In this document: in pieces, positions 1 through 64,000 of the stretch
Position numbering within the stretch: the stretch's first letter is position 1
How the letters are laid out: each line of letters opens with the position of its first letter
Made by a program: the position numbers and the translations under genes
Notes under the pieces: generated by a model
Database searches by the model: none
Told to the model about the DNA's origin: nothing
Seen by the model: the letters and a program-made list of their open reading frames with translations, nothing else
Assembly (NCBI GenBank): GCA_008632985.1
Contig: QPGO01000177.1
Span: forward strand, 62,001 to 126,000
Source: Psammoneis japonica
Taxonomy: Eukaryota
Reading direction: 5' to 3'
DNA: 64,000 nt

Positions 1-2790
1 ACATCTTTCTTGCTTGGCTTTCAGGATCAGCACAGGAATTGTCTTCTGGCAAAGGTGCTCATGCATCAGCTCAACAAAAAGAACCTTCAATTTTTTTTGC
101 ATTTCTCACAAATGCATTTTTAACTTCTGGGCCACTGCTGAAGAAAGGTGGGAGCACATGTTCCCCTCAATTGATGTTTTGAGGGAAGCAGTTTGTTCCT
201 GCTTGCACCAAACACTGGTGCCAATGCTGCACAGTGAGTGGGTTGGCAATGGCAACTGTGCCATCCTCCTCTGCGGCCTTTTCATGGCACACTCACAGAA
301 CTCACCCCAAGTCATGTCACCCTCAATCTCTTTTCCTCCACCCTTGAGGTTGTCAAGTGCAGCCAGCCTGAAGTGCTGCCATGATGCAAAGTGAATGATG
401 CTGAGTGCGTGCCATTTTCATGGTTTGCAGCTGGATTCTTGTCATCCTGGTCAGGCAACACTGACTTGGTGTAGCCACACAGATGATTGACAACAGCAGA
501 CAAAATGTCAATGCGATCTTGCACAACTGCCTTTGCATCAACATTGTTTGGTCAAACCAAGGTCAGTGCAAAAATGCTGCATGCTCACGTTGAATCCCAG
601 CAGTCATGCTGAGGTGCAATTCATTGCCTTGCAGACTCCAACTCTTCAACTGCTTGCATCCCATTGTCTCTTCTTTGCTTGTCATGCTTTGTCACTGTTG
701 AGTGTGTCTGGATTGGTGTCAGAAATGTTTGGATGGCATTTCAGCATGATCAAAAGTGCAGCTCTCTTCAACATTTTGTCTTGACAGCTCCACTTTGCAG
801 CCACACTTCTGCAGAGTCATTGTCAGTTGCTGGTGGACAAAGGTGTCAATGGAGCTTTCCAATGGCAATGAAAAGAAACATCACGTGTCACGATTGTTTT
901 CCACCCTTCTCAAGGCCACACAAGCACTCCATTTGTTGTTGTGCATTCACTCCGTCCGCAATGACACTGTTCTCTTCCATCAAATTTGAAACCCATTGAT
1001 GTTGCCACACAGCTTCTTCAACTCTCCACCCATGATTTGGACTCCCTCATCAATGACATGTTGAATTTTGCATTTCAGTGCTCTGCCCACAGGTCTGCTG
1101 GCATCCGTTGGTTGTGAGCACGAGAGTGTTTCCACAAACAGGCAATGCGTGTGTTTTGATGCAAGTGATTTGCAAATGTCAGCAGACACTCATGATGGGC
1201 TTTTGTGCTTCAGCACCCAGGGACGAGCTTTGCAGGTGGATTGGGAAGGTGGGCACAGGTTGCAGTGCAAAAAGCCAAGGATTTTCAACAGAAGCGGTGA
1301 GCAAATGCATGATTTTTTGTCCTTTCTGGCAATTTTCTGTTGACAATTCTGTGTGAATGCACTTCAGAAATGACCACCAATGACTGCTGCATCAAACCAG
1401 CAAACTGCTTTCATTTGCACTTGCCAGTCCTCAGTGATCACTTTTTCCCCTCTGGTCAATCAAGTTTGTCACCTCATGTGGTGAAAGTGCTGTCCCTGTT
1501 GCAGTGGTTGTGACAGTGTGCTTGAATCAACCCCCTTGGCTTCATTTGACTGTTGTTCATTTGCTGAATGGGTTGGCATTTCTGTGCAAGATCCAGCACC
1601 ATTTCCACATGTAAAAACACATTTTCCAATGCCCAACTCATCACATCATCAAGGCTCTCTGCCATTTCACACCTGCCAGTCCTGAACAACCACCCTTCTA
1701 ATTTGCTTGTCAGCAGGTGTCAAGCTCTCACTGCTCTGAGTGGCTGAGTGCAACTGTTCTTTGGTGCCATTGAGGTGCTGTTGGCACTTTGCACCCAGCT
1801 CAAAAAAGAAAACAATGAATCCTTTCCTGTGTCACCTTGCTTCAACCAGTTTTCTCTAGCACGTGTCACTGCAAGGTGGTGCCATGTGTCCAGCCAGCTG
1901 TGCTTGCTTTTGCCACATCCCTGGTTGGGTGCACTGGAAGTGTGGATCAACTGGTGCCATCATTGTGTGTAAGAAGTTGTCCTCTGTTGAGCTGTCCAAA
2001 TCAAAAAAACCCAAGGTCTGCACCAATGTGTCAGCAATGGCACACATCATCTCAAAAACAGAACAAGTGGTGCGTGCATCTTTTCAGGGTGCAACTTGGC
2101 TTGTCTTGTGAAGACCTTGTTTTGTCAGTTGGCATTGTCTTTGCATGTCTCAGGCAGAGCCACAGTTTGAGGGAGCCATTTTGCACAACTGCCCCATGAG
2201 TTGAAAACACAATTCACACAGCAACTGCAAGTTGAGCAGTGCTGCAGCTGCCAGCAATGCTTTGCTTCACCCAGCAAAGAGGTGTGTGCTTGGTGTTCAC
2301 AAGTCAAGCAGTGTGCAACAAACAAGTGCTGGGATTGGCAACATTGTGTTAAAAAACAGCAGCCAGGCCATGCATCCATTGCAAGTTGCATGTTCAAGCA
2401 AAGCTCAAGAAACTCGTTTGCTGTGTCTGACTCACACCAATCACTGAGCTTGGAAACTGCACAGTGGCAATGGCACCATGTTTGAGACAACTCTCTTTTT
2501 TCACACTCTTTGCACAGGAATGCACCAAGACAGGCAAAATGGAAATGTGGTGCACCCCTTGGGCTAAGTGTTCATTTTGCTGAGAAAGTGCGCTCAACAT
2601 GTTACCACTCGAATCAACAGAAGTGACTTGCGATTGTGACTGAAATGTGTGCGTGCCATTTCGAGCCATTGGATTTCACAATGGCATTGTCACCCAGGTG
2701 AAATGCAGCGAACTTTACACACATGTTTTTCTGTTTTGCCAGTCTTGTCTGTCCTTTGTTCTGGGGGTGCCTGCGATGATTCTCGTCGCT
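1..2790. other. TpA/CpG-depleted hypermutated block A (decayed coding/TE-like sequence, family not identified; runs off the window start)
   Basis: About 10 TpA in 2.79 kb by eye, none between about 474 and 1611. CpG is rare and TG/CA abundant. Six-frame ORFs are nearly Tyr-free and Cys/His-rich. Composition returns to normal near 2790. Confidence 0.85.
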
Positions 2791-3768
2791 GCCACTCTAG
2801 AGAGTAGAGGTCAGCCCGATGGGCTTTCTCACAGCAGCTACTCTAGCAGGTGCTTGCTGGTAGACCTGCCGGCACCGATCAGAGATGACAAAAAATCTAA
2901 ATTAGGAGGAGGTGTGGCCCTCATGCTTTCTTGCTGTGTCAGGACCGTGCTTTAAGTGGCCTCTCAGTGACCACGTCGTGAAAAACCAGATGTTCAACGG
3001 CTTCTGTCCACAAAAGAGACAATCAATTTCTTCCAGCTTCCATAAAATATCTTATCTTGCGATGCTCTACTCTAGAAGTTGAATGCGCCAGTGAAACCCG
3101 TTCGTTGTTCCGCATTGAGACGGAAGAAATGAAAATGTGTCGGTGCGCAGAGTGCCACGCATTCATTGCAGAGCTTGCGAGCCCAAAACACGCATCAAGT
3201 CACGGACTACCTCCCTTTCCATCTTGGGTCATGATTCAGGTCCTAGTCAAGCAGCTGGGACAGTTTCCTGTAACGATTATGATCTCACGTCGTTGCACAT
3301 ACTGTAAAAGCAAAAGGACGTCGAACCTTTTCGAGTCGCCATGGCGGACACAAGGCTCGAAAGAAGGAAGGACTCGAACAGGATTCACAAGCCGATTGGG
3401 CTGATTCTACTAGATCATTTCACACGTGTCCGGTCTGCACAAAGTTTTAAACTCCAGGTGAAGACTAGGGCCCCACTGGATGATTTTTTACCCTTTGGTA
3501 CAGATTCACGCAGCCAGAGGCGCACCACCAGTAGCCTCTACGCGAACAATTTGTCGCTTAGTGTGCTTGAAACCTTCAAACAGATTCGAAAGGGTGTCAA
3601 AAGTGACACTTACCTAATGTCAAGGGGGTTTGAGCCAGTTGCGGAAGGCCCGGTGTGCGATCTACAGGAAGGAAATCCTACGAATCCAATCTAACGGAAT
3701 GAGCTCAGTACGATACTTTCGAAGTAAACACGTGGACACTGTATGCGGGAGCATGGCAGCGTGTCGGA

Positions 3769-4035
3769 TTGTTCGATTTGGCCGAAGGTCGATGCATTGA
3801 AGATACCATGAAAGAACTTTCTCGGAAGTCGCCACTTGGTGTGTCAAAGACGTGCCGACTAGGCGGACAACGTCGTGTTCCAACCCCCCAAAACAGGTGC
3901 CTCCTGTGCCGAAAGCCCAACTGCACAATGAGATGTTCACGATGCCACTGGGCTACATGCTTTTCATCGGACTGTCTGATGGCGGACTGGAGACGTCATG
4001 TACTCGGAGGATGTCTACCAGGAAAAAGCAAATAA
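3769..4035 (+). CDS. MYND-type zinc finger-like ORF (probably the 3' part of a larger, possibly broken gene starting near 3060-3340)
   Basis: CLLCRKPNCTMRCSRCHWATCFSSDCLMADWRRHVLGGC fits the MYND C-x2-C...C-x2-C...C-x3-DW-x2-H-x4-C pattern. Upstream ORFs are fragmented. Confidence 0.45.
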   Translation: MFDLAEGRCIEDTMKELSRKSPLGVSKTCRLGGQRRVPTPQNRCLLCRKPNCTMRCSRCHWATCFSSDCLMADWRRHVLGGCLPGKSK

Positions 4036-4131
4036 TAGGACGAGAAAGATTGAGATGAATAGGCGGCTTTGAGTGCTTGAGAGAGAGCTTGAATTCATGT
4101 AGCAAATTGTACAGCAGATGACATCCTACTA

Positions 4132-5780
4132 TCATTCTGCTATCGATTTCGATTCTTCATCGACCTTGTTCCTCGATTTCTTTTCTTGATTGCTTCTTCG
4201 AAGCTTTGCCATGACAATAAGATCTTCTTTGGTTAGCGAGTTCGATGATGTCATGTCAAGCCGAAGAAACTGGTTCTTGAGCTCGTCCAGTACACTTTTC
4301 TCTACAAGCTGCATTTCTACCAACATGAATTCCATGTACTCGAGTCGCGAAACTTCGCCATCATTGTCATTGTCCATGGCCTTGATATGATCCATTGTTA
4401 AATCCTTTTCCACGAGACTTTCAAAGACTCGATGCCGTCTGTGCTGCAAGAGCGCCGACGCAATTGTCCCCAGAATCTCTCCTCCGGCCGCAACCGCAAG
4501 CGGAATAAAGAGGACTGCCCAAAGTCTTGCACGTTGAGTGGTGGGCGCAAAGTCTCCTAGACCAACTGTACCGCATGTGATTATAGAGTAGTAAATCGAG
4601 TCAGTCCAAGCCCATCCTTCCAGTCGTCCCAAGGCAACGCCTCCCGAAATGAGCAGTGCAAATGGTGGTATCAGCTTGAGCAAAACCTCCCCCACGATTC
4701 GTTTCACAGTCTTTGGTTTTGCTTGAGGTGCAGCTGCAACACCACCAAAGGCGTCCGCTGCATTAAACGGTACTACTGCCGTGACATTGAGATTATCGAC
4801 TGGCGCCGCAGCCATCTCTTTTTTCTTGTCCTTGTCTATCCGACCCAACATTCGTGGCATGCGGTCAAAAACACGCATGGCACTCCTTCGGCTCACTTTT
4901 TCTGCTACCCGGATTGTTTTCATTTCGGCTTCAACCAAGTGCGATCCAATCGATGCCAATGCGGCAGCCAGAAAGGCAATGCCTCCCAACGAAAAGAAAC
5001 AGGTAAAGATTTTGCTTGCACATGTATGAGGGAAAATATCTCCGTAACCTAGAGTGAAATAGAAAAGTTTTTGGTGAGACAAGAGATACTGGGAAGGTAC
5101 GCAAGGATGATGAATCTGCTGTGCTGACCTACTGTAGTGAAACATGTAACGGAGAAGTAAACAGCGTCAATAAGGGTCCAATGCTCCATGAGTATCGAGT
5201 AAAAACAGATCCCGGTAAGTAGATATATTCCAATCGCCACCAAGCATTCACGGAGGGTAAAAGACACTGTCGGTGACTCAAGGCTTTCCTTTTCATTCTT
5301 TCGCTTTCCCCGAATACTAAACAAAACATGAGCCACTGTCGGTCTCATGGGCTTGGCAAAGAGAATGCCTTTCCCCAGACTCCTCATGTACCGTTTCAGC
5401 AGCTGCAATGCCTTGAACGTATGCTCCTTCTTGTCGGAATCCTTTTCTGACGATGGATTCAAAAATAGCTCAGTTCCCCTTCTACTCCGAGAACCGTATT
5501 GAAGGAAGCAATGATTTGCGATGTGCGAATAAGTGCTGTCATCATGCCGATGATTCTTCTGCAAACAGAAAGCACAATGTTGAAGCCGTGATCTTGCACT
5601 ACTTGTGAAACCTGCAGACGCATGAGGCTTACATTTCCAGAGATCCACACAAGAAGATGGCATCCACGCCACTACAGCAGGATAGTGCCAAAGTAACGAG
5701 GCGACAACCGATCCAACGACGCTGCTTCGTATCATCGTTCTCCCTGCTTGTGTCAAGCGTCGATAGATATCATCTGCCAT
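4132..5780 (-). CDS. Two-pore-domain (TPK-type) potassium channel with C-terminal EF-hands; 2 exons
   Basis: Splicing intron 5049-5128 (GT..AG) rebuilds the filter TTVG|YGD. Second filter is TVGLGD. Four hydrophobic helices and EF-hand DNDNDGEVSRLEY. Confidence 0.9.
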
Positions 5781-5995
5781 GGCTCACCCGCGAAACGCGA
5801 GACATCACGAGAGAAAAAATGAGGATGACGTCACTCGCGGTTTGACGACTTCTTGTACCCGGACGCCTGACGAACGCTACCATGCATCGTATCATTCGTT
5901 TGATTTGGCGGCTCTACTAGTAGCTAGAGTAGAGTCTGGGCGGATCTAGGAGATTACGCTCTCTTTAGCTTTAGCAGCCTTTATAACGTTACACT

Positions 5996-7064
5996 CTATT
6001 GATCAAAATAGTTGAGTCCCTTTTGGAATCGATACGTGTCTCGCTCCGCATCGACTGCTGCAGTACGCCATTCCTCGCGAAAGTTGGATCCTGCCGGAGG
6101 TAAGGGTTTGCCGGCAATTACGGCTGCAATATCATCCTGAATATCCAATGGTTGATACTTTCGAGGGTATCGGCGGAGTGGAAGGCCCGTTCTGGCATCA
6201 ATGAGGAACTTTTCAAAGTTACCCTCCACTTTTCCTAGACCCTCGGGCGTTCGGCAGGTACCTTCCAACCATCTCCAAAAGGGATGCGCTCCACTACCAA
6301 GGAGATTTACCTTGTCTGTCAGAATGGCAGCGGGATTAATAGCATAACCGTATTCAGAAGCCAATTTGAGACGAATCAACGCAGATGTGTCGGGTTCATA
6401 GTATCCCTGGTCGGTCGGGGATGCAATGACTGCAAATTCTCCGTTTCGGCCATATCTATTGGAACAAAAGAGCATCCAAATCAGAGAATGGAATTAAAAT
6501 GAAATAGACACAAAAATTATGCATTCCAACTTACTTGGCTGCGAGTGAGATCATTTCAGGAATGTTTTTGCGTGCAATAGGATCATCCTGCTTGATGTTG
6601 ACCACAAGAACAGCTTTCACCTTGGACTCGCCAGTCTCTGCATCGCGTTCTTGGTTGATTAGTTCATTAAACGACGTCTGTCTACCAGCCACTGGCAAGG
6701 AAAAATCATAGGCAGTTCGTGAGTCGGTACGTTTCCTCGGTGCTGGCGTCTCCTCCTTTTCTGCTTCGGCTTCAATGCTTTTGGAAATTTTTGCGGCGCG
6801 TGCGGCAATGGAACCAAAGTCCTCGTCCTCATCTGCATTTGCAACGCTAGCAGCAATTGCAGCAGCTGTACCCACAAGGGAGCTAACAAAGCCGCGGCGT
6901 GTTGGCAACGAATCCTTATTTTCTGCTCCTTCCAATGACATTACAACCCGACTTCTCGGCTGACCTGGTCGTGCGGTGAATAACATTTGTGACGACCATC
7001 CCTGCACTGAAATAAAAGGTGCCGTCGCAACAAGCACTACAAAGACACTACTGAACCGTCGCAT
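5996..7064 (-). CDS. Glutathione peroxidase-like (thioredoxin-fold) protein with plastid/thylakoid-type presequence, lacking the catalytic Cys; 2 exons
   Basis: Intron 6456-6534. Motifs AYDFSL, VLVVNI, HPFWRWL and GNFEKFLID align to the GPx consensus. N-terminus has a signal peptide plus an RRGF..AAAIAASVANA twin-arginine-like segment. Confidence 0.8.
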
Positions 7065-7654
7065 GGTATTGCTCCAACTTCAAACTGTATGCAAGCTTTA
7101 CAAAAGTCGTGGAATCATGGAGCAAAGAACGTCGATGCGGCTTGTCTCGCTCATCCTGCCAGATGGAAGATTTCCCGCCATCATCGTCGAAAGTCGAAAC
7201 ACGTATGCGTGCACGGGTGAGGATCAGACGAGAGAGTTTTTCAATATGCATTTATTCATGCTGTAATATCTGGAATACTGTACATCATCAGTACAGTACT
7301 GTACTGAACGATAGTAGAATGAATGTATGGTACTGTATATATTTTTAAAAATGTCTTCGCCGCGATGAATCATATAGTCAAAAACAATCGCTAATAAATA
7401 TATAGTTCTTCAATTTTGATACTGATCGGCGGTTCAACCGATGCTTGCCTCCTCTCACATCTTGGCGACACGAAAAAAGCGAGGTGCTCCAAAACTCGAA
7501 CGAAAGGCACCACGAGCAATCGAGAATGCTGTCGTAAAGAGCACCTCTCCGGGACCAAAAAATCATAATTTTACGCGAGACTACAAACGGTTGGTTCCTC
7601 ACCATAAATTTTGGATGAGTGTTGATTGACCGTTCGAACTAGACGTTATTAGTC

Positions 7655-10600
7655 ATGCGACGTTGCTCCCGCAAAAAGCGGAGACCAGATTTTGCTGCAA
7701 TTCTGGTGGTTTGGGCCATCACAATAGGCACCGTAACAAGTTATCCGGTGAAAAATAAGGTCGTGAGACGAAGAAAACATCCAGTAATAAATCAGTTCTT
7801 GAGACGAAGAAACATTGAAGAAGCAAACACTTCAGTTCCTAATGGCATTCCTACAAATATGTCGAGAGAAGCTTCGTCTCGCGCACCAGCTCCTAATAGC
7901 ATTCCTTCCACCATATCCGAAGTTTCATCTCGCGCACCTAATGATGTTCCCACGACGGCTCCCTCGGATGCACCAAGTCAATCACCGACACCCCCATCAC
8001 GTGGCATGCCTTCCATAACACCAAGCGAGTCGCCCACTGATATCCCGAGTGAATTGCTATCACCAATTCCTAGCGGGTATTCCTACAAGCATGCCGAGTG
8101 GATCTCCATCCAGTGCACCAACAAATATATCTTCTGGTGCTCCCTCTGATACACCAAGCTATCAACCAACATCTTCACCGAGCGACCTACCTTCCAGAAA
8201 ATCAAGCGAGTCACCCACTGGTGTTCCAAGTGAAAATCCGTCTACAATTTCTAGCCACGCTCCTACAAACACGCCGTCTAATGCACCGACATATCTTGCT
8301 CCTGAAGCCCTCTCTGACGTACCAAGCCAATCGCCGACATCTCTACCTAGTGACGAACCATCGAGCCGACCAAGCGAGTGGCCCACAGGTACTTGGAATG
8401 AAACGCCATCTGTAAATCCCAGTGGCACTCCATCTAATGCACCAACAATTACTCCCTTCAATTCGCCCTCCCGTGCACCAAGCCAACCACCGATAAATTT
8501 ACCAAGTAATCCGCCTTCCACTGAACCAAGCGAGACGCCCAATAGGTCCCGAGTGAAATTCCATCAGTGATTTCTAGCGAAGCTCCTACCATCACTCCAA
8601 GCGGAACCGTGACTCTTGCACCAACAAGTGTTTCTTCTACGATCCCCTCTGTTTCATCAAGCCAATCACCAACAATTATAGCAAGTGATAAGCCTTCCAG
8701 ATACTATGGCGCCCCCTCTGACAAACCAAGCCTATCACCAACATCTCTACAAACTGATGTGCAATCTTATCAACCGAGTGAGGCGCCCACAGTTGCTTCA
8801 AGTGAAATGCCATCAGCAAATCCTAGCGATGCACCAACGAGCACGTTTGGTGGATCCATGTCTAATGAGACAAAATGTCCCATTACAATAGTCATAAAGA
8901 TGGATGAATTCCCAGACGAGACAGGCTGGAAGTTTATCTGTCTAAACGGCGTTTACTCAGATGTTACACCATCTGATCACGATCTGGGACCTCTGGATCT
9001 AGTACAAGAAACGTATTGGATTGAAGAAGGAAGCTCTTGCGAATTTTTTATTTACGATACGTACGATGACGGTATTTGTTGTGGACATGGAGAGGGATTC
9101 TACGAGGTTATTCTGGGAGAACGAAAGAATCCAAGAGGGAGCAATGTAATCGCTTCGGGCGCGGAATTCAGGGATGGAGAAGATGTTTTTCTGACTGTCG
9201 AATGCCCTGCTCCAACGGTATCGCCCATCCCTACAGAACGTCCCAGCAATGTTCCTTCGACAACGCCATCTATTTCGTTGGTCCCTTCGGTGGCCCCGTC
9301 AAGTCACCCATCCGCAATACCTACTTCAACATTTCGTCCGACAGGAACATGGGTAAAAATGAAAGTAGTCATACAATTGGATCAAATACCTGATGAAACC
9401 GGTTGGAGTTTGGTGTGTGACGGAACAACCTATGCCAACATTTCAGCTCCTCACTACTACAACTGGGAGGGACGTGTCGAGCAAGTCTTTGACATTGAAG
9501 AAGGAAGAGAATGCACTTTTACAATCATAGACACATATGAAGATGGAATATGCTGCAACTTTGGAGACGGGTTTTATCAGGTGTTTCTGGGAGACGAATT
9601 CAACCCGGAAAGTCATCTTTTGGCTGCGGGCGGCCAGTTTGGTGCACGAGAAGAAGCTCAATTCATCATACTCCCACCTGCTCCCACAGTTTCTCCAGCT
9701 CCATCACTAATGCCAAGCAGCCGGCCGTCAAGCAGACCGACATTGTCATCAGCACCAACTGAGTTTTCCGGTAAGAAAAAAGTTCTGCATTCGAGCAACA
9801 TTCGAATATGACTGTGCATGGCCTTACAAGTTGTCTCCTCAATTCTTTGCCAATCAGAATGCCAAATCGATGATCCCGACAACTACAACATTTGCATGGA
9901 CGTTATTTCAAAAGGAACATATTCTATGGATTGGACACAAATACTACGCTCTGCAAAACAACGATGGGAAACAATCATTGTTGGAGACGCCTCCCCTGGA
10001 GTGCCAGCATCAGAACTCCTAGGATACTCAGATATTGTCATTTGCAACGGCCTTCCGGATGTGATAGATGACTTGTATATTTGCGCACGAGATGTAGTCA
10101 TTGATGGCAAGGGGGGTGTCATTGGTCTCGCTAAACTGACAGCGATTCCCACAGATGAGAACGGTAAAAAGATCGGTCTTCCCATTGCCGGTGTAATGGA
10201 GTTCGACATGGACGACCTTCAGGACCGGCTAGATACAGGAAGTTTTCCAGACGTGATTCTTCATGAGCTTTCTCACTTGATAGGCATCGGTAGCTTATGG
10301 GAAGACTTTGGTGTTGCCGTCAATCATGGTAACCCTCAGAATCCAGACTGGGAATACATTGGACATCACGCATGTGAAGAATGGAAAAACATGACAAACT
10401 GTAGTGGATGTCCACCAATTGAAAACTCGGGCGGTGCTGGTACTGCTGGAGTACATTGGAAAGATTCTGTCATGCAGGACGAGCTCATGAGTGGCTTTAC
10501 CGAAAAGAACAGTAGCTCGGCACCTCTATCCAGAATTACCATTGCCTCCTTGGCCGACGTGGGCTACACGGTGAACTTGGACGCGGCGGACGACTTTGTA

Positions 10601-10840
10601 GTTCCTGGTGCGTACTGTGGGTTGGCACTAGATCCACCTCGAAGACTCCAACCTGTCCCGGCACTCAGTCCAAAGGGACTCAAGGCTGCGAAACGCTATG
10701 GCGAAAAGGTCCTTGCCAATGCTGCGATCCCTACAGTGAAAGCCACGCCGAGCGGCGTTAGGTATGCCAGTGATAAACAAGTCAGCGTCATTTACGAAGA
10801 AGGCAACGTTCTGTTCTTTGTGGACGTTCACCCTGAATAA
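7655..10840 (+). CDS. Secreted mucin-like (PSxxPS/PT repeats) protein with two DTYxDGICC modules and a C-terminal leishmanolysin-like zinc metalloprotease; two apparent frameshifts (about 8075 and 8545) and intron 9771-9857
   Basis: HELSH zinc motif, ENSGGAGTAGVHW, DELMSG Met-turn and PLSRITIASLADVGY. P/S/T repeats continue across the frame breaks. Confidence 0.8.
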
Positions 10841-10992
10841 AGCTGCTGCTATTGCTCGAAAATGCTATTGATTCGTGCAGAACAAAAAAAAAACAGAGAA
10901 TTCATTATTCATGCGTCTCACTTTGACAACAAAAACGATAGACTGTAATAGATTTAAACATATCCTTGATGTAATAATATCTTTTTAGACTT

Positions 10993-11390
10993 TTATACCT
11001 TTTGAGATTCCAACAATTCTTCAACAGTCCCGATCAAATGCCGGATGCGGTATTCTTGCTTTGCATTCTTGAGTTTCAATGCTTCATTTTCCGCCTTGAG
11101 AGCCTCTAATTCCTTTGTCGACGTCGACGAAGACCCTTGACCAGCCATTGCTTCTCTGATTTGTCTCAGCTTCAACAGGCATTCTGCTTGCACGGCCTTG
11201 ACTGCTTCCTGCGTTGCATCAAAGCTCTTGCCAATCTCCAACGCCTCAATGCGTTTCTCCAAATCTTCCGTCTGGAGGTTAGACAACAAAATAAAAAAAT
11301 AATGCGTTAGTATGCCTAAGTGATAATGTGCCTTTGGAGAGACGAGATAGAAAGCGAGAACAATCACCCGGTGAGACGTACCGTCGTCAT
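10993..11390 (-). CDS. Small coiled-coil protein (about 96 aa) with a 9-nt first exon
   Basis: ATG ACG ACG|gtacgt...ctccag|ACG GAA GAT gives MTTTEDLEKRIEALE...ENEALKLKNAKQEYRIRHL, with heptad character. Confidence 0.65.
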
Positions 11391-11629
11391 GGCTGATTTT
11401 TTTTTGTTTCGTTTTTTGCGTCGGAGTTGGAGCGGTCGGACGAGTCAAACACAGTCGCGCGAGGAATCTCTACACGGTAGTCTATGTACCGTATGATAGG
11501 CCCTATTCCTACCGGCATCGGCAGGAGCCCGAAAGCGAACTCCCAGAACACTCAAACGCCTGTTCAATTTCCATGACTTTGCGGCTGTGACCGATGGCAC
11601 ACATGATAAGTGCAGGCCTGCAAATCTAA

Positions 11630-12510
11630 ATCAAACTGTGACAACAATGGATGAATGTGCTGGACCTTGTGGGCCTTGTGCGTTTGCCGGGAAAGAAGGG
11701 AGACGAGACTGTGCTCGCATCAAAAAGAGCAGTGGCTGGCAAACTTGTCAGCGAGTGTGGTGGTTTGAGAACACAGCTGGCTTTTGTGTGGCAAACAGCA
11801 CCAGGCATGCAGGGAGAGAGAGGTTCTCTTTGCTTTTTTGTCAAAGCATGCCAGGCGCCACCAACACTGCAATGAGGAGCCGCGCAGCCAAAAATGCGAG
11901 CTCCGTCAAGCGCCTGCTGCGCCTCTCAAGGTCAGCCAAAGGTGGGGCAGCTTTTTTGCACATGAAAGCTGCCATGTCACAATGGTGCACTGAATGCCAA
12001 GTCAACAAAAAGCTGTCTCATGCTGGAGAGAGCCGCCCACAGCATCGAGCGTGTGTGTGGGTGGCAAAAAGATGTTTCTTTCTTTTCAGGCAGGCACCAC
12101 ATTCCTGTGGAAAAGATGAGGCTGAGTGCACCCATGAGATCATTGCCATCATCACTGCAAAGGTGACAATGGCTCTGTGCTTGCTTTTGTGCTCGCCAAT
12201 GCTGCTGCTTGTCTCGCACTGCTGGTGCGCTGCGACAGGAAACAGGAGCACGAGAAAAAATGAGTGAAAATTTTCTTGTTGTGGTGGCCAAAAATTCCGG
12301 TTTTTCATTTTGGGGTTTGTTGTTGATTGCACCCCATCTCTTGGGTGCTGTGAGTTATTAATGCCACATTCAATCTTTGCACATGACAGGCCCAGTGCCA
12401 TGATGCATGCACCGGTGGCAGTTTTTGACGACGCACCGACCCCCAGCTAGCACGCACGACCGCACGACACGCGACACGCACGCGGACACGCACGCGCACA
12501 CGCACAATTT
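11630..12510. other. TpA-depleted block B (short relic; CpG partly retained)
   Basis: No TpA from about 11631 to 12355 although CpGs persist. Ends in an ACGCAC-rich tract at about 12428-12505. Confidence 0.8.
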
Positions 12511-12535
12511 TCAATTTTTCTCGAATGCAACGGCA

Positions 12536-13877
12536 ATGGCGGCGGTCGATAGTTGCGAGAACAAGCAGAATACTATCTGCTATTGTTCTCGCAAGGCTCT
12601 GATTGTAGCAATGGTTGGAGTCGTCTGTGCCTTTGCTGGGTTATCGATTGGGCTCTATTCTCTGTTCAAACCAAGCAGTGATGGCAACTTTCAAGATGGC
12701 ACGCCGTTGAACAGCAAATTCACAAATGCTCCAACTATTATGACTGCAACCCATTCTCCAACAAAAACATTCACCCAGTCTCCAACTTTAATGATGCCTG
12801 ATACGACGTTTAATTTCTGGAGCTCGTCGGATTCTCCATCATGGAGTTTGTCGGATTCTCCAACCGCGGCACCAACCGTTAGAAGTTCTCCCAACCCATC
12901 ACCAGATCCGTTTGAATCATGGCATGCGGTTCCAATCTCAAAACAAGATGGCGCTCAATTCCAAGTTGTTGAAGAGTTATATCACGATACAACTGCCTTT
13001 ACGTGAGTCTTTACTTGTTTTATGTTTGCCGCAATCTCGTCATGTACTCACACATATCGCCTTTCGTTTCTGCATACCTCGTTACAAACATTTTCTAGTC
13101 AAGGACTAACCTTGGGTAAGAATGTCTTGTATGAATCGACCGGTGGATACGGTCGATCCACTGTACGTCGAATCCATCCCGATACAGGAGAGGTTTTGCA
13201 ACAAATATCTATGCCACGCCGACACTTTGGAGAAGGCATGGCGTACGCGGAAAATAACAACGGGGATGAATTGCTGGTACAGTTAACTTGGACCTCACGA
13301 CAGGGTTTCATCTACAATGCCTCCAATCTATCACAACCACCACGTCCCTTTTGGACTGGCACGACTCTAAGTGAAGGCTGGGGCATTGCACACAACCCTG
13401 CCAAACGAGAATTTGTGGCCAGTGACGGGACGCATGTGTTGCATTTCTGGAATGCCACAGCCTTGCTGGAGGATAACGAGGTGCAAGAATTGCGCACCGT
13501 CGAGGTGACCCGACTGGATGGGACGACGCTTGCCAATGAATTGAATGAATTGGAATGGTGGAGAGACCGAATCTTGGCCAATGTCTGGTATGAATATGTC
13601 TTGCTGGTGATTCATCCCGAAACGGGCCAAGTCGAAAAAGAATACGGTGTGTATATAATATGAAAACAGTGTTGGGGGCGTGGCGCTACAGAGTGCCTTG
13701 TACAGAAACTCACATTAGAGTTTTCTTCTTTTTTCTTGTCCAGACTTTTCATCCATCTATCCCAATCCACCACAGGTTTTCAATGGCATTTCCATCTCGG
13801 ACGAGCCAGATGTATTGTACGTGACAGGCAAGAACTGGGACAAAATGTTCAAGATTCGATTGCTACCACTCTTGTAA
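12536..13877 (+). CDS. Glutaminyl-peptide cyclotransferase (plant/bacterial-type glutamine cyclotransferase), type II membrane anchored; 3 exons
   Basis: Introns 13003-13098 and 13647-13743 give HDTTAFTQGL, LYESTG, FGEG, QLTW, EGWG, SDGT, LNELEW, ANVW and LYVTGKNW. Confidence 0.9.
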
Positions 13878-13971
13878 CAGTAGCAAGTGGGAACCATAGA
13901 TGCTGCATAACAACAGATCCAACAATAACTATTCTCATACTTTACTCTACTATTGACGTGATGCATGTTGC

Positions 13972-16230
13972 CTAAAGCGTTTCCGTCAAGCTGTTTCCCG
14001 CGACAGTCGGCGGCTGTCCAAACGGACTGCCAGCAGCCGCTGCCGGAGGAGCACGGAATTCCATTGGAACACCGGGTCCAAAAGGATTACCGGTATCCAT
14101 GGGTCCCTTGGGTGCGTGTTGACGTTCCATCATGGTTTGTTCAAAATCTTGCAATTGCTCTTGATTTAAACGTCCCTTGAAAATGGAAACACCCACCAAA
14201 TTGGCCAATTCTTCGGCACACTGTCCAGCGGCATGAACCGAAAGTGCCGATGCAGACGAATACTTACTCAACGTGGACATGACGAGATCCAACACGAGTT
14301 CCAAATAATAACGTTTAAACCGTTGTTTGCCCATAGCATTGGCCATGATGGGTAATTGCCGAAAGAGTGTGGCACGCAAATCGTCCGCTTGTGGAAAATG
14401 ACGAACACGACACGCGTCCAACATGGTTTCGAACAGTGGCAAGAGTGTAGCATCATCCTCCAGCACGTGTTTGCAAACAAGCTCACGCAAGAGATAAATA
14501 CACCCATCGGTCGCTTCCCACGGTGCCTTGGGACGGTTAATACCACAACTGCTGCATCCGATTCGACCGGCACCCGCTTTCTTTTGGAGTTTCGGTGCCA
14601 AACTACCACAACTGTAAAGTTGACTGTCCGTGTGACTTTCAATATCATTTTGATGCTTGACATAATCCTCCTTGGTCATGGCCGGTTGATCCTTGGCCGA
14701 CGGCAATTGTTTTTGCAAGAGTGGAATGAGTTCTTTTTGTAACAATTCCGGATAGGCATCGAGTGCATCACCGAGTGCCACGGCGGCATCTTGTCGAACA
14801 GACCAAATTTGATCCGTCAATTGAGACGTCCACTTTTCTAATAGCAAGGACAATTCCGGACGACACGCTTCGGGATAGGCCTTGCAAAAGGTCCCACACG
14901 CCAAACACGCCTCATCACGGACGGGCCACGATTCATCGTGAAAACACATAATTAATGCTTGCAACAACATGGGAACGTAGGGTTCCAAACTGTCACTGTA
15001 TTTTTTGTGAGAACCCAACTTTTTCGCCAATTCCGCCACGGCTTGACAGGCTGCTTCTCTTACAACGTGATTGTCGGCATCACACATTTGGACATAGTAG
15101 CGACACACGGCACCGGCATATTGTGACACGTACTCAATGCCTTGTCCTTTACTAAAAACCAATTGCCACGTTTCGTGGCTGTACAACTTGACACCCTGTG
15201 CCAAATAAAATCGATTCAAACACATGCGTGGCAAAAGGACGGGTAGCACCGAAGGCAAATTGTTATTGTTGTTTTGGAGTGCCAACAAAAAGGTCCGACA
15301 CAACACGGACGCTGCCATGCGAACTTGAGACCAATTGTCGGCAAGTGTCACCTTTAACACACTAGTCACTGTTTGCTTCAACGAGTCGGGCATTTGTTCT
15401 CCATCAGGAACCACCAAAATCAATTGTTCCAAGACATTGATTCCTGCCGCACGGACATGACGATTAACGTGATCGATACACGAATACTCGAGTGCCTTGT
15501 ACAGGTTGGAATCCGGTGGATACTGTTGTAGATAAATGGATGGCCCACACGCGGCAATAAAACTCGCCAAAGCTTGCCAATTGGTTTCGAGTGCACGCCA
15601 TCCCGTCGTATCATCCAAAGCACCCGTAGAGGATTGACTGTACTTTTTGGAATCATCTCGTCCCGCATCCAAGTGCTCATACAAACTCTTGCAAATGGTT
15701 TCGTGCATGTCGTTGCGTTGTTGTTGTAGATTTGAGTTGTCTTTTAAAAGAGTGGAGGTAAGCTTGGCATGTGCTCCTACGGCCTTGGCAACGAGGGTAC
15801 GGACACGGGGTTCGGAATGTTCCAAATGTTCTTTACACGACTCGAGCAACGGACCGCACAACAACGAGACTTGTTCGAGGTCGTTGTTGTGGTTTTCCTT
15901 TAATTCTTGCTGCTGCTCTTCCACACGAATCGATGGTACACGAGGTCCTTCCACATAGACCTTACCACCCGTCTTGTTCTTGTTGGAATCATCATTATCC
16001 ACAACAGCAACAACAATACGTTCGAGCCAATCCGTAGCAACATAAAGACCCACCGCCAGAGATTCCCAACGGTCCGCGTGTTTTTGAAGTAGAATCAAAA
16101 TTCCCTCTCGATAATCTTTTGCTTGATCGTGGAGAAGCAACTTTTTCGACACCTCAATCACCTCATCATCCAAGGCGGGTTTGCGGCGTTGCAACGATTG
16201 GAGCGCACGGTCGACCGATGAAAAGTCCAT
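13972..16230 (-). CDS. HEAT/ARM-repeat protein (752 aa), function unknown
   Basis: Long intronless ORF with repeated HEAT signatures: EPRVRTLVA, DNWSQVRMAA, NHVVREAAC, ESWPVRDEAC, QIWSVRQDAA. Confidence 0.85.
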   Translation of the reverse strand: MDFSSVDRALQSLQRRKPALDDEVIEVSKKLLLHDQAKDYREGILILLQKHADRWESLAVGLYVATDWLERIVVAVVDNDDSNKNKTGGKVYVEGPRVPSIRVEEQQQELKENHNNDLEQVSLLCGPLLESCKEHLEHSEPRVRTLVAKAVGAHAKLTSTLLKDNSNLQQQRNDMHETICKSLYEHLDAGRDDSKKYSQSSTGALDDTTGWRALETNWQALASFIAACGPSIYLQQYPPDSNLYKALEYSCIDHVNRHVRAAGINVLEQLILVVPDGEQMPDSLKQTVTSVLKVTLADNWSQVRMAASVLCRTFLLALQNNNNNLPSVLPVLLPRMCLNRFYLAQGVKLYSHETWQLVFSKGQGIEYVSQYAGAVCRYYVQMCDADNHVVREAACQAVAELAKKLGSHKKYSDSLEPYVPMLLQALIMCFHDESWPVRDEACLACGTFCKAYPEACRPELSLLLEKWTSQLTDQIWSVRQDAAVALGDALDAYPELLQKELIPLLQKQLPSAKDQPAMTKEDYVKHQNDIESHTDSQLYSCGSLAPKLQKKAGAGRIGCSSCGINRPKAPWEATDGCIYLLRELVCKHVLEDDATLLPLFETMLDACRVRHFPQADDLRATLFRQLPIMANAMGKQRFKRYYLELVLDLVMSTLSKYSSASALSVHAAGQCAEELANLVGVSIFKGRLNQEQLQDFEQTMMERQHAPKGPMDTGNPFGPGVPMEFRAPPAAAAGSPFGQPPTVAGNSLTETL

Positions 16231-16447
16231 GGTGGAGAAAGTTGTCGTGACAGTGATGACAGTGAGAAAGTGAGAGTAGAGAACCCGGAAATACGATTCA
16301 ACGATGTATTCATATACGAATAAATATATTCAAAAAATCTTGCGGCCTCCATTTCATCGTCCGTCCTTTTGTCCCTCGCCGTATCTTTTGTCACACACAA
16401 TCAGTCATTTGCACCACACACACACACAAAAAACTATCTACTACACC

Positions 16448-19400
16448 ATGAACAACAACACTACTACTGTCCCTGTCGCTCCAGCGTTACGTCCCGTTTT
16501 GCCCAGTCATGGAACGGCCAAGGTGAAATCGGTCCAATCCGGTGATACCGTCGTCTTGTTGGGCAAGGCTCCATCTCCCAATGCACCACCACCTCAAGTG
16601 GTTTTTACCTTTGAACGCGTCACGGCACCGAGGTAAAGTAATTTTGTAGTCGTATTTTTATATTCAATTTGTACAAATTTCTTATTCAATATTTTTTGTT
16701 CTTTCCAAACAACAGAATGGCATCCAAAGCCAATGCCAATCGTGATGACCCCGGTGCCTTTCCGGCACGAGAATGGTTGAGAAATTTGATTGTTGGCAAA
16801 TCGGTTCAATTTGAAACGCGGTACGTGGAGAGGAGGAGGAGTGGGGTTGATTTATGCATATCTTTATGTGTTCAACTCACCTATTTTTCTTTCGTTACTC
16901 GTCACTCACCTCATATTTCACAGCAAACAAGGTGCTACAGCGGGTGATCGTGTGTATGGTTTGCTCTTTTATACAGATCCCAATTCGGGTCAAGTCTTGA
17001 ATTTGGCTGTAGAGAGTGTTCGAAACGGTCATTGCATTCCCAAAGTGTTTGGATTGACGGATGATGCGACAGAAGACACTACGAATGGCGAAGCCGCCGT
17101 GGATGATTACGAAGCACAATTGCAAGCGGCTCTCAATCAAGCCAAACAAGCCAATGTCGGTGTCCACGGCAGTGCACCACTGGTTCGTACGATTCAAAAT
17201 GCCGGTGAATCCTTTGAAACATTGGCATTGATTCAACAAGCGAAAAAATTGTGCAATTCCACTATTTCGTGTGTCATTGAATACATTTTTGATGGATCAC
17301 GGTTTCGTATACAAGTGACGGACCCCGAAATGCAAAATTTGCAATACGCCAGTTTTACCTTGTTGTTGGCGGGCGTTTCGTGTCCACGCATGGCCAATCC
17401 CAAACTCGATACGCCCAGTGAAGAATTGGCCGAGGAGGCACTCCAATTTGTCAATGTCCGATTGTTGCATCGTGAATTGAAAATTACATTGCACGGAACT
17501 GACAAGGCGGGTATCTGTGCCGTGGGGACCGTTCATCATCCTCGTGGGAACATTGCCGTGGAACTACTCAAGAATGGATTGGCCAAAACGTCCGATTGGA
17601 GTATCCGACTCATGGATCCCAGTGATGTGCCAGCCTTGAGAATTGCAGAAAACAATGCAAAGGTAAAGTGTTGTGGAGTAGTGATTTGTTTTGCTGTAAC
17701 GTTGAATACAACTTGTTTTACTCACACGCTTTCTATTCTCTCTCTCTCTACACACACAACACAGAGGACAAACACGGGCGTGTGGCATTCGTACGCTCCA
17801 CCGCAATTATCGGGTGCATCCGAAATTGTCGGAACTGTCGTGGAAGTCATCACGGGCGACACTCTATCGATTCTCCCCAATGGCGTGGCATATGATTCGG
17901 AATCCAAACTCGAAAAGGTATCCCTGGCCAGTGTCCGTGCACCCCGTGTTGGCAATGAAAAACTGGGGAGGGTGGATGAACCCTATGCATGGGAATGCAA
18001 GGATCGTTTGCGTGTCTTGACAGTGGGCAAACCCGTCAAGGTGTCGATTCATTATGAACGTGATATTCCCATGGGACCCGACAGTACGGAAAAGAGACAA
18101 TTTGGTACAGTTTCGGTGGGTAAACGAGAAGATGTTGGTGAAGTACTTGTGGCGGAAGGATTGGCCACGACCCAGAGGCATCGTGATGATGATGAAAAGT
18201 CACCGCGTTATGATTTGCTTGTGGCGGCAGAAGTGAGTATTTTTTTATTTTTTGTAGTGGTTTGATGAGTGTTTTGATTTGACTGACCCATCCTGTTTCC
18301 CAATTCGTACTATGCATTGACAGGCCAACGCCAAGGCTGCGAAAAAGGGCATTCACATTACAGACAAACAGTACGGCCGACGCGCTGTGAACGATTTGAC
18401 AGATCCCAAAAAAGCCAAGGCCTATTCTGGATCACTGATGCGTGCCGGCAACATCAAAGCCATTGTCGAATACGTCTTTAATGGATCACGTTTCAAGCTG
18501 CTGGTTCCGTCCGAAAATTGCAACATTGTCTTTGCCGCATCCAGTCTTCGTTGTCCTCAGCCATCACCCACCATGGGCAGTCGCACCACCAAGGCGGCCG
18601 AACCCTTTGGAGATGCCTCGAAACGTCATGCGCGCTTGACCGTGTTGCAACGGTCGGTCGAAATTGTGTGTACCGGAGTGTCCATGGGCGGTGTCATTAC
18701 AGGACAAATCTTTGTCGGACACGGAGGTCAGCGTCGAGATTACAGTTTGGAACTGGTCGGTGCCGGTCTGGCCACGTTGGATCCGCGCAAGGTGGAGTAC
18801 GGAGAAGTACCCAAAATGCTGGTGGATGCTCAAAATGCTGCCAAGAATAACAAGGTTGGAATTTGGTCTCTTGTACAGGCTACGCCAGAGGTAAGTAGTT
18901 TTATTGTTGTTGTCTTTCTGTTGGTATTGTGGTAATCATGTTGACGGTCATGTAATAATCTCATTGCTGTCTAATTTTTTTTGTCAACAGGCCAAACCAG
19001 TCGTGACTACCAAGGCCAAGGAGCAAACCATTCAAATTCGACTCAGCGAAATCAAGAGTGGAAATCACTTTTTCTTTCAAAAAGTTGACGACGAGGCTGC
19101 CAAAGTCATGGACGAAAGCATGAAGATTTTCACTTCCAACAATGGCACCAACGGAGCTCCGTGTGATGTCAAGGTGGGCAAGGTAGTGGCTGCCTTGTTT
19201 AACGATGGCAGTGGCAAGAGCTGGTACCGTGCCAAGATTATCGAGCGGCCCGCCGCAGGCAAGGCCCGAGTGCTTTTCATTGACCACGGCAATTCGGAAT
19301 TGGTTCCCGTCGCTACCCATTTGCGCCCCTTGGATGCCAGTCTCGGCACGGAGCGTGTCCCTGCCGTGGCCAAGGAAGCCCAGCTTGCCCTGACGGTTGT

Positions 19401-19743
19401 GCGTCCCTTGTCGGACGATGAAGGCATGGACGCGGCCAGGATGCTTCAGAGTTTGGCGTGGGGCAAGGATCTGACCGCTCGTACCTTTAGCGATATTGAC
19501 GGAAAGCTTGCTGTGGTCCTCATGGATGAGAGCGATACATCCATTAATGAGCAACTTGTGGCTGCTGGACTCGCTCGTACAGTCAAGCAAACCGATGTAG
19601 ATTATCTGGAATCGAAAATGTTGGACGGCAATAGCCTGGCGAGCTTGTCTGCGGAATTGAAGGTTGCCCAGGAAACGGCTCGCAAATCTCGTGCTGGAAT
19701 GTGGCGATACGGAGATGTTGGCGACGAAGACGAGGAAGAGTAG
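16448..19743 (+). CDS. SND1: Tudor staphylococcal nuclease (Tudor-SN/p100), about 6 exons
   Basis: Four SNase repeats (VKSVQSGDT, IEYIFDGSRF, VVEVITGDT, VEYVFNGSRF), a Tudor domain (WYRAKI..VLFIDHGN) and C-terminal GMWRYGD. GT-AG introns lie at the ORF junctions. Confidence 0.93.
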
Positions 19744-20190
19744 AGTATGCGTTTGGAGACGAAGATCCGTCTTGGAAAAGACCCATGACGAATAATACAC
19801 TTGTGTAACTTCTCTAGATGATCAAGTGTGATGCTATCCAACTTTTTACTTTTTCACGCTCAACTGTCCTGTGCAGGACCCGGTTAGCAATTACCGTCCA
19901 TTATTTTCGTCCATTTATTGTTGGATTTCTACACTATAAGTACTGTAGCTGGTAGGTATCGTGTAGCCACTAGCTCGCTACTCTAGCAAGCTACGGTAGC
20001 TAATAGCTACTCGCTGCATAGAGTGAAAGTATAGTAGCTAAAGTAGAGATCAAGCAAGCGAGAAAGGAGGCTTGGTGAGACGTACAGTACAACATCTTAA
20101 CGTACATACGGTACTGCATGTAATGTCAGCCTGACTATTTTTTACAGATGGCGGTAATGGATGTTTTGGGATTCATCGCCGCGGCAAGAG

Positions 20191-21096
20191 TCATGTATCG
20201 ACTGACCGTGGTTCGATGAATTTCTTGATGTCGTCTAACCCGACTGTTTGTCCTTTGCTCTCAACCACGTTTCTAGTCGCCTCGACGAGTTCATTCTCAG
20301 TCATGATTGGAACGCGACCCCTTGCTCCCCACGACTTTTTTATTGGTTTCCCTTCTCGAATTTTTCGCAGTACCTTGTATACACTCTTATCGCTGGCACA
20401 TGGTACACGTTTCTTCTGTACCATATCGTTGATAATTGCCGATCGCTCTTTCGCGTTCCTTCCTTGAGTTATATCGTAAACTTCTTGTTTGGTGTACTCA
20501 AGCCTGTCTTTTGGTTCGGGGTACGTAAATGCTGTTGCATTTGACCTCTTCTTTTGAGTTGACTCATTTGAATTTTTCGTGTCTCCTTTTCGTTTTTGCG
20601 GGAGTTTGCGGTGACTAGGGGGTGGCGTCTTGATGCGCAAGGCAAGTCGCTCCATCTCAATGCGTTCATTGGGCTTTGTGGAAGCTGCAGCTGGTGGAAT
20701 GTTTTCTCTGTCTTCCCTGTCGTCAGGACTTGGCAGAGACGTTGGTTCAAGATCGGCGACACGCAAAGCACGTGACTGTGCGACTTTCTCCGACGCCGCG
20801 AGCCTTCGATGCGCATACGGAACACCCGGTGTCTTGGATTCTTTCGCAACTATTGCATTTGATTCTACGTCAGCTTTTTCAACAATGGAGAGTGTTTCAC
20901 GAACGATTCTCAGACCATTGCTAGCCTTTTTAAAGTCACATGCAATGCTGTTTCTGTCAAGACTGTGCCAAGTATCTCTCAAAATGGCTTGCTGCTGTCG
21001 AGTGGCTTGCACAAGGTCGGCATTAATAAGTTGAGTTTCAAGTGATTTGTCTTTGGTAGACCTTCTAATGGTAGCATCACTGTCTGTCTTAGTCAT
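20191..21096 (-). mobile_element. Possible truncated transposase N-terminus (pogo/Tc1-like HTH region), no DDE domain
   Basis: Basic helical C-terminal half ending in a W-G-x-R-GR-x-P-I motif typical of transposase DNA-binding regions. The ORF stops abruptly and no TIRs were found. Confidence 0.35.
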
Positions 21097-21702
21097 ATTT
21101 GTTGTTGTAACAAGATCGTTGCGTTTATCGTTCTCCTTTTTTTTTTTTCGACTCGTGTTTTTTGTTGTTTTCGGCGCGCGTGGTCTCGAATGACTCCGGG
21201 GTCATTAGACCTATTTGATGATGTGAGTCGTACGTACGTACTTGTACTACTGTACGCGTACGTACGTGGAATGATGACTGCGATACATCGTTTATGGAAT
21301 ATAGACATAAAGACTTGAGCATTATTAAAATAATCAAAGTCATTACAAAATATCAATTGTTATTGAAGAGAGCGGCAAGACGAAACGGCACTTTTTTGTT
21401 TCCCTTTTTCGCATTCACAACTTCGCGTTTTTCGTTTGTCGTCTCGCGAGATTACCCCCTTGTTCGATCGATCGAGAATCAAGTAGAAAAGATTTATCAA
21501 GTTTGTAACACCGCGAGTGTGGCAACGAAAGATCATGACACCCTTTACTGCATCGCTCATAAGTCGACGCGAAGACTCGTCCCATGCCTCCTTAAGTAAC
21601 GCGGGTTCTCGGTTTGATTCGCGATCTTGGTCGATCGTGCACGATAAATCGCCCTGACGTGCTTCGATGCTAATTTTTTTTTGACAAAGCGAAAAAGGCC
21701 GT

Positions 21703-24700
21703 GTGAAGCGTTCGGCAATGGCACTTCGAAGGAAGCAAATGGCGTTCATAATGAAGCTGCCTTTCCTGCTGTGCATCTTGCTGTGTGTTCCGTTCTCACA
21801 GGCTCAAAGAAGTTCGATTCTAGGAATTGCTGAAAACAAGGGGTTTACTACGCTTGTAACGGCTCTTGAGGCTGCTGGCCTTGACTTTGAGTTTAGTTGC
21901 ACATTTAGTCGGAATAAGGAAGACTGCCCTCTTTATTCTTTCTTTGCTCCTAACGAAGAAGCGTTCTCCGCACTGGACAAGGATTTAGTGAACAAACTAA
22001 CGTCTGGTCCATACGTTGAGCACCTACGTGGCTTTCTCAATTACCATGTTCTGCCGGGCAAAGTGAGAGCTACTCCATTTCATATCCAAGACGGGGCAAG
22101 AGTTGAGACTCTCCTTGGTGAGAGCATTGTAACCACCAAGAATGGCAAAGACGTAATGATCAACAACGCCAAGGTCTTGACGGCCAACATTGGTGCGACC
22201 AACGGTTTAGTACATGTTGTGGATACCGTCCTTTTGCCCAAGTTTCTGTCAAAAGACGTTGTCGATGTCGCCATCACCAGCCCCGACACATTCTCAACGT
22301 TTGTAGCAGCTGCGAATGCCGCGGGATTGCTGGACGCGCTTCGGGGTGGACCAATCACGGTACTCATACCCACGAACGATGCCATGGCCAAGATCGGGTC
22401 AACCCTTACAGACCTTCTTAAGCCCGAGAACAAGGAGAAACTTGCAGAATTCGTTCAATATCATATTTTGCCAGGCATTGTCGCTCAAGACAAACTCGAA
22501 GACGGACCAGTAGGGACGTTGCTCGGAAAAGATATCGTTGTAGATGTGCGGAGTGACAAGGTTGTCCTCAATGGTGAAGCCCAAATCACGGACTTCAACA
22601 TCTTGGCAAAAACCGGTATTATTCACGAGATTGACACAGTTCTCACCCCTCCGGAACCAACGCCCGACCCAAAGCCAGACATTGTCGACGTCGCCATCAG
22701 AGACGACAGATTATCAACGCTTGTCCAGGCTATTTCGGCGGCTGGGATGGTCGACACACTCAAATCAACCGGGCCGATCACAGTATTCGCACCGACGGAT
22801 GCGTCATTCGCCAAGCTCGGGCCAACCCTTACCGACCTTCTTAAGCCCGAAAACAAAGAGGAACTTCAAGAGATCCTTCAATATCATGTTGTACCCGGAA
22901 TTGCCACCAAAGGGGGGCTGAAGGGAGGACCTATAGAGACGTTGCTTGGAGCCGAGATTGATGTAGATGTACAGGATGGCAATGTTGTTCTCAACGAGGG
23001 GGTAAAAGTCACAGACTTCAACATTTTAGCAACGAACGGCATCATTCACATTATCGACACAGTGCTCATCCCGTCAGCACCACTGCCAGACCCAAAGCCC
23101 GACATTGTTGACTTTGCAAAGTCAGACGAAAGGTTTTCTACCGCTGTCCAGGCCGTTTTGGAGTCTGGGCTGGTTGACACGCTCAAATCAACGGGGCCGT
23201 TCACGATGTTCCTACCAACCAATATGGCCTTCGCCAAACTCGGAGCTGACCTAGCCGACCTCCTCAAGCCCGAAAACAAGCAAGAACTTGAAAAAATCCT
23301 TCAATTTCATGTTTTGGAAGGCAATGTCACAAGAGAGGAACTCCAGAATGGACCTGTCAATACATTGTTGGGGGTAGATATTGAAGTAGCTGTTCAGAGC
23401 GACAGTGTTGTTCTCAACGGCGGAGCACAAGTCACAGACTTCGACATTTTGGCAATGAATGGAATTATCCACGTGATTGACACGGTCCTCCTTCCCCCGA
23501 AACAAATGCTTGATATCGTTGACTTTGCTAGCTCAGACGAAAGATTTTCTACTCTTGGCCAGGCCGTTTCGGCAGCAGGGTTGGTCGACACGCTCAAATC
23601 AACAGGTCCATTCACGATATTCCTACCAACCAATACGGCATTCGCCAAACTCGGCACGGACCTAGCCGCCCTTCTCAAGCCAGAAAACAAACAAAAACTC
23701 GCAGAAATCCTTCAATATCATGTTTTGGACGGCAATTTTACTAAAGAGGAACTCGAAAATGGACCTGTCGTTACTCGGTTGGGCAAAGCCATTGACGTAA
23801 GCCTTCAAAGTGACATGGTTGTTCTCAACGACGAAGTCAAAGTCACAGACTTCAACATTATGGCCAAGAACGGAGTGATTCACGTAATTGACACGGTCCT
23901 TCTTCCTCCAGACGTATTAGCACCGCCTGCCGAAGAACCTGACGTTGTTGATGTCGCTAGCTCTCTCGGATACTATTCCTTTCTTGTAGAGGCTATGTTC
24001 ACTACTGGCTTGGTCGAGAAGCTGAGATCAACTGAACCTTTAACGATTCTAGCACCCACTGACAACGCTTTCACAAGGGCTTTGAGAGAGCTTGGGCTTA
24101 CCTTGCCTGAACTTTTTCAGGAAGAGAACAGAGATACCCTCAAGAACATAATTCTTTATCACGTCATCCCGGGCGAAGTCACACGTGCCGACCTTCGCGA
24201 TGGCCCGTTAACCACGCAACTTAATATCGACATTGATGTTGATGTCGAGTACAACGCCGCGGGGAGCTTCAAATTCGCCAAACTCAACGGTGAAACACGA
24301 ATAACCGGTTTTGATACCAAGGCAAAGAACGGCATCATCCATAGAATTAACAACATCCTGATGCCTCCGAAAGTACTTTCTGACATTGTTCAAGTCGTCA
24401 GTGCCAAAGATCGGTTCTCGAACTTAGCGGCTGCTGCCGAAGCAGCCGGTTTGGTTGACATGCTAAAATCAGATGGACCGTTTACCATATTCGCGCCTTC
24501 AAACGAAGCTTTTGCCAAGCTCGGGACAACTCTGGCCGAGCTCATAAAACCGGAAAACAAACAGAAACTTGAAGAAATCATTCAATATCACATACTGCCA
24601 GGCCGAGTTGTTCGGGAACAACTCAAAGATGGCCCGGCCATGACATTGCTTGCTGATACTATTGACGTGGATGTTCAGAGCGACAGCGTTGTGCTCAACG

Positions 24701-27700
24701 GCGGGGTACAAGTCACAGACTTCAACATCTTGGCGAAGAATGGAATTGTTCACGTCATTGACACGGTTCTCCTTCCACCGGAAAGAATGCTTGACATTCT
24801 TGACTTTGCCCGCTCAGACGAAAGATTTTCTACTCTTGTCCAGGCTGTCTCGGCGGCGGGGTTGGTTGAAACGCTCAAATCAGATGGGCCGTTGACGATA
24901 TTTTTACCAACCAATACGGCATTCGCCAAACTCGGCCCAGACCTAGCCGACCTTCTCAAGCCAGAAAACAAACAAGAACTTGCAGATATCCTTCAATATC
25001 ATGCTTTGGACGGCAACATCACTAAGGAGGAACTCGAGAATGGACCTGCAGAGACTTTGCTGGGCAAAACTATTGACGTCAATTTGCAGAGTGACATGGT
25101 TGTTCTCAACAGCGGCGTCCGGGTTACAGATTTCAACATTTTGGCAAAGAACGGAATCATTCACGTAATTGACACGATCCTTCTTCCTCCAGAACCATCA
25201 GCACCGCCGAAACCAGGACCTGACGTTGTTGACGTCGCTAGCTCTCTCGGATACTATTCCATTCTCGTAGAGGCTGCGTGGACGGCTGGCTTAATTGACA
25301 CGCTCAGATCAGCTGGGAAGTTAACGCTGCTAGCACCAACGAACAATGCGTTTGAGCGAGCTGTGAAAGAGCTTGAGCTCAAGATGGACGACCTTCTCAA
25401 GGAAGCGAACAGAGAAACCCTCAAGAAGATACTTCTTTATCACGTCCTTCCGCGGGAAGTTACCCGTGCCGATCTTCAAGATGGTCCGGTTGCAACAGCA
25501 CTGGAAGGCGAAACAATAGATGTTGATATCGAGTACAACGCCGCGGGGGGTTTCAAGTATGCGAAACTCAATGAGGACGCGCGCATCACACGATTTAATA
25601 CCAAGGCGTCGAACGGAATCATTCATCGAGTTAACGAGGTCCTGATTCCCCCGGAAGCGCTCCCAGATATTGTTGAGGTTGCTAGCTCGAATAGCCTATT
25701 CTCGACCCTTGCGGCAGCTGTCGAGGCAGCCGGTTTGGTGGACGCTCTTCGCGAGGGGGCGTTCACTTTGCTTGCACCCACTTCTGAAGCATTTGCCAAG
25801 CTCGGACCAACCCTTTCCGACCTTTTAAAGCCGGAGAACAAGCAGAAACTTGCAGAAATCCTTCAGTATCACATATTGCCAGGAACCGTCGCCCAGAAAG
25901 AACTCAAAGAAGGACCGGTCAAGACGTTGCTGGGCAAGAATATTGATATAACTATGCAGGATGACAAGGTTGTTCTCAACGGCGGGGTCCAAGTCATGGA
26001 TTTCAACATTTTGGCAAAGAACGGCATGATACATGCCATTGACACGGTTCTCTTACCACCGGAACCAATGCTTGACATCGTTGACTTTGTCAGCTCAGAC
26101 GAAAGATTTTCCACTCTTGCCCAGGCTGTTTCGGCGGCTGGGTTGACAGACACGCTCAAGTCAACCGGTCCGTTCACTTTATTCGTACCAACAGACGAGG
26201 TTTTCGCCAAGCTCGGAACAACCCTTACGGACCTTCTTAAACCCGAAAACAAACAAAAGCTGGCAGAGATTCTCGAGTATCATGTTTTATCAGGAAACAT
26301 CACCAAGGAGGAACTCCAGAATGGACCTGTCGCGACGTTGTTGGGCAAAAATATCGATGTAGATGTGCAAGGAGACATGGTTGTGCTCAACAATGGCGTC
26401 AAAGTCAATGATTTCAATATAATGGCAAAGAACGGAATCATTCACGTGATTGACACGGTTCTCCTCCCACCGGAACCAATGCTTGACATTGTTGACCGTG
26501 CTAGCTCAGATGAAAGACTTTCCACTTTTGTCCAGGCAGTTTTGAAGGCGGGGTGGGGTGGCCCGCTACAGCTAGCCGGGCCGTTCACAATATTTGCTCC
26601 AACCAACATCGCATTCGCCAAGCTCGGAACGGACCTAACCAACCTGTTCAAGCCTGAATATAAAACAAGGCTGGTAGAGATTCTCCAGTATCATGTTGTG
26701 CCTGGAAATGTCACTAAGGAGGAACTCGAGAATGGACCTGTCGGGACTTTGCTGGGGGAAGCTATTGACGTCGCTCTGGAGAATGACATGGCTGTTCTCA
26801 ACGGCGGAGCCAAAATCACAGACTTCGACTTATTGGCCAAGAACGGAGTGATTCACGTTATTGACACGGTCCTCATTCCTCCAATAATACCAGCACCGCC
26901 TGACGAAGAACCTGACATTGTAGACATTGCTAGTTCTCATGGATACTATTCAATCCTCGTTGATGCTGTGTCGACCGCTGGATTCGTTGATTTGCTCAAG
27001 TCGGACGGACCGTACACCTTGCTGGCGCCAACAAATAGGGCCTTCGCACAGACTTTGAAAGGGCTTGGCATTACGTTGGACGAGCTTCTCTCGGAAAAAT
27101 ACAGAGAAACCCTCAAGAACATACTTCGTTATCACGTCATTCCAGGAGAAGTTTCCCGAGCTGATCTTCGTGACGGCAAATTAGCCACAGGACTCGCAAA
27201 CAAGAATATTGAAGTCGATGTCAAGTACAACAGGGCTGGGAAATTCAGGGTAGCCTTGATCAATGGCGACGTTCGCATGACTGCTTTTGATACCAAGGCA
27301 AAGAACGGAATCATTCACAGAATCAACAAGGTTTTGATTCCTCCGAAAGACGTTCCGCCAGAACCTCTTCCGGATATTTACCGAGTCATCAGATCTAGGG
27401 GCCGTTTCTCCTTCTCGATCCTGGTCAAAGCCGTAAGGGCGGCTGGCTTGGTGAAAACCCTCCAATCTAACGGGCCCTATACTCTTTTCAGCCCCACAAA
27501 TTATGCCTTCAAAAGCCTATTGGACAGGCTTGATATCACGTTGGAAGAGCTTGTGGCAGATGTCGATACTCTTACCAAGATTCTTCTCTATCATGTCGTT
27601 CCCAGAAGAGTCAGCTATGCTGATCTGAGGCGAGGGTCGCTCGAAACTGCTCTTAGGGGGGAAGCCGTCCAAGTTAATGTTCAGTACGATCGGCTCAACA

Positions 27701-27927
27701 AGCCAGTGCGAGTATCTGTGAACCATGTTGACATTATTGCTACCGACATTGAAGCATCCAACGGTATCGTGCACGTCATTGACCACGTCCTTGTGCCGCC
27801 CGACCTTTTTAAGGTGGAAGAAAGTAGTCATAGCAGAAGCAGTACCAGAAGCAGCTCCGGAAGTAGTAGCGGTAAGAAGGGCAAAGGCGGCAAGCGCAGA
27901 AAGCTTGCGAAAGGCAGCAGTAGATAG
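21703..27927 (+). CDS. Giant secreted fasciclin (FAS1) protein with 14 tandem FAS1 domains
   Basis: Signal peptide and 14 repeats with H1 (TIFAPTNxAF) and H2 (NGIIHVIDTVL) motifs. S/G/K-rich tail. True start may be one of the downstream ATGs (21718-21751). Confidence 0.95.
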   Translation: MKRSAMALRRKQMAFIMKLPFLLCILLCVPFSQAQRSSILGIAENKGFTTLVTALEAAGLDFEFSCTFSRNKEDCPLYSFFAPNEEAFSALDKDLVNKLTSGPYVEHLRGFLNYHVLPGKVRATPFHIQDGARVETLLGESIVTTKNGKDVMINNAKVLTANIGATNGLVHVVDTVLLPKFLSKDVVDVAITSPDTFSTFVAAANAAGLLDALRGGPITVLIPTNDAMAKIGSTLTDLLKPENKEKLAEFVQYHILPGIVAQDKLEDGPVGTLLGKDIVVDVRSDKVVLNGEAQITDFNILAKTGIIHEIDTVLTPPEPTPDPKPDIVDVAIRDDRLSTLVQAISAAGMVDTLKSTGPITVFAPTDASFAKLGPTLTDLLKPENKEELQEILQYHVVPGIATKGGLKGGPIETLLGAEIDVDVQDGNVVLNEGVKVTDFNILATNGIIHIIDTVLIPSAPLPDPKPDIVDFAKSDERFSTAVQAVLESGLVDTLKSTGPFTMFLPTNMAFAKLGADLADLLKPENKQELEKILQFHVLEGNVTREELQNGPVNTLLGVDIEVAVQSDSVVLNGGAQVTDFDILAMNGIIHVIDTVLLPPKQMLDIVDFASSDERFSTLGQAVSAAGLVDTLKSTGPFTIFLPTNTAFAKLGTDLAALLKPENKQKLAEILQYHVLDGNFTKEELENGPVVTRLGKAIDVSLQSDMVVLNDEVKVTDFNIMAKNGVIHVIDTVLLPPDVLAPPAEEPDVVDVASSLGYYSFLVEAMFTTGLVEKLRSTEPLTILAPTDNAFTRALRELGLTLPELFQEENRDTLKNIILYHVIPGEVTRADLRDGPLTTQLNIDIDVDVEYNAAGSFKFAKLNGETRITGFDTKAKNGIIHRINNILMPPKVLSDIVQVVSAKDRFSNLAAAAEAAGLVDMLKSDGPFTIFAPSNEAFAKLGTTLAELIKPENKQKLEEIIQYHILPGRVVREQLKDGPAMTLLADTIDVDVQSDSVVLNGGVQVTDFNILAKNGIVHVIDTVLLPPERMLDILDFARSDERFSTLVQAVSAAGLVETLKSDGPLTIFLPTNTAFAKLGPDLADLLKPENKQELADILQYHALDGNITKEELENGPAETLLGKTIDVNLQSDMVVLNSGVRVTDFNILAKNGIIHVIDTILLPPEPSAPPKPGPDVVDVASSLGYYSILVEAAWTAGLIDTLRSAGKLTLLAPTNNAFERAVKELELKMDDLLKEANRETLKKILLYHVLPREVTRADLQDGPVATALEGETIDVDIEYNAAGGFKYAKLNEDARITRFNTKASNGIIHRVNEVLIPPEALPDIVEVASSNSLFSTLAAAVEAAGLVDALREGAFTLLAPTSEAFAKLGPTLSDLLKPENKQKLAEILQYHILPGTVAQKELKEGPVKTLLGKNIDITMQDDKVVLNGGVQVMDFNILAKNGMIHAIDTVLLPPEPMLDIVDFVSSDERFSTLAQAVSAAGLTDTLKSTGPFTLFVPTDEVFAKLGTTLTDLLKPENKQKLAEILEYHVLSGNITKEELQNGPVATLLGKNIDVDVQGDMVVLNNGVKVNDFNIMAKNGIIHVIDTVLLPPEPMLDIVDRASSDERLSTFVQAVLKAGWGGPLQLAGPFTIFAPTNIAFAKLGTDLTNLFKPEYKTRLVEILQYHVVPGNVTKEELENGPVGTLLGEAIDVALENDMAVLNGGAKITDFDLLAKNGVIHVIDTVLIPPIIPAPPDEEPDIVDIASSHGYYSILVDAVSTAGFVDLLKSDGPYTLLAPTNRAFAQTLKGLGITLDELLSEKYRETLKNILRYHVIPGEVSRADLRDGKLATGLANKNIEVDVKYNRAGKFRVALINGDVRMTAFDTKAKNGIIHRINKVLIPPKDVPPEPLPDIYRVIRSRGRFSFSILVKAVRAAGLVKTLQSNGPYTLFSPTNYAFKSLLDRLDITLEELVADVDTLTKILLYHVVPRRVSYADLRRGSLETALRGEAVQVNVQYDRLNKPVRVSVNHVDIIATDIEASNGIVHVIDHVLVPPDLFKVEESSHSRSSTRSSSGSSSGKKGKGGKRRKLAKGSSR

Positions 27928-28439
27928 TTTGAGAAAGATTTTGTTTTGGGTGTACATAAGTAGTAACATTTCAGCATGATCGTGTTTCTTCCCTTTCTCA
28001 CAAGGTTCCAAGACACTCTAAGAGTAGTCCCATTACCAGTTGTACTCCAATCAGAAACGACCGCTTCACTTTTCCCAACGTATTGATGGAAACGAAAAAG
28101 ATGCGCTAGTATCACCGTTCCAGGACGCCACACCTCCCTTTCTTTTGAATGTTGTCAGCCATATTCTTGCATTTTTACAATCGCTTTTCATGCCTTGTGC
28201 ACGACGAACTTCGCACCACGATGACATCAGAGGAGGTTAAGAGAAGGAACCACATCGTCGCAGCCGATGTGCCTCTCCCGCCCTGAGCATGAACGACGTC
28301 GGAAGCAGCCTTGCAAAATGCTGTTCAGGCGGGCGTGCTTTGAAAGAGACCGAAGACATTGCGATTGCATGCACGACACGCACGGCACGACGGGTGACTG
28401 TGAAATGCCAATGCAGTTGCCAACGGGGAGAAAACCTCG

Positions 28440-29800
28440 TCTCCAGAGGCACTTGCAAGGCAGATGTCTCTCACCACACCAGCAACGTTTGACAACTTTT
28501 GGAGCTCAGCTCTGGTGGCAGGCCGCTTCAACGGCAGCTCCACACTCAACTCATTCTTTGCTTTCAGCTGGTGCATGGCCACACCACAACTCTCGTTGCA
28601 GGGAGTGTCCCCATTGGGGCACTTGTGCCAGAGACTGGGCCAAGAACCACCACAGTTGTGTGCGTGTCCTTCACAACTTTGTGCATTGCCAAAATGGCAC
28701 TGTCAAAATGAGCTTTTTTCTCATGGAGGACCCCTTTTTCTTGAGCTCTTTTGCCTGTTTGTCCAAGCTGCTCAGCAAGAAGCAGGCACAACAACATTGG
28801 CCAAGGCAGCAAGCCTTTTGTGGTGGCTTTGTCAGCAGCTGGCTGTTGCTGCTGCTGCTGTGGCTGATGTTGTCATGTAAAAAGATCTCAGCAGAGGAGG
28901 GCAGACAAGTTGAGTCAAAGGGCTGGTTTTGGGTTGGCTTGTCTTGACATCTCTCATTCTTTCTTGGTCATTTTCAGGCTCTCTCTCAGTGGCCTCCCTG
29001 TTTGTGGTCTGGCAGGATGAGAGAAGGAAGGTCAAGCTGTAGCAGGCAATTGTGTGGTTGAGCCCAATGTTTTGTTGGTTGTGTTGCCCTCATCATTTGG
29101 GGTGCAGCAGCTCTCCAGTCAAAGCTCTGGCCCTGGTGGTTCCCTGGGTGCCCATGGCTTGCACACCACAACCCCAGCCAAAGAGATTCACAGAGAGGGC
29201 AGTCAGTTGGCAATTCTTGTTTGGCGTGTGTTCCATGGTGGTCATGGTGATTGCAAACAAGACAGAAAAACAGCTGTGTGTGACAAAGATGATGATTTCA
29301 ACATGCAGAAAAATGTGGCCAAATCACCACACACAATGGGTGCCAAAATGTGGCTGCATTGAGGAAAACAAACAGTGCACTGCTGCCCACAACTTTGCAA
29401 ACTGCTGGCATGGGGATGATCTGATGGCATCTGGGACAGATGGTGGTCATGTGCCAGAGGAGAAAGAAAGTGAGCAAAGGAGAGATCATTGGATCTCTCC
29501 AGTCTGTCCATGCCAGTCTGTCCAACACAAGGGAGTGTGCTCGCTGTCTTGGATGTCTGTCAGAGATGGTGGCCTGTGCGCCCCCTCTGTTTCATGTTGC
29601 AGCTTTTGCATTGTCTTGTGTGGTGCAGAAGCATTGCATGAAGCTGTGAGCATCAGCGGACCTGCAGCAACCTCACTTTTTTCTTCCATCATTGTGCATT
29701 GATGAGGGACACAAGAGCTTGAGCACTTGCTTGCAGCCTGCGATGCACGCTTTGCACCCTTTGTAACATTGGCCCTCTGTGAGCCAAAGCTCTGCAGTTC
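28440..29800 (-). pseudogene. Decayed paralog of the ZNFX1-like gene 3' end (RZ finger, RING-like and NF-X1 regions)
   Basis: Minus strand reads QAKELK..AMH..HNCGGSWPSLWHKCPNG..CGVAM..VAGVVRDI versus QAEELN..AMH..YNYGGSWSSHWYECPNG..CGMAM..VGGVVRDI in the 41671 copy (firm for 28464-28790). Weaker matches further on: CPLCESL~CPDCRSL, DPMI~DPII. Confidence 0.8.
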
Positions 29801-30089
29801 TGGGCTCCCCACAGAAATTTGAGCTGCAGCTCAAGGTCTGGGGTTCAGTGTTTGTGGCTTGTGCAGTTGCATGCTGCAACCAACCTGAGCACTCATCCAC
29901 AAACATCAAAGCCACAATGAGCATCTGGTCTGCTGGGAATTTTCCTCAATCAAGGCAGCAAAATCTCCATTGACAGACAGATGCAACACATGGAAAAGAT
30001 GCCAGAGCATGCACAAAATGTGTTCTTACCTGACAATTGTGCAGCCCCTGCTCTGCAGAGTGGCAAAGGCAACCAAGCGTGCAGTGCAT

Positions 30090-31800
30090 CAAGTGCAAGA
30101 CTTTGCCAAGATGTGACAAGCTGTGCTTGTCAGTGGTGTGAAAGGCAAAGCAGTTTTTCTCCTTTCTGGGCTGGTTGTGCACAAAATGACTCTTGTTCAT
30201 CTGGATCCATTTGCTTGCACAGCAAAAATGTGTGAGGGTTGTCTTTGCACAGCACACCCTGCAGGCACTTTGCATCAAACAATTTGCAAATGCTCTGTGC
30301 TTGGTCTCCTTGCACTTCTTGGTTGGGGTCAAATGAGCATCTGTGCCACCCACCAGCAATCCACATGCATCAAAATCATGCGGAAGCATTTTGACAAGCA
30401 GCAGCTGATGGTGAGGGCAGACAAACCACTCTGCAGTCATTTTCAATTGGCCTTTCTGCCAGAAACTCATGGAAGTCCTTTTCACACTCTGTGGCCACCA
30501 TTGCAACCATTGCACACTCTCCATGTGTTGACAACAACCATCTCAAAGACTGAGAAATGAGTGCAGTTGGACCAGCCCTGGGTGCCCAACTTCTGTTTAA
30601 TCTGCAGGTTGCCTTGCCTGCTCCTGTTGTGCTGATCAATCTTTTTGCAAGTGTTGCAGAATTTGTCAAGCTCTTTCCACTCAGGGTCAGCACCCATGCT
30701 GACTTCCTCATCCTGGTGCCAATGACCAACAAACCCTTGAGAGCTTGCCATTCCTGTGTCATCCAGTGACAAAGTGTTGGCAATGGAAAGGTTCTTCCAA
30801 CCACAATCCATCCGGACAAAGGCAAGTTTATCTTCATGACTGTCCAGCCCCAAGGTGAGAACTCCTTGACATTGTCCACACTCGGCAAGCTCAATGCCAC
30901 AGAGATGCTGTGTTGCAACAAACTTCAGCATGACACAGCACAACCATCCAGCCCCAGTGTGATGGCTCCCTGGCATTGTCCATGCTTGGTGAGCTCAACA
31001 CCCTGGAGATGCTGCATCAGAAACTTCTGCATGGCAGTCTCAACAATGCCAACAAATCATGACCTGAAGCAGCACCCCACTTCTTTGACAGTGCCAAACA
31101 ATGCACAAATCTGTGCAGACAATCCAGTCCACATTGGCCCATGGCTGCACAAGTTGTCTCAAGCAACAGCTTCATGAAGCAAGCCACTGTTGTCCTTCCT
31201 AGATGCCAGCATCTTCCAACTTTGCTGTCTTCACCAACTTGAGCTTCAGCATTGCACCACTCTGCTCACATGCCAAATTCTGCATCTCACGTGCATCCTT
31301 GGGCTTGCAATCAACTGCATGCTGTGTGCTGTGGGAGGCCAACATTGATCCAGTGCCCACACCAAGACCACACCACCTTAAGATGGACTCATTGACACAA
31401 ATGTCAGTCAACTGCAAGAAGTTGGTTGTCCGGTTTTGTTTGAATGCCTCCACAAAGTCATCCACCAATTTCCAACTGCACTCTTGAGATGGCATTCCTT
31501 CTGCTGCTCGCTCATCTTGCTGATCACTGAACTGAGCTGAAATGTGCAAGATGTCAAAAACCTGTTTTGTGACATGCCAGTCTTTGCAAATGCCGGTGCT
31601 GCATGACACTTTGATGCGGTTTTGACCAGAGCTCCAACTTGGCATTGAACTCAAACATCATTGCAAGAATGCAAATGCATAAAAACTTCAGCAACTCAGA
31701 CAGATTGGTGTCAGCTGCTTTTCTTTTCCTCAGTTGCGTGCTGTTGGCAAGTGCAACAATTGCACTGAGATGGTTGGTCATGCCTCAATTGAGGTCCTTG
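30090..31800 (-). mobile_element. Decayed piggyBac-family transposase (stramenopile type)
   Basis: Fragments ELLKFL..MFEF..LWS, WKLVDDFVEAF, ICVNESILRWCGLG, LKLKLVKT, LAFVRMD, IDQHNRSRQ..LGTQGWS, HLTPTKK and a Cys-rich tail occur in piggyBac transposase order. Multiple frameshifts; no intact TTAA/TIR found. Confidence 0.85.
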
Positions 31801-32009
31801 GTAGACTGGACACTGGCACTGGCTACCACAGAGACTGCTGGCCACTAGAGAGAGGAGAGAAGAGTCGGAGAGGGATAGAGGGCGATCGACTAGCGACTGC
31901 TGGGATCTTTCATCTTTCACGGGCGGATTGAACCTGTGGGCCGACCCGGCGCCTATCTCTGACCGCTTCAGCGTAACTACGAGTTCCAGCACTAATCCAA
32001 CAGTTGAGC

Positions 32010-32739
32010 ATCGAAAAATGCTTTGTTTGCCTTTCTTCGGCCTCTCTAAAGCTATCTAGAATTGCAATCCAACAATCACAGTTTACACCTAATACCATTC
32101 AAAAGCAACTTCTACGAATACTCGTTCCCCCCTAGAATGCAGCTGCACAATCTGGGAGAACGTAAACATTTTCTTCTTTCTCTTGCAACTTAAAACTACA
32201 AACTTGTGGTGGTGTATCCAGGGCGAGATGCAACACCAAACCGGTAGATGTGATCGAACGGCCTCCTCAAAACAAGTTGTGCGTCTCAGTTGTGACTCGT
32301 TGTAACGACAGGCCCTCCCACTGCTGATGAAATCCTCCTTCTACTCGCGGTAGAGTCCATTCGGACACCATTGTTATCGAAAAGCTTTGTTTGCCTTTCT
32401 TCGGCCTCCCTAAAGCTATCTAGAATTGCAATCCAACAATCACAGTTTACACCTAATACCATTCAAAAGCAACTTCTACGAATGCTCGTTCCCCTCTAGA
32501 ATGCAGCTGCACAATCTGGGAGAACATAAACATTTTCTTCCTTCTCCTGTAGCTTAAAACTCCAAACTTGTGGTGGTGTATCCAGGGCGAGATGCAACAC
32601 CAAACCGGTAGATGTGATCGAACGGCCTCCTCGAAACAAGTTGTGCGTCTCAGTTGTGACTCGTTGTAACGACAGGCCCTCCCACTGCTGATGAAATCCT
32701 CCTTCTACTCGCGGTAGAGTCCATTCGGACACCATTGTT
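32010..32739. repeat. Tandem duplication of about 365 bp (32010-32375 and 32376-32739) covering the VTC gene 3' end and 3' UTR
   Basis: Near-identical direct copies with junction ...caccattgtt|atcgaaaagc. The outer copy has a CGA->TGA stop on the minus strand. Confidence 0.95.
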
Positions 32740-35707
32740 CCTGAAACAAGATCCCAGCCGCGTACGACACGTGCATTGTCATGCAAAACATACAAACGGT
32801 CCTCGAAGTACGTCATTGCTCCAATCTTTGGCATTTCCGCAATGCCGAGAGAAAGCATCTTGCCATTGAGCTGATCGACCGGGAGAATTTCCGTTTCGTC
32901 TTCATCTCCCAAAGTGTTTAGAAGAGGAATGTCGTAAATGTAGACATTCGACAGGGGCGCAAGAGCGTCGTCGTTGCTCTCAGAAATGTAAAGCTTTCCG
33001 CCGTTCTCGTCCGGAGCGTACGCCATGCCTTCCGTCAATCCCCTTCCTTTGAGTTTCCACTTGGAGAGCAGTTCAAGGGAGCGAATATGTTCACCATTGT
33101 ATCGAGGTTCAAAGGACAAGAGCACAGAGCTTTTCTTGCTTTCTGCGACTGCATAAATTGTGCCGTTGACTAACGCAATAGCTTCAAGATCCGTGCCGGG
33201 CACTTCTCCAAGGATACTGATCTCTTTCGTTTCTTCAGAAGCAGCAAGAGAAAGACCAGTCAGCTTGGACTTTGACGGAATGATCAGTGTCTGGCTCGTC
33301 TCCACGAGTACGGCATCGCTCGGTTCGTACTTCAACAGTGAGACACCACTGAAACCATGACGAACGCATTGGCCGGAAGAATCCATGGTAGCAATTCTGT
33401 CCTCAACTTGCTGGCTCGTCCCTGTTATGGTGAAGGTATAGTACATTAGAGCGATAATCCCCATTAGCACAGCAGAAGTGAGTATGACTGGACCAGCATG
33501 ATCGGCGTAGCCGTATGGCAATCCATTCGTCAGCAAATGCAGCCGGCGAAAGTAGACAAAGGCGGAATAGATTGTAATGAACAGGGCCGTGAAGATCAAA
33601 GTGAGACCCATTACTCGTGGTGCATCTTGTCCCTCTTCACTCGCAAAACCAAGGAGTAGAGTCGCAATCGTGACAAGAAGCAATGCCGCACTAATCCATT
33701 GAATGTACGTTCGTTCACTCGCAAAGTAAGTCTTTGGCTGAGATACCCACAACGGAGGATCATGTTAGAGAGAGGATAATCGAAAGCATTCGGGTTGCAC
33801 TTCGGCAACTTACCTCGACCCGTGCTCGCTTCTTTGGCGCCACCTTCTTTGACCCCGCGCTACTCGTGATGACCGATTCATAAGATTGCCGACGTGGAAA
33901 TGAAAGCATCGACAAGGCGCTACCTCTTCTCTTTGGCCCCGTCGATGAATCCGAAATGCTTCGACTGGTACTCTTGCTGTCGAAAGTCGGCAAGCTCTCA
34001 GAGTCGGTTGCGTCTGTAGCGATGCTCTTGATCTTTTTGGACTTGTTCGAGCGAAACGACGATTCGATCTTGTCAAAGTCGTCGATACCAAACATTTGCT
34101 TGAACATGGGAAGCCTTGCCCAGTAAGGCAAGGTACTAACCTTATCTCCGTGGAATGTGGCCGACCCGGTCAAGAACTTGGAGAACTTGTGGCCGTCTTG
34201 AAGAGCCCCCTTCTCAAGGAGAGATTCCATAAAGACAGGATTATCACTCCCAGCGAGTTTCACTTCAAAGACAGCACATGGCACTTGTACAGTCTCTGCA
34301 ATCCGGAGCGCTTCCTCGGGGAGACTCCAGTCACCAAGGAACGCGGAACTCTCGTCAATCATTGTAATGTTTCGATCGACAGTGAGACGAAGCGCATTGC
34401 TCTCTGCCGACTGAAAGGCCATGCGAAGATATCTTGTACGGACACACGGTCGCAAGTCTCTCTTGATGATGAGCTTTCGCATTTGATGGAGGAGTTGAAC
34501 GGCCTCTTGAAGTTCGTCACCTTGCAACTTTGGATTGGCGGCGAGGACCAGATCTTCAATAAACGTGCGATGCCATTTCGCACCGTCTCTTGCGAGCAAC
34601 TTGGACATGTCACGTTCTCGGAGATTCACGCGCTGCTTGACCGACTTGTCGGCAATCCATTGCTCGTGGTGAGTCTTGAGCTCAAGGAACACTAACTCGT
34701 CTCCTTTGGGCTTTTCTCCGTACCAACGGACGCGAAAGAGCTTGGCACCTTCGTCACGGGCAATGCGATGCTCGTAGAGATACATGCCAGGCGAATCAAA
34801 GTAAATCGAAGTAATGGGAGTCGTCATGGTATCCCAAATATCTTGCATGTCGGCTTTGCTCGCCTTTCGATCCTTTTCTATGTCAAGGTCATCCGTCAGT
34901 AGACCACTTTTGCCTTTGAAGGGAGAGCATTACAAAGTGAGAGTGAGCATATTTCCGATTGTATCATTCCATCTTCATTCCCCTAATAAATAGCTTACCA
35001 TAGACGAGCATGGGAACTTCTGTGACGCACGAAAGCATGACATCCGAAAGATAGTCTTCGTCTACCCAGTACTTGTGAGTGTAGCGTTCAAAGGAAGAGG
35101 GCGCCACCCATTGGCTCGCATTGTTTGCGGCGGCGTCTTTTTCAATGGATCGGAGCACGTCGTAGGCATCGCTGAGAATCGTAATAATCTTTGTCCCCCC
35201 GGCAATGTAAGGCCATGGCGTTTTCAACTGTTTGCAAGGCGTTTGGTCTTGGCCAGTCGCTTTGGCAGCGCTCTCGAGGGCAAATCGTTTGACATCAAGG
35301 CTCGCCTTCGCAATGTCGTCTACTTGCTCCTGAAACTCAACAAGCTTGACGTTACGTTCGGTAGGAGTAGTAGTAGCTTGTTCTTTGCTAAGTCCCACAA
35401 TCTCCGTTAGCAGTTCTCGTGCGCGCCGTTCCAGCTTGAGCTGTTCGTTGGTTATGAAAGCAGCAGCCTGTTTCAAGTCATTGGTATCGTCGGAGGTCAC
35501 TCCCGTGCTCCTGGAGGAGGATCGGCGACTACTTACCATGCTGGAGCTAGTAGAAGATGCCTTGTTGTTCGAGGAGACATTGGAACGTCGTCTTGAGCTC
35601 TTCTTCGCCTTGTACTTCTCAAACAAGTCATCCAACTGCTTGTTATCTAGGTCACTGTCCACACAGTTCGAAGAGAAAGTATCACTCGTTGGGGCTACCA
35701 TTGTCAT
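32496..35707 (-). CDS. Vacuolar transporter chaperone (VTC4-like) polyphosphate polymerase: degenerate SPX-like region, VTC domain, DUF202 TM region and SdiA-regulated-like luminal domain; 3 exons
   Basis: FERYTHKYWV, ITSIYFD, LFRVRWYG, FLELKTH, RTRYLRMAFQ, RLTVD, FEVKL, KFSKFLTG and EPKTYFASERT. Introns 34914-34998 and 33738-33813. Confidence 0.9.
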
Positions 35708-36289
35708 TCAGTGAGTGGATAGCAAGGCTTTGAAATGTGAGAGGTGAGTGACGAAGTGAGTTGATTGTTTTTGTGATGCCTACGAACGAGCGATGACTGT
35801 CAGTAAAAGGATACCAGCATGACTTCTCTGCGGCATCATATGACATCATTTTCGAGTAGAACTCTACTGTGAACTGTACTACTGTAAAGTGGTCAAGGCA
35901 TAAATCTGAATCGTAATGTCTCGAAATCCAAGGGTCATTTATGTCTATTGCCTATACAAAACCTTGTTAGTCGTAGATTTGACACTTTGCGATACACTCT
36001 GTATTAAGAAATTAGAAGTAGTGATGATGAGCCGGAATCACTCTCGAGGTCTACGGAGAGCAAAAATATCTATAAGGAACATGTATGTTGAGGAAACACA
36101 GATCGTGCTTCCGGTTCTTTTGCCGTCGACAGAGCTCGCTACGAAGTGAATTCGGCGTTCTCGCTCCGCGTTCACCGTTACTCATCAAGGATAGGTGCAG
36201 TACACCGCGAGCCTGGCTTGCGTCGACTTCCCGGAAAGTGACATCATACATCGTCATTCCACCAATCAAATGAAGGGATTTTTTGCGTA

Positions 36290-39200
36290 GCCTTCATTGA
36301 CATTTTCGTGACGCACCCTTTGGGTTTCGCAACGAACAACGTGACTTCCCTTTTGGTCTTGTGGGTCAAAGATGGATTGCAGGTTTGTGGTCGATTTCAT
36401 CATCCGGAGCTTGCAATGAATGGGTTGGGGACTTCCAAAAAAAGCAGATGCGGGCCAGCACTCCATCGCGACTTTAAAAAAAGCGTGCCGCACAGCAGAC
36501 CTGCAGACAAAGTGCAATGAGCTGCCATGTGGCAGAGCTGAGCAGAGCTCCTCATTTGCAGTGTCACACAGTGCACAAGTTGGGCTGGAGCACAGGTGCA
36601 AGCCACGTGCCACAGACCAGCTTCTCCCCATGTCTTGTCTCCCACTTTCAAGCTGCCAGACAAAGCTTTGAACTCTCGCGCAACAGCAAGGACGGACAAC
36701 TGAGTGAGAACCAAACACACAATGAGAGCTCAAAATTGTTGCACACAGCAAGTCGGCATGAAAGTGGCTCTGGTGTGCCCAACAATGAGGATGAGGGCAA
36801 GACCAATCATGCTCAAACTGCAAGTGCACACAACCAAATGGAGGGGCCAATGCACCGCAACAGCCCAAAATTGTTCACAAAAGCCAGCTCAGCAGGACTT
36901 TTTTGTCAAGCTCCAAGTGCAGCCATGGCATGCAAACAATGTGAAAGCAGTCCTGGAGCACACCCAACAATGAGATGAGCATGAGATTGATCATGCTCAA
37001 CTCCAAGGATGCACAACCAAATGAATCACACACACTGATGTTGTCCAAACTTGTTGTGCGAGAGCCAATCTGGATGTTTTTGTCAAGTTCCAAGCAGAGC
37101 CATCATGCACAAACAACATGAAACTGGCTCCAGCACACCCCAACAATGAGCCAAACAAACAAATGTTTGCCCATTTTTGCTGAGCTCACTCCAAGCCCAG
37201 CTGCTGCACACAAACAATGCAAAAGTGGCTTGATGTGCCCAAAAATGAGGACAAGCATGAGGTTGTCAATGAGAAGCACTTCCTGATGCAACCCAGAATG
37301 ATCAGCAGTGCCAGTCACTGACGTCAACCCCACAATCCACAGCTCAATCCATGTCGCTCAGAAAGCTTCAACAATGTGAACAACAAAATGTCAGCACCTT
37401 GCTCTGGAGCATGAGATGAAATGAACAACTGTGAGCAAGACAAGGGCAGGCAACAACACCCCCAAACACACCAAAGCACAACCCTGCTGCACCACAAGTC
37501 GCTTTTGATTTTCTCACCAAAGTGCCACAAACCACACGTGTGAGTCACAGGATGGGGGTTGTCAGTGGGATCAAGAGGTGGTCATCATTGAAGCAAGCAT
37601 CGAAGAGGTGAGCACCACCATTTTCACCGTTGATCATGATTTTTGAATTTGTGTGCTCATTGTTGGAAAAGTGACTGCACCGTGTGGGCATTTTGCTCAA
37701 ATTGCACAAATTTCATGCAACAAAATTTTGAAAAAATGCGCTGCCATCACAGCAATCATGCCATGCACTGTTTGAATCATGTTTTCTCAAAACTCTGCTT
37801 TTTGCTCAAACATGCCATGTTTGAGCAAATGGGGCTCAACATTTGAGCAATCACTCAAACACATGCATTTTTTGAGCAATTGCTCAAACGTGCTGCTCAA
37901 ATTTTGAAAGAAAGAGTCGCAAGCAATTGAGTCCATTGCCCACATTTTTTTGTGCACATGTTCACAATCTTAAAATGCACACAAGTCATTGAAATGACTG
38001 CAATCAGCCATTCTCAGGAATGTTCCTGGTGCTGCATCAACTTGTGTGTGCACATCAACTTGCATGTGCAAGGTGCAGTGTCAGCACACTTCTTCTTTGC
38101 CTTTGCTTCTGGCCTCCAATGCACCCCACACTCTGTTCTTACACCCTCCAGCTTCGGTGGCACCCCAATTGTTCTAAACATGTGGCACTGTGCAGGCAGC
38201 TGCATGGGCATTGGCGCAAAATGGCACTTGTTGTTGTTTGAAAACCCACAGAGCCAAGTGCCACAAAAGCACTTCTTGCTCTGTTCACATTTTCCCATCA
38301 ACCTGAAAATGGCAGGAATGATGCTGCAGTGCCCTCATTTCAGCAGCTGGCAAAGATGACGGGGGGGGGGGGGGGGGGGGCACAGATTACAACCTCAGCT
38401 GCTGATCCACAAAAAAGCCCCACAATGTGTTGCTGGGTGATCAGCAAAAAAGGCACTTGTTTCAGCGGCTGCATCTCATCACACCCCTGCAAATTTTTTA
38501 GAGTGTCAGCAATGCAAAGAGAGAAAAAGTTCACTGCTTGTGAAATGACCCTGTCAGACCAAGCACATCATCAGCAAATGGCAGCCATGAAGCCCAAGCA
38601 AAAGGCACCCCATGGCAGCAAGACACGCCAATGCTTTTTGCCAAGAAGAAGCTGCTTGAGAATGCTGCAGTCAAGTGCAAGATTTTGACATCACATGTTC
38701 CAGCAAGAGGTGCACAATGCCACTGTCCACCACTGGTGGAAGGTTGGGTGGCAGCTGCCCTCTGGACAGAGGACACAAGTGCTGTGAGGGCTCCACACAG
38801 GGAGGTTCAGAAGGCTCAGAACTGGAAAGCTTGCTTTTCCAAAATGAGAACCAAGTGTGCAGAATGAGGTGTCATGGCAGAAGGCAACAAGACTTGGCGG
38901 CCCTCTCTTGGGGTCACCCCACTTCTGCTGGTCTTGTGCACTTCCTTGTTGCTGTGTTTGACCCTCCCTTGATCAGAGAACACAGCATCATTGTCAGCAA
39001 TGGAGGCCAACACACCAATGGCAGGGACAATGGAGGAATGAGACAGCACAGGGGAAGGTGGCCACATGCAGTGCAAGAGCAAACCACTGAAGAAAACAAC
39101 ACATGTTGCCAACATTGCTCTGCACCCCTGGAAAGCTTGCTGGACAAATGGAGTGCAACCTGGAGTGAGTCAGCATTGGAAGCCGGCAAATGCTTGGCAG

Positions 39201-41558
39201 GCAAGTGTCCCAACAATTTGCCACTGGAAGAGTTGGTGTGCTTGTCAATCTGGCACACTTCCTTTGCACCACATTGCTCCCTCCCCTGATCAGAAAATGA
39301 AGGATCATTGGCAGTGATGATGGGCAGGTCCAGAGTGCCATGAAAAGCAAATTTAGATGTGACACAACAGTCCTGACAATGGAGAAAAGGCAGCAAGACT
39401 TGGTGGCCCTCTTTCATGGCCGCCCCGCTTCTGTCAGGCTTGCTCAGATGATGGAACAAGGAATGACGGCATCGCACATCCAAAATTGATGACAGCCGAG
39501 GCAAAAATCTGAAGTTGAGAGACTTGACAACTGGCAATGTGGTGATGATGTGCATCAGTGGCATGCAACAGCATTGCAGGGGCTGCAGGCAGCACAGGCA
39601 CTGTCTTGGGAGGAGACGACAATTCCTCTGTCTTGTGAATGATGCCACCATTGCATGAGACAATGGAGTGACCAGGAACAAGATGCTTTGTGGGTTGAAG
39701 CAAGACACCCTTGATGTTGCAGGGATGTTCCACTGACTTGGCAGGCAATGTCAGGAAACCAGTGCCAACAGTGACAGCAGATGGCATGCCCATTGGCACC
39801 ATGAAAAAATCATCCATGCCAGCTGCAGAAGGATTCCCATCCAAAGACTGCAGAGGTCAAGGCACTTTGAGGAATGAAAACTTGGCAGTGGAAAACTCAT
39901 TCCAGCCCCAATGATTGCATTCCACGTTTGGATCAAAGCGCACATGCAAAACGCGGATCGCAATGATTGCTGCTGTCTCTTGCATCTTGAGGGTCTCTTT
40001 TGGATTGCCACCTAAAGACTCTGGAGAGCAAGACAAGTTTTGTGGAATTCCCCTGGCATGACAACTTGCAAGTCAGCTTTGCAAACAATCAATTTAACCA
40101 AAGAGACATCATGGGGGTGCATGACAAAAGGTGGGATGCCACATTGGGCAACAGGGTCATGGAAGAGCTGTGCAAAAGAGCTCTTGGGTTTGGTGTGATT
40201 CACACCTGCAAAGAAACAGTCAAGATCAACAATTGAGCCTGCACAGTGCATGTTCAAATGCTGCTGAACAAGAGGTTCAGCATCATGACCACAAAAAATG
40301 CACTGAACATTGGGCAAAAATGCCCGTGTGGGCATCTGCAATGTCATCTGGCATCAAGCTGACACTTCTGCATGGAGCATCCCATTGGTGAATGTCACAA
40401 GGCAAAGTGACCTGATGGCAATGATCTTTGGATGCAGTGGGCTCAATGGGGCTCAATGGGCTCTCCATGACACCTGTCACATGCCATGTGTGGCATTGGA
40501 CATCCTCACATGAGTCCACAACAAGATCAGATGTGAAAATTGATGGAGGAGTTTTCTCCAACAATGGCAGAGACAAAACCACTTGGTCAGATGCTTGTGG
40601 TGCAAGGGAGAGCTGGCTTCAGTCTGTGTGATGCCATTGCAGATCAGAGTTGAAGCACATGTGCTCCATGCCAACTGCAATTCATGCTGGCTCTGTCATC
40701 TTGCCAGTGTGGAGAGCAAGTTGGATCTTCTGCTCAAGCGTTTGTCTGGAGAGGCAAGATGTAGAATTGCAAACACTTGGAGCCACAACCTTGAGAGCAG
40801 CTTGGCTGAAGATCAATGCAACAGATGCTGCATCCTTGGGGGTCCTCACACAAGGTGTGATGAACTTGTGAAGGTCATGGTCCCGCACAAGCTCGAAAAC
40901 ACCATCCTTGGCTTGGGTGTGTTTGTTGTCTTCAAAAAACTGATCCAGGTCAAAAATTGTGTCGCCACAAGTTTGCTCAGGAACTTCATGTCATCAGGGA
41001 AATGAGGGCTTTCCTGAAAAACAAAATCAGTTGCAGCGAGTGTGTCAATGATGCTCTTTTCAATCATTGCGATCCGTCATGATGGTGCAAGTGCACAAAA
41101 TTTTTTGATCATGCACACGCAGAAACCTGGTGCTGGTCTGGCAGGGGGCCTGTGAGCCAATGAAACAAGCACTTCCAGGATCAAAACTGGTGGCATGCTT
41201 GTTCAGCTCACAAACCACCCAAAGGAATCTTGGCGCGGGAGTTTCAGTGCAGAGGAACAATGAGAGAGAAGCAGATCTCAGAAAGATCTGCTTGTCTGTC
41301 TGGGTCTGTCCTTCATCCGCATGCTGGCAGCTGCGCTGGTGTTGCCTGTTGTTGCCACCCACATCGCACCCTTGTGACTCTGCTCAATTTACACATGGTG
41401 GTCTGTGTGATGCTTTTTGGCATCTTTTGGCTTTGCTTCCAAACAATGCTCTGCTCAACGCTCATCAGGGGTGCAACGGAAGTCGGCAAAATGGCAATGC
41501 GAAATGCTGTTCCGGCGGGCATGCTTTGAAAGAGACAGACGGACACACACGCATGCTC
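36290..41558. other. TpA/CpG-depleted hypermutated block D (decayed coding relics, degenerate repeats, probable TE end)
   Basis: About 11 TpA in 5.3 kb. Abrupt right edge at ...gcatgctcgt|actgtattgttattacg. Contains a G20 run at 38361-38380. Confidence 0.88.
37690..37905. repeat. Cluster of direct and inverted TTTGAGCAA/TTGCTCAAA motifs (subterminal-repeat-like)
   Basis: About 8 full or partial copies in both orientations, including the palindrome tttgagcaattgctcaaa. Confidence 0.7.
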
Positions 41559-41670
41559 GTACTGTATTGTTATTACGCACGATACCGGTAGATCTATCAC
41601 GAACTCTAAAGAAAAGATGCAGCGAACCATGGTTGCTCCATGGCAATGCTGTAGCTACCGGGGGTGCTGG

Positions 41671-44600
41671 TCAACCTCCTCGCAAGATGTCTCTTACAAC
41701 ACCACCCACTTGACGATTTGTGGAGTTAAGCCGGTGGCTAGCGCCACCAATGACAGCTCCACATTCAATGCATTTGCTTTCGGCCATAGCCATACCACAA
41801 TTCCCTATGAAGTAAGGGTGCCCGTTGGGACACTCGTACCAGTGACTAGACCAAGATCCACCGTAATTATAGCGGTCATTTTCATGCATGGCCGTGACGA
41901 CCTCTGCAAGTAACTTTTTATCGTCAAGGATCCCTCTATTGAGCTCTTCTGCTTGGGACACCATGTCACCAAACTCTCGCGGCAGTCGAATCACCCAGTC
42001 TACAAGTTCAAGCGCCTGTTTCTTCTCATTCTCAGAAAGCGGACTCCACTTAACAAGTAACGAACAGAGGGCTAGTCGAAGCCTAGCTCCAGACTGCTTG
42101 CTTGACGTCTTATCCGCCAACTTTATGCCTCGGTGTAGTGATTCGGCAGCCAGTTTAGCATTCTCGTCGTCCCTGGTCTCAGCCATGCTGGAATAGGCCC
42201 GGCCAAGAAGAGCGAAGGTTCGCAAGAGCGGACGTGCCGGCGGCGTTGGTATATCCAAAACATGAGGGTCTACGCAAGCTTCGTACACCTTCCGCATTGG
42301 GCTCTTGAGTATAATATTCTCTGCCTTTTTCAATACGGTCACCAGGTCTTCACCTCTTGAGCCGCCGCTGGTGCTCATTTCTTCAATTCTGTCAAGCATC
42401 CGATCAACGCTCATTAGATGCTTGCGTTCGAGACTTCGAAGCTCTGAGATTCGTAGCAACCGCCCATATCGATGAATCGAATGAACAAGAGACCTGCAAT
42501 CGGGGCATGACTTCGGCTTTTCGTCGATATTGGCCTGGCAAAGTGGACGAGTACTTGTGTACAACGCGGATTCCTGGTCCTGCTCGTATACTTCGTTCAT
42601 ACCGAGATGCCCATCAAGAGTAGACATTGTATAAAAATGGTTGCAGGGTAGGACAATGATGGGGTCCTGATCAACGTCATGTTCAGCATACGTCCTCAGC
42701 TCAATCATGTCAACGACTTGCTCCCGAAATGACGCAAAGCCGCATTCCTTACAATAACTGGGGGATGGACAGGCTTCACCGCAAAGAGACGGGCACCGAT
42801 GGCCACACTCGAGTTTCTTTTCACATCTCTGCGAACAGAAGAAAAGCAAAAAATTCTGAATCCCGTTCCCATGGCATATAATAGGGTCTTCCAAAATACA
42901 CCTACCTGGTTGCATGGTAGTCTCGAGCAAGGTGCCCCACAGACTTGCTGACAGGATCCGAGGTGCTGACATGCCCAACTGCATTTCTCTACACAAGAAG
43001 AGCACTGTGTGGTCGTCAGCCCCCTTTTCGAAAGAATCCACACCTTCGATACATCAAGTAAACTTACCGGAATCTGGCATTTTCTTGGACAGGACGAATG
43101 CTGGCATTTCACGCCACACGCTTGTTCGCAGGGCGGGCAATCCTTGCTTCCGTGACATGCTCGGCCGCAAATGTGCCCACAAAACATCTTCCGTTCACAT
43201 TTCTGACTGCAGCGATGACCTCTGGTGCATTGGCCACAGCGGTTGCTGCATTCATGACCGCATTCGCGTACCATCATCGAACATCGCCCGGGACACACTG
43301 GCTTGGTGCTTCTCGCATTGGCGCACGTTGTGACTAGTTGATGGTCACACGGGCTGAATGCATACGTTACCGCCTGTTGGCACGTCATGGTTAAGACCTT
43401 GAGGGCTTTTTTATTTCGAGCATCGTGGCATGCGACACTCTTTCGCGAATGTCCACATTCTAGCGTGATTGGCCCAACCTGTTCTGTGCACCTCCCGCAT
43501 TCGTCTTTGCACAGTTTGCGACAGCGGTGACCCAAATGGCATTCGGGAGGTATCCTCTTACACGGCTCACAACAGCCTGTTTGTACCAGTTCATGCTCTT
43601 GATCACACGGATGACACATCAAAGGACAAACATGACCACATTCCATCCGACGTCTGCACGGTCTGTGACAGCCACCATTTGGACGGAGACTCCGAAAGTC
43701 TTGCACACTCGACAGCCCCATGACCTTATCGTCTCGATGAAGCTCACAAACTGTGGGAAGACCCCTCAACAGACTGCCCCTTTGCTTGAAATTGTCAAGG
43801 ATAGGTTCCCACAAATGGCGCCCCTTTTTGGAAAGGCGAAGCGTCGATGCGCTGCCGATAAGGAACAGTCCGAGTCGAGCTCGGGACATTAATACGTTCA
43901 CACGTTCTTCCTCTTTCAGGAATCCGATATTCCCATGTTGATTAGACCGGACTAGGGAAGAGACAATGATGTCAGCTTCTTCACCCTGGAAATTGTCCAC
44001 TGAACTGCACCGCACCTTTCTACTGTTTCTGCTTTCTATCCTCTCGATGGCGTCTTCGTCGCCCAGAGTTTCGAGGTCACGTTGATCTTTTTCTCCTACA
44101 AACGCAGTCGCCTCTTTTAAGCGGGATCGCATGAGCCCCATAATTACGCGTAGCTGACCCAGATACGGGGTCAGCACTACCACCCGGTGCGGTGTATAAC
44201 CTTGCATCAAGAAAAACCTTACAATTTCAACGCACAGCTCTCCCTCGGAATAATTGGACTTGGTTTTGCTATGTCCGCCTCCTTCGTTCTCGCCGGCATT
44301 TCCATCTTCTTTGAATTTGTGGTCGATGAAAACCACGTTGCTGGTGACTCCCTTAACGTTGGGAAACGCCATCACCGACGGATGGTCCTGTAGCAACGGA
44401 TACGTTTGAGCCCTTACGAACTGAGATATTTCTGGTCTCATTCGATGTTGAATTCCAAGTGTAACAGATGGCAGCTTGGACAAAATGAGCCGTTCGAAGA
44501 GGGAGCAGTCTAGCTTGTATCCACTGCCAGAGACGGTGCTTAGCGCGTAGGTTTCCACCTTGGGCCTAAGCTGCTGGTGATCTCCTATCAGTATCAAGTG

Positions 44601-47090
44601 TTTTGTTTGCGGGTGAAGCGCCGCAAGCACATGACCTTCCAGCACTTCTCCTGCTTCTTCAATGATCACCACCCCTGCCGCCTTTGAGGACAACAATTCT
44701 TTTGCTTGGGCTGCTCCAGTTGTTGTGGCACCAATGACCCTGGCTTGCTGAAGTATCTCAATGTCTAGCTGTTGCTGAATCATTTTCCTCTCTTGTGTCA
44801 GCTCTTGGAAATCATGGACTTCCGAAACCAAAGAATTTATCTCCTCCTGAAGAATTTCCCGACCCCAACCTTTTAGCAGTTCCGCCCTTTCTTGCTTCGG
44901 TTTCTGCCAGAATTGTCGAAATTCTTCTGTTGATGAAGCAGATAAATAACCTTCCATCCATTCAGGAAATTCATCGCCATCGGTCCAAAGTTGCCATAGG
45001 TAGTCACTCTTGATTGGTCTTTGGTTTGGTCCAATAATTTGGAAAACGTCGCTGCCATGACACGGTTGAAGGTAGTCGTACACGTTCGGGTGCGTATCTT
45101 GTAGAAATTGCTCTGCACCTCCACATGGTGCGGTCCAGCCTAAAGGCTTCTTAATCAGATCAACACGACCTCTAATAATGTCTCGTTGCTTTTCAAGTTG
45201 AGCGTCGACTTGCTTGATTCGGCGAAAGTCGTTGCTTTCCTCATTTGTCTTATTTCGGACTAAGTCTCTCAAGTTGTAGTTTCTGAGTTTTTCGGACTTT
45301 GATCGCCCTCCGATGCGGACAACCCTTCTCTCTCCAGAATCTACTAAGTGTTCCAGAAACTGATCGAGAGCGCGATTGGTGTAGCAGATACATAGAATAG
45401 ACTCATCTGTATTTTGCCTAATCATGCGTGCAGCAAGGGCACCGATGAATGTCTTACCGGTTCCTGGAGGTCCCTGAATCAACGAGACGCGTCGCGTCAT
45501 GGCCAAACGAAGTGCTTCAGCCTGTGTAAAATCCAAGGACGTCCTTGCAACAAGGTCATTAGAAGACCACCTGTTGAGATTGCACTCGTGTTTGTTGAAT
45601 GATTCCCCCGGCGGCATAAGCATTTCATGAGGTAGGTATGCGGGGCGGATCTCGGGAGCAGGGGAGGTCCCACAGAGCTCTTCAAGAAAGGGTAACTCCT
45701 CCGCCATTTGCAACGATTTCAAAATAGGTCGATATGCGAAGAAGGACGACGACGCTTCGATCATATCATATGACGTCATTTACCGACACGTCGCGTTGAT
45801 TTGCAAACTCAACAGGCTATGCCTCTTCTTATCGTCTGAGGACGTCTTCTTCCTGTCACTAAGAAGCGCCTTCAATACCTCATACTTCGCACAGTTCTCC
45901 TGCACATCCGTAAGCGCCTTCTGAAAGTCTGCCGTATCGTCGAACGATACACCAATCACAGGGCCTCCCGGATCGTCGAGCCACAGTTCCGGCGTATCGA
46001 ACTCTCGAACCGATATTGTGCCCATCATCTTGGGCTCGCCCCCCTTGCAAAAGACAATAACACCGCCATGCGATAGCGCCCTCGATCTATCCCAATCGGG
46101 ATTACCTTGTGCACGCGAATCGCACTGTACAATGAAAGCGATTGTGCTTCTCCTATCGCCGAATAGCTTCAGATCGAAAATCCGAGCATTCTTCCATGGC
46201 CTCGAATGATCGGCGATGTTTGCCTTCATTGTACGAACGGAGTCTTCGCGAAGTAGCCGAAAATTGCTATCCAAGAGATTAAGCGTTGCGTCATCGAATA
46301 TACGATTCTCTCCGCTTGCAAGTGGCAGAAAAGATGGCGTTTCGCAAAGCAACTCAACGACCGTGGGGACAATTTTGATATCTCGATAGTTTAGATGGTC
46401 GTTATCGTGACGGCCTCCCGGTGGAATTTTGTCTGTGACCCAGCACGCTGGGTTGATCTGCGCTTCTGGTCTTGCTAGAGCGTTTGTCACACATAATTTC
46501 TCTTTCAAGTCCACCATCAGAAAGGAGCAAAGAGCTCCGGCCTCGCGAATGTCACCTCGATTGCGTAGTTCTTTTGACAGATTATTCAGGTCATCCGAGT
46601 TGCGTGCCTCAATAAATGCCCGGGCGACCGCGAACAAATAGCGACAGAGACACTCGGCAGACTCTTGGCTTAGAAGCTCCACAACTTTGCGCTCCACGAG
46701 CATTGCCGAAAAATTCGGGACAATATAGACGGCCATCAACACTTTATTCTTAAGAGGAATGTAAAGAGGCCTAGCAGTTTCCTCAGTCATGAGGTGTCTT
46801 AGTAACGGAATCAAGAGCTCCTCAACATCTTGCTGTGAGTGTACAAAAGAGAGGAAATCGCGAATGCGTCGGAGACCATGGTCTCGACGGTCTTCGAGCC
46901 TGGCAAGCAAGTCTGCCTTGGAATCAAACGTTGCGAAGCCTTCCAAGAATCGTACTGCCTGGTACCGTGTTGCCATGTGTGCCTCGCCATCTTTTACTAA
47001 CTTTGTAAACACTCGACGGTTATGATTGGGTGGCTTGTGCCTTTTGTTGTGAGAACCACGGTGGTGTTGCTGCATGCGGCGTTTCCCCAT
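41671..47090 (-). CDS. ZNFX1: ZNFX1-like UPF1-family SF1 RNA helicase with NF-X1 zinc fingers, RING-like region and C-terminal RZ finger; interrupted by one in-frame TAA (45780-45782); two small introns near 42830-43070
   Basis: GGRHDNDH..YRDIKIVPT, FRLLRED, QGPPGTGKT, IIEEAGE, IGDHQQLRP, SLFERL, QHRMRP, VDNFQGEE and RVNVLMSRAR. CGH-type finger repeats and HWYECPNGHPYFIGNCG..C..CGAVIGG. Confidence 0.9.
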
Positions 47091-47721
47091 GTTGCATTGA
47101 CGTCTTGAAGAGTGCTGAAGAAACTCGAAGATGATATCCACTTGGTGCTGCCCATTGATGATTGAAAAAGTGCGGCTGTTTATGAAAAGTCGTCCTTTCA
47201 CCAACCTACTCTATACCGGTACTGTAGAGAGTTTCCTAGAGGGGTCTATCAGGATTTTGTCAGACGGCAACATCTGATTGGCTGGTGAAAATTTCGTAGG
47301 CTGGTAGAAAATTGCCAGCCCGTATGTTGCAATCATATCCAGGTGTGCACCTAACGCATGATCCCAATCCATTGGCTGGTGAAATTTTCATTGGTAGGTA
47401 GAAAGTTGTTGTTTCTACCTATTCCTCGATGCGACTTCGCATAGACGCTCGTATTCGAGGAGAGCTGCTTCGCTTGATTTTTTGTGCCTTGTTTCGGTGG
47501 AAAGTGTACGTATAGCTTAAGAGCTCTCTTGTTCATCGTTATCTCATAGTTGGAGTCGCCTCCATGGACCACCCTTTTTCATCCTTTTTGTACGAAGTGT
47601 CGCTTCCCTGATGGGACCAATACAGAAACCCTTGGAGCTGCGCTGGTCGAGAACAGCTTATATGAGAATACAAAACGTGGCCTTTTCCTGCAGTCTTGGC
47701 TCTCGAAAGCGTTAAGAGCGT

Positions 47722-49013
47722 TTAGGAAGTTGTTTCGGAGGTTGCTTCAAGTAGCGGCGTATCTTCAGAAACTGCCTTTTCCTCGTCGATTGACGTATCG
47801 TCCGTAGTAGCAACGCTTTTCATCTTGTGGACTGCCACAACTACCATGTAGCTTAGAATCAATCCGCTCCCTCCCAAACTCCACCTATCCAGTTCTTCAT
47901 GCAAAAAGGCAAGCTCGAAAATATACGTCCAAACAATTTGTGTACACGTTGCCAATGTCGCGGTTGCAGCCGTTTCCAGTTGCAATCCGAGATTTAAAAA
48001 CCATTGTGCGGCATGGCCCAAGACGCCAATCAACAGCACCAAGACGGCACTCGTAATTCCACCACGTACACAAAATACATTGCACGTGCCTTGCCACACG
48101 AGAGATCCAATCACTGCCACGGGCATGCTGACGGCACCATAATAAAACACCATAACGACAGCCGATGCTCGATCTCCAATGGCACGGACGCAAACGTACG
48201 CAAGTCCCGCCAGAGCCGCACCGGCGGTCGTAATCAAGACGGCAATGACTTGTGACATGGAATCAACATCATGATCTTGTTGTTCTGTTGTTGTTGTCGT
48301 GGAAAACAACCACGTGGGATGTGCAATAAGCGCCACTCCCGTCAAACACACAACGGCACCCACCATGTCGATGGGCAACCACGGTTCACCCACTAGACAT
48401 ACGGCAAAGGCTGCCGCAAAGGGCGGAGTGGTAAATTGCAGCGTCACCGCATCCGATAGGGGCAAGACTTGTGCTCCATAAAACCACGCACACACGGCAG
48501 CGGCACCGAGGGTGGCACGCAACACCAACCAACCGCGAACCTCCCGTGAACCCAAGATGGGTTTGTTATTTCCCTCATGAGCCAGGGTAAGGAGGGACAA
48601 GACAACCTGTGCAAGTCCTCGATAAAAGAGAAGTGTAAAGGTGTTGGCATCGTCCGCAAGCAACTTGACTACTAAAAACATGAGACTGGCCGTGAATGCG
48701 CCTACCGGTATGAAATAGAAGAAAAAAATAGTTGAAGCATGGCTTGTGTATGAGAAGCCTGATTGATACACAATCCGAGAAACAATCTAAAACCACATAT
48801 GCTAATAACTTACCCAGCATGATAAAGGTAATACCCCACATCGAGTGTTTTTGGGGAGGAGCTGCGTCCTTTTGTCTGCGTTGCAACGAAAAAAGATGCA
48901 TGAGAAATGAGAATCGCAAATAGAGTAACCCCTTTACTCTTGTATACATTGTCGGATACATACCCTACACGCCCATTTGTGTTTTTGTCTTGGACATGTT
49001 GTTGGTTCGTCAT
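47722..49013 (-). CDS. EamA/DMT-superfamily transporter (SLC35G-like); 3 exons
   Basis: About 10 TM helices with LPLSDAVTLQFTTP, GVALIAHP and YVCVRAIG. A GT-AG spliced model from ATG 49013 is in frame. Confidence 0.85.
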
Positions 49014-49274
49014 TTTATGGAATGCAATGCGGAGCGTTCCGTGCAACAACAAAATGGGTTCGTTACGCCATGGCCTTGAGCGCGTCCGCAAAGATCCAAG
49101 ATCCACCGCGCACACAAAACAGCGCGCGAATTGAAAGTCGCGCGAAACTGCGTGCTAGACGAGAAAAAATGCGAACCCCAAAATTGCGAACCCGGATTTT
49201 TGTGGAAGTGAGGTGAGAGGTGAGAAAGAACAAAATCACACACAAAAAAACAAAAGAACAAACAAAAATCAACC

Positions 49275-50619
49275 ATGAAGGTTTTACTCTGCGGCGGCGG
49301 CAATGCCATTCACGTATTAACGAGCTACATTGGATCCTTGCCCGACTGTAGCGTTTCCATTTTGTCCTTGTTTCCCGGGGAAGCGGAGCGTTTGCAAGAG
49401 GGAGATGGAGGAATTCAGTGCGAAAATGACATGGGGCAAACTGTCCATGGCAAACCGTCCAAAATTTCCAGCAATCCTTCCGAGGTTGTTCCGGGCGCAC
49501 AAGTCATCATTTTGGCATTGCCCTCCTTTACACACGGTCTCTATCTCGAGCAACTCAAACCATATTTGATTCCCGGAGTCATGATTGGATCCATGCCGGG
49601 TCAATCGGGTTTTGATTTGATTGTACGAAGCGTGCTGGGGAGTGACTTTGTCGATGCCTCAAGTGTCTTTTGCTTGGAAACCTTACCGTGGGCGTGTCGT
49701 ATTGTCGAGTATGGAAAATCCGTTCAAGTACTGGGCACCAAGGATGAGATTGGAGCCGTGATTGCTACACCACGAAGCAATGCTTCAAAAGAACAACCGT
49801 CAAATCTCGAGAGCGTCTTGCAAGTACTCCAAAAATTGGTGGGACCCAAACCCGTCCTCCAGCCATCGTCCAATTTCTTGGCTGTCACACTCATGAATCC
49901 CAACACGGTCCATCCCACCATTTCTTATGGTTTTTATCGCAATCGCGATTTACGTGTGCCGTTGGACGAACCTCCCCTCTTTTATCAAGGTGTTGATGCC
50001 TTTACGGGAGACTTGTTGACACGTGTTTCCGATGAAGTCATGCATCTTGGGAGTGTTTTGCAGCAACACTATCCCACTCTGGATTTATCCAGTATGCTTC
50101 ATATTCGTGACGTACTGCTTCGATATTATTCCAATGATTTAGAAGACAAGACGAATGTGTACACCATGTTGAAAACGAGCAAGGCACATCGGGGATTGAC
50201 GCATCCCATGCGAGAAATTGAGACACCCGAGGGAGACAAAAAGTATCTGCCCGATTTCAACTATCGATACTTTACCGAAGGTAAGAGTGTAAATAAATGG
50301 TGACAAACCAGCAGGTATCAACATACATACTTGACGTGTCCCTCACTCACTTTGTGCCTTTTTTGTTTTTCTTGCAAATTACCATGTGTCCATTCCAGAT
50401 TTACCTTGTGGTATGCTGGTGATTCGAGGCATTGCCGAATTGACAGGAGTTGCAACTCCCACGCTGGATGAGGTTATCATGTGGTGCCAAGGCGTCATGG
50501 GACGTGAATTCCTTGTAAATGGTAAAGTGTGTGGAAAGGACTTGGACTTGACGCGATGTCCCCAAGTCTATGGCTTTACCGATCTGGATACATTTCTCAA
50601 AGCCAATCATTATGTGTAA
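49275..50619 (+). CDS. Opine (octopine/tauropine-type) dehydrogenase; 2 exons
   Basis: Rossmann motif VLLCGGGNAIH, ETLPWACR and PLFYQG. Intron 50281-50398 rebuilds RYFTEDLPCG. Confidence 0.88.
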
Positions 50620-50935
50620 ATAATAATGTGAGTCTAAGCATAAAATAATAATGTACATGGTAGTGAGATAGCAGGTAAGGATGCTCTCTACCTAGCTAGC
50701 TGTGCAACTGCAACATCGTGACGGACAAAAATTTTCGTGATTCGATGTATTATGGGCGAGTGTACTGCCACTGGTTTCAAAGTACGTTAAATATTATATC
50801 ACGAGCTAAATATAGTAATTCTAATAAAAGATATTAATTTACAAATATCCACGATACAGGATATCGTGCCTTGCCGGCCGCCGCGCGCCAAAAAAATCGC
50901 TCCACCCAAAAACACCAGAGCCGCATTGAGCCACC

Positions 50936-53900
50936 ATGGCGTCCTTTAGCAGCCCGTCGTCCGTGACGGATCCCTTTGGGTTGGACAATGATTCTTCACC
51001 CATACGCAATACTAGTAATATTACTGATTTTAGTCATCGTCATGGTGGTCGACAGCCACTCAAGAATTCATCCAACACCAAACAACAACAGACAACTACT
51101 GGTTCAACGAAAACCCGACGCGACAATGACGACCGCCGACAGTCACTACCCATGTTGCAATCGCTTCAATCCAGTTTGGAACAATCTCAATCGGCTCGTC
51201 ATGCATTACAACGGGAACTGGATTTGAAAGAATTACAATTGAAACAAAATCAAGAACACACACGAGAATTGGAACAACTGAAATCAAAACTCGAAAAGGA
51301 ATTGAAAAATGTCAAACGACACACGAATTGGAATTACAGACAGAACGAGAGGAGTGTCATACACAAGTACAAGCCCTACAAGTCCAACTCGACGAAGCGT
51401 CTAATCAATTCAAGGAACAGCAAGAGGAATTGTTGGAATCGCATGCCTTGCAACAAGAGCAATTGCAACAACAATCACGACAAACTCGGGCGGCGCAGAA
51501 CGAATTGAAACAAGAACGAGTGCAATTACAACAAGAACGAGACGAATTTGAACAATATCGCAACTCGACCAAGACGGCGTTGGAAACGGAAAAGCAGCAA
51601 TTGCAAACGTCTCTCCATGAATCTCTACAACACGAACGTTCTCGGCTACACAGTGGGAAGATGACTTGATGGAAATGCAAGCACAACAAGTTGCCACCGA
51701 AGGGGAATTGCTCAAGCAAGAAGAACTTTTGGAAGAACGAGTCAAGGTACGGGAAACGCAATTGCAACAAACAAGCTCGGTTGCAACAAGAACAAGAGGA
51801 ATTTGAGAATCAAGTGCAAGAATGCACGGCGGATCTCGAAAAGCGCGAGACGGAATTGTCGCAAAACCAACAAGCGTGGCGAGAACGACAGGAGCAAGAA
51901 TCTCTACAATTACAAACTACAACACAAAAGCTACAGAAAGAAAAGCGGGAACTAGAAGAGTCACGGACCGAATTCAATAGTACCAAGGAGGCATTTCAAC
52001 AAGCGCAAGACGATTTCGAGTTGGAACGACACGATTTCCAAAACAAGCTGCAAGCCCTCTCCCAGTTGGAAGAGACGCTGCAAGCTCAACAAGAGGAATT
52101 GCAACGCGAATCGGCCAGTATGGATGCCAAGTACGAGCTACAATTGCAAGCCACGGAGGAACTCACGTCACGACGACAACAACAAGACGAAGCCCTGGCG
52201 GTGGCGACTGCCAAACTCGAGCAAACCGAACGGCACCATGAAAAGGTTCAAGCCGATACGCTACAAGTACGCAATGCCGTCCAGCTCAAGTTGGCCGAAT
52301 CGCATGCGCAACTCGAGCACGTGCAACAACAAATCCGGAACGAAGGACGAATTCAACAAGACCAAGTCCAAGCTACAGCTCTTTGTCACGGAGCACAAGG
52401 CGAGTACGGCACGAGCCAATAAAGAGAGAAACGAAGCGTCGCGGCAATTGCAAGACTTGCACAACCAACAAGTCGAGGCTGAGCGCGCTCTACAAGAGAC
52501 TCGACAAGAGCACGAACGAGTACGAAACGAAATTGCACAGGATCAGGAATTGTGGAATGCCTTGAAGGAACAATTGCAACAAGAACTCGAGGAACGGTTG
52601 GAGCTGGAACAAGCACAGGCACAACGAGAACTACAGGATTTGCGTCATGCTGCCACGGTCAAAGTCGAATTGTTGGTGCAACAGACGCAGCAGTCGCAAC
52701 AAGAGGCGTATGGAGAATTGGAGAACCGAACGAAGCAATTGCAAGATATGCAAACCAATTTGGAAACGACGAGACGTGTCCTTGACGAAAAGAGGAGGCG
52801 GCTCGATAGGGATCAAGAGAATCTCACGAATGAACAAGGACGTGTAGAGGCCCGACTACAAGAGTTGGAAGCTGCGGCGCAACAATTCGAGCAACAAGAG
52901 AAGGAACTGGCGAGTCGAGTACAAGAGCTGCAAGACAGGCTGGATACCGAACGTCAAGAGCACGAGCGTCAAGTGCACGAAGAGAAAAGTAGGTGGAACC
53001 AAGCGCAAAAGAAGTTGGTCCAACAGAATGATGAAAAGGTTCAAAAGCTCACTACGCAAATCTCCAAACTCCAAGCCGAATGCCGTGTCACCCAGGAGCA
53101 GCTCATCAAGTGCGAAGCCGACTATAGCAATCAAGTGGATACTCTCGAGAATACAAAGGCCAGTCTTTTACACGATGCCACGACGGCGGAAACCGAATTG
53201 CACGCCATGAAGCTTCAACTCGACTCGGAACGGCAGCGTTTCAAGCGTCAATTGGATCAGAGCCAGAAATCCTTGGAACAAACCAAGTCGCTCGTTGAAA
53301 AGCAAAAGCAACAGCTGCGACAGCAATTTAAAGAACTCAACCAGTCGGGACAAGATTATCAAAATCGAATGCAAGAGCTAGAAACCAAGGTGTGTGTGTG
53401 TGTGTGTGGATTGTTGTCGAGGTAAAGCTGTCTGTTGCATCTTGTTCTTACGCTGATATCGTCTTTGTTTCAAAACTCGCCTCAGGAGCTTTTATTAGAG
53501 CAACTCGAGGAGTCCTTGTCTCTGCAGGCATCGGAATTTGAACGCCACCAGCAAGAGACTGCCATTCGAAACCTCTTGTTAAAGACGTGGCGAGCCGAAG
53601 AGGAAGAAAAGGGACTCGCGTTTATGAAGTGGGACCGATTCACCATGCGACAGAGGGTGGAGGAGGAAGAGGCGCACTACCGCAATGCCCAAAAAGAGCA
53701 ATTTGATGAGTCCATGCAAGAGCTTGAAAAGGAACGGGAGCAATTGGAGAAACTCAAAGTGGCATTGCAGAAGAAGCAAGACGAGGCTGAAGCGCGCAAA
53801 CAAGAATTGGACGCGACACGGAACGATGCACAAGAGCAGGAACGTGAAATCGAACGAGCGAGGGAAGAATTGACAAACGCACGCTCCCAGTTGGAGCAAG

Positions 53901-54508
53901 ACCAACGCAAGCACTCGGAAGAGATGGCAAAGAGGCAAAAGGAGCTGGCGGAAGGACAAGCGCGTCTAAAGAATGACCGTGTCGCATTGACCCAACTCGA
54001 CAAGTTTCTGTCGTCCAAGGAGAAAGAGATGCAAGCCAAGGAGCGCGAAGCAAAGAAGAATGCTCGTCTTGTTCAATCGGAAAGTGCAATCGCTGAGAAG
54101 CTTGCACGTCGGGAAGCCAAACTTGTCGAACAGGAAGAGGCGTTGCGTCGAGAAAGGGATGAATTGCAAGAGAAGCAAGCTATGCTGGAGTCTCAGGCCA
54201 AGGAGCATTGGAATGCACAGAGTAGTATCCGCGAATTGACCGCTCGACTGCAACAAAAGGAAGCCGAATTGGAAAAGAAGCAGCGTCGTTTGGATACAGA
54301 ACTTTCCAAGTTGCAAGACGCCCAGATTCGGATAAGGACCATGACTCGTACGTTGGAAGAAAAGCAGGACCAACTATCTCGTGAGCAGTCAGCGCTGAAG
54401 GACCGATGGCACGAGTGCGATGAATGCGAGGCCCAGCTCAACGAGTGGCAAAGCAAGCTTGAAAGTTGGGAATCGTCGACATTGCGAGGGGAACGCGACG
54501 ACGCATGA
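50936..54508 (+). CDS. Large Q/E-rich coiled-coil protein with about 4 apparent frameshifts (about 51320, 51650, 51770, 52360) and intron about 53390-53486; pseudogene or assembly indels
   Basis: Continuous heptad-rich Q/E/K/L sequence that switches between reading frames. Confidence 0.7.
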
Positions 54509-54713
54509 GAAATTCTCTAGCTAGATAGCGGGGTATTCATAACTAGTGAATGCGACTGAACATTGGCGAAAGATAGTAAGAACAAAACATAGTTTGAAGA
54601 TTGCGGCTTCGAGTCCACTACCTACTACTAACTACTACTACTCTAGAGAGTAAGCGTGGACCACACTTGAAGCCGCTTGCAAAAGTCAAAGGTCACAACT
54701 GACGCAGCAAGAC

Positions 54714-55706
54714 TCAAACATGCAGAGACGGATGGTAAACCTTATTCTTCGCGTCCTCTTTCATCCTTTTGATAATGGTGGTGACTGATGATGCTTCGCC
54801 ATAGACTTGACGAATGCGACCAAACGCAGCATCTGCAGTAAATCCAGCTCGTACCAGCCTTGCAACACAATCCCAAATCACTTTTCTTCTGCTGTACGTG
54901 TTCTTGACCCGACCTCGTTCCTCTCTTGTAAAGCATCTCGCTGGCTTTCGTCCTCCGCGGCCGGAAATGTACTCTTGCCAAAGAGCTTCCAGTGTCTTTG
55001 GATTGGGGCTCAAGGCGCATTCAAATGGTATTCCATTCACAAGATTTTCAGTTCGCGTGGTGGTTCCAGCTGCAGTATTCTGCGTTCCAATGTCTTGTTG
55101 AATGCTGCGATGAGTCCCAAAAGTGAGGTGGGCAGCAATTCGCCCCAATGTTTGATTCATACTTTGCATCTCTTGTTGCATCCTTAGCATAAATTCTGCG
55201 GACTTTCTCTCATTTTCTTCCAATAATTGTTTCATCTCGGATAGCTGAGAATTAATGTGCAAAAGATGGTTTTGCGCTTGCTCTAGTTGTGCTGGTACTT
55301 GTGGCTGTGCTGATGCTTGAGGTGGCTGGGCCCGCTCAGTAGTTGTCTCCATACGCTCCTGATCTTCATACTCCCTAACCTTTCGAATGAGCTGATTCAC
55401 TTCCTTTGATTTTGTAGGATTCCCCCTTTTCGTTTCATAGTTCCACGCGGTACTAATTGGCATAAAGCTGGAGAGTGCCTTTTTCCAATGTGACAGAGAG
55501 GACGAGCGACAATTCGTCGCTTTTGCATCTCGAGCAGGAGTGGGCGTCCCATACACCTTATGTTTCATCCAGCGCTCAATGTCAAGAGGATCTATCTGTA
55601 TGAGACGGGCTTCGGTAAAGGTGCGATCCTGGCCGTACTGGACATTGTCCAGAAACGACATGAGCTGTATGAGAGTTGGTTTATAGCAGTCATTCTTTGA
55701 TGGCAT
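54714..55706 (-). CDS. Crypton-derived protein: N-terminal Crypton-like region plus C-terminal GCR1_C domain, with no tyrosine-recombinase catalytic domain
   Basis: N-terminal RSSSLSHWKKALSSFMP..W..GNPTKSKEVN. C-terminal LSPNPKTLEALWQEY..G..GRKPAR.FT..ERG....YSRRKVIW. Confidence 0.75.
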   Translation of the reverse strand: MPSKNDCYKPTLIQLMSFLDNVQYGQDRTFTEARLIQIDPLDIERWMKHKVYGTPTPARDAKATNCRSSSLSHWKKALSSFMPISTAWNYETKRGNPTKSKEVNQLIRKVREYEDQERMETTTERAQPPQASAQPQVPAQLEQAQNHLLHINSQLSEMKQLLEENERKSAEFMLRMQQEMQSMNQTLGRIAAHLTFGTHRSIQQDIGTQNTAAGTTTRTENLVNGIPFECALSPNPKTLEALWQEYISGRGGRKPARCFTREERGRVKNTYSRRKVIWDCVARLVRAGFTADAAFGRIRQVYGEASSVTTIIKRMKEDAKNKVYHPSLHV

Positions 55707-56573
55707 GGTGAAGGTTAAAAGTACAGTCTGTTCACAATTCCCACACACGGGAGACGGGTTTCGAAGCAACCCACAATCGACAACAACAAGCAAGCCAAGG
55801 CATCACACGAAGAGACATGCAGGAACGATTGAATCGATCGACTCTTCGTGCGAACGACACTGGGCTGATGACAGGGACGACGGACCATTTTGTTCGCGTC
55901 TCGTCGTCGGTCGCGACGACTCCTCGCGAGTTCTTTCTCCATTCGTTGGTCCCGCGCCCGCCGCGTGCAAAATTTCAGAATTTTGGATCCTCATGATACG
56001 TTTATCTACGTATTCGAAGGAAAATAAACCTTGGGTCATAAATGAAACGCGGAGTTTTTACGATTAGCACTATCCTCAAGATAATACACGAAAATACTTT
56101 GAATACGTCTTGGGTGGTTGAAGACGTTAATCACAAAGTATGTCGCAATAAGTATCATTCCTTTCTCCTTTGGAGGACATTGTCTGATCTACTCGTATTT
56201 TCCTAAATCTTCCATGTATAAAGGTACCTGCTATTTTTTTTAGACATTTTCTGAGTTGGGAGCAATGTCTAACCCTTTTTTGACCTAGGTTGTACGTCCG
56301 TTGAGAAAATGTCTCTAAGTATTTCCTCGCAATAAGTGCCATGCGACACTTTCGACGACACTTTACGGAGAAATTGATATACGTAGGATCCACGTAAGAC
56401 CCAGTAGTCGGCGATAAAGTAAAATGCGAAATGTCCTCTATTTAGTTGCGTCGTTGAATCTACGTGAGATTCGGTACAACACTTTGTTTTCGTGATAACA
56501 CGACAAAACACACCACGCACCAAACAACTCTTCTCATTTCAACTTGTGTTGAGAGGATTTGAAGTAGAGAACA

Positions 56574-57724
56574 ATGGTTATTCCTAATCCAGCTCGTCTC
56601 CAATCGAGCCTAATCTACAACCGAGAACCACTTTCAGTCGCAAGCCCGATCGTTCCTCCGTTCAACTACAATGGGCTCAGATCTCCTCCTGTGACTCCCC
56701 TCCCTTCTTTCATGCGATCCACTCCTTCTAGGGTGGGGTTGTCTCCAGTGGGTGCTATTCGAGCACCTTCAGCTCTAGAAATGGAACGAGAATTACTTCT
56801 TGCGAGAGTTCGAGTGTTAAACCAAGAACTGGCTTCCTCAACTATGGCCTTGTCGTCCTTATCAACGTTATCACCCTCACTTACCACCAACATGAGGATC
56901 CCAACAAGTCCTCTTCACGCACGTCGTCCATCAGCCCACATGCTGGCCTTGGCAGATGAAAAACGTCTTTGGACCCGCACTCTTAAACAAGAGCAAGACG
57001 CCAGGAAGAAAGCCAGTCAACGCAAACCCACTCCGGATGAAGCTTGGGACTCCATGTTTAAGGCCCTCGCTCACTATCGTCTAAAACGAGGAGACTGTCT
57101 CGTCAAGGAGAAGGAGAATCCTCGTCTTGGGCGTTGGGTACGAAATCAACGCAACCGTAAAAAGCAAGGACTACTCTCTCAAGATCGTGTCATTCGTCTT
57201 GATAGCATTGGCTTTGTTTGGTCACTGGTTCAACAAGAGAGTTGGGAGGCCATGTTTGCCAGATTGGTCGCCTACAGGAAGAAGCATGGAAACTGTCTTG
57301 TGCCGAGATCCTACAAGAATGATCCCAAATTAGGACGTTGGGTGGACACTCAACGAAACAAGAACCGTAACGACATGAGTGAGGAACGAATGAAGCAGCT
57401 GGAGGACATTGGCTTTGTTTGGCAAGTTCACAAACAGACATGGGATTCCATGTACGAACGGTTGGTGAAGTTCAAGGAAGAACACGGCGATTGCTTGGTC
57501 CCGAGTGTTCATGACAAAGATCCAAAATTAGGTACGAGCGTGTTGTTTTAAAATGGCTTTCTTGGCTCTACTATACTCTTACACAAAACTTCTGTTTATC
57601 TCTATTTGAAACAGGAACGTGGGTCCATGTCCAACGCGCTAGAAAAGGCATGCTTTCGGAGGAGCGGAAGAAACGATTGGACGAGATTGGGTTTTGCTGG
57701 TGTATCTTTCAAAAAGGCAATTAG
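56574..57724 (+). CDS. Helicase-associated (HA) domain protein with 3 HA repeats; 2 exons
   Basis: Three W-x2-M-[FY]..L..[YF]...GDCLV...LGRWV..QR....L..IGF.W repeats. Intron 57532-57614. Confidence 0.9.
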
Positions 57725-58303
57725 CATATATGTAGTACTAGAGTGGTTTGGGGTTTCAGGATTGACATCACATTCTTAAATCTTAAGAAACGTTACATTT
57801 GAATCAACGGCAGCAACTCTATTGATCGTGATTTCCCCTACGGATAATCTTGTCGCCTTGATTCGGTTGCCTGCGATTGGATTCGCAAAATCTCCAGTAC
57901 AAGATAGCAATTTTTGTCGCAAAGATTACGATCAATCACTCAAATGACAAACTGATTACTCCGCAATGATTAAGAGTGACATTTGTCATGACAGCGAGAC
58001 AAAACTGAACTCATGCGTTCCGCTACTCTAGCTAGTACGGTAGTAGTAGCAAGGACGAACGAAGAAGTGATCCGCGGTATCTTTTTGATCGCGCACCACG
58101 TACCGGTACCGACCAGCCGAGGCAAGCTGGCTGAAGGAACAAAGCACAGAACGCGCGTCATCGTTTGGGCTTTTGTTCCCCACACCCACCGTCTGCTTCT
58201 CACAGACGCACAGACACACCCGGATACCCGCGCGACTTGCGAGTTGAAACTTGGCGCACCCTGCTCGGTTTCGGTTGTTGTCCGCCGTCCGCCATGACAC
58301 AAC

Positions 58304-59098
58304 ATGACACATGAAACCGAAAGTATGGCGTCCTCAGAAGCGAACGCCATGGTTGAAGATTTGTTTATTGACTTTGAAACTACCACAACCAAAGCCGGCT
58401 GGTGTCTCAAAAGAGGGCTGCAACATGTTGCAAAAGATCCAAAGATTTGGAATCTGGTTGCGCAACACGGCATTCCGAACTTTTATGAGTGCTTCAGCCA
58501 TGCAAAGCATTGCCATCGTCGTCATGATGCCACGCAGGATTTGAAGGATCCGTCCAATAGTTTTGAGAGTTTGTGTCGTACAATTGTGGGCCAATGTGTG
58601 GCGGGGGCGACGGCTCAAGCTGTTTACCAACGATTGGTGAAAGCAACGAATAATCAGCTGACACCCCTAGTTGTGCTCAGACTCTTCCAGCGAAACGTGG
58701 AAAAGACCCAAAAGCAAATTGGACTTTCCAGGGCCAAGTTGAATTCATTATTAGATCTTTCGCGTCACTTTGAAGACGGGCGCCTCTCGGAAGAATTTTT
58801 GGGGGGTGGAGGATCGAGTACGGATGAAATTCGAGTAGCCTTGCTCCAAGTCAAGGGGATCGGACAGTGGAGCTGCGATATGAGAAAAGGTATCCAAAAG
58901 TGCTTCAACATGACCAACCAGGATCGAATTCGAGAGTATTTCGAAAACACCTTTGGTCCCTATCAATCCCTGGCGACGTACTACATGTGGCGCGTCGCTG
59001 ATGAACCGAAGAAAACAGAAAGCATGAAGAGAAAACAAACGACACCTCTTTCCCCAACAAAGGCACGAAAGCGGTCAAGAAAGGTTGTGACGCCCTAA
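58304..59098 (+). CDS. AlkA/MAG1-like HhH-GPD DNA glycosylase with the GPD/catalytic-Asp segment missing
   Basis: FESLCRTIVGQ, GLSRAK and HhH LLQVKGIGQWSCDM joined directly to RKGI, then PYQSLATYYMW. Confidence 0.8.
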   Translation: MTHETESMASSEANAMVEDLFIDFETTTTKAGWCLKRGLQHVAKDPKIWNLVAQHGIPNFYECFSHAKHCHRRHDATQDLKDPSNSFESLCRTIVGQCVAGATAQAVYQRLVKATNNQLTPLVVLRLFQRNVEKTQKQIGLSRAKLNSLLDLSRHFEDGRLSEEFLGGGGSSTDEIRVALLQVKGIGQWSCDMRKGIQKCFNMTNQDRIREYFENTFGPYQSLATYYMWRVADEPKKTESMKRKQTTPLSPTKARKRSRKVVTP

Positions 59099-59272
59099 CA
59101 TGCTTCGTCGAATTTCAGTTGTTGTAAACACGGGCACGTCAGGTTCCTAACAGATGTCTCAAGTAAGTGAAGTACCAATAAAGGAAAGAGAGCCTTGAAA
59201 CAAACACATCAAATATCGATCGTATGCTCTGCTGTTTCCATTGAGGTTTCGCGTCGTTTCTCAGGCATCTGT

Positions 59273-61654
59273 TCAGTCATGCAACGAGAGTTTGGTCACT
59301 TCGTTCTTCAAATGTAGAGCTTTGTTGTAGGCGCCCCATTTTTGATATGTGGCAATAGCTTGCTGAAAATGATAGGATGCGTCTTCTTGCTCCTCCGTCG
59401 CGTCATTCTTGTTGCGCAACTTGTAGCGGGCTAAGCATTCATGCGACATGGCCAAGTCAAACTTGAGGTTAGCCCCCGAAGACACATGCAGGGCAGAAGC
59501 ATATCTGAAGTTTGCTTCTGCCAAATTTCCCATTAACCACGCCAATTCTCCTTGCAACAGATATAGCTTGCCACCGCACAAATCGGGATTCTCGAGTGAT
59601 TTTCGTTTCATGTACTGAATCCGTCCACGTACTCGTCGAATGACACGTTGTTTCTTCTGTTGATACATGATCCCCTTGAGCCCATTCGAAACCTCTTCTC
59701 GAAAGCGAGCCATTGCAACGAGGCCATCTATCAAATATAAATAGGTAAAGGATCCATGTTGAGACGGAGTATTCTGTTGCAACTCATTGCACAAGTTTTG
59801 CAATCTTTTGCAGCTGCTTCCAATCTACCAAACGTGTAGCACAAAATCAATTTGAAAAATCGGGAAACGAGCCCAAACATCACATCGCTGTTACAGACTT
59901 CTTCGTAGGTTGTTTGGGTCATTATGGTACCAAACATGCTGGCGGGGTCTGGCGTTTCGCGCCTTAGATTATGTAAGAACTGAGCAAGAACCATAAAACG
60001 GCGTGATAGGAATACCAGCTTTTTCTTTGTAGTTTCATTCAAGTACCTTTCGGCGTCCTTCTCAATGACATCGAGATTCTCGCCAATGGTAAACTGATTC
60101 AACACGGAGACGTGCGCATCAATGAAGCCAACCTGTCGTTCACAATGAGGGCATGAATGAATTGGTTTGCAAAGGCGTGGTTAGATATTCCATTCTTATT
60201 AGGGTGGTAGCCTCAAATTCAATCTCTCTCTCTAATCGTCTTACCTCATTGTCTCCGGTTGTAAGGCCTACGCGGGATGCATACTTGAGCGGCTCTACCG
60301 AGCGCTGAATATTCTTGATGCAACTGTAAACCCCGGCGTACACACCAAGATAGACACGCGGCAGCCACTCGGGGACGGGATACGTGTCATACAAGACCAA
60401 GGCCAGTTGAGCGTATTTAACTGACTCATCTGCATATCCAAATTTGCTAAGCATCATTGCGTAATGCGCAAAGGCCACAGAAGACATGACACTCAGACCG
60501 TGCAACAAAGTCAATTTCACCAATCGAAAGACCAAAAATGGTACAAGAGCAGGTCTCACAGACACGGCATGACAAAGAATCAAATTCATCAATTGCATGG
60601 CCTTGAGTTTTACGGGGTCGTTCATGGCCGGTAATCTCAGAATACGTTCACGCGTTTTGTTCTTCAGACTCCGTCGGGTCTTGACAAATCCCCAGAGAAC
60701 GTCGCGTCGTTTCGGATTTGCCATAACCGGCTCGTCCAACTGCTGCAGCACACCCAAGGCAAGAGCAATAGATTCCTGTCGTTTTGCTTGAGCTCCCAAG
60801 ACATAAATCTGCGTTGCATGGATACCCCACGTATCTTCAAAGCATCGTGCGTTGGCCATCGCATCGTCGATGATTGTTTGAGCGTACTCAAAGTTGGAAG
60901 TTGAGTAGTTAGCTTCCGCACAGGCACAATGCATATGCAGACAAAGGTCGTATTCATTTTTCCAGTGGTGGGGTATGGATTGCAGAATGCGAATACCAAA
61001 GTTGAAATAGGTCGTGGCGGCTTCAAAGTCTGCGGACTGCCTAATAGCTTGCTGTCCTACCGATAGACAAAGGCTAGCGACACGAGCTAGCAATTCTTCT
61101 TCTTCGACCGTTCTTCTTGCATGCTCTTTCTCTTCCTCTTTAAGAAAACAAGTTTCGCCCAAGAGAAACTGACGCACCACCAACTCTTCATCAAATTTCA
61201 CGGGGCCTTCATGATTGTTGTAATTCAGTAGTCGTTTTCCAATCGCAACGTTCAACTCGGCCGGATCCTGAATAGACTTGTAAGTCTGCTGCTGCATCTC
61301 GTCTGTAGGGAATCGATAATATGCTTCTTTACTTGTCCTTTCGTCGGTTTCTTCTGATATGGCAATAAGACGTTTCTGTGAAATCGCCTGCCGCAGGTTT
61401 GTTTCAACGTCAATCTGCGCACAGCAGCATTTCAACATGTCTGTGTCAACCTGTAATGATTCATCACTGTCCTCCAAGAGACAAGCCACAACGTCGAGGA
61501 GTGACGTGGTATGAGCAGAAATTAATAAAGTATCTCCCACTGCAGTCTCGTCCGGGTTTGTGGTTGTTTTCGAAACATGCTGCTCGCTGCTAGGCGGTCC
61601 GCTCTGAAAACGAGGCGCACTCTCCTCCATCGACCCATGATCAAGCTCTGCCAT
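59273..61654 (-). CDS. TPR-like helical protein resembling the C-terminal part of the predicted-ATPase/sensor-kinase (STAND-like) family; intron 60133-60244, frameshift near 59805; no P-loop seen
   Basis: HWKNEYDLCL, LPAMNDP.KLKAMQ, LTLLHGLS..S.VAFA.Y, GLTTGD.E and A...YQKWGA..KA..L motifs. Confidence 0.65.
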
Positions 61655-62134
61655 TTTTTCCTCTTCAACAATATTGTTGTGTCTGCCCAGACGTACTCAA
61701 ATGATAACAAGATAGACACGTGGAAGGAAGGAAGAGAAGCAAAGGAATGAGAGAGCGGTGTTCCAGTTGCTTCCTCTTCACTCTCGTCGTTTCGCGTCGT
61801 CGTTTTGGCAGTGGAGGCGTTCGTTCGTTGATCGTTGATCCTGCGTTGATCCCGCCATTTCGATTAGCACGCTGTACTAAAATCCTTAGAAAGAGTGCTC
61901 TGTCATCGCCCGTTCCCATCTTTATATTGTATTCAACCATGAGGATATTTTGAAAATAGTGGTGGGAGAAGTAGGAATCCGTACATTTTCGTCGTGAAAG
62001 CAACGTATGTAGAATAATACCAAGAACTACGTTCAATTCAAAACAGCCAAACCGCGGGCTTTTTCAGCTCGTCTCACAACTCGTCAACAAAGCGACGACA
62101 ACAACAACAACTCACTCTGTGATACCAATCCAAC

Positions 62135-64000
62135 ATGACAATGACTCAAGCCTCCGCCAAGACGGCGTTACCCAAGCGTCTAACGCTTTCTCTGCTCATG
62201 ACGTTGTGCCTCGCGTCGACCGCCGTAGTCATGGCGGTCGACAAGGGCGTGTGGTGGAACCGCGATGCGAAAGCGAACCCGGGAGAAGCCTTGTTGGTAA
62301 GTAAAGCGCGTTATGATATTATCTACTCCACTATCAACGTATTGATACAATCGGCCGCGTCCGGGACGGTCGTAGCGACGGTCTCTGCATGATATCGCTG
62401 ACGATTGAAGCAAATACTGATTTCGTGGTTCCGCCATGCTGCTACGCCATTTCCGGTATGTTTTCTACAGCGAAATGCTAACCGTGTCTTTTTGCCTCTT
62501 TTGATACATACAACAGAAGAACAGCGAGGCGTCCACCAAGTTGGAGTCTGCCGCTGCCAAGGGCAACGCTGCGAAGCTCCCTTTCCATCCCATGCCTCGC
62601 GTTTCGGTCATTCCGGCGAGCCGCGCCTTGCAAACTTCGGATGACTTTTCTCTCGGAGGAGTCGTGCGTCGTTCCACCTCGGTCAGTTCCATCTTTGACG
62701 AGTGTGACGCCTCATGTACTCGCCGCAGGAACCTCTCCAAGGGCAAGGGTAAAGGCAAGGGCGGATCGTCTTCGTCCGGCCACAAGCCTTCGTGTTGCAA
62801 GGGCGGACCTACGGCGCTACGCATGGTTTTCCACGGAGAACCCGGAACTCTACACCTTAGTTCTTCGCCGTCTGTCTCTGACTTTACGCAAGTCATCTCC
62901 AACTGCGGTTCGGGTAAAGGAAAAGGCAAGGGCGGTAAGGGATCCTCAGCATCGGGTCACATGGAGGCTGTCAAGTTTGCCTCGTGCGACTACTGCTTCC
63001 CTGGCGCGGACTCTACGTGCGGAGACTACACTCCAGCTTTGGATTCCATCAAGGTGGAGAGCGGCAGTGACGTTTGCGTTTTCTCCTGGTATGAGTCTTC
63101 GAATGAACCCGCTTCCGATCTTAGCCTACCCAAGGACCTTGAGCTCTACTTCTCGGCGGACAGCGATTTTGGTGGAACTGCCTTCAAGATTTCGCTCCAT
63201 ACCTCCTGCAGCAAGCCGATTTACGCTCCCTACGCAGCCGACTTTGCTAGTTGCAGCCAGAAAGAACGCGTTGATCCTCAAGTAAGCGGCGAAGACCTCG
63301 AATTGCCGCTACTCGAGTTTATCGACGGAGAAAGCTCAAGAAATCCTGGTACCGTCTTCTCGGACTGTTCGGCTACTGCTGGCTCTAGCCACGACCATTC
63401 TCACGGCGATACGTGTTGCAAGGGCGGCGCAAGTTACCTCAAGACTCGAATCGGCGGTACTATCGTGAGTGGTACCATTACTGCTGATCTCGAAACGGCC
63501 AAGGCCTTGTTGCACCCCAGTGTTGACAACAACTGCGACTACCATGACTTGATCAGTCCTGCCGGAAAGGGGAAAGGCAAGGGCGGAAAAGGCGGCAAGG
63601 GACGCAGTAGCAATTCATCAAGCGGGAAAGGAAGCAGCAAGGGAGGCAGTAGCAAAGGAGGCAGCAGAAGCAAGGGAGGCAGTAGCAAGGGAGGCAGCGG
63701 AAGCTACTGGCAATCGAGTGACCAAGACGCAAGCCCAATTGTCTTTGTCCCGTGTGACGACTCTTGCCTCGATCCTTACGCAAACACACCATGCAGCTCC
63801 TACGAAACCAGCGCAACAGTGTCCTGGGGAGACGAGATCTGCTTTGGTACCTGGGACGCAGATTCCATGCGCATCTCATTCAGTACCAAACTGCCAAAGG
63901 AGCTAGTCCTGTTCTACATCTCGGCTGACGGTACCACGATTCTCTTCGGAGCGATCCATACTTCTTGTTCAAGGCCACTCCATTCTCCGTATGCCCAAGT
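62135..64000 (+). CDS. Secreted Cys-rich protein with RXL sites, KGKGKGG and SSKGG tracts and two HTSCSxP modules; truncated by the window end
   Basis: Signal-peptide exon 62135-62297. An open frame from about 62516 to 64000 (not in the ORF track) reads RAL, RRRNLSKGKGKGKGG, LHTSCSKPIYAPYA and IHTSCSRPLHSPYA. Confidence 0.8.

What the first reader, a model, noticed from the sequence alone, without database searches (positions are those of the whole stretch)
1..41558. Regional 'reverse-RIP' hypermutation: four bounded blocks where TpA and CpG collapse to TpG/CpA
Seen: blocks 1-2790, about 11630-12510, about 28240-31820 and about 36290-41558 have only about 10 TpA per 3-5 kb, while flanking genes and spacers have several per 100 bp. 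CpG is depleted, TG/CA dominate, Tyr codons and TAA/TAG stops disappear, and edges are sharp. Established: CpG->TpG/CpA is the usual decay of 5mC, and diatoms methylate TE CpGs. Fungal RIP creates TpA (CpA->TpA), the opposite direction. Inference: a second, strand-symmetric process converts TpA to TpG/CpA (A->G, T->C) in silenced or TE-derived DNA. Candidates are targeted adenine deamination, a mutagenic A/T modification, or Pol-eta-like error-prone repair patches (TA is the Pol eta hotspot). This would be a genome-defence mutagenesis system that I do not recognise as described.
Basis: partly seen in the sequence, partly recalled or inferred. Interest (0 to 1): 0.95.

Follow-up and report, generated by a model that had tools for sequence, protein, structure and literature searches.

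The report
TpA-erasing hypermutation of silent DNA blocks
Four stretches of junk or transposon DNA between normal genes have had nearly every TA and CG rewritten to TG or CA, pointing to a targeted A:T-to-G:C mutation process that I could not find described anywhere.

Summary
In blocks 1-2600, 28660-31700 and 36476-41390, TpA is 0.03-0.04 and CpG 0.10-0.18 of expectation, and TG/CA is about 1.9 (Poisson P down to 5e-67). The TA+CG deficit equals the TG+CA excess. Block 11628-12356 and 170-420 bp margins of the other blocks have lost TA only.

It is conversion, not native composition:
- A converted paralogue of a neighbouring gene's 3' end has TG/CA where the intact copy has TA/CG.
- Block 3 holds a 5'-truncated PiggyBac transposase: conserved Tyr kept 0 of 9 (4 Cys, 1 His), conserved Arg kept 6 of 21.
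- 80 public relatives have normal TpA.
- Duplicates inside blocks differ mainly by CA/TG doublets.

It is not a read artefact. Contigs built independently from a public run match at full depth across the block edges, and TG and CA are interleaved, not strand-coordinated.

Best reading: ordinary 5mC decay at CpG, plus a separate, faster, TpA-specific A:T>G:C mutagenesis confined to silent domains. The enzyme is unknown. Seven answered literature searches found no description.

The parts
1..2600 (.). Block B1 core (cut by window start): TA and CG nearly absent
   Evidence: TA 8 vs 99 expected, CG 17 vs 151. No Pfam hit in six read-through frames. Identity unknown.
2601..2790 (.). B1 right margin: TA-poor, CG normal
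   Evidence: TA 2 vs 7 expected, CG 8 vs 11.
11628..12356 (.). Block B2: TA-free, CpG only half depleted ('TA-only' state)
   Evidence: TA 0 vs 28 (P 9e-13), CG 21 vs 42. Deficit 49 equals excess 51. GpC o/e 1.53.
28239..28659 (.). B3 left margin: TA-free, CG normal. Contains a converted paralogue (28295-28660) of the 3' end of the ZNFX1-like gene
   Evidence: TA 0 vs 16 (P 1e-7), CG 22 vs 24. Aligned to 41479-41871, 12 of 13 TA steps of the gene copy are TG or CA here.
28660..31800 (.). Block B3 core: TA and CG nearly absent
   Evidence: Counted over 28660-31700: TA 9 vs 116, CG 16 vs 176.
29170..29703 (.). High-copy repeat segment inside B3
   Evidence: Summed word depth 3542 against about 63 in the flanks, run X1.
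30108..31775 (-). Decayed, 5'-truncated PiggyBac-family transposase (matches residues about 233-750 of a 750-aa relative)
   Evidence: All 4 near-length relatives carry PF13843, E to 7e-36. 405 relatives at E<=1e-3, best 3e-41. tblastn extent. 8 stops in the 427-codon read-through.
30836..31036 (.). Internal tandem duplicate in B3, used as a clock for the conversion
   Evidence: 97 aligned, 22 transitions, 14 of them in 7 CA/TG doublets.
36290..36475 (.). B4 left margin: no TA, CG plentiful
   Evidence: Sequence; no TA between 36289 and 36475.
36476..41390 (.). Block B4 core: TA and CG nearly absent. Identity unknown; partly multi-copy
   Evidence: TA 9 vs 187 (P 5e-67), CG 51 vs 285. X1 summed depth up to 679. 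No Pfam hit or homologue found.
36757..37150 (.). Tandem repeat in B4
   Evidence: 207 aligned, 53 transitions, 30 of them in 15 CA/TG doublets.
41391..41560 (.). B4 right margin: TA-free, CG normal. Homologous to 28302-28359
   Evidence: TA 0 vs 6 (P 1.5e-3), CG 9 vs 10. Homology.
41671..45779 (-). Intact ZNFX1-like helicase with RZ zinc finger. Its unconverted 3' end is the reference for the paralogue test
   Evidence: Pfam AAA_11, AAA_12 and ZnF_RZ-type.
32010..32739 (.). Unconverted 364-bp tandem duplication beside B3 (negative control)
   Evidence: 96% identical copies, each with 17 TA and 15 CG.

Best explanation
The blocks are non-genic, silent segments of a eukaryotic chromosome. One is a dead PiggyBac DNA transposon, one includes a dead partial copy of a host gene, and the rest are unidentified, partly repeated DNA. 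Their sequence has been rewritten after they arrived by two context-specific transition processes.

(1) CpG>TpG/CpA. This is the usual decay of methylated cytosine (inferred; methylation was not measured).

(2) TpA>TpG/CpA. This is a separate, stronger process: an A:T>G:C transition limited to the self-complementary step TpA. It hits either strand independently at each site, so it stops once the step has become TG or CA. It reaches about 97% completion, runs 170-420 bp beyond the CpG-depleted core, and can act alone on an otherwise young element.

Shown: reality, direction, timing after duplication, site-wise independence, separability from CpG loss, regional confinement.

Inferred: it is driven by an enzyme or a DNA modification and aimed at silenced chromatin, and it acts like fungal RIP as an irreversible inactivator (Tyr>Cys/His throughout a protein). 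Candidate chemistries, roughly equal odds: deamination of adenine in TpA to hypoxanthine, or a mutagenic thymine modification in TpA that mispairs with G.
For: Reality:
- X1 contigs at word depth 55-68, the same as the flanks, cross three block edges with 0-1 differences (records 1, 4, 8).

Direction:
- 0 of 15 TA and 0 of 11 CG of the intact gene copy are kept in the paralogue; 8 TA and 9 CG became TG/CA. With a transition-tolerant alignment, 12 of 13 TA steps became TG/CA.
- Against 47 intact PiggyBac relatives, conserved Tyr is kept 0 of 9 (4 Cys, 1 His; codons TGC x3, TGT, CAT) and conserved Arg 6 of 21 (four of the six are AGR codons; losses include Cys x4, His x2, Trp, Gln). Gln is kept 4/4, Lys 4/5, Trp 7/9.
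- 80 of 80 public loci of relatives have TA o/e 0.39-0.75.

After duplication, site by site:
- 28 of 107 aligned Y-R steps between internal duplicates are CA versus TG. These doublets hold 14 of 22 and 30 of 53 transitions.
- The order of TG and CA is random: runs z = -0.2, 0.3, 2.7.

Separate from CpG loss:
- B2 and four margins lack TA with CG at or near expectation.
- Relative P0009 keeps Tyr at 1 of 11 conserved positions (5 Cys, 3 His) but Arg at 24 of 27 and 83% of all conserved columns. Three intact controls keep Tyr 10/11, 9/11 and 8/9. 14 of its 42 changes are of TA type, against 1-2 in five controls.

Regional:
- Spacers outside the blocks have TA 0.73 and CG 1.11.

DNA level:
- PiggyBac moves as DNA (established knowledge).

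Model fit:
- Unbiased simulated conversion reproduces CA/TG o/e: 1.94-1.98 against 1.90 observed.

Plausibility of a TpA-directed mark on repeats:
- In dinoflagellates 5hmU prefers TA and TC and marks TEs together with 5mC (PMC11572971, Discussion passages seen).
Against: - No enzyme, modification or methylation data; no whole genome was held, so genome-wide targeting and TE overlap are untested.
- All read evidence comes from one sample, which may be the assembly's own source. Its platform is not on record, so 'short accurate reads' is my inference from depth and exactness.
- Only B3 is identified as a TE. B1, B2 and B4 gave no homologue, and the PiggyBac part is near single copy at 80% likeness or more (depth 77-118 against about 63).
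- The origin of P0009 is unknown and its DNA was not seen.
- The GpC excess (1.34 against 1.03-1.11 simulated) is not explained by simple conversion.
- The family comparisons rest on few conserved Tyr and Arg columns (9 and 21).
Confidence: 0.62

Rival explanations
1. There is no targeting. The organism's neutral mutation spectrum strongly favours TA>TG/CA and CG>TG/CA, and the blocks are simply old, unconstrained DNA at equilibrium.
For: Blocks are non-coding or dead (8 stops in the transposase frame). B3 is old: only 83 of 184 conserved columns are kept. Background TA o/e is already 0.56.
Against: 9794 bp of non-block spacers have TA 0.73 and CG 1.11. Edges are sharp to under about 20 bp. 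P0009 has lost Tyr while keeping 83% of conserved columns, which is far too fast for background decay. The 364-bp duplicate beside B3 differs at only 10 substituted sites, just one of them TA versus TG.
Confidence: 0.1
2. Error-prone patch repair (Pol eta type, WA hotspot) is triggered by T:G mismatches from 5mC deamination.
For: It would tie TA and CG changes to one trigger and to methylated DNA. From recall, Pol eta makes A>G errors at WA.
Against: AA is not depleted (o/e 1.21 in blocks against 1.16-1.18 in background and simulation), and conserved Lys is kept 4 of 5. TA loss occurs where CG is intact (B2, the margins, P0009), so it does not depend on CpG deamination. 97% completion at TA alone is unlike a polymerase error spectrum.
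Confidence: 0.06
3. Overshoot of a T:G mismatch repair system that guards 5mC, analogous to bacterial very-short-patch repair, turns replication-error T:G mispairs at TpA into C:G.
For: From recall, VSP repair in E. coli depletes CTAG towards CCAG/CTGG. That is the same direction, in DNA that carries 5mC.
Against: It needs frequent T:G mispairs and would be slow, which fits poorly with near-complete loss in the young copy P0009 and with TA-only zones where CG is not decayed.
Confidence: 0.05
4. Sequencing or base-calling artefact: modified bases at TpA and CpG in heterochromatin are misread.
For: All reads come from one sample, which may be the assembly's source, and the platform is not on record. 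Protist repeats can carry heavy T and C modification (PMC11572971, passages seen).
Against: A per-strand misreading would give all-TG or all-CA molecules and half-depth alternative paths. Instead TG and CA are interleaved at random and single contigs carry full depth, 55-68, across the edges. The window and X1 differ at a few other places, so they are not one and the same consensus. Converted codons make sense as fixed substitutions.
Confidence: 0.05
5. Native composition: the elements were always TA- and CG-poor, through selection or foreign origin.
For: None beyond the composition itself.
Against: 80 of 80 relatives have normal TA. The paralogue of a host gene is converted while the gene is not. 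Conserved Tyr and Arg are replaced by Cys, His, Trp and Gln. Internal duplicates carry CA/TG doublets.
Confidence: 0.02
6. RNA-level A-to-I editing (ADAR-like) or reverse-transcription errors fixed through retrotransposition.
For: From recall, ADAR prefers a 5' U and gives A>G.
Against: B3 is a cut-and-paste DNA transposon. A non-mobile gene fragment and margins are converted too. There are no strand-coordinated tracts.
Confidence: 0.02

Closest known systems
Repeat-induced point mutation (RIP) of ascomycete fungi
   Same: Dinucleotide-specific transitions carried close to saturation in repeats and TEs, with sharp domain borders and some spill-over into flanks. The result is irreversible inactivation of coding sequence.
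   Different: RIP is C>T at CpA and creates TpA and AT-rich DNA. Here TpA is destroyed, the change is A:T>G:C, and G+C stays at 47-51%. RIP mutates both copies of a duplication. Here a 364-bp, 96% tandem duplicate and the functional gene copy are untouched. The organism's genes do not look fungal, and no RID or Dim-2 could be sought.
CpG decay of methylated transposons (5mC deamination)
   Same: CG>TG/CA, CpG o/e 0.10-0.18, confined to TE or silent DNA. This fully accounts for the CpG half of the pattern.
   Different: It does not touch TpA. The TA loss is stronger (0.03-0.04), wider, and occurs without CpG loss.
Very-short-patch repair bias in E. coli (CTAG depletion; recalled, not read here)
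   Same: The only known process I can name that pushes a TA-containing word to CA/TG, and it is linked to 5mC.
   Different: It is a weak evolutionary bias in one pentanucleotide context genome-wide, not a regional, near-complete conversion of every TpA.
5-hydroxymethyluracil marking of dinoflagellate repeats (PMC11572971, passages seen)
   Same: A thymine modification that prefers TA (and TC), sits on TEs together with 5mC and silences them.
   Different: It is an epigenetic mark. No T>C mutational outcome is reported in the passages I read, and TC is not affected here.
ADAR/APOBEC editing footprints in animal retroelements (PMC4866542, listing only)
   Same: Deaminase-driven hypermutation fossilised in TE copies.
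   Different: Those footprints are strand-coordinated clusters acquired through RNA or cDNA. Here there are no tracts, and a DNA transposon and a gene fragment are affected.

Membership tests
Fungal RIP | C>T at CpA giving TpA gain and AT enrichment | tested here: not met
   TpA o/e 0.03-0.04, CpA/TpG doubled, G+C 0.47-0.51.
Fungal RIP | Triggered by sequence duplication, with both copies mutated | tested here: not met
   The 364-bp, 96% tandem duplicate keeps 17 TA and 15 CG per copy. The gene copy 41561-41871 is unconverted while its paralogue is converted. Caveat: selection on the gene, and the short length and recent origin of the duplicate.
Fungal RIP | RID/Dim-2 cytosine methyltransferase dependence; premeiotic timing | not testable with these tools
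   No genome held.
5mC-driven CpG decay | CpG>TpG/CpA with reciprocal gain | tested here: met
   9 of 11 CG of the intact paralogue are TG/CA. Arg>Cys/His/Trp/Gln.
5mC-driven CpG decay | Cytosine methylation of the affected DNA | not testable with these tools
   No methylation data.
5mC-driven CpG decay | Accounts for the whole pattern | tested here: not met
   TA loss is independent of CG loss.
ADAR/APOBEC-type editing of retroelements | Strand-coordinated clusters of one change | tested here: not met
   Runs test z = -0.2, 0.3, 2.7.
ADAR/APOBEC-type editing of retroelements | RNA or cDNA intermediate | tested here: not met
   B3 is a PiggyBac DNA transposon. A gene fragment is also converted.
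Pol eta (WA) mutagenesis | A>G at AA as well as TA | tested here: not met
   AA o/e 1.21 in blocks against 1.16 simulated. Lys kept 4/5.
PiggyBac (PF13843) transposon, for B3 only | Homology to DDE_Tnp_1_7 transposases over the catalytic region | tested here: met
   All 4 near-length hits carry PF13843. tblastn covers residues about 233-750 of relatives. The Pfam model itself did not hit the decayed copy.
PiggyBac (PF13843) transposon, for B3 only | TTAA target duplication and terminal inverted repeats | not tested
   The element is 5'-truncated, and the ends were not searched for.

The most novel reading that the evidence does not exclude
This organism has a natural, chromatin-targeted DNA editor that converts A:T to G:C specifically at TpA. 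It would be either a DNA adenine deaminase or a thymine-modifying mutator. It would work as a mirror image of RIP: it erases every Tyr codon and every TAA/TAG in silenced elements without ever creating a stop or shifting base composition, and it acts before and independently of CpG decay.
Probability: 0.45. Interest if true: 0.95.

Novelty: new variant of a known kind. Interest (0 to 1): 0.85.

Why it matters
Targeted hypermutation of repeats is known essentially as C>T: RIP, APOBEC and 5mC decay. A regional, near-complete A:T>G:C conversion at one dinucleotide would be a new mutational chemistry in genome defence. It would also point to a natural enzyme with the activity that adenine base editors had to be engineered for.

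It has practical consequences. Such blocks defeat homology-based TE annotation: Pfam missed the transposase here. They distort dinucleotide and codon statistics. They offer a built-in record of which DNA a cell treats as silent.

Tried and rejected
- **Whole genome:** not held, so no genome-wide scan, TE overlap or search for deaminase, methylase or TET genes.
- **Broad taxonomic placement:** 'Diatom' stays unverified and the origin of P0009, P0119 and P0061 is unknown.
- **RNA:** no RNA holder listed.
- **Run X2:** it has no cover over B3 and B4 apart from a 40-nt piece. Its contigs end at 28257 and begin at 41567, close to the block edges. I treat this only as a lead, not as evidence on expression. 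Run X3 laid nothing.
- **Identity of B1, B2, B4 and B3-left:** no Pfam hit in ORFs of 90 aa or more, or in six read-through frames. No homologue for the B4 frame. No PiggyBac similarity. The blocks are unrelated to one another, except 28302-28359 to 41488-41546.
- **Short-ORF copies of the B3 transposase:** none of 57 candidates scored.
- **Other checks:** no Rfam family in the window. Earlier scan notes held nothing on this genome or sequence; the word search returned only phage cases that do not bear on this.
- **Neighbour-blind conversion model:** rejected as complete, because it leaves the GpC and TGC/GCA excess unexplained.
- **Literature:** seven answered searches gave fungal RIP, APOBEC/ADAR and base-editor papers, but no TA>TG/CA repeat hypermutation. 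Subscription journals are not covered.


Full report
**Observation.** Sliding 500-bp counts, gap lists and full dinucleotide tables confirm four blocks.
- In B1 (1-2600), B3 (28660-31700) and B4 (36476-41390), TpA is 0.03-0.04 and CpG 0.10-0.18 of expectation. CpA and TpG are 1.8-2.0.
- The rest of the window has TA 0.56, CG 1.01 and CA/TG 1.15.
- Against background frequencies, Poisson P for the TA counts is 3e-32, 6e-38 and 5e-67.
- B2 (11628-12356) has 0 TA against 28 expected (P 9e-13), but CG 21 against 42.
- The TA+CG deficit matches the TG+CA excess in every block: 225/250, 49/51, 267/287, 412/447.
- Simulated unbiased conversion of every TA and CG in ordinary DNA gives CA/TG o/e 1.94-1.98, against 1.90 observed.
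- G+C is unchanged (0.47-0.51). Spacers outside the blocks (9794 bp) are normal: TA 0.73, CG 1.11.

**Surroundings.** The flanks are ordinary, compact eukaryotic genes:
- a protein with 14 fasciclin repeats;
- a HEAT-repeat protein;
- Tudor-SN;
- VTC;
- a two-pore K channel;
- a ZNFX1-like helicase with an RZ finger.

No RNA family was found. I could not verify that the organism is a diatom.

**What the blocks are.** The minus strand of B3 (31775 to 30108) is a decayed PiggyBac transposase.
- Four of four near-length relatives carry PF13843, with E down to 7e-36.
- An exhaustive search gave 405 relatives at E<=1e-3, best 3e-41.
- tblastn matches residues about 233-750 of a 750-aa relative. The element is therefore 5'-truncated within about 50 bp of the block's right edge.
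- Pfam itself missed it.

B3's left margin (28295-28660) is a partial paralogue of the 3' end of the ZNFX1-like gene next to B4.

B1, B2 and B4 remain unidentified, and the blocks are unrelated to one another. In run X1, summed depth is 3542 at 29170-29703, 456 at 38782-39315 and 679 at 40918-41451, against about 63 in the flanks. The PiggyBac part is only 77-118. So some segments are high-copy repeats, and others are near single copy at 80% likeness or more.

**Direction of change.** Four independent tests agree.
1. Paralogue. None of 15 TA and none of 11 CG dinucleotides of the intact gene copy survive in the B3 copy; 8 and 9 of them are TG or CA. TA and CG bases changed at 63% and 55%, against 22% elsewhere. 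With a transition-tolerant alignment, 12 of 13 TA steps are TG/CA.
2. Family, against 47 intact relatives. Conserved Tyr is kept 0 of 9 (Cys 4, His 1; codons TGC x3, TGT, CAT). Conserved Arg is kept 6 of 21, four of those being AGR codons; losses include Cys 4, His 2, Trp 1, Gln 1. Gln is kept 4/4, Lys 4/5, Trp 7/9.
3. Relatives. All 80 public loci have TA o/e 0.39-0.75 (CG 0.36-1.16), so source elements are not TpA-free. These are the best 80 of 272, chosen by score, which favours intact copies.
4. Internal duplicates. 28 of 107 aligned Y-R steps are CA against TG, and these doublets hold 14 of 22 and 30 of 53 transitions. This is what independent resolution of an ancestral TA or CG in each copy predicts. 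The conversion therefore followed the duplications.

**Artefact?** Contigs built independently from public run X1 cover the blocks at word depth 55-68, the same as the flanks. They cross three edges with 0-1 differences. A misreading of modified bases would be strand-consistent. It would give all-TG or all-CA molecules and split, half-depth paths. Instead, TG and CA alternate at random (runs z = -0.2, 0.3, 2.7). The caveat is that only one sample holds this DNA, it may be the assembly's own source, and its platform is not on record.

**Two processes.** TA loss is wider and more complete than CG loss.
- Four margins (2601-2790, 28239-28659, 36290-36475, 41391-41560) and all of B2 lack TA while CG is at or near expectation.
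- Public relative P0009, a 741-aa open frame, keeps Tyr at 1 of 11 conserved positions (Cys 5, His 3). It keeps Arg at 24 of 27 and 83% of all conserved columns. Three intact controls keep Tyr 10/11, 9/11 and 8/9.
- 14 of P0009's 42 changes are of TA type, against 1-2 in five controls.
- Five of the 150 listed relatives have under 1% Tyr.

TA>TG/CA cannot create a stop codon, which explains why such a frame stays open. The origin and DNA of P0009 were not seen.

**Trigger.** A 364-bp tandem duplication at 96% identity lies right beside B3 and keeps 17 TA and 15 CG per copy. The functional gene copy is also unconverted. Duplication alone is therefore not sufficient, unlike RIP. Selection on the gene, or the recent origin of the duplicate, could also explain this.

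**Mechanism (inference).**
- The CpG half is ordinary 5mC decay.
- The TpA half needs an A>G change (T>C on the other strand) limited to TpA. Once a site is TG/CA it is no longer a substrate, which explains the 50:50 outcome and the absence of TA>CG.
- RNA editing is excluded for a DNA transposon.
- Pol eta is disfavoured: AA is not depleted and TA loss occurs without CG loss.
- Candidates are adenine deamination at TpA, or a mutagenic thymine modification. From recall, TadA/ADAT enzymes act on A after U. In dinoflagellates, 5hmU prefers TA and TC and marks TEs together with 5mC (PMC11572971, Discussion passages). PMC11804724 (one Discussion passage) notes hmU at TpA on both strands.

**Unexplained.** GpC o/e is 1.34 (1.53 in B2), against 1.03-1.11 simulated. 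TGC/GCA is 77-84 per kb, against 55-61 simulated. This suggests a neighbour preference (TAC>TGC), but my estimate is that even full bias would not reach the observed value.

**Novelty.** Seven answered full-text searches returned fungal RIP, APOBEC/ADAR footprints and base-editor papers. None described a TA>TG/CA repeat hypermutation. I saw listings and abstracts only, apart from the passages named above. I file it as a new variant of repeat-directed hypermutation, with high interest.

Noticed in passing
window 41671-45779 (-) and 28295-28660: A ZNFX1-like helicase with an RZ zinc finger abuts B4. A dead partial copy of its 3' end sits at the left margin of B3. Whether this gene has anything to do with silencing here is unknown.
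   Followed up: partly
window 16790-19743 (+): Tudor-SN type gene: SNase repeats plus a Tudor domain, split over three frames, probably by introns.
   Followed up: no
window 58298-59098 (+): Weak, sub-threshold HhH-GPD base-excision glycosylase match (E 7e-4, 20.4 bits against a cut-off of 26.2).
   Followed up: no
window 32010-32739: 364-bp tandem duplication, 96% identical, unconverted, directly beside B3. X1 contigs break inside it.
   Followed up: yes
window 12451-12505; also 28370-28395 and 41540-41556: ACGCAC-rich short repeats sit at the outer margins of B2, B3 and B4. Possibly a shared terminal or boundary motif.
   Followed up: no
window 2790-2815 and 31835-31860: B1 and B3 both end on the right with a similar word (GCCACT(C)TAGAGAG) exactly where TA and CG reappear, although the blocks are otherwise unrelated.
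   Followed up: no
window 28257 and 41567: Contigs of run X2 stop and start within 7-18 bp of the TA-free domain edges, about 330 and 104 nt beyond the stop codons of the neighbouring genes. If X2 is RNA, the domains begin where transcripts end. This is a lead only.
   Followed up: no
window 51000-54500: Strong A-over-T skew (0.30-0.43) and low TpA (o/e 0.17-0.44) with normal CpG and no TG/CA excess, in ORFs without a Pfam match. It looks like compositional coding bias, not conversion.
   Followed up: no
blocks B1-B4: GpC is raised (o/e 1.33-1.53) and TGCA is 3.4 times the background-scaled count. Simple conversion does not explain this.
   Followed up: partly
L002, L008, L009, L063, L069 (metagenome loci): Some PiggyBac relatives elsewhere show CpG depletion (o/e 0.36-0.54) with normal TpA. 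That is ordinary methylation decay without the TpA process.
   Followed up: no

Follow-up and report, generated by a model that had tools for sequence, protein, structure and literature searches.

Introduction

Hypermutation restricted to the TpA dinucleotide is known so far from a single 2026 preprint on one chlorarachniophyte, Bigelowiella natans. According to that preprint, 230 of the 231 mutations recorded in two silent, integrated viral regions of mutation-accumulation lines were transitions of the A>G or T>C type, every one at a TpA step, and arose at a rate ~1,000 times that found elsewhere; the integrated DNA comes from giant viruses and virophages, an adenine deaminase is proposed as the agent, and a defensive role against silent or foreign DNA is suggested for the process (Mettrop et al., bioRxiv 10.64898/2026.01.13.699255). 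This was the sole paper on the signature that we found in the full-text literature, where our searches met no account of TpA being erased in diatoms. Diatom DNMT4 enzymes, in turn, are reported to group with RID, a factor of RIP (PMC9998398).

Here we describe, in a gene-dense eukaryotic window of 64,000 nucleotides with 48% G+C, four nearly TpA-free stretches: block A (121-2565), tract B (11628-12355), block C (28239-31680), and block D (36289-41560). Blocks A, C, and D are also depleted in CpG (O/E 0.12-0.22), while tract B and the rims of the blocks lack TpA where CpG is only partly lost or is present at its normal density (Table 1). We consider it probable (roughly 70%) that tract B and the rims are DNA rewritten by a TpA-specific A:T>G:C transition process, which is independent of CpG decay and is at least ~5 times faster than that decay, wider than it, or both. 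The dinucleotide bookkeeping, the direction of the change, the offsets at the edges, and the independence from CpG loss are read directly from the window. A saturated footprint of this kind in a diatom-like genome would widen the range of lineages in which TpA-specific hypermutation occurs.

Table 1. Coordinates of tract B, of the cores and rims of blocks A, C, and D, and of the neighboring and homologous features in the window.
Feature	Position	Strand	Basis or content
Core of block A, TpA and CpG both erased	121..2590	.	TpA O/E 0.04, CpG O/E 0.12 (over 121-2565)
Right rim of block A, CpG normal, TpA sparse	2591..2797	.	2 TpA, 10 CpG in 207 bp
Putative 5' end of divergent left-hand gene (ATG ~11391, then intron)	10993..11391	-	Deduced from sequence and ORF list
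Tract B, TpA-free intergenic DNA, CpG halved and clustered	11628..12355	.	TpA and CpG counts, change-points
Right extension of tract B, TpA-poor, very CpG-rich, up to the putative start codon	12356..12549	.	3 TpA (12356, 12359, 12448)
ACGC/CACG-type microsatellite-like tract	12451..12505	+	TRF periods 4, 12, 24
Putative first exon of glutamine cyclotransferase gene, putative start codon at 12536	12536..13006	+	ORF; start read from sequence
Left rim of block C, TpA-free, CpG at or above background	28239..28532	.	Change-points
Dead, diverged copy of ZNFX1-like gene 3' end and downstream DNA, spanning rim and core of block C	28287..28757	-	Collapsed blastn, E 4e-45
Core of block C	28533..31801	.	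TpA O/E 0.04, CpG O/E 0.18 (over 28239-31680)
Left rim of block D	36289..36489	.	Change-points
Core of block D, with ~180-bp tandem array at 36744-37265	36490..41458	.	TpA O/E 0.03, CpG O/E 0.22 (over 36289-41560)
Right rim of block D, homologous to part of the left rim of block C	41459..41559	.	Change-points, identity
Live counterpart: downstream DNA and 3' coding end of ZNFX1-like gene (ORF 41671-43053, minus)	41471..41955	-	Collapsed blastn, alignment

An Intergenic Tract Without TpA

Tract B sits between two divergently oriented genes. The right-hand one encodes a glutamine cyclotransferase, and its next exon (13100-13657) has 77 relatives, in all of which PF05096 is found. Only one member of this set bears the name of a eukaryote, a diatom of the Bacillariaceae, which is a weak hint that the window is from a diatom.

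TpA occurs at 11627 and again at 12356, on either side of the tract, with none in the 729-bp gap between them, where 27.5 would be expected. The background, comprising all sequence outside the four stretches, carries 38.1 TpA and 57.9 CpG per kb (CpG O/E 1.00). When 48,570 windows of 729 bp were taken from the background, 0 were free of TpA (minimum 6, mean 27.5), and the longest TpA-free gap outside the four stretches is 289 bp, compared with up to 1,496 bp inside them. Maximum-likelihood change-points for the tract fall at 11628 (11511-11684) and 12356 (12300-12550). The same tract has 21 CpG (O/E 0.45), and again 0 of the 48,570 background windows have this few (mean 42.4). An initial annotation of this DNA had described about 725 bp with zero TpA and roughly 20 CpG retained; both counts hold, but "retained" overstates the second of them, given that CpG is at half of its background density. 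CpG in tract B is halved, i.e., partly decayed, and is not intact.

To the right of the tract, 27 CpG lie within 12413-12547, and TpA density recovers just past the putative start codon at 12536, with the first TpA at 12550. The initial annotation also remarked that a tract in this region looks like a converted form of the tacgtacgta-type tract at about 21228-21267. An ACGC-rich tract does exist at 12451-12505, but its likeness to the other (81.7% over 60 nt, matching 21212-21268) appears only after YpR collapse, in which all pyrimidine-purine steps are written as one symbol. Any alternating tract passes this collapsed test, and the descent of the ACGC tract from a TACG-type tract is no more than plausible, by analogy. 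A precedent is found in the pair of gene copies described below, in which TACG and GATAC on the gene side (41574 and 41583) correspond to CACG and GGCAC in the dead copy.

All of tract B is reproduced by a Logan contig of run X1 (7,282 bp, depth 59) that spans 9800-14200 and differs from the window by one substitution (11416) and 1-bp insertions at 11498 and 11675, none of which creates a TpA. This agreement excludes a polishing error; X1 may be the assembly's own source, so both sequences may represent one isolate. In two sediment metagenomes (runs X3 and X4), only 13003-13275 and a low-complexity piece at 12473-12506 were covered, and not tract B, and a metagenome scan with the protein of the neighboring gene gave 52 pattern matches, of which 0 were confirmed.

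The tract shows little resemblance to other DNA. Its 255-aa open frame had 0 relatives among 1.84 billion representatives in a phmmer search, and this frame is no evidence of coding, since a stop-free run of 212 codons arises in 8.6% of 2,000 shuffles that preserve dinucleotide content. A search for RNA families in Rfam returned one sub-threshold match (E = 0.15). Neither terminal inverted repeats (score 25, null 23.2, sd 3.4) nor an internal duplication (score 40.5, null 32.8, sd 4.6, maximum 50) stood out from their null expectations, and the tandem repeats detected at the tract were the microsatellite and a 9-bp unit. Searches for a paralogue within the window by plain and YpR-collapsed blastn returned only weak or low-complexity matches, and a look-up among other windows returned 0. 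Because the tract is without an ancestor or paralogue for comparison, its former TpA content is deduced from dinucleotide bookkeeping alone.

The surviving CpG of tract B are unevenly placed, with a periodogram peak at 175 bp (power 9.04). A power this high arose in 0.08% of 2,421 random thinnings to 21 CpG (807 background windows, each thinned 3 times) and in 0.5% of sets of uniformly placed sites, and the autocorrelation of the sequence at 165-185 bp revealed no repeat matching the spacing. As the pattern was spotted before it was tested, and tract B is the sole tract of its kind in the window, the 175-bp spacing is a lead only.

Conversion of TpA to TpG and CpA

The sum of all YpR steps (TA+CG+CA+TG) is 240.5 per kb in the background (sd 13, in 729-bp windows), and amounts to 243 in tract B, 252 in block A, and 248 in both block C and block D. 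As this total is conserved, the loss of TpA and CpG equals the gain of CA+TG, which indicates conversion rather than avoidance. CA+TG is raised 1.5-1.65-fold in the mutated DNA, reaching 214 per kb in tract B compared with 144.5 in the background; in the rims, it is up by 40.7 per kb and TpA is down by 34.3 per kb, with CpG unchanged. AA+TT is undepleted, at 158.8 per kb in the cores, 169.0 in tract B, and 156.4 in the rims, compared with 159.8 in the background. Taken together, the conserved YpR total and the undepleted AA and TT point to a strictly TpA-specific transition process, in which A:T pairs are touched within TpA only.

Along the four stretches, the order of TG and CA is near random (runs-test z of -0.25, -1.5, +0.7, and +2.6, compared with -2.9 to +1.7 in the background), and the runs test detected no strand-coordinated clusters of TG versus CA. 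Such an order fits independent hits at single sites on either strand, and not processive bursts on a single strand. The 28 TpA that survive in these stretches have a biased sequence context: 2 are in ATA or TAT, compared with 884 of 1,961 in the background (binomial p = 1.4e-5), and 7 are in TTAA, compared with 77 of 1,961. It seems that TpA with a T after the A is mutated most readily, and TpA with an A after the A least. TpA is intact, by contrast, in a 96%-identical tandem duplicate of 364 bp that lies beside block C (32016-32679).

Overhang of the TpA-Poor Domain

The TpA-poor domain overhangs the CpG-poor core by 101-294 bp at four of the five block edges, and the support intervals for TpA and CpG are disjoint at three of the five. 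On the left of block C, the change-points are at 28239 (28177-28295) for TpA and at 28533 (28392-28611) for CpG, an offset of +294 bp; on the left of block D, they are at 36289 (36248-36345) and 36490 (36485-36532), an offset of +201 bp; and on its right, CpG changes at 41459 (41309-41477) and TpA at 41560 (41504-41560), an offset of +101 bp. On the right of block A, the offset is +207 bp (CpG 2591, TpA 2798), with overlapping support intervals. On the right of block C, TpA changes at 31802 and CpG at 31866, so that the offset is -64 bp and there is no overhang. Support intervals are ~56-289 bp wide, and are widest on the right of block A. In the comparison of TpA and CpG boundaries suggested by the initial annotation, carried out on the edges within the window, the TpA boundary thus lies outside the CpG boundary at four of five edges, the exception being the right of block C.

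The same annotation had claimed CpG-rich, TpA-poor margins beside blocks C and D, and these margins are real: single rims are modest, while the five edges pooled lie beyond background variation. In 28240-28400 there are 0 TpA and 16 CpG (O/E 1.17), in 36290-36500 there are 1 TpA and 12 CpG (O/E 0.92), and in 41470-41558 there are 0 TpA and 7 CpG (O/E 1.06); TpA counts this low are found in fractions of 0.010, 0.017, and 0.056 of the background windows, respectively. With the five edges pooled, the first 100 bp beyond the CpG change-points contain 5 TpA compared with 19.0 in the background (sd 5.5), a value as low as which occurs in only 0.1% of 20,000 draws. Conversely, the 100-bp segments just inside the outer limits of the TpA-poor domains contain 27 CpG in all, compared with 29.1 in the background and 3.6 (sd 2.1) in block interiors, from which 0 of 20,000 draws reached 27. 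In a metaplot of the five edges, TpA rises from 2 to 54 per kb within one 100-bp bin, while inward CpG falls over successive 100-bp bins through 54, 44, 18, 16, 12, and 8 per kb. The four rims together (803 bp) have 3.8 TpA and 61.3 CpG per kb, compared with 38.1 and 57.9 in the background. No viral or transposon domain was recognized by Pfam in the six-frame read-through translations of the four stretches, with 0 of 24 giving a match at E <= 0.01.

When both losses are modelled as first-order decay, the exposure of the rims is 2.3 (1.25-3.9) for TpA and at most 0.25 for CpG, a rate ratio of at least ~5, and that of tract B is at least 2.0 for TpA and 0.70 (0.28-1.18) for CpG. The rims have 49 CpG where 46.5 are expected (105%), with 90% of their TpA gone. 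A graded dose combined with a rate ratio of at least 5, and a TpA domain that is physically wider, fit the data (five edges and tract B) equally well. The view of the initial annotation that TpA conversion is faster or wider than 5mC decay, and is no mere by-product of it, is supported by these values, as TpA loss is near-complete where CpG loss is absent or partial.

A Live Gene and Its Dead Copy

The rim and core of block C can be compared with a live sequence, given that both are spanned by a dead copy that corresponds to the 3' end of the intact ZNFX1-like gene next to block D. Over 446 aligned positions, of which the rim part is partly gappy, 305 are identical (68%), 90 differ by transitions, and 51 by transversions; no homology was detected beyond 28757 (score 37, reversed control 36.5). 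Of 24 aligned TpA in the live sequence, 0 are kept in the dead copy, with 7 read as TG, 7 as CA, 2 as CG, and 8 as other dinucleotides, whereas 7 of 23 aligned CpG are kept, with 8 read as CA, 4 as TG, and 4 as others (Fisher p = 0.004 for TpA kept versus CpG kept).

Because the copy spans both zones of block C, its rim and inner parts are of one age. In the rim part (28287-28461), TpA is kept at 0 of 9 positions and CpG at 6 of 12; in the inner part (28462-28757), TpA is kept at 0 of 15 and CpG at 1 of 11, with CG>TG/CA at 9 of the 11 aligned CpG (Fisher p = 0.069 for CpG kept in the rim versus the inner part). Between the right rim of block D and the left rim of block C, 41498-41539 and 28312-28353 are 90% identical, and all 4 differences are CG in one versus CA or TG in the other.

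Alternative Explanations

The two losses could come from one mutator with two substrates, i.e., a deaminase-type activity that attacks A in TpA fast and C in CpG slowly, at a dose that falls toward the edges; CpG loss would then not be methylation decay, and the rims and tract B would be low-dose zones. Both losses do converge on TG and CA in the same blocks, and in the metaplot CpG declines by degrees over ~400 bp behind an abrupt TpA edge. A ratio of rates of 5 or more suits rims, tract B, and cores alike, and ADAT2 enzymes with activity on A as well as C in DNA are cited in the Bigelowiella preprint. We nevertheless regard a single mutator as unlikely, because in the Bigelowiella hypermutations reported there 230 of 231 are at TpA and none at CpG, because the rims show no detectable attack on C where nine-tenths of the TpA is gone, and because the ~175-bp spacing of CpG in tract B alongside uniform TpA loss suggests that the two are controlled differently in space. 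In the diatom Phaeodactylum, moreover, DNMT5a is reported as an established methylase of CpG in silent DNA (PMC9998398). The opposite dependence, in which T:G mismatches from 5mC deamination would recruit error-prone patch repair and so produce A>G changes nearby, beyond the methylated core, draws on an overhang of 100-300 bp that is about the length of a repair patch, and on the coincidence of TpA and CpG loss in all three large blocks. Polymerase eta, which acts in phase 2 of antibody hypermutation, prefers WA and produces A>G at both TA and AA. Its signature is absent here, with AA+TT at 156-169 per kb in mutated DNA compared with 159.8 in the background, so the target is TpA only and not WA, which argues against error-prone repair of deaminated CpG as the cause of TpA loss. 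Tract B has in addition lost all of its ~27 TpA with only ~21 CpG events, the rims have lost most of theirs without CpG loss of their own, and TpA hypermutation in Bigelowiella is described without accompanying C>T, all of which make a by-product of CpG decay very improbable.

Tract B could instead be a shared promoter or 5'-UTR, and the rims UTRs, in which TpA is natively scarce or is avoided for a function such as RNA stability, nucleosome exclusion, or the avoidance of TA-targeting insertions. The position of the tract between divergent genes, the end of its TpA-poor zone near the putative start codon at 12536, and the distance of only 111 bp from the right rim of block D to a stop codon speak for such selection. 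Other intergenic DNA in the window is, however, rich in TpA (15 in 11251-11500, 33 in 21001-21500, and 43 in 56001-56500), and no 729-bp background window has fewer than 6. The tract also resembles the dead blocks in its excess of CA+TG and its unchanged YpR total, non-functional DNA has undergone this change in the dead gene copy, and the one Rfam match to the tract (E = 0.15) is below threshold; we therefore give selection or native composition hardly any credence. A technical origin, through miscalls at modified bases or polishing errors that turn real TA into TG or CA, would find some encouragement in the two 1-bp insertions between the window and the X1 contig, which are of the homopolymer type of assembly error. 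It is extremely improbable, in that the depth-59 k-mer contig from X1 restores no TpA in the tract, and the effect respects gene boundaries and adjoins normal, TpA-rich DNA in the same contig.

Proposed Process and Implications

We propose that TpA is converted to TpG on one strand and to CpA on the other, in place, within sharply bounded, putatively silent domains, and that single sites would be hit one by one on either strand. A separate CG>TG/CA decay, probably the deamination of methylated CpG, would empty the cores of the blocks; per site, the TpA process would be at least ~5 times faster, or its domain would reach 100-300 bp (~one to two nucleosomes) past this CpG-decaying core, or both. 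With the TpA process faster or wider, a small domain such as tract B (0.73-0.92 kb) would end up TpA-free with half of its CpG lost. The candidate enzyme is of the kind that the Bigelowiella preprint proposes, a DNA adenine deaminase with 5'-TpA as its site (A>I>G), and its targeting may depend on chromatin or silencing state.

A more specific and rather doubtful version of the proposed process is that two epigenetic maps are recorded in one sequence, TpA erasure tracing the full extent of a chromatin state (e.g., a histone mark) and CpG decay tracing its methylated part. The chromatin state might then guide a DNA adenine deaminase to ~one nucleosome past the methylated DNA, and CpG decay in tract B, phased at ~175 bp, might reflect methylation on the scale of nucleosomes. 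In other algae, DNMT5 has been associated with methylation at this scale. If this version is true, the TpA and CpG footprints in bare genome sequence would give the extent of heterochromatin, the phasing of methylation, and the relative age of silencing, and the mutator would act as far as the very start codon of a functional gene.

More generally, the independence of the TpA process from CpG decay removes the simplest explanation, i.e., that it is a by-product of methylation. As a practical rule, TpA loss would be the sign of silencing that comes sooner and spans more of the domain. TpA-erased DNA is misread by annotation tools that count on TAA or TAG stops, or on tyrosine codons, and promoters that adjoin silent DNA can be rewritten almost as far as the start codon.

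Comparison With Known Systems

Of the processes that may be compared with this one, the decay of methylated CpG matches the CG>TG/CA changes at 12 of the 23 aligned CpG in the dead copy, where methylation is presumed. It cannot remove TpA, however, and its footprint here is narrower than that of TpA loss, and graded at the edges. A>I hyperediting by ADAR and DNA editing by ADAT2 resemble the present signature, as they are discussed in the Bigelowiella preprint, in producing A>G with T or U directly 5' of the edited A. ADAR, in contrast, is metazoan and acts on double-stranded RNA, whereas the changes described here are in genomic DNA, in place, and include DNA that is not from retroelements.

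RIP, as known in Neurospora and other ascomycetes, is the closest parallel in logic, in that regional, dinucleotide-specific transitions ruin silent or redundant DNA. It also leaks into adjoining single-copy DNA, which resembles the overhang found here. The chemistry runs the opposite way, as RIP makes TpA from CpA, while here TpA is destroyed and CA+TG is raised, and strand-coordinated runs are lacking here. On duplication as a trigger, the observations go both ways: the 96%-identical duplicate at 32016-32679 is untouched and tract B has no detectable second copy, yet the mutated dead gene copy is itself a duplicate.

The closest likeness is to the viral regions of Bigelowiella as reported in the preprint, in which only TpA is affected, is turned into TpG or CpA depending on the strand, and is lost in discrete regions beside normal DNA, with a long-term trace of TpA depletion and a linear rise of CpA+TpG. 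Several differences are apparent from the same source. The process was measured there directly in lines, and is deduced here from sequence; TpA was about halved there (Rho 0.45), compared with an O/E of 0-0.04 here; and the targets there are identified viral insertions, whereas here, in a diatom-like lineage, they include a fragment of a host gene and an intergenic tract, and show no viral or transposon domain in Pfam searches. The words "CpG" and "diatom", and the strings "boundar" and "flank", are absent from the main text of the preprint, so that the relation to CpG and the overhang at the edges are not covered in that text. Newly described here are the overhang of TpA loss at the edges, the 175-bp period among the CpG left in tract B, and the sequence contexts in which TpA persists.

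Spacing of CpG and Context of TpA

Tract B, an intergenic stretch (11628-12355) from which TpA is absent, retains 21 CpG. They are grouped at a spacing of about 175 bp, a period with a power of 9.04 in the periodogram. This power was matched by just 0.08% of 2,421 thinned draws, each holding 21 CpG and taken three per window from 807 windows of background DNA (outside the erased blocks). A search of tract B for a sequence repeat with a period of about 175 bp found none. The clustering may reflect a nucleosome-scale pattern of CpG decay.

In blocks A, C, and D, where both TpA and CpG have been erased, and in the extension of tract B (12356-12549), 28 TpA survive (e.g., at 1612, 12359, 30598, and 36475). 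An ATA/TAT context is rare among them, surrounding just 2 of the 28, against 884 of the 1,961 background TpA, while TTAA is enriched among the survivors (7/28 vs. 77/1,961). These contexts hint at a 3′-neighbor preference of the putative mutator, a proposed process of TpA to TpG/CpA transition.

Repeats and Coding Features

Tandem repeats occur both beside and within the erased blocks, and short CACG/ACGC-rich tracts lie at three rims, TpA-poor margins that retain CpG (Table). The young duplication, 200-900 bp to the right of block C, has kept its TpA, and two of the differences between its copies read as TA vs. TG/CA; at this locus, duplication by itself has not set off erasure. Both degenerate arrays show better once pyrimidine-purine steps are collapsed.

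Table. Repeats and CACG/ACGC-rich tracts in and around the erased blocks.
Feature	Position	Description
Young tandem duplication	32016-32679	Period 364 bp, copies 96% identical
Degenerate tandem array	36744-37265	~180 bp; inside erased block D
Degenerate tandem array	30835-31036	~104 bp; inside erased block C
Short CACG/ACGC-rich tract	12451-12505	B-right rim, CpG-retaining
Short CACG/ACGC-rich tract	28374-28395	C-left rim, CpG-retaining
Short CACG/ACGC-rich tract	41540-41556	D-right rim, CpG-retaining

Elsewhere, a single open frame of 2,080 codons (21685-27927) is made up of 411-423-bp repeat units with 64-89% mutual identity. Across the 3 kb at 51000-54000, which are apparently coding, A strongly exceeds T (skew 0.30-0.43).

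Assembly Check and Occurrence in Sediment

The window and a depth-59 contig from sequencing run X1 differ by one T>C and two single-base insertions (11416, 11498, and 11675), which look like small assembly errors. Contigs of 151 bp from two sediment metagenome runs, X3 and X4 (possibly one data set deposited twice), match the glutamine cyclotransferase gene (13003-13275) with 0-1 differences. Judging by sequence matches, this organism or a close relative seems to be present in sediment.

Follow-up and report, generated by a model that had tools for sequence, protein, structure and literature searches.

Why has one of two copies of a short coding stretch lost every TpA and every CpG that the other copy contains? 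The question was raised by a 51-base segment of a decayed ZNFX1-like copy in the Psammoneis japonica genome, whose counterpart lies in an expressed ZNFX1-like gene on the same 64,000-nt stretch of DNA (the window, which is the whole of the DNA analyzed here). The answer favored by the present analysis is that silent, repeat-containing blocks of this DNA underwent regional conversion of TpA and CpG to TpG and CpA, at the DNA level and after duplication, via two processes (probability about 0.7). The features on which this reading is based are collected in Table 1.

Table 1. Positions of the features discussed in the text (window coordinates).
Feature	Position	Strand	Remarks
Depleted block 1	1-2662		TA 9, CG 20, CA 319, TG 320; extends past the window start
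Short TpA-free spacer, 730 nt	11627-12356		Low segment 11609-12298: TA 1, CG 20 in 690 nt
Alignable relic of ZNFX1-like paralog (RZ finger and 3' flank), pseudogene	28295-28757	-	Local alignment; 0 TpA in the aligned part
Depleted block 2	28392-31866		TA 12, CG 23, CA 411, TG 408; TpA-free zone from 28239
Flagged stretch, RZ-finger core of decayed copy	28610-28660	-	HNCGGSWPSLWHKCPNG
High-copy core in block 2	29447-29562		Word depth up to ~20,000 vs ~60 for single copy
Depleted block 3	36406-41484		TA 11, CG 56, CA 636, TG 553; TpA-free until 41559
Part of the expressed gene homologous to the relic	41479-41955	-	Last coding part, 3' UTR and ~90 bp past the transcript contig end
Expressed ZNFX1-like gene (AAA_11/AAA_12 helicase, NFX1-type fingers, RZ finger)	41671-47210	-	Pfam, spliced X2 contig
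GT..AG introns of the expressed gene	42829-42905 (77 nt); 43005-43067 (63 nt)		Skipped in the X2 contig

The decayed copy and its expressed homolog

The flagged stretch paired without gaps with positions 41821-41871 of the expressed gene, as the preliminary description had stated, and 13 of the 51 sites differed. All five TpA of the expressed copy were altered in the decayed copy (four to TG and one to CA), as were all three of its CpG (two to CA and one to TG), so that the losses first reported for both dinucleotides were reproduced; the remaining five differences were three A>G changes not in a TpA and two T>A changes. When 13 changes were placed at random, the probability that all eight dinucleotides were struck was 3.5e-4, and the probability that at least 8 changes fell within the 16 TpA/CpG positions was 0.0098. 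The minus-strand peptides, YNYGGSWSSHWYECPNG in the expressed copy and HNCGGSWPSLWHKCPNG in the decayed copy, were those already given in that description.

The full extent of the relic was found with transition-tolerant local alignment. The two regions were aligned over 438 ungapped columns with 69.6% identity, and they were separated by indels and transversions as well. Over this alignable region (~460 bp) the bias held for TpA: none of the 22 TpA of the homolog was kept, vs 194 of 374 dinucleotides other than TA and CG (Fisher p = 2.8e-7), and in the relic these 22 sites read TG (seven), CA (six), TC (four) or were scattered among other states. For CpG, 7 of 22 were kept and the bias was not significant (p = 0.08). 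The relic is located in the margin of block 2, where TpA was erased fully and CpG in part (about two thirds lost).

A longer correspondence, between 28290-29800 and 41470-43200, had been proposed at first, but no alignment exists past ~28757: neither blastn and tblastn nor purine/pyrimidine diagonal scans nor a six-frame search with a family HMM gave relic homology beyond this point. The only match of the family HMM (30 members) in block 2 was the RZ core (E = 2e-4), with no upstream protein part. The claim that a host-gene duplicate had been struck thus stands in a restricted sense; the idea of a full paralog has to be given up, as what is present is a 3' relic. Moreover, the neighboring expressed gene need not be the parent of the relic, because the two are just 70% identical.

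In the decayed RZ finger, three invariant residues of the PNGH-x-x-x-I-G motif were replaced (H by D, I by N and G by E), and the second half of the finger was lost. The invariant RZ residues (W-x-x-C-P-N-G-H, I-G-x-C-G and C-x-E-C-G) were not retained, and the decayed copy had no Pfam match at E <= 0.01. With these residues gone, the copy is a pseudogene and cannot encode a working RZ finger. A 42-nt element was also observed (28312-28353 and 41498-41539), with 90% identity vs 70% for the surrounding alignment; it is placed past the transcript contig end, and these two copies are the only ones in the window.

The expressed gene carries an SF1 helicase core and an RZ finger (Pfam PF20173), and its Pfam matches were AAA_12 (E = 1.7e-39), AAA_11 (E = 6.2e-32) and ZnF_RZ (E = 1.6e-22). 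It is called expressed on the basis of run X2, which is labeled 'DNA?' but behaves like cDNA; the X2 contig covered 41567-42828, 42906-43004 and 43068-47500. Within the blocks there was no X2 cover except two partial matches of ~40 nt, and this cover was not used as evidence. In BLASTP, the gene (window 42906-45779) was 54% identical to a 1,788-aa protein of Fistulifera solaris, which was also matched by two tblastn segments (50 and 46% identity, residues 40-1781); the other best named helicase relatives were from Epithemia (48%) and Cylindrotheca (47%). By these relatives, the window was assigned to a raphid pennate diatom that is not close to the named genomes.

An in-frame TAA (45780-45782, minus strand) directly followed by ATG was found in this expressed, 'unconverted' copy. 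The DNA contigs and the cDNA-like contigs both contain it, and three orthologs of ~1,780 aa align across it (47018-42906); a nonsense allele of recent origin, a split of the gene and read-through are possible explanations. Elsewhere in the window, a single 2,080-aa ORF with 14 fasciclin domains and internal repeats of 411-423 nt was observed (21685-27927), as well as a Tudor-SN-type gene (SNase repeats and a Tudor domain) over three ORFs (16790-19743) and a VTC gene with a Cyclotella match (43%).

Direction of change

The last exon of the expressed gene (385 aa) was compared by phmmer with 1.84 billion representative proteins, which gave 2,282 matches at E <= 0.001, and 30 proteins whose C-terminus was covered were picked from the best 150 of these for the family alignment. 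At all six residues altered in the decayed copy, the expressed copy carried the family majority among the 30 proteins: Y in 22, Y in 25, S in 23, H in 29, Y in 19 (with F in the other 11) and E in 25. The first of these Tyr is natively His in 3 of the 30 relatives, which is a caveat for the outgroup at this site. At the DNA level, 20 related metagenomic loci (11 distinct stretches) had TAY at the three Tyr codons in 14, 17 and 20 cases, and the CAC, TGT and AAG found in the decayed copy were absent from these loci at the three codons so altered. The TpA-containing state had been taken as ancestral in the preliminary description, and both sets of outgroups back this: they place the TpA/CpG state as ancestral and the decayed copy as derived. 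The comparison of proteins and loci therefore supports a change that ran from TpA/CpG toward TpG/CpA in the decayed copy.

Composition of the depleted blocks

The relic belongs to a regional pattern. Three blocks, 11.2 kb in total (block 2 being 3.5 kb), were depleted of both dinucleotides, and this erasure of TpA and CpG is real and strong. In the block cores the observed/expected ratios were ~0.04 for TpA, ~0.12 for CpG and ~1.9 for CpA/TpG, and the corresponding ratios in the other 51 kb were 0.55, 1.00 and 1.17. Seventeen TpA-free gaps of at least 250 nt were found in the window, the longest of 1,496 nt; 14 of these were in the three blocks, one in the spacer and two elsewhere. When the frequencies of the other 51 kb were subtracted from those of the cores (9.2 kb), the deficit in CG (-0.051) and TA (-0.035) was matched by the gain in CA (+0.047) and TG (+0.045), with base composition equal to the third decimal; G+C was 0.482 in the blocks and 0.480 outside. 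GC-biased gene conversion was considered and rejected, G+C being unchanged in the blocks.

The two rules TA>TG/CA and CG>TG/CA were simulated on non-block DNA, and the resulting trinucleotide spectrum was correlated with that of the blocks at r = 0.96, vs r = 0.68 for the unmutated DNA. The simulation gave a G+C of 0.461 vs 0.482 in the blocks, which also show an excess of GCA/TGC/AGC/GCT; because of this mismatch and this excess, the two-rule model is incomplete or the source sequences of the blocks differed.

The counts of CA and TG were near equal in the blocks, i.e., TpG and CpA took the place of CpG symmetrically. When the order of CA and TG was subjected to runs tests, the three blocks gave z = -0.44, 0.80 and 2.53, the last of which denotes over-alternation and not clustering. 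Both strands were struck equally, without processive tracts. Among the 24 residual TpA in the block cores, none was preceded by A (28% elsewhere) and one was followed by T (25% elsewhere), and half were TTA or TAA. This hints that ATA/TAT were converted fastest, and it may indicate which sequences the TpA process prefers.

The three blocks were compared with one another, and nowhere did their similarity exceed that of shuffled controls. The 94 block ORFs contained no credible Pfam domain and no transposon protein domain; matches to SapA and IPT were rejected since they were weak and below their cut-offs. There was no Rfam match and no tRNA anywhere in the window. Free of TAA and TAG, the stretches 28200-31900 and 36200-41500 hold 75 overlapping false ORFs of 70-278 aa in six frames. 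The 20 related metagenomic loci (~122 kb) had no depleted block and no TpA-free gap longer than 207 nt; they give no comparative support, but this tells little because these contigs are mostly gene-rich.

Sequence support, repeats and timing

The blocks were compared with contigs of exact 31-letter words from the public run X1 (depth 55-65, ~60 being single copy), whose sample may be the source of the assembly and is not an independent isolate. The contigs showed 0-1 differences from the blocks, and a single contig spanned 27501-29486, linking the fasciclin gene to block 2; this agreement means that the pattern is no long-read base-calling artefact.

Inside the blocks, word depth rose to 2,094 (28835-29501), 755, 366 and 534, and to ~20,000 at 29490. 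Parts of the blocks are high-copy repeats, the word 'repeat' being used here on the basis of depth. In the core of ~115 bp with the highest depth, most of the ~300 other copies carry CG at the sites that are TG (29490) and CA (29524) in the window. This core contains a short hairpin (GGAGAGATC / GATCTCTCC), and it could be an element of the MITE-like or terminal-repeat kind. At a loose contig end, other copies read TCTAAT and TCTAGG where the window reads TCTGAT and TCTGGG.

Between the window and other copies, 40 differences were listed, and these were grouped into 33 events: five adjacent CA<->TG double switches, ten links between TA/CG and TG/CA, six other transitions, ten transversions and two other doubles. 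In the ten TA/CG-TG/CA links, the window was derived in five and the other copy in five. A CA<->TG switch is what an ancestral TpA or CpG leaves when it is resolved independently in two copies, and conversion therefore post-dates the separation of the copies. Each copy was converted independently, after duplication, and conversion is still partial in some copies.

Regional limits and alternative explanations

The depleted zones had sharp edges. In block 3, the zone without TpA extends to 41559, which is 8 nt short of the transcript contig end (41567), and TpA resumes at 41560; in block 2, the zone starts one base after the last TpA (28238), and the contig of the fasciclin transcript stops at 28257. 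Both TpA edges thus lie within 20 nt of mRNA 3' ends, a sharpness (<20 nt) that is finer than a nucleosome and unusual for a chromatin-domain process. The CpG boundary was softer than the TpA boundary and lay 200-500 bp deeper inside the block: at the margin of block 2, CpG remained dense to ~28440, with the final one at 28663, and at the margin of block 3, CpG recovered from ~41040 and TpA only from 41560. The spacer had lost TpA, with CpG only about halved. Its neighbors are a leishmanolysin-like gene on one side and a glutaminyl cyclase gene on the other, and 48 nt separate its end from the start of the next long same-strand ORF downstream (12404-13006); it probably includes the promoter of the downstream gene and is therefore a poor fit to a simple rule of 'silent chromatin only'.

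Sharp edges and near-saturation would also be expected from a RIP-like burst, in which a homology-triggered DNA deaminase targets adenine (in TpA) and cytosine (in CpG) during the sexual cycle, and the blocks do contain repeated DNA and a gene duplicate. However, the changes were not clustered by strand, and TpA and CpG were lost over different footprints. Duplicates close by were untouched: the tandem pair 32016-32315 / 32380-32679 (300 nt, 96% identical) has normal TpA and CpG, and the internal repeats of the fasciclin gene (64-81% identical) are unconverted. In addition, the edge at the expressed gene (41560) is inside the duplicated segment and not at the segment end. Because nearby duplicates were spared and an edge falls within a duplicated segment, a purely homology-triggered process is unlikely. 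The tandem pair itself was observed just outside block 2, overlapping the 3' end of a DUF202/VTC gene.

The blocks might also reflect a genome-wide context bias (fast TA>TG/CA and CG>TG/CA) that becomes visible in old neutral DNA, with the TpA and CpG of genes kept by selection. The relic is old (30% diverged), a TpA decay ~4 times the average rate would suffice for its losses, and the random interleaving of CA and TG fits slow independent events. Against this, unselected transcribed DNA was not depleted: the two introns of the expressed gene contain 8 TpA and 4 CpG in 140 nt, and its 104-nt 3' UTR contains 8 TpA, with none in the next 169 nt beyond. Genes had observed/expected ratios of ~1 for CpG and 0.4-0.65 for TpA, other stretches without long ORFs kept TpA at 0.5-0.8, and an equilibrium of 0.0024 for TpA vs 0.238 for CA+TG requires a loss/gain ratio near 100. 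Since unselected transcribed DNA was spared, this bias is considered an improbable cause.

If the elements had been hyper-edited at the RNA stage (ADAR-like A>I at UpA, with C>U as well) and had then entered the genome by reverse transcription, high-copy repeats would be struck, as parts of the blocks are, and ADAR-type enzymes do prefer a 5' U. To our knowledge, however, ADAR is confined to animals. The equal and unclustered CA and TG on both strands are not the strand-coordinated A>G clusters of such editing according to the runs tests, the relic reaches past the mRNA contig end, conversion crosses unrelated sequences up to the gene edges, and the CA<->TG switches between copies place it after copying. 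Editing of this kind is very improbable.

TpA and CpG are sites of base modification in some protists, and modified bases of silent DNA might have been misread in sequencing or assembly; but the X1 contigs agree with the window across all blocks, the relic and its homolog differ by indels and transversions, and no family domain survives in the blocks, so an artefact is scarcely credible. The reverse direction, i.e., that classical RIP (CpA>TpA) created the TpA of the expressed copy and that the old state survives in the decayed copy, can be entertained from two sequences, whose comparison by itself gives no direction, but it is refuted by the protein and DNA outgroups that have the TpA/CpG states, by a TpA ratio of the expressed gene like that of other genes, by an expressed frame that spans the ortholog length save for two spliced introns and one TAA, and by the invariant residues missing from the decayed copy.

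Proposed course of the conversion

Regional conversion after duplication is thus the preferred reading. Two self-complementary pyrimidine-purine steps, TpA and CpG, would have been converted to TpG/CpA by transitions, in place on the DNA and following duplication or insertion; action at the DNA level is proposed because the homology of the relic extends ~90 bp past the mRNA contig end. The flagged RZ-finger end of a dead, truncated ZNFX1-like paralog would have been converted together with its block. At each site TG or CA would be chosen independently and with equal odds, on both strands and without processivity, and silent DNA would be the target, with exons, introns and UTRs spared.

The analysis establishes the pattern, its direction, its timing after duplication and its regional limits; methylation, the base modification and the enzyme are inferred. 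Two processes are proposed because the TpA and CpG footprints differ at the block margins and because the spacer was depleted fully in TpA alone. The first, acting in the block cores, would be the ordinary loss of methylated CpG through decay, and the CpG half of the pattern fits the decay of a presumed 5mC. The second would be a separate TpA-specific A:T-to-G:C process, more efficient and with a slightly wider footprint. As its basis we propose that TpA in silent chromatin is modified symmetrically, on thymine (of the 5hmU/5fU type) or on adenine, and the modified TpA would mispair or deaminate slowly, site by site. A symmetric modification is favored over a processive single-strand deaminase because the pattern is symmetric, site by site and chromatin-limited; a dedicated DNA adenine deaminase is possible. 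In dinoflagellates 5hmU prefers TpA, and trypanosomes carry base J in the TpA of their telomere repeats. The further step, that the diatom lineage has a new chromatin-targeted, TpA-specific DNA mutator or mutagenic base modification alongside CpG methylation decay, is put forward tentatively, as a possibility somewhat short of an even chance.

Significance and comparison with known systems

The known permanent mutational inactivation of silent DNA is mainly that of fungal RIP and of CpG decay, both of which are cytosine-directed. No description of a joint erasure of TpA and CpG in repeats was found in the literature searched, which yielded only papers on RIP, CpG decay and viral dinucleotides. 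The regional erasure of both dinucleotides is apparently undescribed so far, and its TpA half appears to be without a described counterpart. If the reading is true, transposons, dead gene copies and some spacers would be permanently rewritten by A:T-to-G:C transitions, and this would be a second, independently evolved defence that mutates the silenced DNA outside fungi, as well as the first to act on A:T pairs. If TpA is removed in limited regions through A:T-to-G:C transitions, diatoms would have to possess a DNA modification or deaminase activity that has gone unrecognised, and a precise one, its edges being at transcript ends. In practical terms, blocks free of TAA and TAG yield long false ORFs, a trap for gene callers, and they mask transposon and pseudogene homology; their signature could also serve as a simple sequence-based map of silent chromatin in unstudied algae.

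The expressed gene resembles the ZNFX1/NFX1-type RZ-finger helicases, and the flagged copy keeps just a degraded RZ core. As in the hyper-editing of retroelements by ADAR/APOBEC, context-dependent A>G and C>T changes are fixed in genomic repeats; whereas ADAR/APOBEC leave strand-coordinated clusters made before integration, the blocks were changed on both strands, site by site, after copying, and in non-retroelement DNA too.

As in methylated-CpG decay in transposons (5mC deamination), which includes the CpG-context 'RIP-like' hypermutation of basidiomycetes (PMC3318451), CpG was replaced symmetrically by TpG/CpA in repeat-rich silent DNA. In contrast to that decay, TpA was erased more fully (0.04 vs 0.12 for CpG) and with a wider footprint. 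In PMC12695648, Phaeodactylum, the only diatom sampled, has 5mC and not 6mA.

RIP is restricted to C:G to T:A changes, most of them at CpA, and it creates TpA and lowers G+C (PMC2621366 and PMC7882544). The blocks resemble the products of RIP in Neurospora and other fungi in that permanent transitions occur only in silent or repeated DNA, duplicated genes are struck along with transposons, the dinucleotide context is specific and the regions have sharp edges. The chemistry differs: C:G to T:A transitions alone do not account for the relic, in which all 22 TpA of the homolog were lost, 13 of them to TG/CA, and the ratios of 0.04 for TpA and 1.9 for CpA/TpG are not those of a process that prefers CpA, raises TpA and lowers G+C. 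As regards a trigger by duplication, the blocks contain high-copy DNA, yet the nearly identical tandem pair and the fasciclin repeats were untouched. Unlike RIP, the blocks lose TpA by A:T to G:C changes with G+C unchanged and without strand clustering, and the tandem duplicates near them were spared.
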